NCBI GenBank assembly: GCA_036758145.1
Contig: DAIOXD010000002.1
Span: 1 to 32,001, forward strand
DNA: 32,001 bases
DNA from: Candidatus Limnocylindrales bacterium
GTDB lineage: Bacteria > Chloroflexota > Limnocylindria > Limnocylindrales > CSP1-4
Reading direction: 5' to 3'
Part shown: positions 1 through 32,001 of the stretch, one piece after another
Layout: each line of letters begins with the position of its first letter
Numbering within the stretch: position 1 is the first letter of the stretch
Notes under the pieces: generated by a model
Told to the model about the DNA's origin: nothing
Databases searched by the model: none
The model's input: the letters and a program-made list of their open reading frames with translations, nothing else
Program-made: the position numbers and the translations under genes

Positions 1-363
1 CGTGAGGTCGTCGGCGTAGGCCGCCGCCGTCAGCAGGAGCGCGTCGCCGTCCTCGGCGGGGAACCACAGCTTTGCGGCGACGTTGGCGACCGAGCCCTGG
101 GCGAGGGACGGCCGCCCGGACGGGAGTGGCCACTCGACGTGCGCGAGGAGGCCCGAGACAGGCAGCCAGGCGCCGACGAAGCCCGTCTCCGATTCGACGA
201 TGGCGTCGGGATCGTCGACCTCGACCCCTTCGGCGCCGATGGCGAAGGCGTCGTCGGGCGCGAAGCGCAGGACCGTCACCTCGTCGCCCTGCCAACGCGC
301 GGCGTCCAGCGCGACCGGATCGGCGACGACGCGAAGCCCGAGCAGTGGCTCAAGCGCGCGCAC
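1..363 (-). CDS. SoxG-like small subunit (sarcosine oxidase gamma / GcvT-fold family), first 121 codons only; 3' end lies beyond the window start
   Basis: Absent from the ORF track because it runs off the window. The minus-strand frame is open from 363 to 1. GTG at 363-361 is preceded by GGAGGG (376-371) and overlaps the upstream gene's stop (350-352) by 14 nt. Translation VRALEPLLGLRVVADPVALDAARWQGDEVTVLRFAPDDAFAIGAEG...RPSLAQGSVANVAAKLWF has normal composition. By memory it resembles SoxG N-termini, and its position after a SoxA-like gene fits. Confidence 0.4.
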   Translation of the reverse strand, partial: MRALEPLLGLRVVADPVALDAARWQGDEVTVLRFAPDDAFAIGAEGVEVDDPDAIVESETGFVGAWLPVSGLLAHVEWPLPSGRPSLAQGSVANVAAKLWFPAEDGDALLLTAAAYADDLT

Positions 364-2614
364 GGTGGCCCTCCGGGTCGTAGAACGGCGTCGGGGTCAC
401 CACGGCCTCGCGACCGTCGATCTCGACGCGATCGGGGAACGGCGTCCGCCGCAGCCAGCCGAGCATCAAAGCTTTGCCCAGGAGCGGGGAGGTCCAGCTC
501 CCGGTCACGTTCCCGACGACCTCGCCATCGGACCAGATCGGCGATCCCTCGGTCGGCGCCGGCCCGTCCATCGTGAAGCCGAGCCAGCGGCGCTCATCCG
601 GAGACTTGGCGGTCCGTTCGAGTGAACCCCGACCGATGAACCGCGGCTTCTCCATCCGGACCGCCCAGTCCATCCCGAGCCGGCGCGGGGTCGTGTCGAG
701 CTCGGTGTCCATCCCGACGATGACGTGGCCCTTCTCGAGCCGCAGCCCGAACAGCGCCTGGAGACCGTGCGGCCGGATCCCGAGGTCCTGGCCAAGTCCC
801 AGCAGCGCCCGCCAGAGCTCGACCGAGCGATCGACCGGGTGGTGGAGCTCGAAGGCGGCCTCGCCGGTGAACGACAGGCGCATGACGTGGCAGGGCACGC
901 CCGCGACATCGGCATGGACGTGGCCGAGGAAGCGCGGCGGATCGGCGAGTCCGGCACGGGTCAGGAGGGTCCTGGCGAGCGGCCCGGTGACGTTGATCGC
1001 GGCGAGCGACATCGTCCGATCGAGGACATGGACTCGGAGACCCCAGGTGTCGATCCAGTCGCGCACCCACATCTCCGCGTTCGCCGCGCCGCCCGAGGTG
1101 AAAGAGAGCACGAACCGCGTCTCGGACTCGCGCAGGATCATGCCGTCGTCCATGACGTGGCCGCGCTCGTTGAGCAGGAGCGCATATCGCGAGCGGCCCG
1201 GCTTGATGTCGGCGACGTGGCAGGGATAGAGCCGCTCGAGCAGCTCGACGACATCCGGCCCGGAGACGACGAGCTTGCCGAGCGTCGAGACGTCGCCGAT
1301 CGAGACGCCCTCCCGGACCGCCCAGTACTCGGCGACCGCATCGCCGTAATGCCACGGCCGCCACCAGCCACCGAACCGGTCCATCCTCGCGCCTGCCGCC
1401 AGGTGTTCCTCGTGGAGCGGCGTCCGCCGGAAGGCATCGACATAGCCGTCGGCGGCGGCCTCGGCGAGCGTGATCTGGCGGGACGCTGGCCGGGCCGTGA
1501 ACGGGTCCGGCACCTCGCCGGTCCTGGCGGCGATCCACGAGCGGACTTGGGGCAGGCACGCGCCGCCCTGGCACGTCCCGAGACACGCCTGGCTCGCGCG
1601 CTTGAGCAGCTCCAGCTCGGTGAAGCCTCGATCCCAGGCGTCGGCGAGGTCGGCGACGGTCGTGCCCATACAGCCGCAGACCACGCCCTCGGTCGGCGCC
1701 GGGGGGAGCGGCAGGTCGCCGGCCGCCTCGCCGACGACACGAACGGGCACAGCCCCAGCCATCCGCGCCAGCAGATCCCGCGGCGAACGCCCGAGCCCGA
1801 GGATGATGGTGTCGCCGGGCGTGGTCGTCTCGGCTCCGCTGGCGGGATCGGCGGTCACGACGGCCCGGACCCGGCCGGCGTCATCCCCCTCGAACCGGAC
1901 GAGGCGCCCGTCGACCGACGTGGCCGGCACGCCCGCGGGTGACGTCCCGATCGCCACGGCCTCGCCCAGGTCCACGCCAGCGGCCCCGAGGGCCTCGGCC
2001 GCGCGCGACGTGACGAGCCCGGCGAGCCGGTTGCCCGGACAGACCGGGTGGATCTCGGCCGCCCCGGTCGCGACCACGATCTCGTGGGCGTGGACGTGCA
2101 GCATCCCGGTCGCGGTCCGGACCACCAGGAGGGGCCCGGCGTAGACGGCGACGACCTCCTCGCCCGAGCCAGCGTCGAGGATACGGACGGTCTTCCCGTG
2201 ACCTTCGGCCTCGGCCGCCGCGGCTCGCCCACTCGACCCCCCGCCGACCACGGCGACGTCCACCTCGAGATGGCGCAAGTCGACGACCGGCGCGACGGGC
2301 GGCGCGCCCAGGTCGGACATCGCGACGACGGGCAGCGGCGGCATCAAGTCGGCCGGGTGGCGGACGACCCCGAGGCCCGGACGCGCCGACGTCTGGCAGG
2401 TCCGCACGTAGGCGATGCCGTCGACCTGGGCCAGGCAGTTGCCGCAATCGCCGGCGAGGCACAACGTCCCGCCGCGGCCGGGCACCTCGCCCGCGCGCAG
2501 GATCGCGACCGCCACCGAATCGCCGTGCTCGAAGGGGACCGGCCGCCCGTCGACGACGATCCGGCCGGCGATGGACTCGGCGGCGGGGGAAGCGGCCGCC
2601 TCGACCTCGGTCAC
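350..2614 (-). CDS. SoxA-like (sarcosine oxidase alpha family) Fe-S / NAD(FAD)-binding / GcvT folate-binding protein
   Basis: ORF 350..2674 (-). It has a 2Fe-2S type motif CLAGDCGNCLAQVDGIAYVRTC and a dinucleotide fold VAVVGGGSSGRAAA. It also has a BFD-like Cys cluster CGC...CLGTCQGGAC and a C-terminal aminomethyltransferase (GcvT) domain ending PFYDPEGHRARA. I set the start at GTG 2614-2612, which forms a GTGA overlap with the upstream stop 2611-2613. The ATG at 2674 would overlap the upstream gene by 64 nt. Confidence 0.8.
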   Translation of the reverse strand: MTEVEAAASPAAESIAGRIVVDGRPVPFEHGDSVAVAILRAGEVPGRGGTLCLAGDCGNCLAQVDGIAYVRTCQTSARPGLGVVRHPADLMPPLPVVAMSDLGAPPVAPVVDLRHLEVDVAVVGGGSSGRAAAAEAEGHGKTVRILDAGSGEEVVAVYAGPLLVVRTATGMLHVHAHEIVVATGAAEIHPVCPGNRLAGLVTSRAAEALGAAGVDLGEAVAIGTSPAGVPATSVDGRLVRFEGDDAGRVRAVVTADPASGAETTTPGDTIILGLGRSPRDLLARMAGAVPVRVVGEAAGDLPLPPAPTEGVVCGCMGTTVADLADAWDRGFTELELLKRASQACLGTCQGGACLPQVRSWIAARTGEVPDPFTARPASRQITLAEAAADGYVDAFRRTPLHEEHLAAGARMDRFGGWWRPWHYGDAVAEYWAVREGVSIGDVSTLGKLVVSGPDVVELLERLYPCHVADIKPGRSRYALLLNERGHVMDDGMILRESETRFVLSFTSGGAANAEMWVRDWIDTWGLRVHVLDRTMSLAAINVTGPLARTLLTRAGLADPPRFLGHVHADVAGVPCHVMRLSFTGEAAFELHHPVDRSVELWRALLGLGQDLGIRPHGLQALFGLRLEKGHVIVGMDTELDTTPRRLGMDWAVRMEKPRFIGRGSLERTAKSPDERRWLGFTMDGPAPTEGSPIWSDGEVVGNVTGSWTSPLLGKALMLGWLRRTPFPDRVEIDGREAVVTPTPFYDPEGHRARA

Positions 2615-5079
2615 CCGCGCATCCGGGTGCCCTGCGGGTCGAACAGCGGCTCGGGCTGGAGCCGGGCCGGGCATCGCCGCCCGATGATCTCGATCTCGAA
2701 CCCGCTGCCGCCGGGGCCATCGGGCGTCGCCAACTCCGTCGGCACATAGCCGAGCGCGATGGACTCCTTGACGTGGTGCCCGTACCCGCCCGAGGTAACC
2801 CAGCCGACGACCTCCCCTTCGTGCCAGATCGGCTCGTCACCGATGACGTCGGCCGGGTCGTCGGAGTCAGGTTCGACGACGAAGGCCACCAGCCGGCGCT
2901 TCGGATCGCCGGCCGCGAGTTCGGCCTCGTGGGCGGCCCGCCCGATGAAGTCGTGGTCGAGCTTGAGGTAACGCTTGATCCCGCCTTCGAGCGGCGTGTA
3001 GATCGGTCGGTACTCGCGGAACCACGTCCCGTAGCTCTTTTCGAGCCGGAGCGACATCAGGGCGCGCATCCCGAACAGGCGGAGGCCATGCCGCTCCCCG
3101 GCCGCCACGATCCGGTCGAATAGCTCGCGCTGGTACTGCGGGCTGACCCACAGTTCGTAGCCGAGGTCGCCGGCGTAGTTGATGCGGGCCAGGAGGACGG
3201 GCGTCATCCCGAGGTCGACGCGCCGGAAGGTCATGAACGGGAACGCTTCGGTCGAAAGGTCCAGGTCGGGGGCGACGGCCTGCAGGACCTCCCGCGAACG
3301 TGGTCCGGCCACGGACAGCCCGACCAGGCCCAGCCCCAGCACCTCGAACCGGACGGAGCCGTCGGCCGGCAGGTGGTGGCGGAACCAGCGGGAGTGGTGG
3401 ACCTCGGCCGGCAGCGATCCGAACAGGAAGAACTCGTTCCCCTCCGAGGCTCGCGCGACCGTGAACTCCCCGACGACGCGGCCTGCCTCGTTGAGCATCG
3501 CCGTGAGCGTGATCCGGCCCGGCGCCGGCATGCGGGCGGTCAGCAGCGACGACAGCCATGCTTCCGCGCCCTCACCGGTGACCCGGTACTTGGCATAATT
3601 GGAGATCTCGGTCATGCCGACCCGTTCCCGGACCGCGGCGACCTCGCCCGCGACCTGCTCCCAGGCGTTGGACCGGCGGAAGGTCACGTCCTCCTTCGGC
3701 TCGAGACCCGGCTTCTGGAACCAGAGGGCGTGCTCGAGGCCGAAGGTCGCGCCCCAGACCGCGTTCGCATCCGTCAGTCGGTCGTAGATCGGCGTCGTGA
3801 GGAGCGGGCGGGCATCGGGCAGCTCCTCGTTCGGGAACGTGATCCGGAAGCGCCGCCGGTAGTTCTCCTGGACCTTCGCATTCGTGTAGGCGAGCGTCGC
3901 GTAGTCGCCGTAGCGGGCGACATCCATCGCCCAGATATCCATCCCCGAATCGCCGTGGTCGCCGGCGGTCATCCAGGTCGCGAGGGCGAGACCCACGCCG
4001 CCGCCCTGCGACAGCCCGGCCATCACCCCGCAGGCGACCCAGAAGCCGCGCAGGCCTCGGATCGGCCCGACCAACGGGTTCCCGTCCGGCGAGAACGTGA
4101 ACGGGCCGTTGACGACGCGTCGGATCCCGGTCGTGCCCATCGCCGGGTAGTGGCGGAAGGCGACCTGGAGCTCGGGCGTGATGCGGTCCAGGTCGGGCTT
4201 CAGCAGCTGCGACCCGAAATCCCAGGGCGTCTCGCGCGGCGACCACGGGACGCACGCCTGCTCGTAGGTCCCGAGGAGCATCGCCCCGCCCTCCTGGCGG
4301 ATGTAGATCTCGCCCCCGAAGTCGAGCGCCATCGGCATCTCGTGGCCGGTCGCTGCCACATGCGCGGCGACCTCGGGCATGTCCTGGGTGATGAGGTAGA
4401 TGTGCTCCATGGCGAGGACCGGCAGCTCGATGCCGACCATCCGCCCGACCTCGCGCGCCCAGAGGCCGGCGGCATTCACGACGTGCTCGGCATGGATGAC
4501 GTCCCCGCTCTCGACGCGGACGTCCCACGTCCCGTCCGGGCGGTGCGAGAGGCCGACCACCGGCGTGTTCTGGTGGACCTCGGCTCCTGCCAGTTGGGCA
4601 CTCTTGACGTAGGCGCGCGTCACCCCGGTCGGGTCGACGTGGCCCTCGACCGGGTCGTACAGCGCCCCGACGAAATACTGCGGATCCAGCAGCGGGAAGA
4701 GGTCCTGCGCCTCCTTGGCCGAGATGAGCTCGAGGTCCATCCCGAGATACCGCCCGCGCGCCACCGCCATCCGCAGGAAGTCCATCCGGACCTCCGTGTC
4801 GGCAAGCATCAGCCCGCCCGGCAGGTGGATGGAGCAGTCCTGGCCGCTGATCCGCTCGATCTCCTCGTACAGCTTGATCGTGTACTGCTGGAGCTTCGAG
4901 ACGTTCGGGTCGCCATTGAGCGTGTGCATCCCGCCGGCCGCGTGCCAGGTCGAGCCGGCCGTCAGCTCCCGGCGCTCGAGGAGCATGACGTCGGTCCAGC
5001 CCGCCTTCGTCAGGTGGTAGAGGACGCTGGCGCCCACGACGCCTCCGCCGATGACGACGACCTGGGCCGATGACTTCAT
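2611..5079 (-). CDS. Dimethylglycine oxidase/dehydrogenase-like flavoprotein (DAO-type FAD domain fused to GcvT folate-binding domain), 822 aa
   Basis: ORF 2611..5391 (-). The first 104 codons are Arg/Ser/Pro-rich junk that overlaps the upstream gene. The real start is ATG 5079-5077, preceded by GAGGGGAG. It has an N-terminal Rossmann motif VVVIGGGVVGASVLYHL. The motif GSTWHAAGG matches the covalent-flavin His site of the DMGDH/SARDH/DMGO family. The C-terminal GcvT and GcvT_C regions end LFDPQGTRMRG. Confidence 0.85.
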   Translation of the reverse strand: MKSSAQVVVIGGGVVGASVLYHLTKAGWTDVMLLERRELTAGSTWHAAGGMHTLNGDPNVSKLQQYTIKLYEEIERISGQDCSIHLPGGLMLADTEVRMDFLRMAVARGRYLGMDLELISAKEAQDLFPLLDPQYFVGALYDPVEGHVDPTGVTRAYVKSAQLAGAEVHQNTPVVGLSHRPDGTWDVRVESGDVIHAEHVVNAAGLWAREVGRMVGIELPVLAMEHIYLITQDMPEVAAHVAATGHEMPMALDFGGEIYIRQEGGAMLLGTYEQACVPWSPRETPWDFGSQLLKPDLDRITPELQVAFRHYPAMGTTGIRRVVNGPFTFSPDGNPLVGPIRGLRGFWVACGVMAGLSQGGGVGLALATWMTAGDHGDSGMDIWAMDVARYGDYATLAYTNAKVQENYRRRFRITFPNEELPDARPLLTTPIYDRLTDANAVWGATFGLEHALWFQKPGLEPKEDVTFRRSNAWEQVAGEVAAVRERVGMTEISNYAKYRVTGEGAEAWLSSLLTARMPAPGRITLTAMLNEAGRVVGEFTVARASEGNEFFLFGSLPAEVHHSRWFRHHLPADGSVRFEVLGLGLVGLSVAGPRSREVLQAVAPDLDLSTEAFPFMTFRRVDLGMTPVLLARINYAGDLGYELWVSPQYQRELFDRIVAAGERHGLRLFGMRALMSLRLEKSYGTWFREYRPIYTPLEGGIKRYLKLDHDFIGRAAHEAELAAGDPKRRLVAFVVEPDSDDPADVIGDEPIWHEGEVVGWVTSGGYGHHVKESIALGYVPTELATPDGPGGSGFEIEIIGRRCPARLQPEPLFDPQGTRMRG

Positions 5080-5101
5080 GCAGCTCCCCTCGCTGGTCGG
5101 T

Positions 5102-6667
5102 TCAATAGTCGGTCGGGACGCCGCCCTCGGCCACGCGCCGGGCAACGAACGCCTCGAGCTCCTCGGCGATGGCGGGGTCCATGGGCGGCGGCTCGTACGC
5201 CGCGAGCAGTTCCTTCCAGATCCGGTTGGCCTTCTCGGGGACCTGTGGCGAACCGGCCTCTTCCCAGGTCTCGTAGTTGCGCCAGTCGCTGAGCATCGGC
5301 TTGTGGAAGGCGGTCCGGTAGCGCGATTGCGTGTGTTCCGCCCCGAAGAAGTGGCCGCCCGGGCCGACCTCCCGCATCGCGTCGAAGGCAAGGGTCTCGT
5401 CGTCGACCACGACCGGGTCGAGGAATGCCTCGACCATCCCGAGCAGCTCGGCGTCGAGGATCATCTTCTCGTAGCTCGCGTGGAGCCCGCCCTCCATCCA
5501 GCCGGCGCCGTGCATCAGCAGGTTGACGCCGCCCATGATCGCTCCCCACAGCGAGAAGACCGATTCATAGGCCGCCTGGGCGTCGAGCGCGTTGGCCGCG
5601 CAGACATTGGACGATCGATACGGCACGCCGTATCGCCGCGCTAGCTGGCCACCGATCATCGCGGTCCGCATGTATTCGGGCGTCCCGAACGCCGGCGCGC
5701 CCGACTGCATGTCGACATTCGAGGTGAATCCGCCGTAGATGACCGGCGCGCCTGGGTTCACCGCCTGGGTCAGGACCATCCCGGCCAGCGCCTCGGCATT
5801 CTGCTCGGCCAGGGCGCCGGCCAGGGTCACCGGGGCCATCGCGCCCGCGAGCGTGAACGGCGTGATGCAGACGACCTGGTTGTGCGCCGCGAACTCCATG
5901 ATCCCCTGGAGCATCGGTGCATCGAGCCGCAGCGGCGAGCTCGAGTTGACGACGGTGAAGACCGACGGCTCGCGGTCGATCGTGGCGGCGTCGACGCCGC
6001 GCGCGATCCGGACCATCTCGAGGACGTCGACGTTCCGCTGGCGGCCGAGGCTGTAGCAATGGATCGCCTTGTCCATCAGCGTCAGTGCGTCGAACGTCGC
6101 GTAGAGGTGGCGGACGCCGTGGTGCAGGTCGACGGGCTCGACCGGGTAGCCCGACAGGAAATGGATCGCGTTGAGCGACTGGGCCAGGCGCAGGAGGTTC
6201 TGGTAGTCGACTCGGTTGCCGATCCGCCGGCCGCGGTCCAGGTCTGACACATTCGGCGGGCTGCCGACGGTGCCGAAGGCGACCCAGTCACCACCGAGCT
6301 TGACGTCGTAGTCCGGGTTTCGAGCGTGCAGCGTGAAGCTCGCGGGAGCCGTCTTGATCAGGTCGGTGACCATCGCCGGGTCGAATCGGACGCGCTGCGT
6401 ACCCGGCGCGATCTCCGCGCCCGCGACGCGCAGGACCTCGCGCGCGTCGGCGTCGAGGAAGTCCATCCCGATCTCGGACAGGACCCGCAACGACCCCGTG
6501 TGGATCGACTCCAGCTCGTCGGCCGACAGGATCTCGGTCCTCGGGTAGCGCATCCGCGGCTGGGCCCACGGCCGCTGCATGGGCGCCGCGCTCCGGGCGT
6601 GGCCTTCGCGGCCCCCACCCCGCCGTCGGCGGAGTCCCTCGCCCGCGGCCGTGTCCAGATCCGTCAC
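5102..6667 (-). CDS. Trimethylamine methyltransferase (MttB) family protein, non-pyrrolysine class (paralog 1)
   Basis: ORF 5102..6709 (-) is continuous with no in-frame TAG. MttB-family core segments align clearly with the second paralog at 20925-22472: ITPFTLAGAMAPVT, NPGAPVIYGGF, MQSGAPAFGTPE and GAGWMEGGL. I chose GTG 6667-6665 as the start because GGAGG lies 4 nt upstream. This start also gives an N-terminus (VTDLDTAAGEGLRRRRGGGRE) that parallels paralog 2 (MAVPDLEHPAVRRGRAARQ). Alternative starts are GTG 6709 and ATG 6580. Confidence 0.85.
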   Translation of the reverse strand: MTDLDTAAGEGLRRRRGGGREGHARSAAPMQRPWAQPRMRYPRTEILSADELESIHTGSLRVLSEIGMDFLDADAREVLRVAGAEIAPGTQRVRFDPAMVTDLIKTAPASFTLHARNPDYDVKLGGDWVAFGTVGSPPNVSDLDRGRRIGNRVDYQNLLRLAQSLNAIHFLSGYPVEPVDLHHGVRHLYATFDALTLMDKAIHCYSLGRQRNVDVLEMVRIARGVDAATIDREPSVFTVVNSSSPLRLDAPMLQGIMEFAAHNQVVCITPFTLAGAMAPVTLAGALAEQNAEALAGMVLTQAVNPGAPVIYGGFTSNVDMQSGAPAFGTPEYMRTAMIGGQLARRYGVPYRSSNVCAANALDAQAAYESVFSLWGAIMGGVNLLMHGAGWMEGGLHASYEKMILDAELLGMVEAFLDPVVVDDETLAFDAMREVGPGGHFFGAEHTQSRYRTAFHKPMLSDWRNYETWEEAGSPQVPEKANRIWKELLAAYEPPPMDPAIAEELEAFVARRVAEGGVPTDY

Positions 6668-6766
6668 GAGGCCTCCACTGGATGATGATTCGGACGCCAG
6701 GCTCGTCACCCGATGGCGCCCGACGACGACCGACCGAATGCTAGCCGGAAACGCCCGGAGTCGGCC

Positions 6767-8470
6767 CTAGTCCTCGCGCCCGAGCCCCCGGACGTGGTTG
6801 ATGAGGGTCAGGATCAGGTAGACGAGCAGGACGAGCAGTCCCACGTGGACCCAGGCGTAGGGCATCCAGTCCGGCAGGGTCCGGCGTGTGTCATCCGGGA
6901 AGACGAGGACGAGGTAGAGGAGCGCCCCGACGAGCAGGACCGACAACCCGAGCGTCACCGCGCGACGCCGCGCGGTCCGCATCCGCCGGCGCAGGCCGAA
7001 CAGCGATGCCTCCGCCTCGATGATCACCGGCTGCTGGGTCTCGAGGAACTCCATGAATTCGAACGCGCGCTGCAACCGCCCGCTGCCCGCATAAAGCCGG
7101 TCGAGCGTCCGCCGCGGGTCGAGCCATGACACGCCCTGTTGTCGCGTCAGGCGCCGCACGAAGCGGCGCACGTTCTCCGGCAGGTCGTACTCGACCGCGA
7201 GCTGGTGGCGGAGCGTTCCGAGCGTCACCAGCATCTTGAGGTAGGCGACGATGCTCGACGACATCGCCAGCTGCTGATCGCGGATGGTCTCGAGGATGTC
7301 GACGGCGAGCTTCGAATACGGGTTCTCGGTGTGGCGAGCCGGGCCGGGCGCCCCCATCGTCACGCGGGAGCGGTCGGCGACCGTGTCGTACAGGAACGCC
7401 TGGTGGACCCGGATGAGCTGCCAGCGGGCGGCGGCGGTGTCGGTCGCCGGTCCCGGGGCGAGCCAGCGCATCAGCTCTCGAACGGCCGCCTCGACCTCGC
7501 CACGGAACAGGAGCCAGCTATAGCGGGTCAGCGAGTCCCGGACCCGGTCGGGGAGCTGCCCGACGATCCCGAAGTCCACGTATCCGATGGCGTCGTCCTC
7601 GAGCACGAACAGGTTGGCCGGGTGCAGGTCGGCATGGAAATAGCCGAACACGAACACCTGGTTGAGCATGTTCCAGTCGAGGTGGCGCACGATGCGGTCG
7701 AGGTCGTGGCCCTGGGCCGCCAACGTCTCGAGGTAGGCGAGGTTCCCCTCGCGCCGGGCGATCATGACCTCGATGAGCGGGATGCCATCGATGAATTCGG
7801 TGGTGAGGACCCGCGATGTCGTGTAGTCCCGGTAGACACGGGCGATCCGCTCGAGCTTGTCGCCCCGGGAGTGCTGGTAGAGCAGGACGGCCTGGCGCGC
7901 TTCCACGAGATAGTCGAGCTCGTCGGCCGTCCAACGCGCGAACTCGTCGATCACCTCGCGGCTCCTCGTCGCCCCGAACAGGTGGGTCCAGTCGAGGACC
8001 CAGGTCGTCGCGTACATCAGGTCGATGTCGGCCTGGAGGGTTGCGCGGATCCCCGGCCGCTGGACCTTGACCGCGACCGGCTCACCGCTGTGCAGGACCG
8101 CGCGGTGGACCTGGCCGATCGACGCGGCGGCGAAGGAGGCGTGCTCGAACGAGGCGAAGACGGTCTCCGGCTCGTCGCCCAGCTCCTCGCCGATGATCGC
8201 CCGGACCTCCGAGTACGAGAACGGGGCGACCTGGTTGAGGAGCTTGAAGAGCTCGTCGCAATAGGCCGCCGGGAGCAGGTCGAAGCGCAGCGCGAGCATC
8301 TGCCCCAACTTGATCCAGGCGCCGCCGAGTCGCTCGAATGCGACGCGTACCCGGACGGCGCCGCTGCGGCGATCGGACCCGGGAGCGTGGAGCGCGGGCA
8401 GGATGAAGAACGTGACGAAGACGGTGAATACGTGCCAGACCCGGCGTGGATGCCTGAGCAGCGTTCTCAC
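6767..8470 (-). CDS. ABC1/UbiB (AarF) atypical kinase family protein with C-terminal transmembrane helices
   Basis: ORF 6767..8470 (-), GTG start. Motifs seen: KLGQMLALRFDLLP, AAASIGQVHRA, VAVKVQRPG, HADLHPANLFV and YVDFGIVG. The hydrophobic C-terminus is LSVLLVGALLYLVLVF...VHVGLLVLLVYLILTLI. Confidence 0.85.
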   Translation of the reverse strand: MRTLLRHPRRVWHVFTVFVTFFILPALHAPGSDRRSGAVRVRVAFERLGGAWIKLGQMLALRFDLLPAAYCDELFKLLNQVAPFSYSEVRAIIGEELGDEPETVFASFEHASFAAASIGQVHRAVLHSGEPVAVKVQRPGIRATLQADIDLMYATTWVLDWTHLFGATRSREVIDEFARWTADELDYLVEARQAVLLYQHSRGDKLERIARVYRDYTTSRVLTTEFIDGIPLIEVMIARREGNLAYLETLAAQGHDLDRIVRHLDWNMLNQVFVFGYFHADLHPANLFVLEDDAIGYVDFGIVGQLPDRVRDSLTRYSWLLFRGEVEAAVRELMRWLAPGPATDTAAARWQLIRVHQAFLYDTVADRSRVTMGAPGPARHTENPYSKLAVDILETIRDQQLAMSSSIVAYLKMLVTLGTLRHQLAVEYDLPENVRRFVRRLTRQQGVSWLDPRRTLDRLYAGSGRLQRAFEFMEFLETQQPVIIEAEASLFGLRRRMRTARRRAVTLGLSVLLVGALLYLVLVFPDDTRRTLPDWMPYAWVHVGLLVLLVYLILTLINHVRGLGRED

Positions 8471-8527
8471 GCGGTGCGGCCGGGCTCAGCGGTCCCTGGC
8501 CGAGCCGCTGGCGCCGAGCCGAACGGT

Positions 8528-8965
8528 TCAGGAATCCTCGTCATCGAGGGAGACGCGTCGCCGTCGGTTCGGGAGCGAGGTCTCCTCCTCCCACTCGCGA
8601 CCGGCGCGGACGAGGTCCCCGAACGTCCGGCGCGACCATCGATAGAGCAGGGTCATCGCGCCTTCGGCGGCAAGTTGCGTCTCGCGGCCGTAGCGGACGC
8701 CCATCCGGACGCCGTCCTGGATGCGGCTCTCGCCCTCGTCGAAGGCGTCCGATAGTCGTCGCTGCCGCAATCGGCGCGCGTAGTCGTCGCGCTCTTCGGT
8801 GGTCGGCCCGTTCAACCAGGCCTGCCGCCGCCGCTTCTCACGCTCGACCCACGCGTCGATCTCGGCCTGGGTCGGCTCGAGCGCGACGGGGTCGTCGCTC
8901 ATGGCGTCCATCGTGGCGTCCGCCGACGCCTTGTCCGCCGACGCCTTGCCCGCCGGATCAGTCAT
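8528..8965 (-). CDS. Hypothetical protein, 145 aa, charged and probably helical
   Basis: ORF 8528..9109 (-), trimmed to ATG 8965-8963, which is preceded by AGAGGTGG at 5-nt spacing. The composition is protein-like (MTDPAGKASADKASAD...EIDAWVEREKRRRQAWL...). I recognised no family. Confidence 0.5.
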   Translation of the reverse strand: MTDPAGKASADKASADATMDAMSDDPVALEPTQAEIDAWVEREKRRRQAWLNGPTTEERDDYARRLRQRRLSDAFDEGESRIQDGVRMGVRYGRETQLAAEGAMTLLYRWSRRTFGDLVRAGREWEEETSLPNRRRRVSLDDEDS

Positions 8966-9095
8966 GTCAACCACCTCTGGGCCCACTTGCAGACGGTGCG
9001 ACAAACCTGGGACGGGGAGTGTACGCCCCGCGACCGCGCCCGGGACATAGCCGGCGCGTCCGCGGGCCCCGGCCGGCCCGCGTGCGGGGCGCCGC

Positions 9096-9252
9096 TGACC
9101 CCGGGTCAACGATTCGGGCCCAAAGGTCCCCGGCGAGACCGCAAGACTCCGGTGTGGCGACCCAGGGTCAACAAGCCGCGAACTTCGGTGGGCCGATCCA
9201 CCCGTGGTATACCAACCGTCCTCGTGCCAAAAGTGTTGATCGCGGGGTCAAC
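9096..9252. promoter_or_regulatory. Three related palindromic sites, consensus TGACCC-N-GGGTCA, in one intergenic region
   Basis: Site 1 is tgaccccgggtca at 9096-9108, with 6-1-6 arms. Site 2 is gacccagggtc at 9159-9169, with 5-1-5 arms. Site 3 is a degenerate copy, gttgatcgcggggtcaac, at 9235-9252. All three share GGGTCAAC (9103-9110, 9165-9172, 9245-9252). GTCAAC also abuts the start codon at 8966-8971. Confidence 0.3.
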
Positions 9253-9283
9253 GCGTCAGCCGGTCCTCCCCGCGGTTCGTCGC

Positions 9284-10804
9284 TCAGTCGCCCGACAGGT
9301 CGAACCAGGTCGTCTTGAGCTGGGTGTAGCCGTCGAGGGCGTGGAGGCCCTTGTCGCGCCCGAAACCGGACTGCTTGTAGCCACCGAAGGGCACGGTGAT
9401 GTCGGCCGTGTCGAAGGTGTTGACCCAGACCACCCCGGCCCGGATCCGGCGCGAGAGCCGGTGCGCGCGATTGACATCGCGGGTCCACAGCCCGGCGGCC
9501 AGACCGTAGGGCGAATCGTTGGCGATGGCCACCGCCTCTTCCTCGTCCTCGAACTCGGTGACGGTCAGGACAGGGCCGAAGATCTCCTCGCGCGCGACCC
9601 TCATGGAGTTGGCCACGCCGTCAAGGATCGTCGGCTCGATGTAGTAGCCGCCACTCTCCCCGCGGACCTGCTCGCCGCCGGCGACGACCCGGGCGCCTTC
9701 CTCGCGACCGAGATCGACGTAGCCGAGGACCTTCGCCAGCTGGCGGTCGTCGACGATCGACCCGAGCCGGGTCCTGGGATCGAGCGGCTCGCCTGGAGCA
9801 AGCTTCCGACCGAGCGCCGCGACGCGCTCGACAAGCTCCTCGCGGACCGAGCGATGGACGACGAGGCGCGAGCCCGCGTTGCAGGTCTGCCCGCTGTTGT
9901 AGAAGATCCCCCAGCCGATCGCGGAAGCGGCCGCCTCGAGGTCGCCGACGTCCGCCAGCACGACCTGCGGGCTCTTGCCACCGAGCTCGAGCGAGATGGC
10001 CTTGACGTCGGACTCCCCGAGCGCGCGCAGGAGTGACTTGCCGACCTCCGTCGAGCCCGTGAAGGCGATCTTGTCGACGTCCGGGTGCCGGGCGAGCGCG
10101 TCGCCGAGGACCGAGCCCGGGCCGGTCACCACGTTGAGGACACCGTCGGGGAGTCCCGCCTCCGCGGCAAGCTCGGCGAGGCGGAGCGCCGTCAGTGGCG
10201 ACTGACTCGCGGGCTTGAGCACGACCGAGTTACCGGTCGCTAGCGCGGGCCCGATCTTCCAGGCCGTGATGATCATCGGGTAGTTCCAGGGCACGATCGC
10301 GGCGACCACCCCGATCGGCTCGCGGGTCACCAGGGAGAGGGCGTCGGGCCCGGTCGGCCCGACCTCGCCGTACGCCTTGTCGATCGTCTCGGCGTACCAC
10401 TGGAGGGTCGTGGCGGCACTCGGGATGTCGACTCGGAGCGTGTCGCGGATCGGCTTGCCGACATCGAGCGACTCGAGCAGCGCCAGCTCGTCGGTGTGCT
10501 CGCGGACGAGCTCCGCGAGCCGCAGCAGGACGGCCTTGCGTGCCATCGGCGGCTGGTCGCTCCAGCGGCGATCATCGAACGAGCGACGGGCGGCCGCGAC
10601 GGCGCGATCGACGTCCTCGGGGCCGCCCTCGGCGACGGCCGCGATCCGGGAGCCGTCGCGCCCGGCGATGTCGTCGAAGGTCGCCCCCGAGGCCGCCGGC
10701 ACGAAGCGGCCGTCGACGAACAGCTCGGTCCGGGGCGCGATCGACGCGGCGCGAGCGATCCAGTCGGCCGCGGTCGGCCCCGCGGGTTTCGTCTCAGCGC
10801 TCAC
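9284..10804 (-). CDS. NAD(P)-dependent aldehyde dehydrogenase, 506 aa
   Basis: ORF 9284..11626 (-) is a read-through artefact. The real start is GTG 10804-10802, which forms a GTGA overlap with the upstream stop 10801-10803 and has GGAGGT 7 nt upstream. ALDH motifs seen: VPWNYP, FTGSTEVGK, LELGGKSP (catalytic Glu), GQTCNAGSR (catalytic Cys) and EEIFGPV. Confidence 0.9.
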   Translation of the reverse strand: MSAETKPAGPTAADWIARAASIAPRTELFVDGRFVPAASGATFDDIAGRDGSRIAAVAEGGPEDVDRAVAAARRSFDDRRWSDQPPMARKAVLLRLAELVREHTDELALLESLDVGKPIRDTLRVDIPSAATTLQWYAETIDKAYGEVGPTGPDALSLVTREPIGVVAAIVPWNYPMIITAWKIGPALATGNSVVLKPASQSPLTALRLAELAAEAGLPDGVLNVVTGPGSVLGDALARHPDVDKIAFTGSTEVGKSLLRALGESDVKAISLELGGKSPQVVLADVGDLEAAASAIGWGIFYNSGQTCNAGSRLVVHRSVREELVERVAALGRKLAPGEPLDPRTRLGSIVDDRQLAKVLGYVDLGREEGARVVAGGEQVRGESGGYYIEPTILDGVANSMRVAREEIFGPVLTVTEFEDEEEAVAIANDSPYGLAAGLWTRDVNRAHRLSRRIRAGVVWVNTFDTADITVPFGGYKQSGFGRDKGLHALDGYTQLKTTWFDLSGD

Positions 10805-11910
10805 GAGGCGTACCTCCGGATCGCCGCTTCGTCGAGGACGATCCCGAGACCGGCCGCGGCGGGCACCCGCAGGATCCCGTCCGGTCCCGGTCGGATCGGC
10901 TCGGCGAGCATGAAGTCGCGCCGTTCCGGGGTCCAGCCCGGCGGGTCGTACGGGAACTCGATGAACGGTCCACCACCGACGCCGGCCGCGACGTGCAGGT
11001 TCGCGAGCAGCCCGATCCCGTTGGTCCAGGTGTGAGGGGTGTACCAGCGGTTGCGCGCCAGGGCGAGCTCCGCGATCATGCGCCCGCGCAGCATCCCGGC
11101 GGCGAGGACGGCGTCGGGCTGATGGACGTCGAACGCGTCGGCGTCGACCGCCGCCACGAGTTCGCCGAACGTCCGGGTCATCTCGCCGCCGGCGATCCGG
11201 ACCCCGGGCACCGAGGCTCGGAGCGCGGCCAGACCGCGCAAGTCCGTCCCCGCGAGCGGCTCCTCGACCCACAGGACGTCGTACTCGGCCAGCTGGACGG
11301 CGATCGCCCGGGCCGCCACCGGGTCCAGCGAGCCCGACACATCGCCTGCCATCCGCCAGCCCTGGTTGAGATCGACCATGATCGCCATCGAATCGCCGAC
11401 GGCATGGCGCGTCGCCGCGACCGCCGCGACGCCTTCCTCCAGCCGGCGCGGATCGACCCGGATCTTGAGCGCCCCGAACCCTTCCTCGCGCAGCCGGAGC
11501 GCGGCCTCGGCCCGGGCCGCCGGCGCGAGGAGCATCCCGCACGAGGCATAGGCCGGGATCCCCTCGCTGGCCCCGCCGAACAGCGTGGCGACCGGAAGGC
11601 CCGCGACCTTGCCGATGATGTCCCACAGCGCGACCTCGAGCGGCCAGTAGCGACCGGCGTGGAAGTCGATCGTCTCGAGGATGCGGACCTGGCGAGCGAT
11701 CGCGAGCGGGTCGGTGCCGATGAACAGGTGCTCGAAGGCTTCGAAGCCGTCCATCGTGTCGCCCGACCCGACGCCCACGACCCCTTCATCGGTCTCGACC
11801 CGCACCACGGTCGCCGCGAACGACCGTCGCGGGATCGGATCCCAGGCGGCCGCGAAGGGCGGATCGAGGGGCATGACCAGGCGATCGAGTCGGATCCCCG
11901 TGATGCGCAT
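10801..11910 (-). CDS. Enolase-superfamily enzyme (mandelate racemase / muconate lactonizing enzyme family), 369 aa
   Basis: ORF 10801..12051 (-), trimmed to ATG 11910-11908 (MRITGIRLDRLVMPLDPPF). The capping domain is followed by barrel motifs LKIRVD, MVDLNQGW, LWVEEP and IAGGE, which match the acidic metal-ligand pattern of the superfamily. Confidence 0.8.
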   Translation of the reverse strand: MRITGIRLDRLVMPLDPPFAAAWDPIPRRSFAATVVRVETDEGVVGVGSGDTMDGFEAFEHLFIGTDPLAIARQVRILETIDFHAGRYWPLEVALWDIIGKVAGLPVATLFGGASEGIPAYASCGMLLAPAARAEAALRLREEGFGALKIRVDPRRLEEGVAAVAATRHAVGDSMAIMVDLNQGWRMAGDVSGSLDPVAARAIAVQLAEYDVLWVEEPLAGTDLRGLAALRASVPGVRIAGGEMTRTFGELVAAVDADAFDVHQPDAVLAAGMLRGRMIAELALARNRWYTPHTWTNGIGLLANLHVAAGVGGGPFIEFPYDPPGWTPERRDFMLAEPIRPGPDGILRVPAAAGLGIVLDEAAIRRYAS

Positions 11911-11946
11911 CTTCGGAGTATTGCGCAGCCGCTCGCGGGGAGTTCG

Positions 11947-11975
11947 TTGACAGTCAGGTGGACCGCCAGTACCGT
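11947..11975 (+). promoter_or_regulatory. Candidate housekeeping-sigma promoter for the ABC importer operon
   Basis: TTGACA (11947-11952), then a 17-nt spacer, then TACCGT (11970-11975, TAnnnT type). It lies about 120 nt upstream of the SBP start. Confidence 0.35.
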
Positions 11976-12028
11976 TCCGAGACATTCGCTTTTCGGCCGG
12001 AGGAACAGGATGGCCGGGGAGCGGTGTG

Positions 12029-12040
12029 CGTTCGCGAACG
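12029..12040. promoter_or_regulatory. Perfect 12-bp palindrome CGTTCGCGAACG, candidate operator
   Basis: Read directly from the sequence. It lies in the divergent intergenic region between the enolase/ALDH operon and the ABC importer operon, downstream of the candidate promoter. Confidence 0.3.
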
Positions 12041-12096
12041 ATGCCTGCCAAGTGCTCGTCGCCGCCAGGTGGATCCGCCCGGAGGAGTCACAAACG

Positions 12097-13809
12097 ATGG
12101 ACTATCCCCAGCTGGACAAGGTCCGCGGTTCGACAACGCCACTGCAGCTCGACACGGTCGAGGCGTTCGTCCGCGGCAAGTTGAGTCGTCGCGAATTCAT
12201 CGGGCGCGGCCTGGTGGTCGGGCTCTCGATGGCGTCGATCAGCGCCGTCATCGCCGCGTGCGGCGGCGGCACCTCAAGCACCGCGCCGAGCACCGGCGGC
12301 GGCGGCAGCACGGCTCCGACTTCAGGCGCCAGCACCCCGCCCGCCTCGGCGACCGCCGGAGGCACGATCCGGATCGCGCTCCAGCGCCCGGTCAAGGTCG
12401 ACCCCATCGCGATGCAGGACCTCGGCGGCTACGGCATCACCGCTCAGTCGTTCGAGTTCCTGTGCACGCTCGACAAGAACGGCAGCGACATCGCCCCTGG
12501 CCTCGCTCTCAAGTGGACGCCCAATGCCGACGGCAGCGTCTGGGTCTTCGACCTCCGTCAGGGCGTCATGTGGCAGGACGGCACCCCGTTCAGCTCGGCC
12601 GACGTGGTGGCCACGATGGAACGCCTCGTGGCGGCCGGCAACTCCGGCCTCAAGGGCGTCATCGACAAGGGCTCGGCGGTCGCGACCGATGCGAACACGG
12701 TCACCTTCAACCTCGTGAGCGCCAACGGCAACTTCCCATACCTCGTCTCGGTCTTCACCGCCCAGGCGCTCATCACCCCGGCCAACTACGCCGCCGGGAC
12801 GACGTTCGACGCGAAGCCGAACGGAACGGGCGCCTGGAAGCTGACCAGCTACGACGTCACACAGGGTGCCAAGTTCGCGCGGAACGACGCCTGGTGGGGC
12901 GGCAAGACCCCGCTCGACACGACGGAGTTCATCTTCTTCGATCAGACGTCGGACATGGTCACCGCCTATCAGGGCGGGCAGGTCGATGCGATCGTGCAGT
13001 TCGACGTCCTCTCGGGCAAGAGCCTGCTGGACGATGCGAACACGACGGTCATCGCGACCAAGGCCGCGCTCCACCGGCAGATCTGGATGCGCTGCGACAA
13101 GGGCCAGTTCGCGAAGAAGGAAGTCCGCCAGGCGCTGGCCTACACCTTCGACCGGCCGGCCCTGATCCAGCAGCTCTTCCAGGGACGGGCCGATCTCGGC
13201 AATGATCACGTCATCGCCCCGATCTACCCGTACTTCGACTCGTCGATCCCGCAGCGGGTGCAGGACATCGAGAAGGCCAAGTCGCTCCTGTCCACGGCCG
13301 GCGTGACCAACCTGTCGGCCACGCTCCACGCGGGCCAGCTCCTCGAGATCCCCGATCTCGCCGTGCTGCTCCAGAGCAACGCCGCGAAGGCCGGGATCAC
13401 CCTGACCCCGGCGGTCGAGAGCCTGACGACGTTCTACGGCGCGCAGTGGTGCCCCGACAAGCCGGCCGATCCCCCGTGCTCCGGCTCGGCCGAGCTCGGC
13501 ATCGTCGACTACGGCCACCGCGCGACCCCGGACGTCTACCTCAACGCGGCCATCAAGACCAAGGGCGTCTGGAACGCGTCGCAGTACTCGTCGCCCGAAT
13601 TCGATGCCGCCTTCACCGAGTTCCAGAAGGCGGTCGGTGTCGACGCCCAGAAGGCGGCCTGCACCAAGATCGAGACGATCATGAACGAGGACGTCCCGAT
13701 CGGCCTCCCGTACTTCTACAACTACCTCGCCGGCAGCGCCAAGGCGTACACCGGGATCTACTCGAGCGCGCTTGGCCAGATGTTCTTCTCCGCGGCTTCC
13801 AAGGCCTGA
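12097..13809 (+). CDS. ABC transporter substrate-binding protein, family 5 (peptide/nickel/opine type), Tat-signal lipoprotein
   Basis: ORF 10540..13809 (+), trimmed to ATG 12097, with GGAGGAG at 12081-12087. It has a twin-arginine motif and lipobox, LSRREFIGRGLVVGLSMASISAVIAACGGG, followed by a Ser/Thr/Pro/Gly linker. The mature domain is typical of SBP_bac_5 (LALKWTPNADGSVWVFDLRQGVMWQDGTPFSSADV). An alternative in-frame TTG start lies at 12181. Confidence 0.85.
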   Translation: MDYPQLDKVRGSTTPLQLDTVEAFVRGKLSRREFIGRGLVVGLSMASISAVIAACGGGTSSTAPSTGGGGSTAPTSGASTPPASATAGGTIRIALQRPVKVDPIAMQDLGGYGITAQSFEFLCTLDKNGSDIAPGLALKWTPNADGSVWVFDLRQGVMWQDGTPFSSADVVATMERLVAAGNSGLKGVIDKGSAVATDANTVTFNLVSANGNFPYLVSVFTAQALITPANYAAGTTFDAKPNGTGAWKLTSYDVTQGAKFARNDAWWGGKTPLDTTEFIFFDQTSDMVTAYQGGQVDAIVQFDVLSGKSLLDDANTTVIATKAALHRQIWMRCDKGQFAKKEVRQALAYTFDRPALIQQLFQGRADLGNDHVIAPIYPYFDSSIPQRVQDIEKAKSLLSTAGVTNLSATLHAGQLLEIPDLAVLLQSNAAKAGITLTPAVESLTTFYGAQWCPDKPADPPCSGSAELGIVDYGHRATPDVYLNAAIKTKGVWNASQYSSPEFDAAFTEFQKAVGVDAQKAACTKIETIMNEDVPIGLPYFYNYLAGSAKAYTGIYSSALGQMFFSAASKA

Positions 13810-13827
13810 CATCGCGGCGCGTGGGGT

Positions 13828-13866
13828 CGGCGGTTCGTCCCGTCGGCCCCGCGGCGCGAACCGTCG
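13828..13866 (+). other. Imperfect stem-loop between the SBP and permease genes
   Basis: cggcggttcg (13828-13837) pairs with cgaaccgtcg (13857-13866), giving 10 bp including one G-U pair and a 19-nt loop. No U-tract follows. The permease SD GGAGGG starts at 13871. Confidence 0.25.
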
Positions 13867-13887
13867 CCCAGGAGGGTGAAGTAGGCG

Positions 13888-14841
13888 ATGGCACGCTTCA
13901 TCCTGCGCCGGCTGCTCCTCTCGCTCGTCACGCTGTGGCTGCTGGCGACGATCGTCTTCATCATCTCCAACGTCCTGCCCAGCGATGTCGGGCGGACGAT
14001 CCTCGGGCCGTTCGCGCCCCAGGAAAGCGTCGACGCGGTGAACGAGCGGCTGGGGACCAACCGGCCGATCCTCATCCGCTACGTCGACTCGTTGCGCCAG
14101 ATCGTCACCCTCGACTTCGGCGATTCGTACGTCACCCAGCAGCCGGTCATGCCACAACTGGCCGGGGCCATCGGGCGCTCCGCAAAGCTCGCCGGCCTCG
14201 CGCTCATCATCACCATCCCGATCAGCATCATCGCCGGGCTGTACGCCGCTCGTCGACGTGACCGGAAGGTCGACCGCGCGATCGTCCTGCTGGGGGTGAC
14301 GTCCTCGTCGATCCCGGAGTTCGTCACCGGGACGATCCTGGTCGTCGTCGTGGGCGTCGCCCTGCGCTGGCTGCCAGTCCTCGCCACCCCGCCCGAGTCA
14401 GCCGACATCCCGACCACGATCCGCTACCTGCTGATGCCGGCCATCGCGATGGCCATCGTCTACTTCGGCTACATCGCCCGGATGACCCGCTCCGGCACGA
14501 TCGAGGTCCTCCAGTCGGACTACATCCGGACGGCGACGATGAAGGGCCTGACCACACGGGCGACGATGCTTCACCATGTCCTGCGCAACGCGCTCGTGCC
14601 GACGGTGGCCGTCATCGCCGTCCAGATCGGCTATCTCTTCGGCGGGATCATCGCCGTCGAGAAGATCTTCAACTACAACGGGATGGGCCAGACGATGCTG
14701 CGGGCCGCCCAGCAAAAGGACATCCCGATGCTCACCGCGGGCGCCATCGTCATCGGCATCGTGTACATGGTGGCGACCTTCATCGCAGACATGACGATGG
14801 CCTGGATGAACCCGCGGATCCGGCTGGACACCGATCGCTGA
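13888..14841 (+). CDS. ABC transporter permease (DppB/OppB-like)
   Basis: ORF 13888..14841 (+), with GGAGGGTG upstream. The N-terminus MARFILRRLLLSLVTLWLLATIVFII is typical. It has multiple TM segments and the conserved loop DYIRTATMKGL. Confidence 0.9.
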   Translation: MARFILRRLLLSLVTLWLLATIVFIISNVLPSDVGRTILGPFAPQESVDAVNERLGTNRPILIRYVDSLRQIVTLDFGDSYVTQQPVMPQLAGAIGRSAKLAGLALIITIPISIIAGLYAARRRDRKVDRAIVLLGVTSSSIPEFVTGTILVVVVGVALRWLPVLATPPESADIPTTIRYLLMPAIAMAIVYFGYIARMTRSGTIEVLQSDYIRTATMKGLTTRATMLHHVLRNALVPTVAVIAVQIGYLFGGIIAVEKIFNYNGMGQTMLRAAQQKDIPMLTAGAIVIGIVYMVATFIADMTMAWMNPRIRLDTDR

Positions 14842-15731
14842 TGGATACGGCCCTCAACCCCGCGCCCATCGTCCCGACCGTGACGCCGCTCCGCTCGGAG
14901 CGGAGCCAGGCTCGCCGCGAGACGGCCAGGCAGCTCCTCCGGCGGCCGGCCTTCATCATCGGCAACATCGTCATCATCGGCTGGATCATCTGTGCCGTGC
15001 TCGGCCAGCGGATCACGCCGTACGACCCGCTCAACGACTTCTCGCTCGGTCACCAGCCGCCCAGCGTCGACCACCTGATGGGCACCGACCGCATCGGCCG
15101 CGATGTCCTTTCGCGGGTGATGGTCGGCTCGCGGGACGTCCTGATCGTGGCGCCCCTGGCCGCACTGTTCGGCGTCGTCGCCGGGACCCTGCTGGGGCTG
15201 ATCATGGGCTACTACCGGGGCCTGGTCGACGACATCCTGAGCCGCCTGGTCGAGGCATTCCTCGCCCTTCCGGTGATCCTCATCGCGTTATTGACGCTGG
15301 TCGTGCTCGGGTCGTCGCCGCTCGTGGTGGTCTTCGTCGTCGGCATCCTGTTCACGCCTATCGTCGCGCGCACGGTGCGTTCGGCCGTCCTGACCGAGCG
15401 AAACCTCGACTACGTGACGGCCGCCAAGCTTCGCGGTGAGACCGGCTTCTTCATCCTGTCGCGCGAGATCTTCCCCAACGTCCTGGGCCCGACGGTGGTC
15501 GAGCTGACCGTCAGGTTCGGCTACGCGATCTTCACGGTCGCGACCCTGTCGTTCCTCGGCGTCGGCATCCAGCCGCCGTCGGCGGACTGGGGCCTGACGG
15601 TGAGCCAGGAGTACACGAACATGATCTCGGGCGTCTGGTGGCCGACGCTCTTCCCGGCCCTGGCGATCGCGAGCACGGTCGTCGCGGTCAACCTCATCGC
15701 GGATTCGCTCCAGTCGGTGCTCAACGAATGA
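14841..15731 (+). CDS. ABC transporter permease (DppC/OppC-like)
   Basis: ORF 14841..15731 (+). The start overlaps the upstream stop (TGATG). It has multiple TM segments and the conserved loop DYVTAAKLRGE. Confidence 0.9.
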   Translation: MDTALNPAPIVPTVTPLRSERSQARRETARQLLRRPAFIIGNIVIIGWIICAVLGQRITPYDPLNDFSLGHQPPSVDHLMGTDRIGRDVLSRVMVGSRDVLIVAPLAALFGVVAGTLLGLIMGYYRGLVDDILSRLVEAFLALPVILIALLTLVVLGSSPLVVVFVVGILFTPIVARTVRSAVLTERNLDYVTAAKLRGETGFFILSREIFPNVLGPTVVELTVRFGYAIFTVATLSFLGVGIQPPSADWGLTVSQEYTNMISGVWWPTLFPALAIASTVVAVNLIADSLQSVLNE

Positions 15732-17878
15732 CCGCCGGGTTCGAGCCCACGCCCGCTCCCGAGCCGAGGCGGGAGCCCGCGATGGCCGGCGGCGCGACCG
15801 CGGCCGCGACCGCTGCGCCCGCCGCGCCCGCCGCCGCCCTGCGCATCGAGGACCTGTCGCTCTCGTATATCGTGCGCGGCATCCCTCGTCCGGTCCTGCG
15901 CGGGGTCTCGTTCGAGGTCCGGCCGGGTGAGTCGTATGGGCTGGTCGGCGAGTCCGGCTGCGGCAAATCGACGACGGCCTACGCCGCGGTCCGCTACCTC
16001 CCCCGAAATGGCGTCATCACCGGCGGTCGCATCCTGGTCGATGGCAACGACGTGACGAAGATGTGCGAGGAAGAGGTCCGGAACTTCCGGATCCACCAGG
16101 CCTCGATGGTCTACCAGGACCCCGGCGCCGCGCTCAACCCCACGACGAAGGTCGGGCCACAAGTCGTCGAGGCGTTCACCATCCTCGGCCAGAACAAGAA
16201 GCAGGCCCAGGCGAACGCGCTCAAGGCGCTCAAGCGGGTCCAGATCGCCGACCCCGAGGCGGTCGCCCAGCGCTATCCCCACCAGCTTTCCGGAGGGATG
16301 CAGCAGCGCGTCGTCATCGCCATCGCCCTCGCCTCGGACCCGAAGCTGCTCGTGCTCGACGAACCGACCACCGGGCTGGATGCCACGGTCGAGGCGAGCG
16401 TCCTCGATCTCGTGCGGACGCTCCAGGCCGAGACGAACGCCGCGGTCCTGCTCATCGCCCACAACCTCGGCGTGATCCGGACGATCTGCGACCGGGTCGG
16501 CGTGATGTACGCAGGCAAGATCGTCGAGGAGGGCGACGCGGCGTCGGTCTTCGAGCATCCGGAACACCCGTACACGCTCGGGCTCCTGCGCTCGCTCCCG
16601 CGCCGCGGGGTCCGCAAGACCGAGCGCGCCCTCGCGACGATCCCCGGCAATCTGCCCCAGATCGGGACGCCGCTGCCGACCTGCGTCTTCGTCGATCGCT
16701 GTCCGCTGGCGGACGAGCTGTGCCGGACGGTCATCCCGCCGATCGTCGAGGTCGGACCAGGCCGCTGGACCCGCTGCCATCATCGCGATCGCCTCGGCCA
16801 GATCGTCGAGCCGCCGGCCGTCGTCGGCCAGGACACCGTCCACGGCGACCGGGCGCTCTCGATCGAGGAGGTCTCGAAGACCTTCCACCAGAGCGGGCAC
16901 GACGTGCCGGCCCTGGTCAAGGTCAACCTCGAGCTCTTCGACGGCGAGACGCTCGGGCTGGTCGGCGAGTCGGGCTCCGGGAAGTCGACCCTGGCGAAGA
17001 CGCTCCTTGGCATCGAGAGCCCGGATCCCGGCGGCAACCTCGAGCTCGACGAGCACGCCCTTGCAGCGCGGTCGGCCAACCGGCCGACGGACGACAAGCG
17101 CTCGCTCCAGATGGTCTTCCAGAACCCCGACTCGGCGCTCAACCGTGGCTGGACCGCGCGCCACATCCTGTCGCGCTCGGTGAGCAAGCTGACCGGGTTG
17201 AAGGGCAAGGCGGTCAATGAGCGGGTCGACAAGCTGGCGGCCGACCTGCGACTGACCCAGCGGCACCTAGACCTCAAGCCGCGACAGTTGTCGGGCGGGC
17301 TCAAGCAACGTGTGGCGATCGCGCGCGCGTTCGCCGGCGACCCACGGATCGTCGTGGCCGACGAGCCGACGAGCGCCCTGGACGTCTCGGTCCAGGCGGC
17401 GATCCTCAACCTGCTCTCCGAGCTCCAGATCAAGAACAAGACGAGCTACCTGCTGATCTCGCACGACCTGGGCGTCGTCCGCTACCTGGCCGACCGGATC
17501 GCCGTGCTGTATCTAGGGCGGATCATGGAGGTCGGCGATTCCGAGACCGTCTTCCGCGGGCCGAACCACCCGTACACCGAGGCGCTGCTCTCCGCGGTCC
17601 CGAACGTGGACGGCGAGGACCGCAAGCGGATCATCCTCGAGGGCGAGATCCCGAGCCCGGCCAATCCTCCGAGCGGCTGCGTCTTCAACACCCGCTGTCC
17701 GCGCGTCATCCGCGGCCTGTGCGAGGTGGTCGAGCCGCCGCTCGTCGAGGTCGAACCCGGCCACCAGATGAGCTGCCACATCCCGATCGAGGAGCTGCGC
17801 GTCCTCCAGCGCAAGGCGCCGCCACCTCGCGAGGACGTGCCGCCGGAACTCGCCGATCCGGCCCTGCTGGCCGACTGA
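15728..17878 (+). CDS. Fused double ATP-binding protein of the peptide/opine-type ABC importer (DppD-DppF-like fusion), 716 aa
   Basis: ATG 15728 forms an ATGA overlap with the permease stop. There are two complete nucleotide-binding domains. The first has GESGCGKST, LSGGMQQR and LLVLDEPTTGLD. The second has GESGSGKST, LSGGLKQR and IVVADEPTSALD. Each is followed by an oligo_HPY-type Cys-rich tail: CVFVDRCPLADELCRTV...RCH and CVFNTRCPRVIRGLCEVV...SCH. Confidence 0.9.
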   Translation: MTAGFEPTPAPEPRREPAMAGGATAAATAAPAAPAAALRIEDLSLSYIVRGIPRPVLRGVSFEVRPGESYGLVGESGCGKSTTAYAAVRYLPRNGVITGGRILVDGNDVTKMCEEEVRNFRIHQASMVYQDPGAALNPTTKVGPQVVEAFTILGQNKKQAQANALKALKRVQIADPEAVAQRYPHQLSGGMQQRVVIAIALASDPKLLVLDEPTTGLDATVEASVLDLVRTLQAETNAAVLLIAHNLGVIRTICDRVGVMYAGKIVEEGDAASVFEHPEHPYTLGLLRSLPRRGVRKTERALATIPGNLPQIGTPLPTCVFVDRCPLADELCRTVIPPIVEVGPGRWTRCHHRDRLGQIVEPPAVVGQDTVHGDRALSIEEVSKTFHQSGHDVPALVKVNLELFDGETLGLVGESGSGKSTLAKTLLGIESPDPGGNLELDEHALAARSANRPTDDKRSLQMVFQNPDSALNRGWTARHILSRSVSKLTGLKGKAVNERVDKLAADLRLTQRHLDLKPRQLSGGLKQRVAIARAFAGDPRIVVADEPTSALDVSVQAAILNLLSELQIKNKTSYLLISHDLGVVRYLADRIAVLYLGRIMEVGDSETVFRGPNHPYTEALLSAVPNVDGEDRKRIILEGEIPSPANPPSGCVFNTRCPRVIRGLCEVVEPPLVEVEPGHQMSCHIPIEELRVLQRKAPPPREDVPPELADPALLAD

Positions 17879-17945
17879 CCGCTCGGGCCCGCCAGCCGGC
17901 CAGACCAGCCACGATGTGGGGGCCCGCTCTGAGCCCAAGCGCGAC

Positions 17946-18087
17946 CCGATCAGACCCGATATCAGGCTGGCTGATCAGATTCGCCGTTTCTGAGCGTGGC
18001 GACCCCGCCCTTCTGTCGATTGTGGAGTTCCGCCCAGCGTGCAAAGCGTCGATTTGATCAATGAGGCTGATATCGGTCTCCGATCAG
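17946..18087. repeat. MITE-like element: imperfect terminal inverted repeats flanked by 8-bp direct repeats
   Basis: The direct repeat ccgatcag occurs at 17946-17953 and 18080-18087. Immediately inside lie the inverted arms acccgatatcaggct (17954-17968) and aggctgatatcggtct (18064-18079). Their cores are perfectly complementary over 10 bp: ccgatatcag at 17956-17965 and ctgatatcgg at 18067-18076. The interior also holds the palindromes ctgatcag (17971-17978) and ttgatcaa. Confidence 0.35.
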
Positions 18088-18141
18088 GGCCTCCAAACCC
18101 CAGCTCGATGCATCGCACCCCAGCCGAGCCCGCCGGTTGCA

Positions 18142-18623
18142 CTACGACGTGGTGCGTTCCTGGTTCAGGACGGCCGCCAGATCGATCACGAGGTCGGTGA
18201 AGAGCGGAGGCGGGGAACCGTCGCTGCAGCGAAGGACGACATGTTCTGGGTCGAGCACATCGACGACCACGCCTGTGTCACCGATCCATGCCTGCATGGT
18301 GCCGGCCGCGTCACGCCACGCGTTCCAGATCCTCACGGTCATCTCTTTGCCCGGCGTGGTCGGAGCAAGTTCGATTCTCTCCCGTTCGGGCGAGTTGTCG
18401 GACCAAATCACCAGGTCGTCGAGAAGCTGATCATTAGCTTGAGTCGGCCGCCTCGTGATCGCAGTCTTAGCCCTTGAGGCCGTCGCTCGGATGCGAAGAT
18501 CCGCGTGAGTTGCATTGCCGTCGCCGCCACGGGCCATTCGTACATCGCGTGGATGATCTGACCGTCAGGGTCGATGGGGCGCCCTTTGGAGGCCAGGAAC
18601 CGGTCAGACAATCGCCGATTCAC
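18142..18623 (-). pseudogene. Hypothetical gene apparently split by a single frameshift
   Basis: Two overlapping minus-strand ORFs, 18408..18623 and 18142..18537. GC3 is coding-like only in the 5' part of the first (VNRRLSDRFLASKGRPIDPDGQIIHAMYEWPVAATAMQLTRIFASERRPQG). It is also coding-like in the 3' part of the second (...QLLDDLVIWSDNSPERERIELAPTTPGKEMTVRIWNAWRDAAGTMQAWIGDTGVVVDVLDPEHVVLRCSDG...). The implied frame switch is near 18440-18475. The family is unknown. Confidence 0.3.
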
Positions 18624-18645
18624 GCTCGGACACTCGGCAGTCGGG

Positions 18646-20697
18646 TCATAGCGTCATCGCAATGCGGCGGGCGTCGTAGATGGCGGCATGGATCGATCGG
18701 CTGGCGACGGCGTCGCCGACGCGGAAGAGCTGGTAGGTGCCGTCGGGGTTGACGACCCGGGCCTGAGGCTGGCCGGCGAGATAGGCGCCCAGGTCGAGTT
18801 CGCCGCCATTCGAGGAGCCGTCGCGCAACGCCAGGTAGACCTCGGCGTTCGGGACCGTGCCGTACTCGATCACGACCTGGTCGACGACGCGCTGGGTCGT
18901 GGTTCGCGTGTAGTCGTTCCAGAGGTCGACCTCGAGACGGCGGTCAAGCCTTCGGCGAACCGCGGTCAGCCGGTGATCTGGGGTCAAACGGACACCGGCC
19001 GCATAGAACGACCCGAGATACGCCGGGTAGGCGGTCCCGGTCACCTCCTGGCCGACGTGGCGATCGGGCGTGACGAGCTCCACCGATGAACCGGCGGCGA
19101 CCATCCGCTCGACACACGAAAGCGCGTCCTCGGTGCCGTGGTCGTCGAAGACCAGGACTTCGCCACGTGACGGGCTGACCGACCCGCCGACGATGTCCCA
19201 GGTGCTCACCACGAGGTCCTCGCCCTCGGTCAGTACGGGCATCCGGGGCCGCCCACCGGTCGCGACGATCACCACGTCCGGCGCCAAACCCACCACATCC
19301 GCCGCCTCGGCCACATGGTTGCGCCGCACCTCCACGCCCATGTGCCGGCACTCCCCCGCCAGCCACTCCACGATCCCGATCAGGTCGCCCCGCCGCGCCG
19401 TCGCCCGCGCCGCCAGCCGGATCTGGCCGCCGACCTCTGGCGCCGCCTCGAACAGCGTGACCGAGTGCCCCCGCTCCGCCGCGACCCGAGCCGCCTCCAG
19501 CCCCGCCGGGCCGCCGCCGACCACCACGACCTTCCGGCGCGGCCCCCTCGAGCGCGGCGTCACGTGCGCGATCGTCTCCTCGCGCCCGGTCGCGGGGTTG
19601 TGGATGCACAACGCGTCGAGTCCCTGGTAAAGCCGGTTGATGCACATCGACGCCCCGACGCACGGCCGGATCCGGTCGGCCTCGCCCGCTTCCAGCTTGC
19701 GCACGATGTGCGGGTCGGCCATGTGCGCCCGCGTCATCCCGACCATGTCGAGGAGACCCTCGGTGATCGCGTAGCGTGCCGTCGCCACGTCGGCGATCCG
19801 GGCCGCATGGAAGATCGGCAGGTTCACCCGTTCGCGAAATCGCCCGGCGAACTGGAGGGCGGGCCCGAACGGCGTGCCCATCCCCGGGATGACGTGCGAG
19901 ATCGCCTCGTCGGTGGCGATCGAGCCCTTGACGATGTTGATGAAGTCGATCGTCCCGGTCCGGGCCAGGGTCGATGCGATCTCGAGGCCGTCGGCCTCGT
20001 TCAGCCCGCCCGGGACGTCCTCGCCGCCGGTCATCCGGATCCCGACGATGAAGTCGGGGCCGACCTTCGCCCGGATGGCCTCGAGCACCTCGATCGAGAA
20101 GCGCATCCGGTTGGCGAGCGACCCGCCGTAGCGATCCGACCGTTTGTTGACGAGCGGCGACCAGAACTGGTCGATCAGGTGGCCGTAGGCCTCGAGCTCC
20201 AGGCCGTCGAGGCCGCCTTCCCGACACCGACGCGCCGCCTCGGCGTAGGAGGCGACGACTCGCCGGATATCGCCCTCTTCCATCTCCTTCGGGAACGACC
20301 GATGCGCCGGCTCACGGACCGACGACGACGAGATGGTCGGCAGCCAGTCGCCGTCGTCCCAGACCGTCCGCCGGCCGAGGTGGGTGAGCTGGACCATGGT
20401 CGCGGCGCCGTGCGCGTGCATCCGGTCGGCCATCTGCCGGAACCACGGGATGATGTCGTCGTTGCCGGCGTAGAGCTGGCCGAAGATCGGCGGCGAGTCG
20501 GGTGCGACGTTCGTCGATCCACCGAACATCGACAGCGCGATCCCGCCCTTGGCCTTCTCCTCCTGGTAGAGCTGGTAGCGCAGCTTCGGCTTGCCATCCT
20601 CCGCATAAGCCGGTTCGTGGGCCGTGCTCATGATCCGGTTCCGGAGCGTCAGGTGCCGGAGCTGGAACGGCTGGAGGAGCGGGTCGGCGGCGGTCAT
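18646..20697 (-). CDS. OYE-like FMN / FAD-NAD(P) flavoprotein of the 2,4-dienoyl-CoA reductase / N-methylproline demethylase (StcD-like) family, 683 aa
   Basis: ORF 18646..20745 (-, TTG). I prefer ATG 20697, which gives the N-terminus MTAADPLLQPFQLRHLTLRNRIMSTAHEP. The protein has an Oxidored_FMN barrel (QLTHLGRR, RYGGSLANRMRF). Its Cys motif is reduced to three Cys: CVGASMCINRLYQGLDALC. A Rossmann motif VVVVGGGPAGLEAARVAAERGH follows. Confidence 0.85.
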   Translation of the reverse strand: MTAADPLLQPFQLRHLTLRNRIMSTAHEPAYAEDGKPKLRYQLYQEEKAKGGIALSMFGGSTNVAPDSPPIFGQLYAGNDDIIPWFRQMADRMHAHGAATMVQLTHLGRRTVWDDGDWLPTISSSSVREPAHRSFPKEMEEGDIRRVVASYAEAARRCREGGLDGLELEAYGHLIDQFWSPLVNKRSDRYGGSLANRMRFSIEVLEAIRAKVGPDFIVGIRMTGGEDVPGGLNEADGLEIASTLARTGTIDFINIVKGSIATDEAISHVIPGMGTPFGPALQFAGRFRERVNLPIFHAARIADVATARYAITEGLLDMVGMTRAHMADPHIVRKLEAGEADRIRPCVGASMCINRLYQGLDALCIHNPATGREETIAHVTPRSRGPRRKVVVVGGGPAGLEAARVAAERGHSVTLFEAAPEVGGQIRLAARATARRGDLIGIVEWLAGECRHMGVEVRRNHVAEAADVVGLAPDVVIVATGGRPRMPVLTEGEDLVVSTWDIVGGSVSPSRGEVLVFDDHGTEDALSCVERMVAAGSSVELVTPDRHVGQEVTGTAYPAYLGSFYAAGVRLTPDHRLTAVRRRLDRRLEVDLWNDYTRTTTQRVVDQVVIEYGTVPNAEVYLALRDGSSNGGELDLGAYLAGQPQARVVNPDGTYQLFRVGDAVASRSIHAAIYDARRIAMTL

Positions 20698-20787
20698 CTC
20701 GGGCGTGGCGCCTCGGGGCCTGGCAGTCCCGACTGGACCATCCAAGGTCCTCCAAGGCGGGCCCGATCACACGCTCGCCACGGCTCC

Positions 20788-20802
20788 GTGCCTGATAGGC
20801 AC
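20788..20802. promoter_or_regulatory. Perfect 6-3-6 palindrome GTGCCTgatAGGCAC in the leader of the flavoprotein gene
   Basis: Read directly from the sequence. It lies about 90 nt upstream of ATG 20697 in the 227-nt gap after the MttB paralog 2 stop. Confidence 0.3.
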
Positions 20803-20924
20803 CCAACAGAGCGGAGTGGCATTCGTGGCCGCCTCTCGAGCCGCCAGTGGCGCCTACCAGTCCCCGCCACGACGCCGCCGAGGGCCACGATGGAACCGGC
20901 CCGCATCGCCCAGCCCACGCGGAC

Positions 20925-22472
20925 CTAGACGTCCGAATCCGGGAAGCTCGCCCTGCGCCGATCCAGCCATTCCATCAGCTCGTCGTGGATCGCCTCGTCG
21001 AGGGGCGGCATCTCGTACTCGGCCAGGCGGCGCTTCCAGCGCACGTTCGCCCGCTGGGCGGCGTCGAGCCCGCCGTCGAGCTGCCATTGCTCGAAGCTGT
21101 CGTTGTTGGAGATCTCGGACCGCCAGAACGCGTCCTCGAAGTTCGCCAGCGTGTGGGGCGACCCGAGGAAATGCTGGCCCGGCCCGCCGGCGAGCATGGC
21201 GTCGAGCGCGAAGCCGTTGTCGGTCACGTCGACGCCGCCGATGTAGGCGCCGGTCATCGACGCCTGATCTTCGTCGAGGATGAATTTCTCGTAGCCGATG
21301 GCCAGCCCGCCCTCGAGCCAACCCGCGGTGTGGAGATTGAAGTTGACGCCGGCCTGCATCGTGGCGAGATAGCTGATCGCGCTCTCGTAGGCGGCCTGGT
21401 AGTCGGGCAGCTTGGACGCCGTGAAGTTGCCCCCGCTCCGGAACGGGACGCCGAGCCGGCGAGCGAGGGCAGCGAGGACGAACAGCACAAGTTGGGGTTC
21501 CGGGGTGCCGAAGGTGGGCGCTCCGGACTGCATCGACATCGACGAAGCGAACGAGCCGAAGATGACCGGCGCGCCCGGCTTGACGATCTGGCAGAATGCC
21601 ATCCCCGCCAGCGCCTCGGCAAGCGTCTGGGTGGCCTGCGCCGCGACCGTCACGGGCGCCATGGCGCCACCGAGGATGAACGGCGTGATGAGCATGATCT
21701 GGTTGTTCTCGGCGTAGACCTTGGCCGAGCCGAGCATGTTGAAGTCCCACGACATCGGCGAGTTGGCGTTGGCCAGGCCCATGATCACGTGCTCGCGTTC
21801 CATCGTCTCGGCACCGAACACGATCCGCGCCATCTCGACGGAATCCTGGGCGCGGCTCGGGTGGGTCACCGAACCCATGAACGCCCGGTCCGAGTAGCGG
21901 ATGTGGCTGTAGACCATCTCGAGATGGCGCTTGTTGACGGGGAGGTCGACCGGCTCGCACAACGTCCCGCCGCCGTGGTGGAGGGTGCGGCTCGTGTAGG
22001 TCAGCTTCACGAAGTTACGGAAGTCCTCGATGGTGGCGTAGCGACGGCCCTCGTCGAGGTTGTGGATGAACGGCGAGCCATAGGTCGGCACCAGGACCAT
22101 GTACGGGTCGCCGATCTGGACGCTCCGGGCGTCGTTGCGGGCGCGCTGGGTGAAGATCTTGGGCGCGGTGGCCGTGACGAGCGCCCGGCACATGCCACGC
22201 GGGAAGCGGACGCGGGTGCCCGTCACGTCCGCGCCGGCGCCGCGGAAGATCTCGACCGCATCGGGGAAGTTGACGATCTCGATCCCGACCTGCTCGAGGA
22301 GGGTGTCGGCGTTGGCCTCGATCTGCTCGAGCCCGCCGGTCGAGATGACCTCGACGGGTGGCAGCTTGCGGGTCAGATACGGGAGCGTGTCCATCGTCCG
22401 AGCCAGGCGCTCGCTCTGTCGCGCGGCCCGACCGCGCCGTACGGCGGGGTGTTCGAGGTCCGGGACAGCCAT
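20925..22472 (-). CDS. Trimethylamine methyltransferase (MttB) family protein, non-pyrrolysine class (paralog 2), 515 aa
   Basis: ORF 20925..22586 (-), trimmed to ATG 22472, with GAGGAG 5 nt upstream. There is no in-frame TAG. The MttB core is ITPFILGGAMAPVT, KPGAPVIFGSF, MQSGAPTFGTPE and TAGWLEGGL. By eye it is roughly half identical to paralog 1. Confidence 0.9.
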   Translation of the reverse strand: MAVPDLEHPAVRRGRAARQSERLARTMDTLPYLTRKLPPVEVISTGGLEQIEANADTLLEQVGIEIVNFPDAVEIFRGAGADVTGTRVRFPRGMCRALVTATAPKIFTQRARNDARSVQIGDPYMVLVPTYGSPFIHNLDEGRRYATIEDFRNFVKLTYTSRTLHHGGGTLCEPVDLPVNKRHLEMVYSHIRYSDRAFMGSVTHPSRAQDSVEMARIVFGAETMEREHVIMGLANANSPMSWDFNMLGSAKVYAENNQIMLITPFILGGAMAPVTVAAQATQTLAEALAGMAFCQIVKPGAPVIFGSFASSMSMQSGAPTFGTPEPQLVLFVLAALARRLGVPFRSGGNFTASKLPDYQAAYESAISYLATMQAGVNFNLHTAGWLEGGLAIGYEKFILDEDQASMTGAYIGGVDVTDNGFALDAMLAGGPGQHFLGSPHTLANFEDAFWRSEISNNDSFEQWQLDGGLDAAQRANVRWKRRLAEYEMPPLDEAIHDELMEWLDRRRASFPDSDV

Positions 22473-22536
22473 CTGATCTCCTCGGGTTCGCGCGACCTGG
22501 AGGCGCCGTGCCAGGGACATGGTACGGCGGCGCGAA

Positions 22537-24528
22537 TCAGAGGCGGCGCGCCAGTTCCCTTCCCTCGTAGAAGGCGAGGCTCGCACGGCGGGGAGCGACG
22601 GCGTCGCCGATCTGATGGAAGGCGATGCCGCGGGCGGTGAGCGCGGCGCCGAGGGCCGTTTCGGCGACCGGGGTCTCGGCGATGACGAGGGTGTCTGCGT
22701 GGATCTCGGCGGATTCGCCGGTCAGCGTGGACCGGACCGTGGCGATGCCCCTGTCCCACGCGAGGACGCTCGAGGATGTGATCGAGCGGCCGCCGGCCGC
22801 CGCAAACCGCTTGCGCAACGGCCCGTCGGCCGCGCTGTGGAAGAGGCCGGCGGCGACGACCGCGGCCCCGGTCAGGATCGTCACGTCGTGGCCGGTCTCG
22901 GCGAGCTGGACGGCCGTTCCAAGCCCGCGCCAGTCGTTGAGGTCATCGAGGACGAGGACGCGCCCGCCCGCGGTGGCCATGCCGTCCAGCACGTCGTGGA
23001 TCGCGACGACATCAGCGCCGTCCACCCCGGGGAGCCGATCGACCATCGGCAGCGCCCGCTGGAACCCGGCCCGGGCCGGACGGGACCCGGTCGCGACGAC
23101 CACCTCGTCCGCGCCGGCGGCCGCGACATCCTCGGCCTCAGCCTCGACCCACAGCCGCACGTCCACCCCGAGCGTCTCGAGCCGTCGCCCGAACCAGCCC
23201 AGCAGGTCCGTGATCTGGCCCCGCGACGGCTGGAGCCCGGCGAGCCGGAACTGGCCGCCGAGGACCGGCCCACGCTCGAGGAGCGTCACCTGGTGACCGC
23301 GCTCCGCCGCGACCCTGGCCGCCTCCAGCCCGGCGGGCCCGCCGCCCACCACCAGGACGAACCGCGGCACCGTGGCCGGCTCGAACCGGTCGCCGCCCCA
23401 TTCCCACTCACGCCCGGCCGACGGGTTGACGAGGCACGAGATCCAGTAGTCGCGCGACCGCCGGCCCCAGCACAGCTGGTTGCACGAGATGCACGGCCGA
23501 ACGTCGTCGGCGCGCCCCGCCCGGGCCTTCGCGACCAGGTGCGGATCGGCGATCTGGCCGCGCACGATGCTGACCATGTCGGCGTGGCCCGCCGCCAGCA
23601 CGGCCTCGGCCGCGGCCGGCGTCCGGATGTGGCTCTCGGCCTGGACCTTCGCGTTCCGGACGACCGCCTTGAGCGCCGCGGCGAACGGCTCCCCGAGTCG
23701 CTGCTCGAGCAGCGACGTCGGGATGATCGCCTCGAAATCGAAATAGGAGCCCGTCCCGCACGTGACGTAGTCCATCAGCCGCCGCTCGTCGTGCCAGGCG
23801 ATGATCTCGGCGAGCTCCGCGATCGACGGGAACGCGTCGGACGCCGGATCCGCACTGATCGCGAGCCCGATGATGAAGTCCTCGCCACATCGCTCGCGGA
23901 TCCGGCCGAGGATCTCGGACGAGAAGCGCATCCGGTTCTCGAAGGTACCGCCCCACTCGTCCGTTCGCCGGTTCGACCAGGGCGCCCAGAACTGGTCGAC
24001 GACGGCGTGGTAGGCGGCGAAGATCTCCACCCCGTCGAACCCGCTCGCCTGGGCGCGCGCCGCGGCCGCGACGAAGCCTTCGATGAGTTCCTCGACCTCG
24101 TCGGGCGCCATCGCATGGCTGCCGTCGGCGTCGTGGTAGGACGGCAGCCCCGAAGGCGACCAGTTGGGCGCGAACGAGTTGTCGGCGTCGCCGTGCTGGC
24201 CGACGTGATAGAGCTGGTGGATCATCACGATCTCGGGGCTCGCCTCTCGGCAGGCGTCGGTGACTGCCCGGAAGGCGGGGATGATCGCGTCGTCGTCATG
24301 GCGGAAGTTGCCGCGGGTCAGGACGCCGGTCCGGTGGATCGGCACCGGCTCGACCACGATCATCGCCGCCCCACCGAGCGCCCGTTCACGGTAGTAGCCG
24401 ATGTGCCGCGCGCCAGGCAGCCCGTCCTCGGCCATGTTCGCGGTGTGCGCCCCGAAGACGATCCGGCTGGTCAGCGTCTTGTGGCGGAGCTGGAGCGGCT
24501 CGAAGACGTGCGGGAAGTCGGCCGCCAC
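22537..24528 (-). CDS. OYE-like FMN / 4Fe-4S / FAD-NAD(P) flavoprotein (2,4-dienoyl-CoA reductase / amine demethylase family), 663 aa
   Basis: ORF 22537..25512 (-) is a read-through artefact. No ATG lies upstream of the conserved N-terminus, so I set the start at GTG 24528-24526 (VAADFPHVFEPLQLRHKTLTSRIVFGAH), 2 nt after the upstream stop. Motifs seen: EWGGTFENRMRF, a four-Cys motif CISCNQLCWGRRSRDYWISC, and the Rossmann motif VLVVGGGPAGLEAARVAAERGH. Confidence 0.85.
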   Translation of the reverse strand: MAADFPHVFEPLQLRHKTLTSRIVFGAHTANMAEDGLPGARHIGYYRERALGGAAMIVVEPVPIHRTGVLTRGNFRHDDDAIIPAFRAVTDACREASPEIVMIHQLYHVGQHGDADNSFAPNWSPSGLPSYHDADGSHAMAPDEVEELIEGFVAAAARAQASGFDGVEIFAAYHAVVDQFWAPWSNRRTDEWGGTFENRMRFSSEILGRIRERCGEDFIIGLAISADPASDAFPSIAELAEIIAWHDERRLMDYVTCGTGSYFDFEAIIPTSLLEQRLGEPFAAALKAVVRNAKVQAESHIRTPAAAEAVLAAGHADMVSIVRGQIADPHLVAKARAGRADDVRPCISCNQLCWGRRSRDYWISCLVNPSAGREWEWGGDRFEPATVPRFVLVVGGGPAGLEAARVAAERGHQVTLLERGPVLGGQFRLAGLQPSRGQITDLLGWFGRRLETLGVDVRLWVEAEAEDVAAAGADEVVVATGSRPARAGFQRALPMVDRLPGVDGADVVAIHDVLDGMATAGGRVLVLDDLNDWRGLGTAVQLAETGHDVTILTGAAVVAAGLFHSAADGPLRKRFAAAGGRSITSSSVLAWDRGIATVRSTLTGESAEIHADTLVIAETPVAETALGAALTARGIAFHQIGDAVAPRRASLAFYEGRELARRL

Positions 24529-24530
24529 GA

Positions 24531-25577
24531 TCAGGCTCGTCGCGGCTGCCCGGGTGGCTCGGCCGCCTCGGCTTCTCCGGCCTCCCCGGCGGCGCCGGGC
24601 GCCACCCCCTCGGCAGCTTCTTGCGCCTCGCGGTTCCGTCGCGCCAGCAGGGCGATCACGCCGCCGACCGAGGTCATCCCCAGGATCATCACGTGGACCA
24701 GCAGCCCGAGCGCGAAGGCGGCATCGCGCGGGACCCCGAATCCGGCCGCGATCTCGACGACGGTCAGCTCGAAGGTGCCCACGAACCCGGGACCCGAAGG
24801 GATGATCGTCACGAGCGCGACACCGCTCGTCACCAGGGCCGCCTGGGCGAGCGACAGCTGCACGCCGACCGCCTGCCCGGCCGCCAGGAACGTGCCGATC
24901 GACGCGGCCCAGGCCAGGGCGCTGAAGAACAGGGCCCCCGCGATCGTCCGCGGGCGCCCGGCCACCGCCAGGCCCTCGCGCAGCCGCCGGGCGAGCTCGA
25001 GGACCCGTGGCCAGCGCTCGATGATCGCCGTGGCCCGGCTCGCGCCCGGCAGGCGATGCGCCGCCATCCCCAGACCCAGCGCGATCACCAGCAGTGACAC
25101 GAAGGCGAACCCAAGCAGGACCGCATTGGTCATGACCCCACGCACGCTCAGGACCAGGACCGCGAGGGCCGCGATCGCGACGACCATGACGGTGTCCACC
25201 ACCCGCTCGACCACCACCGTCCCAAGCACCGTCGTCCGGCTGACCCCCTCGCCCTCGCCCAGCGCATGACTCCGGTAGAGCTCGCCCAGGCGCGCCGGCA
25301 GAACGTTGTTGGCGAGGTATCCGAGATACGTGTAACCGAGGACACGCCGGTACGGCAACGGTGCGATCGGAGCCAGCAGGACGCGCCAGCGGGCCCCCCG
25401 GGAGGAGATGTCGAGGATCGCCGTGACGAGCATCACCGCGATCCACAGCGGGGATGCCGTACCCAGGACCTGGAGCGCCGTCCCCACATCGACCGAGTGG
25501 ACGAGGATCCACACGGCGGCCACGCTGATGGCGATGCCGATCGTCCCTCGCAGCAACGCGCCTCGGCCGATCGACAT
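24531..25577 (-). CDS. Flippase-like / lysylphosphatidylglycerol-synthase-TM-region (UPF0104) family integral membrane protein, 348 aa
   Basis: ORF 24531..26126 (-), trimmed to ATG 25577 (MSIGRGALLRGTIGIAISVAAVWILV). It has about 8 hydrophobic segments, the motif YLGYLANNVLPARLGE, and a low-complexity Ala/Glu/Gly tail. It lies 8 nt downstream of a GT2 gene, which is the usual partner. Confidence 0.7.
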   Translation of the reverse strand: MSIGRGALLRGTIGIAISVAAVWILVHSVDVGTALQVLGTASPLWIAVMLVTAILDISSRGARWRVLLAPIAPLPYRRVLGYTYLGYLANNVLPARLGELYRSHALGEGEGVSRTTVLGTVVVERVVDTVMVVAIAALAVLVLSVRGVMTNAVLLGFAFVSLLVIALGLGMAAHRLPGASRATAIIERWPRVLELARRLREGLAVAGRPRTIAGALFFSALAWAASIGTFLAAGQAVGVQLSLAQAALVTSGVALVTIIPSGPGFVGTFELTVVEIAAGFGVPRDAAFALGLLVHVMILGMTSVGGVIALLARRNREAQEAAEGVAPGAAGEAGEAEAAEPPGQPRRA

Positions 25578-25585
25578 CAGGCGGC

Positions 25586-26356
25586 TCAGTCGGGGCGACG
25601 CGCGGCGAGCTTCCGGGAGCGCCGGACTCGGAACCGGTGAAGGAGGTAGCGCGCGACCACCCGCAAGGTGGAAAGGCCGTAGACGACGCTGCGTTTGAAG
25701 CCGACCGAGGAGGCTTCCTCGAAGTAGCGGGTCGGCACGGCGATCTCCCCGATCCGCGCCGCCAGCCCGGCCGCGACGACCTGCGCCACGAGCTCCTGAT
25801 CGAACACGAAGTCGTCGCTGTTCAGGCGATACGGGATCGTCTCGAGCAGCTTTCGACTGTAGGCGCGGAGACCTGTGTGGTACTCGGACAGGTGCATCCC
25901 GAACGCGAAGTTCTCGACGGTCGTGAGCGATCGGTTGCTGACGTATTTCCAGATCGGCATCCCGCCGGCGCGGGGATCGCCCAGGAATCGGCTGCCGAGC
26001 ATGAGGTCGTGCGATCCGTCGGCGATCGGGGCGATAAGCGCCGGGATCCGCGTCGCGTCGTACTGGTAGTCGGGATGGAGCATCACGACGATATCGGCGC
26101 CGGCCGCGAGGGCGGCGTCGTAGCACGTCTTCTGGTTGCCGCCGTACCCGAGATTCTGGCTATGGATGATGACGTCGAGCCCGAGCTGCCTGGCGATATC
26201 GACGGTCTCATCGTGCGACACGTCGTCCACGAGGATGATCCGATGGACCAGGTCGTGCGGGATGTCGGCATAGGTCCGCTCGAGTGTTCGTGCCGCGTTG
26301 TAGGCGGGCATCACGATCACCACGCGCGGCGCGGCATCGGCTTCGGGCATTGGCAC
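25586..26356 (-). CDS. Family 2 glycosyltransferase (polyprenol-phosphate sugar synthase-like)
   Basis: ORF 25586..26356 (-, GTG; an ATG lies two codons in, at 26350). Motifs seen: VVIVMPAYNAARTLERT, ILVDDVSHDET, NLGYGGNQK and MLHPDYQYD. Confidence 0.85.
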   Translation of the reverse strand: MPMPEADAAPRVVIVMPAYNAARTLERTYADIPHDLVHRIILVDDVSHDETVDIARQLGLDVIIHSQNLGYGGNQKTCYDAALAAGADIVVMLHPDYQYDATRIPALIAPIADGSHDLMLGSRFLGDPRAGGMPIWKYVSNRSLTTVENFAFGMHLSEYHTGLRAYSRKLLETIPYRLNSDDFVFDQELVAQVVAAGLAARIGEIAVPTRYFEEASSVGFKRSVVYGLSTLRVVARYLLHRFRVRRSRKLAARRPD

Positions 26357-26467
26357 GCGCGAAGGGTACCGCAGCGACGGCAGTGACCCGTCATGGGAGC
26401 GTGACCTTCATATGAGACGATGCCGCCAGCAGCCCGACGCTTCGAGCCCTCGAGGAAGGCGCCCACC

Positions 26468-27070
26468 ATGTTCGAACGACTCTTCGGTACCAAGGAACAG
26501 GACCCCGCGATCGCGGGACGCATCCCGCCCGGCCAATACAAGACCGACAAGTTCCCGGTCCTCCACTACGGCTCGGTCCCGCACACGGACCTCGCGACAT
26601 GGGATTTCAAGGTCTGGGGCGAGGTCGACTCGCCGTTCACCCTGACCTGGGACCAGTTCAAGCACCTTCCGCGCAAGACCGTGAACACCGACATCCACTG
26701 CGTCACGCGCTGGTCAAAGCTCGACACGACCTGGGAGGGCGTCCCGATCCAGACCATCCTCGAGATGGCCGGCGTCCGATCGAACGCGACCCACGTCGTC
26801 TCGCATGCGGAACAGGGCTATACCGCGAATGTGCCGCTCTCGGTCCTCGACGACGACGACGTGATGCTGGCCGACACCTTCGGTGGCGAGCCACTCGAGC
26901 TCGAACACGGGTACCCGCTCCGCATGCTCATCCCGAAGCGGTATTTCTGGAAGAGCAGCAAGTGGGTCCGCGGCCTCGAATTCCTCGACCACGACCAGCT
27001 CGGCTTCTGGGAACGCTACGGCTACAACAACGACGCCGATCCCTGGAAGGAAGAGCGCTTCAGCGAATAA
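26468..27070 (+). CDS. Sulfite-oxidase-like molybdopterin oxidoreductase domain protein (short, YedY/MsrP-related), about 200 aa, no signal peptide
   Basis: ORF 26420..27070 (+). I prefer ATG 26468, which has GAGGAAGG 8 nt upstream. Motifs seen: DIHCVTRWSK, EHGYPLRMLIPKRYFWKSSKWV and LGFWERYGY. Confidence 0.75.
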   Translation: MFERLFGTKEQDPAIAGRIPPGQYKTDKFPVLHYGSVPHTDLATWDFKVWGEVDSPFTLTWDQFKHLPRKTVNTDIHCVTRWSKLDTTWEGVPIQTILEMAGVRSNATHVVSHAEQGYTANVPLSVLDDDDVMLADTFGGEPLELEHGYPLRMLIPKRYFWKSSKWVRGLEFLDHDQLGFWERYGYNNDADPWKEERFSE

Positions 27071-27085
27071 GGCGACCGCCCTGCG

Positions 27086-27466
27086 TCAGCCCTGCCCGGG
27101 CACCGGACCCTGGCGGACACCGAAGACGTTGCCGTCGGGGTCGCTGAACCAGGCGCCGCGGGCTGGCCCGATCTGGGCGATGAAGTCGACCGTCTTGGGC
27201 GTCTCGTACTCCTGGAACGCGACGCCCCGACCGGTGAGCTCGCGGACGACCGCCTCGATATCGTCGACCTCGAAATGGCCGACCGTCTGACCGACGTTCG
27301 GCTGCCCCTTCCGGACCGAGACCTGGCTCCCCTTCCCGGCCCCGAACCGGATCGCGAACGGCTGTTCCTCGAGCACCTGGAGCCCGACCTGATCGCGGTA
27401 GAACGCCTTGGCCCGGTCGAGATCGGTCACCGCGACCGTCGTCACCAGCATCGAATGAGCGAGCAT
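27086..27466 (-). CDS. VOC (glyoxalase / bleomycin-resistance / dioxygenase) family protein, 126 aa
   Basis: ORF 27086..27466 (-), with AAGAGGTG upstream. It shows the typical pattern VAVTDLDRAKAFYRDQVGL ... GAWFSDPDGNVFGV. Confidence 0.75.
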   Translation of the reverse strand: MLAHSMLVTTVAVTDLDRAKAFYRDQVGLQVLEEQPFAIRFGAGKGSQVSVRKGQPNVGQTVGHFEVDDIEAVVRELTGRGVAFQEYETPKTVDFIAQIGPARGAWFSDPDGNVFGVRQGPVPGQG

Positions 27467-27525
27467 GTCGCACCTCTTGGGGGTCCGTCGCAGCCGAGAC
27501 GACGACTTCTTGGCACACTACGCCA

Positions 27526-28314
27526 ATGACCGATCCATCGGGACCGCTTCCCGCCATCTACCTGGGCCACGGCGCCCCGCCGCTGCTCGAAGACGCCGAG
27601 TGGATGGGCGAGCTCGGCGACTGGGGCGCATCGCTCCCACGCCCGAAATCGATCCTCATCGTCAGCGCCCACTGGCAGACGGCCCCGATGGCGCTCAGTT
27701 CGACGCACAAGGTCCCGCTCGTCTACGACTTCTACGGCTTCCCGCAGCACTACTACGAGATGACCTACGACTCGCCGGGCGCACCAGGCCTGGCCGCGGC
27801 GGTCCGCGCGCTCATGCCGGCCAACGAACCCGTCCTCGAACGCGAGACGCGCGGCCTCGACCATGGCGCGTGGGTACCGCTCAAGGCGATGTACCCCGAC
27901 GCCGACATCCCGGTCCTCCAGATGTCGATGCCCGCCCTCGATCCGCAGCACTTGTTCGATGTCGGCCGGCGGCTCGCGCCGTTGCGAGATGAGGGCGTGC
28001 TGATCGTCGGGAGCGGGTTCATGACCCACGGCCTGCCGTTCGTCCACGAGTACTTCATGGGCAAGCCCGGGGCGCCGCAGTGGTCGATCGACTTCGACCA
28101 ATGGGCCACCGAAGCCCTCGTCCGCGGCGATATCGACGAGCTCTTCGCCTTCCGCGAGAAGGCGCCGGGAATGCCCTACGCGCACCCGACGGTCGAACAC
28201 TTCGCGCCGCTCTTCGTGACGCTTGGTGCGGTCGCCAGGCCCGATGACACGCCCGACTTCACGATCGAGGGCTACTTCTACGGGCTTTCGAAGCGCTCCT
28301 TCGAGGCGCGCTGA
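27526..28314 (+). CDS. Class III extradiol dioxygenase, LigB/YgiD (4,5-DOPA dioxygenase-like) family, 262 aa
   Basis: ORF 27526..28314 (+). Motifs seen: AIYLGHGAPP, LIVSAHW, LVYDFYGFP, LDHGAWVPL and GSGFMTHG. Confidence 0.85.
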   Translation: MTDPSGPLPAIYLGHGAPPLLEDAEWMGELGDWGASLPRPKSILIVSAHWQTAPMALSSTHKVPLVYDFYGFPQHYYEMTYDSPGAPGLAAAVRALMPANEPVLERETRGLDHGAWVPLKAMYPDADIPVLQMSMPALDPQHLFDVGRRLAPLRDEGVLIVGSGFMTHGLPFVHEYFMGKPGAPQWSIDFDQWATEALVRGDIDELFAFREKAPGMPYAHPTVEHFAPLFVTLGAVARPDDTPDFTIEGYFYGLSKRSFEAR

Positions 28315-28322
28315 CGGGCGCG

Positions 28323-29180
28323 CTAACTGCGCCGCGGACCGCGCAGCAATCGCGGGTCGGGCGCGAACAGGCGTAGCCGACCGGCCAACAGCAGCAATTC
28401 CCGGTCGAGGAGCCTGACCAGCGCCTCGAGCCGGTCGGCCGTCGTCGCCGCCTCGAGGAGCGCCTGGCGACGCGGCAGCTCGATCTGGACGATGCCCGAC
28501 AGCAGGTAGGACAGGACGGTCGGGTCATCCGGGATCGCGAGGTCGCGCCGGCGCTCGGCTTCGGTGGCCTGCGTCACGGTCTCGATCTCGAGCGCACCCG
28601 GCGGCTCGTCGGCGTCGTCGACGTCCTCGACGCCGATGTCGAGATCGACGTCGTCGACCATCGATTCGTCGTCGCTCGGGTCGTCGTCGGCCGTGTCGCC
28701 GACGCCGGTATTCTCGACCTCGACACGGATGTCGAGGACCTCGCTCGTCTCGCCCTCGCGCGCCCGCATGAGCTCGAGGTACCGGACGAAGCGCCGGATG
28801 GCCGAGGCGGCAAGTCGCTCGGCGCGAGCCTCGTCGCCGACCTCGTCCTCGAGCGGCGTGACATCGGCCACGAGGTAGGGTTCGCGGCCCGGATCGACCG
28901 TGTCGATGGCGAACCGCCCGGTCGCTGCCGCCAGGAGGTCATAGCGGCCATCGGGATATCGACCGGCCTCGCGGATCTCGACGAGCGCCCCGACCCCCGC
29001 CAGGGCGAGTGTCCGAACCGTGCCCTCCTCATGACCGTCGCGGATCAGGACGACCCCGAACGGCGCACCCGTGTCGAGGCAGTGGCGGGTCAGGGCCCGA
29101 TAGCGATCCTCGAAGATGTGGAGGGGCAGGACGATGCCCGGACAGAGGACCGTGTGCAACGGGAAGAGGGGGATCTCCAT
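28323..29180 (-). CDS. Lon N-terminal (substrate-binding, PUA-like) domain protein with a long acidic insertion, 285 aa
   Basis: ORF 28323..29195 (-). I prefer ATG 29180. The N-terminus MEIPLFPLHTVLCPGIVLPLHIFEDRYR is the hallmark of the LON_substr_bdg domain. No ATPase or protease domain follows. Confidence 0.75.
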   Translation of the reverse strand: MEIPLFPLHTVLCPGIVLPLHIFEDRYRALTRHCLDTGAPFGVVLIRDGHEEGTVRTLALAGVGALVEIREAGRYPDGRYDLLAAATGRFAIDTVDPGREPYLVADVTPLEDEVGDEARAERLAASAIRRFVRYLELMRAREGETSEVLDIRVEVENTGVGDTADDDPSDDESMVDDVDLDIGVEDVDDADEPPGALEIETVTQATEAERRRDLAIPDDPTVLSYLLSGIVQIELPRRQALLEAATTADRLEALVRLLDRELLLLAGRLRLFAPDPRLLRGPRRS

Positions 29181-29311
29181 CGACCATCCCTTCACGGTTC
29201 GATCTCGATCGCGGATGGCCCGGGCGGCCGTCCGTCACGAGTCTAGTCCGCTTGCGGCCGGCGGTGCGTATGCCCCAATGGTCCGGCCATCTCGGGCGCC
29301 CTGCAAATGAC

Positions 29312-29337
29312 GAAGCCGCCGGTCGCCCGGCGGCTTC
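29312..29337 (-). terminator. Candidate intrinsic terminator after the IscA-like gene
   Basis: A perfect 11-bp stem GAAGCCGCCGG / CCGGCGGCTTC with a 4-nt loop. On the minus-strand transcript it is followed by GUCAUUUGC, a short U run. It starts 43 nt after the stop at 29380. Confidence 0.5.
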
Positions 29338-29379
29338 AGTGGTGTCGGTCGTGGTGCCCGCGACTCGGCGGGCGACGGG

Positions 29380-29763
29380 TCAGTGCGAGCAGCCCTTGGG
29401 GGCCCCGCCGTCGTCGGCGGTCCGGAAGCTGGAGCCGCACCCGCAGGCCGCCACGGCGTTGGGGTTGTTGACCGTGAAGCCGGCGCCCATCAGCGTGTCG
29501 ACGTAGTCGATCTGCGAGCCCTTGAGCAGGTCAACGGACTGGCCATCGACATAGACCTTGATCCCGCTGACATCGAGGATGCGATCCTCGGGGGTCGGGG
29601 CGTCTTCGAGCATCATCCCGTAGCGGAAGCCCGAGCAGCCGCCGGAGTAGACGTAGACGCGCAGGCCGATCGCCGGGTTGGTCTCTTCCTTGGTCAGCTC
29701 GCTGAGCTTGCCGATCGCGGCATCGGTGAGCGAGACCACGGTCGCGGGCTGCTGGTCGATCAT
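29380..29763 (-). CDS. Iron-sulfur cluster assembly accessory protein (HesB/IscA/ErpA family), 127 aa
   Basis: ORF 29380..29844 (-), trimmed to ATG 29763, with GGAGG 10 nt upstream. It has the three conserved Cys in GGCSGFRYGM and ACGCGSSF, plus a 13-aa C-terminal tail RTADDGGAPKGCSH. Confidence 0.85.
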   Translation of the reverse strand: MIDQQPATVVSLTDAAIGKLSELTKEETNPAIGLRVYVYSGGCSGFRYGMMLEDAPTPEDRILDVSGIKVYVDGQSVDLLKGSQIDYVDTLMGAGFTVNNPNAVAACGCGSSFRTADDGGAPKGCSH

Positions 29764-30045
29764 CGGGCTTGGGCCTCCGGGAACTGGATCAGGTTCGATT
29801 TGTGCCTCGGGATACCCGGTGCACGCACATCGTACGCACGACAACCGGTTTCGACAAGCGTGGGCGCCGAAACTCTCGTACTGGGATCGATGGGCCAGTG
29901 TCGGGAGAGTTAGTGCGGTCCGGAAAGCCGTTGCGCGGCCATCGCCGTGATGGGGCCGTCATATGGCTGCAAGGCACGTGGGGCGAAGGTCTGACATGAT
30001 CGGCTCAGTTGGGCGAGGGTCGCCCAGGACACAAGGAAACATGCC

Positions 30046-30276
30046 GTGATCCAGTCACAACCACGAACGATCTACGTCGAACGGGGCCATGGCGCCCTGC
30101 ACGGGCCGCTCACCGTCCTCCTCGTCATCTGGGCGCTCGCCTTGCCAATCGTCCTGCTGCTGCTGACCGGCTTGGGGCCGATCGGTTGGCTCCTTGGTGC
30201 CGGCCTGGCATTCCTGTTCGGCATCCCGTGGCTCGTCGGCCTCGCAGTGGTCTGGTTCCTCCGCCGGCTCACGTAA
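30046..30276 (+). CDS. Small membrane protein, 76 aa, two predicted TM helices
   Basis: ORF 30046..30276 (+, GTG), with AAGGAAAC about 8 nt upstream. Hydrophobic segments are LTVLLVIWALALPIVLLLLTGL and LLGAGLAFLFGIPWLVGLAVVWFL. I recognised no family. Confidence 0.45.
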   Translation: MIQSQPRTIYVERGHGALHGPLTVLLVIWALALPIVLLLLTGLGPIGWLLGAGLAFLFGIPWLVGLAVVWFLRRLT

Positions 30277-30304
30277 CCCTCGATCGCGGACGCGCCGCCG
30301 ATCC

Positions 30305-30769
30305 TCAGTGGTCGGCGGTGTCCAGCGTCAGACGCGAGCTGTGGTACCCGGCGATCGGATGATGCGCACGGGCCTGGAAGCGCATCGACACCTCGCGGCC
30401 GTCCCGCGCCAGCAGCCGATACTCGCCGTCCTGTCGTCCATCGGTGAGGAAGCGCTGCCACTCCATCGGCGTGTCGGCAGCTAGGTCGGGGGCCGCGATG
30501 TCCTCGACCCCTCGACCGAGAAGCTCCGCAGGCTCGTAACCAAGCGCGGCCTTGACGCCTCCGCCGACCGCCACGTAGCGATGGTCATCGTCCGCCACCA
30601 GCACGAATGAACCGCCGTCGGGTTCGGTCAGCTCCTGGTATCGAAGCCATGCTGCGATGACCTCGATCGCCGCCTCGCGGTATCCAGGCGCGACCGGGTC
30701 CGTGGCCTCCCATCGGCGTTCGGCCGCCCGCCACGCGTCAAGCGCATCCGGGATCTGCGTCGTGGGCAT
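30305..30769 (-). CDS. Stand-alone PAS-domain protein, 154 aa
   Basis: ORF 30305..30832 (-), trimmed to ATG 30769, 2 nt after the thiolase stop. An N-terminal helical segment is followed by a PAS-like core: FVLVADDDHRYVAVGGGVKAALGYEPAELLGRGVEDI...GEYRLLARDGREVSMRFQA. Confidence 0.6.
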   Translation of the reverse strand: MPTTQIPDALDAWRAAERRWEATDPVAPGYREAAIEVIAAWLRYQELTEPDGGSFVLVADDDHRYVAVGGGVKAALGYEPAELLGRGVEDIAAPDLAADTPMEWQRFLTDGRQDGEYRLLARDGREVSMRFQARAHHPIAGYHSSRLTLDTADH

Positions 30770-30771
30770 GG

Positions 30772-32001
<1,230 letters not shown>

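Follow-up and report, generated by a model that had tools for sequence, protein, structure and literature searches.

The window, a 32-kb stretch of DNA (32,001 nucleotides) from a Limnocylindria genome of the Chloroflexota, probably carries at positions 1-6667 the first two thirds, counted from the promoter end, of an operon conserved among Limnocylindria, mttB-dmgdh-soxA-soxG-soxB-soxD(-Fe-alcohol dehydrogenase). The core, mttB-dmgdh-soxAGBD(-Fe-ADH), most likely serves to convert a trimethylammonium carboxylate to glycine by demethylation, the substrate probably being glycine betaine. This is largely an ordinary amine-demethylation operon of soil Chloroflexota in which some subunit variants are unusual: the alpha subunit of the sarcosine oxidase is about 200 aa short and has two [2Fe-2S] cysteine motifs, the gamma subunit has 125 aa, and the methyltransferase MttB1 is devoid of the aromatic pair of MtgB. 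What made an earlier note on this DNA striking, its claim that the sarcosine oxidase lacks beta and delta subunits, is not upheld.

Operon layout

Positions 1-6667 are occupied on the minus strand by an MttB-family gene, an 822-aa DMGDH-type gene, a 754-aa SoxA-like gene and a small SoxG-like gene. These features, and two upstream neighbours, are as follows.

1..363, minus strand: mini gamma subunit of SoxG-like type, assigned by position and predicted fold; the window contains 121 of its 125 codons and lacks the last 4
350..2614, minus strand: short SoxA-like alpha subunit, 754 aa, with Fer2_4, a reduced Rossmann region, a BFD-like CxC...CxxxxC motif, GcvT and GcvT_C
2611..5079, minus strand: DMGDH-type flavoenzyme, 822 aa, with Pfam DAO, FAO_M, GCV_T and GCV_T_C and the covalent-FAD histidine motif STWHAAGG
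5080..5101, minus strand: intergenic spacer of 22 nt with the Shine-Dalgarno-like GAGGGGAG
5102..6667, minus strand: MttB1, a non-pyrrolysine MttB-superfamily methyltransferase (PF06253), 521 aa from the GTG at 6667, in a reading frame open back to 6709
9284..10780, minus strand: aldehyde dehydrogenase (PF00171, 579 bits), upstream of MttB1 in most relatives
10801..11910, minus strand: enolase-superfamily (MR_MLE) protein (PF13378 and PF02746), start at MRITG, a conserved upstream neighbour

The four genes had been described as co-directional and tightly coupled, and every junction reads exactly as claimed. MttB1 starts with the GTG at 6667, just 3' of a GGAGG, and ends with the TGA at 5102-5104. 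The DMGDH-type gene starts with the ATG at 5079, after a 22-nt spacer (5080-5101) in which the Shine-Dalgarno-like GAGGGGAG was read directly from the sequence. The DMGDH-type and SoxA-like genes share a GTGA stop/start overlap at 2611-2614, and the SoxA-like and SoxG-like genes overlap by 14 nt (350-363), with the SoxA-like TGA at 350-352 and the SoxG-like GTG at 361-363. A scan for promoters and terminators gave no signal above chance level.

Gene order in related genomes

Synteny was examined in 80 loci from related Limnocylindria (Chloroflexota) genomes; the denominators for SoxB and SoxD count the loci having DNA at the position concerned. The mttB gene lies upstream of dmgdh in 48 of 51 loci, DMGDH upstream of SoxA in 56 of 60, and the SoxG-like gene follows SoxA in 76 of 78. 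SoxB comes next after the SoxG-like gene in all 65 loci, SoxD next after SoxB in all 62, and an Fe-ADH gene is found downstream in 51/58. The order is thus conserved in relatives: it recurs in 48-65 independent species-level genomes, which is far beyond chance. All related loci have their sox genes arranged as A-G-B-D, not as soxB-D-A-G.

Several relatives have PIN-domain or amidohydrolase genes inserted between dmgdh and soxA, and many have unrelated genes between mttB and dmgdh. Considered as candidate corrinoid proteins, the genes in these two gaps were rejected on sequence inspection, as they resemble PIN-domain, amidohydrolase, MFS transporter and lipoprotein-like ORFs.

No homologue of soxB, soxD or Fe-ADH is present anywhere in the 32-kb window, and the earlier statement that it holds no stand-alone beta or delta gene is accurate for the window itself. 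Alignment with full-length homologues places the window edge inside soxG, 4 codons short of the SoxG-like stop. In relatives the SoxB gene overlaps the SoxG-like gene by 4 nt, and in the locus of the closest relative (L084, SoxA 96% identical) the same SoxB N-terminus opens right after the SoxG-like gene. Because the window is cut inside soxG and relatives carry both genes at this point, soxB and soxD of the source genome would be expected just beyond position 1. The earlier note had itself named SoxB and SoxD genes at that place as evidence against its model, and they are there in every relative with DNA at the position.

Proposed pathway and the MttB1 methyltransferase

We propose that MttB1 would demethylate a trimethylammonium carboxylate, most probably glycine betaine, and pass the methyl group to a Co(I) corrinoid protein, from which a second methyltransferase would move it to tetrahydrofolate; the genes for these two partners would lie in other parts of the genome. 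The covalent-FAD DMGDH-type enzyme would then convert dimethylglycine to sarcosine, its own GcvT domain handing the C1 unit to THF, and a separate four-subunit SoxABDG oxidase/dehydrogenase would convert sarcosine to glycine with the help of the GcvT domain in alpha. Choline might conceivably enter the pathway through the flanking Fe-ADH and aldehyde dehydrogenase. What the data show directly is how the genes are ordered and translationally coupled, which domains they encode, that relatives carry soxB and soxD, and that the arrangement is conserved among genomes. The substrates of all steps, the dependence on a corrinoid and the electron acceptors are inferred here, and we hold the explanation as a whole, operon and betaine-to-glycine mechanism together, with moderate confidence. 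One enzyme per methyl group, as first suggested, remains the best functional reading.

MttB1 matches PF06253 with 670 bits over model positions 1-500, the whole model, and has no internal stop codon. Its score against the Pyl-type trimethylamine methyltransferase model TIGR02369 is 324 bits (cutoff 525) and an in-frame amber codon is absent from the uninterrupted reading frame, in agreement with its original description as a non-Pyl MttB. It is 38% identical to D. hafniense MtgB (9YCE), 40% to 4YYC and 39% to MttB2, a second paralogue in the window. In MtgB, R312 and H348 bind the carboxylate, and the aromatic pair Y97/F356 makes the cation-pi contact with the quaternary nitrogen (PMC13080624). 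The equivalents of R312 and H348 are kept in MttB1 and in 49/49 members of the MttB1 family. The position of Y97 holds G in 38, A in 9 and S in 2 of these 49 proteins, with no aromatic residue, and that of F356 is G in all 49. Retention of the acid-binding R and H in the absence of the aromatic pair is the pattern reported for MtcB, MtpB, MthB and MtyB (PMC13080624). The glycine betaine reading is strained by the missing aromatics and by the low identity to MtgB.

It is possible, though in our judgement less likely, that the same operon and chemistry serve another quaternary amine that bears an acidic group. Candidates are beta-alanine betaine, proline or hydroxyproline betaine, carnitine and gamma-butyrobetaine. 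In that case the remaining N-methyls would be stripped from this other backbone by the DMGDH-like and Sox-like enzymes, and glycine betaine would fall to MttB2 and the two TMADH/FadH-type flavoproteins that accompany it at 18646-24561. Beside the active-site pattern of MttB1, this alternative draws on MttB2, which is 54.5% identical to 4YYC, keeps the MtgB Tyr and may be the true glycine betaine enzyme; its best annotated homologue (Azoarcus) adjoins betA, betB, a choline binding protein and folD. It also draws on the best MttB1 homologue (58%, Mesorhizobium), whose neighbours are Ldh-family, 2OG-oxygenase and Rieske genes, with no sox or dmgdh, and on the enolase-superfamily and aldehyde dehydrogenase genes conserved upstream. 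Against it, a set of three demethylating enzymes matches a substrate with three methyl groups, the similarity of the DMGDH-type protein to bona fide DMGDH extends over its full length, SoxB is nearest to authentic TSOX beta, and a named betaine epimerase is absent from the 60 PDB matches listed for the MR_MLE protein. We continue to favour glycine betaine.

Precomputed Pfam calls and a motif scan, covering the window and, in related loci, ~10 kb around the SoxA-like gene, revealed no corrinoid-protein gene, nor was a pterin-binding methyltransferase gene found within the same limits; both results count against the proposed pathway. The scan for the B12-binding motif (DxHxxG...SxL...GG), run over the window and 84 loci, returned only four off-frame chance matches. 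This lack of a nearby corrinoid partner would suit a merely positional adjacency, in which MttB1 takes part in an unrelated methyl transfer, for example in methionine-linked C1 metabolism, and is merely co-transcribed with an ordinary set of genes for dimethylglycine and sarcosine catabolism. So would the genes that separate mttB from dmgdh in many relatives and the rearranged region upstream in L084, where AsnB and IclR are inserted. We regard such a coincidence as improbable, since mttB precedes dmgdh in nearly all loci (48/51), the pairing is also found in distant Alphaproteobacteria, and the two genes are separated in this window by only the 22-nt spacer with its RBS.

The DMGDH-type flavoenzyme

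The 822-aa protein had been read as a DAO+GcvT fusion with a covalent-flavin motif, and both the Pfam matches and the alignment with DMGDH bear this out: its STWHAAGG aligns with the STWHAAG of human and rat DMGDH. Over the full length it scores 568 bits with human DMGDH (5L46), 566 bits with rat DMGDH (4P9S) and 314 bits with Arthrobacter DMGO (1PJ5). It shares with all three the four-domain architecture and the covalent-FAD histidine, and by these scores it stands nearer to the dehydrogenases than to the oxidase from Arthrobacter. Dimethylglycine is the putative substrate on the strength of this similarity to 5L46. The closeness to the dehydrogenases also suggests that the enzyme probably needs an electron acceptor such as ETF. 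An ETF is not encoded near the gene. None of the curated equivalog models matched the protein, and an exact-product lookup found no identical product on record. The DMGDH-type enzyme is a step separate from the four-subunit oxidase.

The probable four-subunit Sox enzyme

Genes for all four Sox subunits are seen together in relatives, and the source genome would by analogy possess soxB and soxD as well. SoxB of relatives has 402-407 aa. That of locus L001 scores 398 bits with TIGR01373, below the cutoff of 529 although this is by far its best family, and aligns over its full length with the beta subunit of Corynebacterium sp. U-96 sarcosine oxidase (1VRQ_B, 333 bits). SoxD, with 80 aa, was characterised in a relative, where it matches PF04267 with 70 bits (cutoff 27) and aligns with 2GAG_D of Stenotrophomonas maltophilia with 49 bits, the CxxC...H...C pattern of Cys3His metal ligands being kept.

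The alpha-like protein of the window, at 754 aa, is indeed only about 750 aa long as had been remarked, and falls short of the ~960-1000 aa expected of this subunit. It matches Fer2_4, weakly Pyr_redox_2, below threshold Fer2_BFD and SO_alpha_A3, and then GCV_T (229 bits) and GCV_T_C (42.7 bits). The operon accordingly contains two separate GcvT modules according to Pfam, one in the DMGDH-type and one in the SoxA-like protein, as previously stated. The match to TIGR01372 (271 bits, cutoff 1164) covers model positions 525-995 only, not end to end. Scores with 2GAG_A and 1VRQ_A are 194 and 186 bits, the N-terminal half aligning weakly to 2GAG_A. Eight cysteines are invariant: C52, C57, C60 and C73 in Fer2_4, and C313, C315, C348 and C353. 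The two cysteine motifs are 261 aa apart, compared with ~450 aa in longer relatives. Alpha subunits that retain the Fe-S motifs account for 26 of the 51 diverse SoxA-like representatives examined, about half.

The SoxG-like protein has no sequence match in Pfam, in NCBIfam (E up to 1) or, with a 28-sequence profile, in the PDB. An AF2 model of its 98%-identical full-length homologue P0121 (pLDDT 81.6) was searched with Foldseek against the PDB, and the two best matches, 2GAG_C and 1VRQ_C, are gamma chains of TSOX (prob 1.00, TMq 0.64, E 0.016-0.018). The earlier designation of the fourth gene as SoxG-like thus stands on its position after SoxA and on the predicted fold, a match of modest E and TMq values, and finds no backing at the level of sequence.

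Compared with the classical soxBDAG enzymes (Corynebacterium sp. U-96, 1VRQ/1X31; Stenotrophomonas maltophilia, 2GAG), the Limnocylindria system likewise comprises four putative subunits, with a beta that aligns over its full length (333 bits), a delta with the metal-ligand pattern (49 bits), an alpha whose C-terminal half (A3 and GcvT) aligns with 180-194 bits, and a gamma whose predicted fold has the classical chain as its top PDB match. It differs in gene order (A-G-B-D) and in an alpha of 754 aa versus ~965 aa, which lacks ~190 aa in the stretch from the Fer2_4 to the BFD-like module. Its eight invariant Cys in two [2Fe-2S]-type motifs are absent from classical alpha, and its gamma, with 125 aa versus 190-195 aa, cannot be recognised from its sequence. 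Fer2_4 and BFD-like [2Fe-2S] modules together with a DAO-type beta also occur in HcnABC, in archaeal proline dehydrogenase complexes and in LhpBEF (D-hydroxyproline dehydrogenase). These systems are without the GcvT/THF module and the delta subunit, both of which are present in the Limnocylindria Sox system.

The earlier proposal that beta and delta are missing and that the 822-aa fusion takes their place, assembling with the SoxA-like and SoxG-like proteins as a new sarcosine oxidase, appeals to the absence of soxB and soxD from the window and to the atypically short alpha and gamma, but it is scarcely credible given that the window stops 4 codons before the soxG stop, that both genes stand right behind soxG in every relative with DNA there (65/65 and 62/62), including the closest, that PIN-domain and amidohydrolase insertions between dmgdh and soxA argue against an obligatory complex, and that DMGDH and DMGO are self-sufficient in their solved structures.

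The Fe-S motifs in the four-subunit enzyme's alpha subunit raise the question of an acceptor other than O2. We suggest very tentatively, and with considerable doubt, that the enzyme may be an uncharacterised heterotetrameric branch, with a two-[2Fe-2S] alpha that has lost ~190 aa of dinucleotide-binding region and with a 125-aa mini-gamma, acting as a dehydrogenase of sarcosine or another N-methyl amino acid whose Fe-S centres pass electrons to a non-O2 acceptor, and that MttB1 may form a new substrate class of the MttB superfamily in aerobic soil Chloroflexota. A literature search found nothing on an Fe-S heterotetrameric sarcosine oxidase, and we know of no biochemical study of Fe-S-retaining SoxA-like alpha subunits. 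Such subunits pose a tractable question for enzymology.

Comparison with betaine demethylation in other bacteria

In aerobic bacteria, glycine betaine is demethylated by MtgB, MtgC and MtgD, as described for Ruegeria pomeroyi (Mausz et al. 2025, PMC12478193). There mtgB can sit apart from mtgC/mtgD, scattered corrinoid and methyltransferase partners are normal, and the genes for dimethylglycine and sarcosine demethylation are often colocated (PMC12478193). The Limnocylindria operon resembles this system in that a non-Pyl PF06253 methyltransferase of an aerobic heterotroph lineage is linked to DMGDH-type and Sox genes, and in that the mtgB-type gene lies away from a corrinoid protein gene, as in R. 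pomeroyi. It differs in its host, a Chloroflexota of the class Limnocylindria, and in gathering all steps after the methyltransferase in one co-directional operon. MttB1 belongs to a separate clade, ~38-40% identical to MtgB, 4YYC and MttB2 and without the Y97/F356 pair, and MtgC, MtgD, RamA and metF2 were not seen within reach of the operon.

The earlier note did not know the gene combination as a characterised unit, but it is not without precedent. The pairing of an MtgB-type gene with dimethylglycine and sarcosine genes has been described in aerobes (PMC12478193), and plasmid pW43C of Parasedimentitalea marina carries all of them side by side. On pW43C and on pSymB of Sinorhizobium meliloti, an MttB1-like gene (50-53% identical) lies beside a LysR gene and an 806-807-aa DMGDH-like gene (43%); the P. 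marina product is an 807-aa FAD oxidoreductase, 43% identical to the 822-aa protein. On pW43C, soxBDAG is directly adjacent, and a gene for a glycine betaine ABC binding protein is present in the pSymB locus. These loci differ from the Limnocylindria operon in being divergently arranged and LysR-regulated, with a canonical 966-aa alpha and an Xaa-Pro peptidase-family gene.

Limnocylindria (formerly Ellin6529/SL56-type Chloroflexota) are uncultured bacteria that abound in soils and lakes. In our literature search they were mentioned only as carriers of annotated mttB/mtgB genes. A conserved operon for the stepwise demethylation of an osmolyte-type amine would give them a concrete source of carbon, nitrogen and C1 units. 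The recently recognised cobalamin-dependent route through MtgB, known from marine Proteobacteria, would with this operon reach soil Chloroflexota as well, and these organisms would then have a demand for cobalamin.

Flanking genes

The aldehyde dehydrogenase at 9284..10780 scores 618 bits with PuuC and 528 bits with the BADH model TIGR01804, both under cutoff, and is by these matches a possible betaine-aldehyde dehydrogenase. The Fe-ADH profile matches in relatives are likewise all under the curated cutoffs, and an assignment of the two enzymes to choline and betaine aldehyde was set aside, all matches being below cutoff. A transporter encoded nearby belongs to the peptide/opine/nickel type and not to the betaine type, which speaks against the proposed betaine pathway.

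Had the MR_MLE protein been an epimerase of (hydroxy)proline betaine, proline betaine would have been indicated as the substrate; this identity was rejected, as the PDB matches of the protein reach ~100 bits at best. The best of them are 4GGB/4HPN ('Putative uncharacterized protein'), galactonate dehydratase 5OLC and unnamed MR/MLE-family entries. The protein is 27% identical to the MR_MLE protein encoded beside the S. meliloti MttB1-like gene.

Gene anatomy of the operon

The G+C content of the window is ~70%, and four co-directional ORFs occupy the minus strand of positions 1-6667. We read their junctions directly.

Gene junctions within positions 1-6667
5102-5104, minus strand: TGA stop of the MttB-family gene (MttB1)
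22-nt spacer with GAGGGGAG, minus strand: 3' of the MttB1 gene, followed by the ATG at 5079 of the 822-aa gene
2611-2613, minus strand: TGA of the 822-aa gene, overlapping the GTG start of the SoxA-like gene at 2612-2614
350-352, minus strand: TGA of the SoxA-like gene, 14 nt inside the fourth (SoxG-like) gene, whose GTG is at 361-363

The four genes and their coordinates are thus exactly as described in the earlier note. The GTG at 6667, preceded by GGAGG, is a sensible start for MttB1. In domain searches, MttB1 has an end-to-end match to PF06253 (670 bits) with zero internal stop codons and scores under the cutoff of the pyrrolysine-type model TIGR02369. The 822-aa protein comprises DAO, FAO_M, GCV_T and GCV_T_C domains. 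The 754-aa SoxA-like protein carries Fer2_4, a weak Rossmann signal, sub-threshold Fer2_BFD/SO_alpha_A3, GCV_T and GCV_T_C, and matches the SoxA model TIGR01372 in its C-terminal half only. The SoxG-like protein (121 codons up to the window edge) gave zero matches in the same searches. Long antisense ORFs (500-900 aa) lie over real genes (3373-5073, 7139-8755 and 22519-25269, all on the plus strand, and others); these are an expected artefact of 70% G+C and not genes.

soxB and soxD probably lie beyond the window edge

No homologue of SoxB, SoxD or Fe-ADH was found elsewhere in the 32-kb window. A homologue search with the SoxA-like protein returned thousands of sequences, chiefly from Chloroflexota metagenome bins. 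The contigs of two homologues, 88% and 77% identical, share the order MttB, DAO/GcvT, SoxA-like, small ORF (125-138 aa), DAO protein (402-407 aa), SoxD (80-81 aa) and Fe-ADH. This DAO protein is SoxB-like by similarity, with 398 bits against TIGR01373 and a full-length alignment of 333 bits to the Corynebacterium sarcosine oxidase beta subunit. The 80-aa protein matches PF04267 (70 bits) and retains the CxxC...H...C pattern when aligned to 2GAG_D, which identifies it as SoxD.

We scanned synteny in one genome per species (80 loci), with the proteins of the window and of the related locus L001 as probes.

Gene order in related loci, counted over loci with enough DNA at that position
MttB before the DAO/GcvT gene: 48/51
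DAO/GcvT gene before SoxA: 56/60
SoxG-like after SoxA: 76/78
SoxB after SoxG-like: 65/65
SoxD after SoxB: 62/62
Fe-ADH after SoxD: 51/58

The order mttB, dmgdh, soxA, soxG therefore recurs across the loci, and SoxB and SoxD follow in every examinable relative. By alignment of the small proteins, the window ends four codons short of the SoxG-like stop. In L084, the closest relative found (SoxA 96%, ABC1 kinase 99% and DNA 88% identical), the same SoxB starts directly 3' of the SoxG-like gene with a 4-nt overlap, and its initial 21 codons are present. The absence of SoxB and SoxD from the window is, on this evidence, a window-edge effect. Since soxB and soxD follow in relatives and the window stops inside the SoxG-like gene, the earlier proposal of a non-canonical oxidase centred on the DAO/GcvT fusion finds no support; soxB and soxD genes directly past position 1 were the first result that the earlier note named as refuting it, and they occur at the corresponding place in each examinable relative.

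All scanned loci are from Limnocylindria or Chloroflexota except two contigs. These carry SoxA-like genes 73-74% identical, in the same synteny, under the labels 'Patescibacteria group bacterium' (L040) and 'Verrucomicrobiia bacterium' (L050), and are probably mis-binned given that the 78 other loci are Chloroflexota.

A short Fe-S-type alpha subunit and a putative reduced gamma subunit

The gene order here is A-G-B-D, unlike the classical B-D-A-G, and the SoxA-like protein is ~210 aa shorter than the solved alpha subunits. Eight Cys are invariant among 12 SoxA-like homologues: C52, C57, C60 and C73 (Fer2_4), and C313, C315, C348 and C353 (BFD-like, CxC...CxxxxC). In contrast, the classical alpha subunit 2GAG_A has no Cys at the positions aligned to these eight. 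We surveyed alpha subunits by a full HMMER search of 1.84 billion representatives followed by motif counting in a diverse set of 51 alpha-like proteins, each 700 aa or longer (P0241-P0387). Both motifs are present in 26/51 (754-989 aa) and the BFD-like motif alone in 5/51; the remaining 20/51 have neither, as do the classical, structurally solved alpha subunits. Judged by their motifs, Fe-S-type alphas form a large branch, with that of the window among the shortest members. Its two motifs are 261 aa apart, compared with ~450 aa in longer members, and ~190 residues would therefore be missing from the dinucleotide-binding region. A literature search for an Fe-S-type heterotetrameric sarcosine oxidase found no paper, and we know of no biochemical characterisation of this branch.

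Pfam, NCBIfam and PDB sequence searches gave no support for the SoxG-like protein as a gamma subunit. We modelled the full-length homologue P0121 (98% identical) with AlphaFold2 from 36 homologues (pLDDT 81.6, pTM 0.74) and searched the model against 350,542 PDB chains. Only two heterotetrameric sarcosine oxidases have solved structures, and the top two matches are their gamma chains, 2GAG_C and 1VRQ_C (probability 1.00, TMq 0.64, E ~0.016); GcvT-fold domains of DMGDH and T-protein follow. With statistics that are only moderate, the predicted fold and the fixed position after soxA support a shortened gamma subunit of 125 aa, compared with 190-195 aa in the solved enzymes. This variant of sarcosine oxidase, pairing a short Fe-S-type alpha with a mini-gamma, is a point of remaining interest.

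The DMGDH-type enzyme and MttB1

The 822-aa protein aligns over its full length with mammalian DMGDH (568 and 566 bits), sharing the STWHAAG histidine motif; by bit score, Arthrobacter dimethylglycine oxidase (314 bits) is further away. The enzyme is complete, and its family works alone in solved structures. Among relatives, insertions separate mttB from dmgdh (L014, L024, L034, L039) or dmgdh from soxA (L045, L057, L063, L070, L082). By sequence inspection, the inserts resemble PIN-domain (VapC-like) ORFs of ~137-152 aa, a 413-aa amidohydrolase-family gene, an MFS transporter and lipoprotein-like ORFs, with no corrinoid-protein-like gene among them. Such splitting, together with the self-sufficiency of the family, argues against an obligatory complex of the 822-aa enzyme with SoxA and SoxG.

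MttB1 shares 38% identity with D. hafniense MtgB (9YCE/2QNE), 40% with 4YYC and 39% with MttB2, the second paralogue of the window. MtgB binds glycine betaine through cation-pi contacts of Y97 and F356 and carboxylate contacts of R312 and H348, and its activity depends on each of the four residues (PMC13080624). MttB1 and 49 family members from related loci all keep the equivalents of R312 and H348; G, A or S stands in place of Y97, and G in place of F356. An acid-binding pair kept without the aromatic pair is the pattern reported for MttB members using other quaternary amines (PMC13080624). MttB1 is therefore a candidate quaternary-amine methyltransferase whose substrate is not readable from sequence; as a distinct MttB clade, it too retains interest. 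A gene for a corrinoid protein or a pterin-binding methyltransferase was found neither in the window nor, in relatives, within 10 kb.

A proposed demethylation series

Three enzymes in series would convert a trimethyl substrate to its dimethyl and monomethyl forms and then to the free amino acid. Similarity to DMGDH and SoxB suggests dimethylglycine and sarcosine as the intermediates, which makes glycine betaine the most probable substrate at the start. We regard the anatomy of the operon as near certain and the pathway as a whole as somewhat probable, its weak point being MttB1, which is without the MtgB aromatic pair. The same absence is a point for a less probable alternative, in which a second line takes glycine betaine.

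18646-24561, minus strand: MttB2 with ~680-700-aa OYE/FadH-type Fe-S flavoproteins on both flanks
20925-22586, minus strand: MttB2

MttB2 retains Tyr at the MtgB Y97 position and is 54.5% identical to 4YYC. Its best annotated (plasmid) homologue, from Azoarcus KH32C (58%), has as neighbours betA, betB, a choline binding protein, folD and ETF-QO. PDB matches of the flanking flavoproteins are histamine dehydrogenase, trimethylamine dehydrogenase and 2,4-dienoyl-CoA reductase, a family (TMADH/histamine-dehydrogenase/FadH-type) that includes tertiary-amine demethylases. Two lines of demethylation may thus be encoded in parallel in the window; that the MttB2 line and not MttB1 takes glycine betaine seems to us possible but rather unlikely. 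Entry of glycine betaine through MttB1 remains our preferred reading.

The Fe-ADH best matches a GbsB-type choline dehydrogenase model (253 bits, cutoff 550) and the aldehyde dehydrogenase scores 528 bits against the BADH model (cutoff 669), a weak suggestion that they could feed choline into the pathway.

Comparison with known systems

P. marina pW43C carries an MttB1-like gene (53%) flanked by soxBDAG/LysR on one side and an 807-aa FAD oxidoreductase (43% to the 822-aa enzyme) on the other; on S. meliloti pSymB, the neighbours of such a gene (50%) are an 806-aa FAD oxidoreductase and a glycine betaine ABC binding protein. A gene of the Xaa-Pro peptidase (M24) family, which includes the sarcosine producer creatinase, adjoins the MttB1-like gene in both alphaproteobacterial loci (L086, 13488-14714; L087, 14565-15869).

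Mausz et al. (2025, PMC12478193) showed glycine betaine demethylation in aerobic bacteria by an MtgB-type protein, the corrinoid protein MtgC and the THF methyltransferase MtgD. The mtgB/mtgC/mtgD-type genes are scattered in R. pomeroyi, and many marine bacteria carry dimethylglycine and sarcosine demethylation genes near those for glycine betaine (PMC12478193). The gene combination, which the earlier note did not know as a characterised unit, is therefore a recurrent and already noted module, and the demethylation pathway suggested there is plausible and was in large part foreshadowed by recent papers. Mention of Limnocylindria in the literature has so far been limited to their frequent carriage of annotated mttB/mtgB genes; the present operon would extend the route to abundant uncultured soil Chloroflexota, a further point of interest.

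Upstream neighbourhood

12100-17878, plus strand: family-5 (peptide/opine/nickel-type) ABC transporter with binding protein, two permeases and a fused double ATPase (746 aa), divergent from the enolase-superfamily (MR_MLE) gene
8528-9109, minus strand: small ORF flanked by the aldehyde dehydrogenase and ABC1 kinase genes, conserved in position
6767-8470, minus strand: 567-aa atypical kinase of the ABC1/UbiB type, ending in a hydrophobic tail, directly upstream of MttB1

The transporter is not of the betaine type (OpuAC), and it was not seen at the same position in two related loci (L002, L003). The MR_MLE gene is a conserved neighbour in relatives. The ABC1 kinase directly precedes MttB1 in the window and a subset of relatives; in L084, genes for an asparagine synthase and an IclR regulator separate the kinase gene from mttB. 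The small ORF has zero Pfam or NCBIfam matches and recurs at the same position in 12 related loci with 58-71% identity over ~130-150 aa.

Follow-up and report, generated by a model that had tools for sequence, protein, structure and literature searches.

Two genes for MttB-family methyltransferases are located within a 32-kb stretch of DNA (the window) on contig C2 of the soil metagenome-assembled genome G000 (Candidatus Limnocylindria; 64% complete). The question that the locus raises is which acceptor receives the methyl groups mobilized by these enzymes. The initial annotation reported that the 32 kb contain no corrinoid protein, activase or methyl-tetrahydrofolate (THF) transferase, and this was borne out: a six-frame search of the genome with the B12-binding profile PF02310 returned five matches, all on contigs other than C2, and Pfam scans of all credible window reading frames revealed neither a RACo nor a Pterin_bind domain. 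The accompanying premise that genes for these methyltransferases usually adjoin those of their partners no longer holds, as scattered genes and several PF06253 paralogs with a single MtgC and MtgD have been reported for aerobes (PMC12478193). The two enzymes, MttB1 and MttB2, very probably act as substrate-specific 'MT1' modules in a quaternary-amine demethylation system that is dispersed, cobalamin-dependent and of the aerobic MtgBCD type. They seem to be devoid of a B12 carrier because the carrier, activase and, in all likelihood, folate methyltransferase share one operon elsewhere in the genome. The dispersed arrangement is already known, having been described in aerobic bacteria in 2025, and matches the MtgBCD/RamA/DUF1638/MetF2 set of Ruegeria pomeroyi.

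MttB1 and MttB2 as non-pyrrolysine MttB proteins

The genes for MttB1 (5102-6667, minus strand; 521 aa, GTG start) and MttB2 (20925-22472, minus strand; 515 aa) are free of internal stops and specify full-length proteins that are 39.9% identical. Membership of the MTTB family PF06253 was defined as a full-length profile match above the gathering score of 25 bits: MttB1 scored 670 bits across profile positions 1-500 and MttB2 683 bits across positions 2-500. The coordinates and start codons of both genes are consistent with those of orthologs, including the start of MttB1 (MTDLDTAAGEGLRRRR...). Values against TIGR02369, the equivalog for pyrrolysine-type trimethylamine methyltransferases, were 324 bits for MttB1 and 229 bits for MttB2, far under the cut-off of 525 bits. 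The pyrrolysine column is occupied by Phe in MttB2 in a direct alignment to 7XCL, and by Val in MttB1 in the column that holds L317 of Desulfitobacterium hafniense MtgB. As neither gene has an in-frame TAG and both encode an ordinary residue at the pyrrolysine position, the two paralogs belong to the non-pyrrolysine class as annotated initially.

MttB1 (347 bits) and MttB2 (364 bits) are members of the same fold family as D. hafniense MtgB, with 38-40% identity to this component of the MtgB/MtgC/MtgA system (PDB 2QNE, 9YCE; PMC13080624). [quoted passage not shown] The equivalent residues are G/V, R, H and G in MttB1 and Y, R, H and G in MttB2. Thus, the carboxylate-binding Arg and His are present in both paralogs and Y97 is present in MttB2, whereas F356 is replaced by Gly in each and MttB1 also is without Y97. 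Both instead have a Trp four residues earlier, at the MtgB-352 equivalent, which is conserved throughout the aerobic clade, PDB 4YYC included. As the aromatic pair is not kept, strict membership of the MtgB type is not claimed. Nevertheless, glycine betaine is still a possible substrate of either protein because the whole aerobic clade displays the same residue pattern.

That the complete motif is found in neither paralog, with both aromatics missing from the aligned positions in MttB1, might signify that one or both are catalytically inactive relics, an outcome which the initial annotation associated with loss of the substrate-binding residues. Retention of the carboxylate-binding Arg and His in full-length proteins argues otherwise, as do the clade-wide conservation of Trp352, the preserved operon contexts and the very numerous close orthologs: the best 120 of 8000 scored matches to MttB1 are all at least 82% identical, and most listed matches to MttB2 are at least 80% identical. 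Moreover, conservation of the aromatic pair does not extend to MtcB, MtpB, MthB and MtyB, all of which are active enzymes (PMC13080624). It is therefore very improbable that the paralogs are pseudo-enzymes.

MttB2 is 65.5% identical to MttB3, a third paralog that is linked to the corrinoid operon described below, and the clades of the two proteins are sisters in the tree. MttB1 forms a separate clade that is ~40% identical to the MttB3/4YYC type. Among solved structures, MttB2 most resembles the 4YYC protein (607 bits, 55% identity), which is annotated as a 'putative trimethylamine methyltransferase' and presumably is from Sinorhizobium meliloti. The 4YYC protein is 65% identical to MttB3, but only 39% identical to MttB1. 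It shares with MttB2 both the Y/R/H/G plus W352 pattern and an Arg-rich N-terminus. The latter feature had been singled out as common to the two window paralogs and indeed is present at residues 13-21 of MttB1 and 12-19 of MttB2, with motif matches in 115 and 118, respectively, of the best 120 orthologs of each. However, it is not peculiar to these proteins, as it also occurs in MttB3 and in operon-linked MttB proteins of Proteobacteria and Actinomycetota. D. hafniense MtgB and the paralog MttB4 lack the Arg-rich segment.

Genes adjoining the two paralogs

The neighbors of the MttB genes are flavoproteins and GcvT folate modules, as recorded in the initial annotation. MttB1 is part of a minus-strand operon that begins with an enolase-superfamily (MR_MLE) gene (10801-12051; PF13378, PF02746). 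Its product scores highest, among PDB and NCBIfam entries, against acid-sugar dehydratases (~100-110 bits) and not against HpbD-type betaine epimerases. An aldehyde dehydrogenase gene follows (9284-10780, minus strand; PF00171, 577 bits) whose product resembles PuuC (618 bits) and BADH (528 bits), each under the NCBIfam cut-off, and an ABC1/UbiB-type atypical kinase (6767-8470, minus strand; PF03109, 202 bits) is encoded directly upstream of MttB1. Directly downstream is a DMGDH/SARDH-like flavoprotein (2611-5073, minus strand) with PF01266 DAO (233 bits), PF16350 FAO_M, PF08669 and a folate-binding PF01571 GCV_T domain (182 bits). The adjoining gene (350-2674, minus strand) specifies a SoxA-like protein composed of Fer2_4 and BFD-like 2Fe-2S domains, SO_alpha_A3 and a GcvT folate module; its score of 271 bits against TIGR01372 soxA is under the cut-off. 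Genes for the MR_MLE protein, aldehyde dehydrogenase, kinase and DMGDH-like enzyme are retained in L093 and L094, the latter two in the same places, and the SoxA-like gene there again comes after the DMGDH-like gene and is followed by a small reading frame, a SoxB-like DAO gene and soxD.

MttB2 is flanked by two flavoproteins of the dienoyl-CoA reductase (DCR)/trimethylamine dehydrogenase (TMADH) family, each with Oxidored_FMN and Pyr_redox_2 domains. Directly upstream is OYE-B (22537-24528, minus strand; PF00724, 173 bits, plus PF07992), with PDB matches to NCR (242 bits), DCR (236 bits), histamine dehydrogenase (183 bits) and TMADH (171 bits). OYE-A is encoded downstream (18646-20745, minus strand; PF00724, 180 bits, plus PF07992). 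It has three domains of the FMN, Fe-S and FAD-NAD(P) type and matches DCR (210 bits), NCR (209 bits) and TMADH (166 bits), but has Glu where TMADH has Cys30 and retains just three cluster Cys residues. The OYE-B ortholog precedes MttB2 in L095, whereas OYE-A is not kept at this position. An Opp/Dpp-type ABC importer lies between the two loci on the plus strand (12100-17878; PF00496, PF00528 twice, PF00005 twice, oligo_HPY), comprising a family-5 solute-binding protein (to 13809; gene start approximate), permeases (13888-14841 and 14841-15731) and a fused double ATPase (to 17878). The same transporter adjoins the MttB2 ortholog in L095.

The folate-binding GcvT modules beside MttB1, together with the absence of corrinoid genes within the 32 kb, are circumstantial indications that MttB1 and/or MttB2 could methylate THF directly, perhaps via the adjacent GcvT proteins, or use another non-corrinoid acceptor, thereby constituting a corrinoid-independent MttB branch. 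In opposition, what GcvT domains of the DMGDH/SARDH family capture is the formaldehyde equivalents that arise during flavin-dependent oxidation rather than methyl groups. The characterized superfamily members described in PMC13080624 and PMC12478193 all methylate a corrinoid. Combined with the corrinoid operon in the genome and in every relative that was checked, and with the linkage of MttB1-type and MttB2-type genes to it in other genomes, these points make direct methylation of THF, or of another non-corrinoid acceptor, a most unlikely explanation.

A corrinoid operon outside the window

The genome-wide search for B12-binding, RamA and MetH-like genes that had been recommended for this locus located a carrier and an activase. 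Contig C185 encodes an MtgC-type corrinoid protein (2 to ~425, minus strand) with a PF02607 B12-binding_2 cap (59 bits), a PF02310 B12-binding domain that ends at the contig edge and the DxHxxG-type motif GDIHDIGKN. A RamA-type reductive activase is present on C191 (2015-4039, minus strand), its Fer2 2Fe-2S domain (26 bits) accompanied by RACo_linker (87 bits), Raco_middle (167 bits) and RACo_C_ter (300 bits) regions of the RACo ASKHA type. The activase gene is followed by mttB3 (765 bits) and then by an MTHFR-like gene. The fragment of the latter has no Pfam match itself, but is 52-62% identical to corresponding regions of L012, L013 and L049, indicating homology to orthologs annotated as MTHFR; PF02219 is annotated on the ortholog in L092 and is marginal in L013.

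C185 and C191 are collinear and in the same orientation on L012, a close relative, with a gap of 2,225 bp. The operon is intact in L012 in the order IclR | MtgC-DUF1638-PF13769-pterin methyltransferase-RamA-MttB3-MTHFR, and the same operon is evident in L092 from precomputed Pfam labels. Over the 141 MtgC residues that G000 retains, the L012 protein is 100% identical; the corresponding values for RamA and MttB3 are 98 and 98.8%, respectively. The full L012 MtgC ortholog (233 aa) scored 95 bits for the B12-binding_2 cap and 58 bits for the B12-binding domain, and DUF1638, PF13769 and Pterin_bind scored 95, 67 and 98 bits. The C185 break sits at a depth spike of 535-900x over the conserved B12 motif: the split of the operon between C185 and C191 is an assembly break at this motif.

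All of the genes named were identified in G000 save those for the pterin methyltransferase, DUF1638 and PF13769. No stand-alone Pterin_bind methyltransferase is present in the G000 assembly, in which this domain is confined to MetH. However, a 300-aa Pterin_bind gene fills the position of the C185-C191 gap in L012, L013, L049 and L092, and contigs from soil runs that are the probable source samples (~9-14x depth, the same 5-8% divergence from L012) span most of the gap and cover parts of this gene (9217-9470 and 9523 onward). These relatives and source-sample contigs together suggest that G000 possesses the pterin methyltransferase. The carrier is linked to an MTHFR paralog and to DUF1638, which was seen in L012 and L092 and is expected in G000.

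The structure of the operon and its distance from the window locus were established in relatives, all of which had the complete corrinoid operon where checked. In the near-complete genomes G001 and G002, which contain at least four MttB paralogs each, the MttB2 and MttB1 orthologs are situated 72-93 kb downstream of a single MtgC operon. In addition, gammaproteobacterial L085 has an MttB1-type gene immediately before MtgC-MTHFR-Pterin_bind-RamA, and in L092 the MttB that is linked to the operon is itself basal in the MttB2 clade. This comparative evidence suggests that MttB1 and MttB2 physically use the MtgC protein of the operon. The initial annotation had put forward three acceptors: a corrinoid protein encoded elsewhere, THF, or something new. 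The C185/C191 operon favors the first, and the other two are without support. Thus, the puzzle of MttB proteins devoid of a methyl acceptor dissolves. Co-regulation of such an operon with the window genes also had been envisaged, but the conserved operator-like palindrome that adjoins iclR of the operon could not be matched anywhere in the window when up to three mismatches were permitted.

It is improbable that the window paralogs use a B12 carrier other than MtgC, for which free cobalamin, the MetH B12 domain and a corrinoid protein encoded in the 36% of the genome that is missing were considered. The genome is only 64% complete, MetH is present on C121 and is encoded directly downstream of the MtgC operon in G001, and free cob(I)alamin is used routinely in assays of D. 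hafniense MtgB (PMC13080624). Set against these points, the MtgC ortholog is the sole B12-binding_2 protein common to all three relatives; among the other matches, the one checked in G001 is MetH and two are weak hits of 37-42 bits, and near-complete G001 and G002 have no further clear MtgC-type protein. Several MttB paralogs also share one carrier in characterized systems (PMC12478193).

Proposed pathway and its setting

In the preferred reading with MtgC as the shared carrier, MttB1 and MttB2 each would bind a carboxylate-bearing quaternary amine and pass one N-methyl group to Co(I) of the single corrinoid protein. The methyl group then would move from MtgC to THF via the pterin-binding methyltransferase (MtgD/MtgA-like), and methyl-THF would be oxidized by the MTHFR-like enzyme. 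Inactive Co(II) would be re-reduced by the RamA-type activase, probably with the assistance of DUF1638. The remaining N-methyl groups most likely would be removed oxidatively by the flavoprotein/GcvT products beside MttB1, and the flavoproteins beside MttB2 may act likewise.

Equivalent aerobic systems with MtgB/MtgC/MtgD (plus MtgE), RamA, DUF1638 and MetF2 are known in R. pomeroyi DSS-3, Phaeobacter inhibens and S. meliloti (PMC12478193), and the dispersed architecture in R. pomeroyi is backed by genetics and proteomics (PMC12478193, PNAS 2025). The Limnocylindria system shares with these the complement of PF06253 methyltransferases, cap-plus-B12 protein, pterin methyltransferase (seen in relatives and probable in G000), RamA-type activase, DUF1638 and MTHFR paralog, scatterable genes with several PF06253 paralogs per carrier, nearby genes for later demethylation steps, and an aerobic host, as denoted by a fused CtaA-CtaB on C103. 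It differs in its phylum (Chloroflexota), in the separate MttB1 clade and in possessing a classical MetH, encoded at the operon locus in one relative, which makes a split-methionine-synthase role unnecessary. The aerobic host and the location of MttB genes away from the carrier also set it apart from the D. hafniense system. Many substrate-specific MttB paralogs at separate loci with one carrier recalls Eubacterium limosum, in which a single corrinoid protein and a single THF methyltransferase serve MtpB, MtcB, MtyB and MthB alike (PMC8604678; PMC12478193), although hosts of that type are anaerobic acetogens.

The lineage uses B12, as evidenced by MetH on C121 and a mutase-type B12 domain on C154; relatives additionally encode CobS and have a cobalamin riboswitch. 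Limnocylindria genomes apparently lack corrin-ring synthesis, and the organisms probably salvage cobamides, as in the Ruegeria-type system, instead of making them. Osmolyte demethylation has been proposed to add to cobamide demand in the ocean (PMC12478193). In this widespread class of soil and freshwater Chloroflexota, four conserved MttB orthogroups probably feed one B12 carrier, and with corrin-ring synthesis apparently absent, demethylation of soil osmolytes would raise the cobamide demand of the community.

The remaining value of the finding is ecological and enzymological. The well-defined, conserved gene contexts of the MttB1 and MttB2 orthogroups make them good candidates for the discovery of new substrates. 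Tentatively, at least one of the window paralogs may act on a substrate that is new to the MttB superfamily and head a hybrid line, with the first methyl group removed by B12 and folate and later ones by flavoprotein oxidation, in an abundant soil chloroflexotal group that seemingly is unable to make corrinoids; this possibility is somewhat short of an even chance. In the MttB1 clade both MtgB aromatics have been lost and the operon is fixed with the enolase-superfamily enzyme, aldehyde dehydrogenase, UbiB-type kinase, DMGDH-like enzyme and Sox-like set. In the MttB2 clade, the gene adjoins an Opp-type importer and always is preceded by a DCR/TMADH-family flavoprotein.

Methyltransferase genes of the window and probable corrinoid partners elsewhere

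The draft genome that contains the window (G000) comprises 1.85 Mb in 250 contigs, is 64% complete and has a G+C content of ~70%; the window is on contig C2. Genes were mapped by GC3-filtered ORF calling combined with Pfam scans. The initial annotation had described two uninterrupted MttB genes of the non-pyrrolysine class, and both were recovered. MttB1 (5102-6667, minus strand) and MttB2 (20925-22472, minus strand) match PF06253 at full length with 670 and 683 bits, respectively, possess no internal stop, and score only 324 and 229 bits with the equivalog for the Pyl-type TMA methyltransferase, far under its cut-off of 525. The start positions are those of the orthologues, and the two proteins are 39.9% identical. 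Close orthologues of both are very numerous in Limnocylindria contigs, where they bear generic names only. The Arg-rich N-terminus reported in both paralogs is real, and is a feature of the clade instead of being confined to the pair: the motif (~RRRxGGRxxR/H) is present in 115 of the best 120 MttB1 orthologues and 118 of the best 120 for MttB2, as well as in a third paralog (MttB3), in proteobacterial and actinobacterial operon-linked MttB proteins, and in the PDB structure 4YYC. It is missing from Desulfitobacterium hafniense MtgB and from a fourth paralog (MttB4).

Pfam scans detected no B12-binding, RACo or Pterin_bind domain in any credible ORF of the window, a six-frame genome search with PF02310 yielded nothing on C2, and an Rfam scan of the window produced zero matches. 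The absence of corrinoid genes from the 32 kb therefore stands. Elsewhere in G000 the PF02310 search matched five places, including MetH on C121, a mutase-type small B12 domain on C154, and a gene at the extreme end of C185 that diverges from an IclR regulator. In the protein encoded by the latter, a B12-binding_2 cap is combined with a B12-binding domain (GDIHDIGKN), as in corrinoid proteins of the MttC/MtgC type. Contig C191 carries on one strand a RamA-type reductive activase (RACo_C_ter, 300 bits, with Raco_middle, RACo_linker and Fer2), MttB3, which with 765 bits is the most canonical MttB, and the first part of an MTHFR-like gene. Pfam gave no match for this last fragment, which was recognised by its homology to orthologues annotated as MTHFR. 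The very divergent MttB4 (C103:698-2299, minus strand) matches PF06253 with 270 bits and is 25-30% identical to the other paralogs. The data support a corrinoid protein encoded elsewhere in the genome as the putative methyl acceptor, which was the first of the alternatives offered originally; the view that the acceptor is unexplained and possibly new is unsupported.

A corrinoid operon divided between two contigs

In a close relative (L012) the gene order is IclR, divergent from MtgC (233 aa), DUF1638, a small PF13769 protein, a Pterin_bind methyltransferase (300 aa), RamA, MttB3 and the MTHFR-like gene. The 141 residues of MtgC that G000 contains are 100% identical to those of L012, and RamA and MttB3 are 98% and 98.8% identical, respectively. 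The same operon, according to precomputed Pfam labels, adjoins a DMGDH-like gene and ETF alpha/beta in a further locus (L092). Contigs C185 and C191 map collinearly and in one orientation on L012, with ends at 7773 and 9999, and appear to be pieces of one operon. The intervening 2,225 bp of L012 are covered by no other contig of G000. Window sequence occurs in runs from soil, permafrost and biocrust metagenomes, the soil runs listed being of DNA type. In the soil run that best represents the window, most of the gap is covered by ~9-14x contigs that show the same 5-8% divergence from L012. Depth in this run reaches 535-900x exactly at the end of C185, over the conserved B12 motif, and in four soil runs it rises from ~10-60x to 110-900x across L012:7685-7921, which corresponds to this end. 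Because of this spike, the break in C185 was probably caused by a conserved domain common to many community members. The genes for the pterin methyltransferase, DUF1638 and PF13769 were not seen in the G000 assembly. Nevertheless, given the collinear mapping on L012 and the soil contigs that cover most of the gap, there is good support for predicting all three in G000.

The stretch between mtgC and the divergent iclR gene contains a perfect 8-3-8 palindrome, GGTTCCACATGGTGGAACC (core GTTCCACNNNGTGGAAC; G000 C185:451-469; L012:7309-7325). C185 and 28 related loci each have one copy, which in every case adjoins the IclR gene; this is true even of L092, whose regulator gene is located at the opposite operon end. 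The palindrome is probably the operator of this regulator. No match to GGTTCCACATGGTGGAACC was found in the window with up to three mismatches allowed, nor was there 9-mer sharing of note with window intergenic regions. Thus, the operator search does not suggest co-regulation of the window genes with the operon.

Two near-complete relative genomes (G001 and G002) place these genes on one chromosome: the MttB2 and MttB1 orthologues are located downstream of the operon's MttB3, at a distance of 72-93 kb, and are spaced by 16-17 kb, as in the window. The MtgC orthologue is the sole B12-binding_2 protein common to all three relatives. An extra strong match in G001 is MetH, and two other matches in the relatives are weak (37-42 bits). 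From this survey, at least four MttB paralogs seem to face a single MtgC-type carrier, as far as can be seen. In G001, MetH (L013:13724-19668; S-methyl_trans, Pterin_bind and B12 domains, fragmented by frameshifts) is directly downstream of the operon's MTHFR gene. In G000, C121 begins within MetH, and the sequence just past the MetH stop matches that just past the MTHFR-like gene in L012. In this lineage, therefore, methionine synthase seems to be encoded beside the betaine-demethylation operon.

None of G000, G001 and G002 has the corrin ring synthesis marker CbiC; CobS is present in G001 and G002 with a cobalamin riboswitch ~3 kb upstream. The combination suggests that the lineage, which has at least three B12-dependent systems, salvages cobamides.

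Phylogeny and active sites of the paralogs

A maximum-likelihood tree was built only from the paralogs and their orthologues together with 4YYC and D. hafniense MtgB; NCBIfam has no models for MtpB, MtcB or MtyB. The MttB2 clade is the sister of the operon-linked MttB3 clade, and both are nested in a group that also includes 4YYC and operon-linked MttB proteins from Proteobacteria and Actinomycetota; the sister of this group is D. hafniense MtgB. P0238 of L092, which branches at the base of the MttB2 clade, is itself the operon-linked gene. MttB1 forms a separate clade whose sister is a second MttB of gammaproteobacterial RamA loci, and in a Gammaproteobacteria MAG (L085) an MttB1-type gene is directly upstream of MtgC-MTHFR-Pterin_bind-RamA. 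Thus, both window lineages are physically linked to corrinoid genes in other genomes. A hydantoinase/oxoprolinase-like gene immediately precedes the MttB1-type gene in this locus (L085:1834-5568), and may hint at the class of substrate used by the MttB1-type clade.

Glycine betaine is bound in MtgB by cation-pi contacts with Y97 and F356 and through its carboxylate by R312 and H348; R312 is conserved in MtcB, MtpB, MthB and MtyB, H348 is less so, and the aromatic pair is not (PMC13080624). In alignments, MttB2, MttB3 and 4YYC retain the equivalents of Y97, R312 and H348, with Gly in place of F356 and Trp at position 352. MttB1 is the same except for Gly/Val at the Y97 position. As the equivalents of R312 and H348 are kept in both window proteins, neither looks like a pseudo-enzyme. 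The predicted ligand of MttB1 and MttB2 is an acidic quaternary amine; these residues do not allow either protein to be called a strict MtgB. MttB4 has lost all four substrate-binding residues (Ser, Gln, Ser and Leu at positions 97, 312, 348 and 356, with Met at 352) along with the Arg-rich N-terminus, and its substrate class probably is different.

Gene neighborhoods and relation to known systems

The MttB1 operon is kept in L093 and L094 as IclR / MR_MLE-Aldedh-hypothetical-ABC1-MttB1-DMGDH-like-SoxA-like-small ORF-SoxB-like DAO-SoxD. This order fits a line that strips three N-methyl groups in turn, in which the first would leave via B12 and the rest by oxidation combined with folate capture. 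An HpbD-type betaine racemase, which would have pointed to (hydroxy)proline betaine, was considered for the enolase-superfamily neighbor and rejected: the PDB and NCBIfam entries that it matches best are acid-sugar dehydratases (~100-110 bits), and none is HpbD-like. Compared with L093 and L094, window positions 12052-24530 constitute a block inserted between the MR_MLE and LPG-synthase genes in place of the IclR regulator. The block contains an Opp-type ABC importer, MttB2, and the flanking flavoproteins OYE-A (18646-20745) and OYE-B (22537-24528). The convergent intergenic region between the ABC ATPase gene and OYE-A (17879-18645) has no credible gene and no Pfam match, and an ORF within it (18061-18477) belongs to no family.

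The conserved core at MttB2, as seen in L095, consists of an upstream DCR/TMADH-family flavoprotein and a nearby Opp-type ABC importer; OYE-A is not conserved beside MttB2 in that locus, where an IU_nuc_hydro (nucleoside hydrolase) gene is found instead. Scores of the OYE flavoproteins against the reductases DCR and NCR exceed those against TMADH and histamine dehydrogenase. In OYE-A the position of TMADH Cys30 is occupied by Glu, and the Fe-S segment has only three cysteines (C-x5-C-x11-C) where TMADH has C-x2-C-x2-C-x11-C. A role as amine dehydrogenases is ambiguous because of the reductase scores and the missing Cys30 equivalent, and the proteins are at most candidate N-demethylases. An apparent MttB-OYE fusion (P0195, 878 aa) was dismissed as a sign of functional coupling: fragmented genes abound at its locus, and a frameshift error in a long-read MAG most likely accounts for the fusion.

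Proteomics of Ruegeria pomeroyi by Mausz et al. implicated two PF06253 MtgB proteins, RamA, DUF1638 and MetF2, the genes for which are scattered in that genome (PMC12478193). The scattered layout is common to the window lineage. Among marine mtgC reads, ~5% were assigned to Actinomycetota and almost 30% to taxa other than Pseudomonadota (PMC12478193), and mttB-type genes in Limnocylindria MAGs were noted previously at annotation level (PMC11264602). In view of the Ruegeria system and these annotated genes, the window locus belongs to an already known kind. A fused CtaA-CtaB gene for heme A synthesis (C103:4859-6631, minus strand), on the same contig as MttB4, indicates that aerobic respiration is encoded.

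Follow-up and report, generated by a model that had tools for sequence, protein, structure and literature searches.

Organisation of the locus

The gene content of the window, that is the whole stretch of 32,001 nucleotides that was analysed, is summarised in Table 1. The features computed were the intactness of the genes, the family and clade of each product, its motifs and the conserved linkage. The gene of an MttB-family protein, MttB2, lies between the genes of two flavoproteins, FlavB and FlavA, and the three reading frames are intact with no internal stop on the minus strand. The result is in agreement with the preliminary description of this DNA as regards gene order, coordinates and the gaps of 64 and 227 nt. 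A terminator-like site was found in neither spacer. The 64-nt spacer compares with a median gap of 51 nt in the relatives, and the 227-nt spacer is unusually long: of 19 related loci, 17 have a distance of 6-46 nt between these two genes. The sequence of this longer spacer was found only in the source strain and gave no Rfam match; a separate promoter for FlavA could be situated in it.

The genes for the glycosyltransferase and the LPG_synthase_TM protein upstream of FlavB are conserved only in the closest clade, MiaA/HflX being present at that place in other loci, and were therefore considered to lie outside the module. Genes for a corrinoid protein, a methyl-THF methyltransferase or a reductive activase were found neither in the window nor less than 10 kb from MttB2 in any of the Limnocylindrales-type loci, and no ETF, formaldehyde-detoxification gene, OCD or Ldh_2 adjoins the flavoproteins in the window.

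Table 1. Features of the window with their positions
Feature	Position	Strand	Remarks
FlavB	24528->22537	minus	GTG start 24528, TGA ending 22537; 663 aa
FlavB/MttB2 spacer	22473-22536	minus	64 nt; GAGGAG ribosome-binding site before MttB2 ATG
MttB2	22472->20925	minus	ATG start 22472, TAG ending 20925; 515 aa
MttB2/FlavA spacer	20698-20924	minus	227 nt
FlavA	20697->18646	minus	ATG start 20697, TGA ending 18646; 683 aa
Opp-like ABC importer	12150-17878	plus	Pfam; convergent with MttB2 operon
SBP_bac_5 binding protein of importer	about 12150-13809, start uncertain	plus	Pfam
Importer permeases	13888-14841 and 14841-15731	plus	Pfam
Importer fused double ATPase	ORF 15638-17878	plus	Pfam
Second demethylation operon, same island	350-10780	minus	Pfam and NCBIfam; five genes below, in transcribed order
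Aldehyde dehydrogenase (ALDH)	9284 to about 10780	minus	
ABC1 kinase	6767-8470	minus	
MttB1	5102-6709	minus	
DAO+GCV_T dimethylglycine-dehydrogenase-like protein	2611 to about 5100	minus	
Fer2_4+GCV_T SoxA-like protein	350-2674	minus	
Family-2 glycosyltransferase	25586-26356	minus	Pfam; upstream of FlavB
LPG_synthase_TM protein	24531 to about 25590	minus	Pfam; stop codon 2 nt before FlavB start

Family assignment of MttB2

MttB2 gave a full-length match to the PF06253 MTTB family of Pfam (E 1.9e-205) and scored 607 bits against PDB 4YYC, the MtgB of S. meliloti, whose gene adjoins MtgC. It was placed within the MtgB clade with 94-100% support, which suggests a non-pyrrolysine MttB-family methyltransferase of this clade. 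The substrate-binding residues Y97, R312 and H348 of MtgB have their counterparts in Y131, R345 and H381 of MttB2, and the HTAGWLEGGL motif is common to both proteins. The MtgC/MtgD-linked and betAB-linked members have exactly the pocket motif of MttB2 (HTAGWLEGGL, RLGVPFRSGG), unlike the rhizobial MttB clade of HpbA operons, which has HSAGF(L/V)DGLL. The other members of the MtgB clade are found in MtgC-MtgD-RACo operons or adjoining betAB. MttB1 shares 39% identity with MttB2 and is not a member of this clade.

The aerobic MtgBCD system for glycine betaine demethylation described by Mausz et al. (2025, PNAS, PMC12478193) has its methyltransferase in the same clade (94% bootstrap) as MttB2, itself a full-length PF06253 protein, with 55-62% identity, the Tyr/Arg/His substrate-binding residues and the GWLEGGL motif being common; its host is aerobic and the source organism likewise looks aerobic. 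Unlike this system, MttB2 has no MtgC, MtgD, DUF1638, RACo or MetF nearby, and it is situated between two FMN/Fe-S flavoproteins, facing the Opp-like importer. In that study the substrate specificity of the MtgB clade was deduced from proteomic data and gene context; enzyme assays were not its basis. The anaerobic MtgB, MtpB, MtcB, MtyB and MthB of E. limosum and D. hafniense belong to the same superfamily, with the same presumed methyl transfer from a quaternary amine to Co(I), and D. hafniense MtgB is about 40% identical to MttB2. Their products, however, undergo no further demethylation by flavoproteins and, unlike MttB2, they have their own corrinoid proteins alongside.

Family assignment of the flavoproteins

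Both FlavA and FlavB matched Oxidored_FMN and Pyr_redox_2 of Pfam, and their mutual identity, earlier estimated by eye at about 30%, was measured as 32.4%. They share the three-domain FMN, Fe-S and ADP/FAD-binding fold of the trimethylamine, dimethylamine and histamine dehydrogenases (PDB 2TMD, 1DJN, 3K30), which oxidise a C-N bond with release of an aldehyde. The identity to these enzymes is about 30%, and unlike them both proteins lack Cys30, the carrier of the covalent 6-S-cysteinyl FMN, and the aromatic bowl of Tyr60, Trp264 and Trp355.

The N-terminus DPLLQPFQLRHLTLRNRI and the motif RPCVGASMC...C, to which attention had been drawn earlier, are both present in FlavA. In the tree FlavA grouped with HpbA-named proteins at 100% bootstrap, branching below all alphaproteobacterial members of the clade, and it is 53-55% identical to proteins annotated by NCBI as HpbA N-methyl-L-proline demethylase. 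Growth on N-methylproline genetically requires HpbA (Kumar et al. 2014, mBio, PMC3950512). The HpbA/StcD proteins have the same domain architecture as FlavA and share STAHEPAY, EAYGHL and the three-cysteine pattern CVGA..C..C (C-x2-A-x3-C...C). The sister clade of this group is that of DgcA, from the gbcAB-dgcAB-etf cluster of Pseudomonas/Ralstonia, which is 44.8% identical to FlavA and also has the three-cysteine motif, but carries STAHAEVY and AAHQH; FlavA has neither an adjoining DgcB partner nor ETF genes. The earlier StcD-type assignment of FlavA is thus supported by the clade, the identity of about 54% to HpbA and the shared motifs, while the CVGA..C motif on which it had drawn marks the wider DgcA+HpbA clade and not StcD alone. 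FlavA is predicted to be an FMN/Fe-S flavoprotein of the HpbA/StcD clade acting as an N-methyl amino acid demethylase.

FlavB formed a separate, uncharacterised sister clade (100% bootstrap) and is 56-59% identical to rhizobial proteins named 'FAD-dependent oxidoreductase'; its identity to DgcA is only 34%. The canonical C-x2-C-x3-C...C motif and AAYH are present, with a Thr at the position of Cys30 of TMADH. By family assignment it would be a flavoprotein of the FMN/4Fe-4S/FAD type.

Conservation of the gene neighbourhood

Linkage was counted in 71 Limnocylindrales-type loci. Synteny of MttB2 orthologues with such flavoproteins in other genomes was observed: FlavB is upstream of MttB2 in 44/61 loci and FlavA downstream in 18/63 (29%), so that FlavB is the commoner partner and, of all neighbours, accompanies MttB2 most faithfully. 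In loci with FlavB only, FlavB and MttB2 by themselves occupy the interval from MiaA to the ABC operon, and neither flavoprotein is present in 12/55. Nine actinobacterial MttB2 orthologues (71-78% identity) are without flavoproteins and adjoin a DAO+GCV_T dehydrogenase, being paired with this enzyme and ETF. The flavoproteins are accessory, dispensable neighbours of MttB2. The Opp-like importer adjoins MttB2 in all 62 evaluable loci, and several related loci continue from the ABC operon into ALDH and MttB1. Orthologues of the importer binding protein (36-40%) occur in clusters with Rieske demethylase, HpbA-like, HpbD-like racemase and Ldh_2 genes.

Outside the Limnocylindrales, an MttB-family gene of at least three subfamilies lies beside FlavB in 11 of 59 FlavB loci. 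MttB adjoins a FlavB orthologue in S. fredii NGR234, where the locus was read, and in three further S. fredii records by match coordinates; two more carry the same MttB, the FlavB coordinates not being among the matches listed. Shinella sp. PSBB067 has LysR and, 18 nt apart, MttB and an HpbA-like gene. The order MttB-HpbA-FlavB-OCD in one direction was obtained for four metagenome loci (L153, L154, L157 and L168); a check of L157 covered its Pfam content and the divergent LysR. Genes of the FlavA and FlavB types are also partnered in clusters of rhizobia and roseobacters, which contain ProU transporters, ETF, a Rieske demethylase and genes for formaldehyde detoxification as well. The MttB link to both flavoprotein types is conserved and recurs independently. 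Since relatives and members of other phyla show the arrangement as well, it is more than chance, and the module suggested in the preliminary description holds as a linkage, although the flavoproteins are variably present.

Proposed pathway and alternative readings

Because unrelated bacteria also carry the trio, it probably serves to strip methyl groups from betaine osmolytes in this soil Chloroflexota genome. That FlavB-MttB2-FlavA is a co-inherited catabolic set for the stepwise N-demethylation of an imported amino-acid betaine is given an even chance on the sequence evidence. From the computed features we infer chemistry, substrate, order of steps, electron acceptor and co-transcription. 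Going by its family, MttB2 would take one methyl off the quaternary nitrogen independently of O2, and the methyl group would reach tetrahydrofolate by way of a cob(I)alamin protein whose gene would lie elsewhere in the genome. The flanking FMN/Fe-S flavoproteins, as their clades and gene linkage suggest, would then oxidise the N-C bond of the tertiary N-methyl amino acid, FlavA releasing the N-methyl group as formaldehyde and FlavB perhaps acting on the same or the next intermediate.

In the HpbA/StcD pathway the prior demethylation is carried out by a Rieske oxygenase (HpbB/HpbC, Stc2), in whose place an MttB-family gene is found here; ETF and formaldehyde-detoxification genes are absent from the window, unlike in that pathway. 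The same two flavoprotein types occur in Rhizobiaceae with a Rieske demethylase in place of MttB, which fits replacement of the oxygenase by MttB as an O2-independent first step, as had been proposed. The window holds no corrinoid partner, however, and an MttB-type first step in aerobic bacteria has already been published (PMC12478193).

The phylogeny and pocket motif of MttB2 favour glycine betaine, converted to dimethylglycine, as the substrate, a choice that is held with slightly better than even confidence. Dimethylglycine, which an MtgB-type enzyme would form by demethylating glycine betaine, is the substrate of DgcA. A cyclic betaine is a tentative candidate, favoured by the relatives of the flavoproteins and of the Opp-like importer in proline-betaine-type clusters. 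Proline betaine had been suggested earlier for MttB2 and agrees with the HpbA/StcD clade of FlavA; since MttB2 lies in the MtgB clade with a shared pocket motif, glycine betaine is at least as likely. The clade of MttB2 points to glycine betaine and that of FlavA to N-methylproline, so that the two parts of the set do not fit each other in an obvious way.

The three genes may also be neighbours without a shared pathway, which is considered unlikely. MttB2 would then be a glycine betaine methyltransferase (MtgB) whose dimethylglycine goes to the products of the DAO+GCV_T and SoxA-like genes at a distance of 15 kb, and FlavA and FlavB would form a separate N-methylproline-type route, fed by MttB1 or imported compounds and inserted by chance at a variable spot beside MttB2. 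The clade and pocket motif of MttB2, the variable presence of the flavoproteins, the actinobacterial pairing with DAO+GCV_T and ETF, and the DAO+GCV_T and GCV_T proteins encoded in the window itself are in line with it, as is the closest plasmid-borne relative of MttB1 (58%), which shares one cluster with an orthologue of the importer binding protein and with Ldh_2, Rieske and 2OG oxygenase genes. The lone FlavB-MttB2 unit in many loci and the short gaps argue otherwise, and unless the functions are coupled it is difficult to account for the same trio being put together in other phyla with other MttB subfamilies, in some cases within one operon.

A stachydrine route, in which MttB2 would turn proline betaine into N-methylproline and FlavA would form proline, FlavB acting on a different substrate, is doubtful but conceivable. 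It agrees with the place of FlavA in the HpbA clade, with the importer relatives that cluster with HpbD-like racemases, Rieske demethylases and Ldh_2 genes, and with the rhizobial clusters that contain both flavoproteins, ProU-type transporters and proline-related enzymes; for S. meliloti a proline betaine transporter of Opp type, Prb, is cited in bioRxiv 10.64898/2026.09.15.751800. The pocket motif of MttB2, in contrast, matches the MtgC/MtgD- and betAB-linked members rather than the rhizobial HpbA-operon clade, its commoner partner is FlavB, and proline betaine is barely used by D. hafniense MtgB (PMC13080624). Very improbable is a reading of FlavA and FlavB as NAD(P)H-dependent ene-reductases of the 2,4-dienoyl-CoA reductase, BaiCD or mycofactocin-OYE type, unrelated to amines. 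The best PDB sequence matches are indeed FadH and 2-naphthoyl-CoA reductase and the best NCBIfam model is mycofactocin FadH/OYE oxidoreductase 2, but the scores of 511 and 547 bits are below the curated cut-off of 793, and the proton-donor tyrosine of FadH (Tyr166) and OYE is replaced by His in FlavA and Ala in FlavB. FlavA, moreover, clusters with DgcA and TMADH and not with FadH, and the genes found alongside are in all cases those of betaine transporters, MttB, ETF and formaldehyde detoxification.

Arrangement of the MttB2 trio

The gene for MttB2, an MttB-family methyltransferase, and those of the flavoproteins on either side of it, FlavB and FlavA, were read on the minus strand, and the features of the window are summarized in the table. 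Zero internal stops were found in the three genes. The reading bore out the coordinates of the preliminary description and also its estimate that FlavA and FlavB are about 30% identical, the measured value being 32.4%. Pfam assigned Oxidored_FMN and Pyr_redox_2 to both flavoproteins. The promoter and terminator scan revealed no promoter or terminator-like site between the three genes; co-transcription of the trio is presumed.

The spacer of 227 nt before FlavA is an exception, as this gap is 6-46 nt in 17 of 19 relatives. Its extra sequence occurs in this strain alone, and other loci show no conservation of it; an origin as a repeat was considered and rejected. A strong fold (-121 kcal/mol, a value calculated with no shuffled controls alongside) was predicted for it. 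The Rfam scan of the whole window gave zero matches, and with them no sign of a riboswitch for cobalamin, glycine or THF, either in the spacer or elsewhere.

On the other side of the trio, the stop codon of the LPG_synthase_TM gene lies 2 nt ahead of the FlavB start, a spacing that suggests that transcription of the envelope genes reads through into the catabolic ones. The glycosyltransferase and LPG_synthase_TM genes are conserved at this place in the closest clade only. The G+C content of the window is about 70%, and the nearest relatives of MttB2 (up to 98% identity) come from metagenome-assembled genomes labelled Chloroflexota or Candidatus Limnocylindrales.

Features of the window, with start and stop codons for the trio
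Feature	Position	Strand	Size or remarks
FlavB	GTG 24528 to TGA 22537	minus	663 aa
FlavB-MttB2 gap			64 nt
MttB2	ATG 22472 (GAGGAG upstream) to TAG 20925	minus	515 aa
MttB2-FlavA gap	20698-20924	minus	227 nt
FlavA	ATG 20697 to TGA 18646	minus	683 aa
Family-2 glycosyltransferase and LPG_synthase_TM membrane protein	24531-26356	minus	directly upstream of FlavB
Opp-like ABC importer (SBP_bac_5 binding protein, two permeases, fused double ATPase)	between the two operons	plus
Second operon, transcribed order: aldehyde dehydrogenase, ABC1 kinase, MttB1, DAO+GCV_T protein, Fer2_4+GCV_T SoxA-like protein		minus
ABC1/UbiB-type atypical kinase	6767-8470	minus	aldehyde dehydrogenase to MttB1
MttB1 (second MttB paralogue)	5102-6709	minus
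MttB1 operon with the 774-aa protein	350-6709	minus
Two overlapping opposite-strand ORFs	18061-18537		138 and 131 aa, downstream of FlavA

Family and pocket of MttB2

MttB2 matched PF06253 (MTTB) over positions 2-500 of 500 (E 1.9e-205), and with its full-length MTTB domain and no in-frame amber codon it falls in the non-pyrrolysine MttB superfamily. Its best solved relative was 4YYC (607 bits), from a Sinorhizobium meliloti gene adjoining those for a cobalamin-binding protein, DUF1638, methyl-THF:cobalamin methyltransferase, MetF and an ASKHA activase. This gene is the MtgB of the aerobic glycine betaine demethylation system MtgBCD described in 2025 (PMC12478193). In the tree, which like all trees here was a neighbour-joining tree of few taxa, MttB2 and its Limnocylindrales orthologues joined actinobacterial proteins (71-78% identity) at 100%, and the resulting group joined the proteobacterial MtgB clade (S. 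meliloti/4YYC, Paracoccus, Azoarcus) at 94%. The Azoarcus member adjoins betA, betB, folD and a choline-binding protein gene.

The actinobacterial relatives have the gene order MtgC-DUF1638-MtgD-RACo-MttB in 9/9 loci (L067, L070, L075, L076, L078, L079, L081, L082, L084), and in eight of them MTHFR comes next. Six of the nine loci carry a divergent DAO+GCV_T gene, with ETF in five, and the remaining contigs end on that side. Actinobacterial MtgC also shares 73-76% identity with the Paracoccus and S. meliloti proteins, which suggests that the whole Mtg system was transferred across phyla.

The ligands of glycine betaine in Desulfitobacterium hafniense MtgB are Y97, R312 and H348 (PMC13080624). 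In the alignment, MttB2 Y131 corresponds to Y97 (cation-pi), and R345 and H381 correspond to the substrate-carboxylate ligands R312 and H348. The position of MtgB F356 is Gly in MttB2, likewise in 4YYC and all MtgC-linked members, and the MtgC-linked members have nearly the same motifs as MttB2 (PTYGSPF, RLGVPFRSGG and HTAGWLEGGL). Based on phylogeny and pocket, MttB2 looks like a glycine betaine methyltransferase. For the aerobic MtgB clade itself, specificity was derived from proteomics and gene context, not from enzyme assays (PMC12478193).

A corrinoid protein, a methylcobamide:THF methyltransferase and a reductive activase were not found encoded with MttB2: tblastn with MtgC, MtgD and RACo gave no match in the window nor within 10 kb in any Limnocylindrales-type locus, and no B12-binding protein, pterin-binding methyltransferase, RACo/RamA activase or ETF is present in the window. 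The best 120 matches of the MtgC query were all at least 84% identical and none lay on an MttB2-carrying contig; the few of them with a taxon name belonged to Acidimicrobiia or Actinobacteria.

Affiliation of FlavA and FlavB

Full-length alignment of FlavA with alphaproteobacterial proteins gave 53-55% identity, and some of these proteins are named HpbA, N-methyl-L-proline demethylase, at NCBI. A true reference for DgcA, the dimethylglycine demethylase, was located in the Ralstonia glyA-dgcA-dgcB-etf-gbcA-gbcB cluster and added to the tree. FlavA grouped with HpbA-like proteins (Paracoccus HpbA-named and rhizobial) at 100% bootstrap, with DgcA outside as the sister group (44.8% identity to FlavA) and trimethylamine dehydrogenase (TMADH) next. 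STAHEPAY, EAYGHL and R-P-C-V-G-A-x2-C...C were present in FlavA and in seven homologues, that is, in every HpbA homologue examined, and only the three-cysteine motif among them was found in DgcA. The N-terminus and the CVGA..C motif from which FlavA had been associated with StcD-type enzymes are both present; since DgcA carries the three-cysteine motif too, CVGA..C marks the combined DgcA and HpbA clade and not the StcD type alone. The second cysteine of the 4Fe-4S motif is replaced by Ala in FlavA, likewise in all HpbA and DgcA homologues examined, and its cluster is predicted to have three cysteines. The Oxidored_FMN plus Pyr_redox_2 architecture, the clade and the motifs together make FlavA a predicted demethylase of the HpbA/StcD clade. 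Genetic evidence for a growth requirement on N-methyl-L-proline comes from P. denitrificans HpbA only (PMC3950512).

FlavB fell into a clade of its own (100% bootstrap), together with proteins of rhizobia and roseobacters that bear no annotation beyond 'FAD-dependent oxidoreductase' (56-59% identity); this clade has no assigned function. It has all four cysteines of the canonical 4Fe-4S motif and signatures of its own, namely FGAHTANMA, AAYH and CWGRRSRDYWISC.

Other known enzymes of this fold were compared with both flavoproteins. Cys30 of TMADH, which carries the covalent 6-S-cysteinyl FMN, and the Tyr60/Trp264/Trp355 aromatic bowl are missing; the residues at these four positions are E/G/A/L in FlavA and T/P/-/R in FlavB. 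At the proton-donor position (FadH Tyr166, OYE1 Tyr196), FlavA has His and FlavB has Ala. Because this tyrosine is lacking and the scores with NCBIfam ene-reductase models are under the cut-offs, an ene-reductase role is unlikely for either protein. Identity with DgcA was also rejected, the Ralstonia protein in the tree being 44.8% identical to FlavA and 33.8% to FlavB. The window has no ETF homologue, so the ETF neighbours of the DgcA type are missing, and among the window ORFs put through Pfam there was no DgcB-like protein.

Linkage of MttB with the flavoproteins

The neighbourhood statistics for MttB and flavoprotein pairs, proposed in the preliminary description as a check, were obtained, and the linkage was kept in Limnocylindrales and recurred in other phyla. 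The genome scan gave 80 loci, of which 71 were Limnocylindrales-type. FlavB lay directly upstream of MttB2 in 44 of the 61 evaluable Limnocylindrales-type loci (median gap 51 nt) and FlavA directly downstream in 18/63. Among 55 Limnocylindrales-type loci, both flavoproteins were present in 16, FlavB only in 25, FlavA only in two and neither in 12. The FlavB-only loci have MiaA and HflX upstream, so that FlavB-MttB2 is a free-standing pair there. The Opp-like importer was convergent with MttB2 in 62/62 loci. Many of the related genomes were assembled from long reads and contain frameshifts. A matched protein of 878 aa with MTTB and Oxidored_FMN domains (P0075) was rejected as evidence of a fusion, being an artefact of frameshifted stretches in an error-prone assembly.

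The metagenome scan with the FlavB-clade alignment gave 59 loci outside Limnocylindrales. Beside FlavB stood an MttB-family gene in 11 of these, an HpbA-like gene in nine and an OCD or Ldh_2 gene in 21; the OCD and Ldh_2 families include cyclic imine reductases. The FlavB-adjacent MttBs belong to at least three subfamilies, relatives of MttB1 included. The co-directional order MttB-HpbA-FlavB-OCD (OCD/mu-crystallin) was found on four metagenome contigs (L153, L154, L157 and L168), and on L157 Pfam confirmed all four genes together with a divergent LysR. Variants with Rieske oxygenase genes or a DAO+GCV_T gene were seen on L145 and L151.

Shinella sp. PSBB067 has the order LysR|MttB-HpbA-like, with 18 nt between MttB and the HpbA-like gene. 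In S. fredii NGR234, LysR|MttB faces a convergent FlavB orthologue, and match coordinates put MttB next to FlavB in three more S. fredii records. The Shinella and S. fredii MttBs are 85% identical and form a clade apart from MttB2 with a different pocket motif. In Rhizobiaceae and one roseobacter, both flavoprotein types are partners in clusters with ProU transporters, with ETF, formaldehyde detoxification genes or a proline-racemase-family gene added depending on the cluster. The Shinella zoogloeoides cluster has a Rieske demethylase where MttB would be. On pNGR234b (L091, 13706-15668) the FlavB orthologue aligned as two pieces meeting at 14713/14715, a sign, perhaps, of a frameshift or a pseudogene in NGR234; the match was single and full-length in other S. 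fredii strains. Taken together, the neighbourhood supports a functional link between MttB and the flavoproteins, and from the MttB/HpbA/FlavB association FlavB is likely an N-methyl or cyclic amine dehydrogenase.

Proposed pathway and alternatives

In the proposed pathway a betaine would be imported, and MttB2 would hand a single methyl group on to the Co(I) of a corrinoid protein, presumably encoded elsewhere, and from there to tetrahydrofolate. The flavoproteins would oxidise the tertiary amine product with release of formaldehyde or formation of an imine, and ETF or some other acceptor would take up the electrons. Evidence on the substrate is of two kinds, which disagree. The clade and pocket of MttB2 point to glycine betaine, which is favoured by a modest margin of belief. 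A proline-betaine-type compound, the example of the preliminary description, is clearly less probable, and any other substrate is improbable. A cyclic betaine is nevertheless indicated by the place of FlavA in the HpbA clade, by the proline-related partners of FlavB elsewhere and by the gene clusters that hold orthologues of the importer binding protein. These orthologues (36-40% identity) lie beside Rieske demethylases with an HpbA-like gene, beside an MttB1-like gene, or beside Ldh_2 and two genes of the mandelate-racemase family, to which the betaine epimerase HpbD belongs. The closest solved binding-protein structures were too distant to point to a ligand. An Opp-type proline betaine transporter, Prb, reported from S. 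meliloti (bioRxiv 10.64898/2026.09.15.751800), also favours a cyclic substrate. Either product might suit FlavA. Dimethylglycine is a tertiary N-methyl alpha-amino acid, N-methylproline is another, and a basal enzyme of the HpbA clade could plausibly accept one or the other.

The main rival is that the trio are neighbours with no common pathway and that the MttB2 product passes to the DAO+GCV_T enzymes of the island. The trio is part of a larger methylated-amine catabolism island, and the DAO+GCV_T protein of its second operon is of the dimethylglycine-dehydrogenase type; the loci with neither flavoprotein agree with this rival, and the recurrence of MttB-flavoprotein pairs across phyla speaks for the shared pathway. 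A broader proposal, less likely than not, is that FlavB-type proteins are a new class of amine dehydrogenase and the dedicated downstream partner of cobalamin-dependent MttBs across phyla, in at least three subfamilies and often with an HpbA-type demethylase and an OCD/Ldh_2 imine reductase. It would amount to an undescribed hybrid cobalamin/flavin route for complete betaine catabolism with an O2-free start, and would let substrates be assigned to several MttB paralogues that are orphans in aerobic bacteria.

To our knowledge, aerobic bacteria of soil and sea have thousands of non-pyrrolysine MttB homologues for which no substrate is known, and a link to physiology exists for the glycine betaine route alone. 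That link was made in 2025 (PMC12478193). An O2-independent first step by MttB in aerobes, put forward as an alternative in the preliminary description, had already been published for glycine betaine, and the same paper suggested that other paralogues might have other methylated compounds as substrates. HpbA and DgcA were likewise known before, and the novelty is the combination of known kinds; no searchable paper was found that pairs MttB with HpbA, N-methylproline demethylase or dimethylglycine demethylase. The conserved link with HpbA-type and FlavB-type proteins offers a testable pathway context for several orphan MttB subfamilies, and the result is a testable hypothesis for these paralogues and for the uncharacterised FlavB clade. 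Confirmation would mean that soil betaines give up their nitrogen and methyl groups through a mixed pathway with a cobalamin-dependent, O2-indifferent first step and flavin-dependent later steps. This would bear on the way in which turnover of methylated amines and demand for vitamin B12 are deduced from metagenomes for abundant uncultured Chloroflexota.

Other genes of the window and plasmid relatives

The ORFs downstream of FlavA, one of which is annotated as a gene in the public contig, had no Pfam or family match and were absent from all related loci except contig L004 of the same strain; probably they do not code for protein. MttB1 is 39% identical to MttB2 and heads an operon with the DAO+GCV_T protein and the 774-aa protein. 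The latter has Fer2_4, BFD-like [2Fe-2S], SoxA A3 and GCV_T domains, and an FAD domain is not obvious in it. The ABC1/UbiB-type kinase gene inside this catabolic operon has the same place in some related loci (L017, L041).

In the plasmid collection, the annotation of which is incomplete, the closest MttB1 relative (58%) was found in Mesorhizobium (L099) beside Ldh_2, 2OG oxygenase, Rieske and SBP_bac_5 genes. On a plasmid of Rhodobacter sp. CZR27 (L096), an MttB of the rhizobial clade adjoins a Rieske oxygenase and reductase and a ProX/ProU transporter; the cobalamin- and oxygen-dependent betaine demethylases are possibly alternatives there for different oxygen levels.
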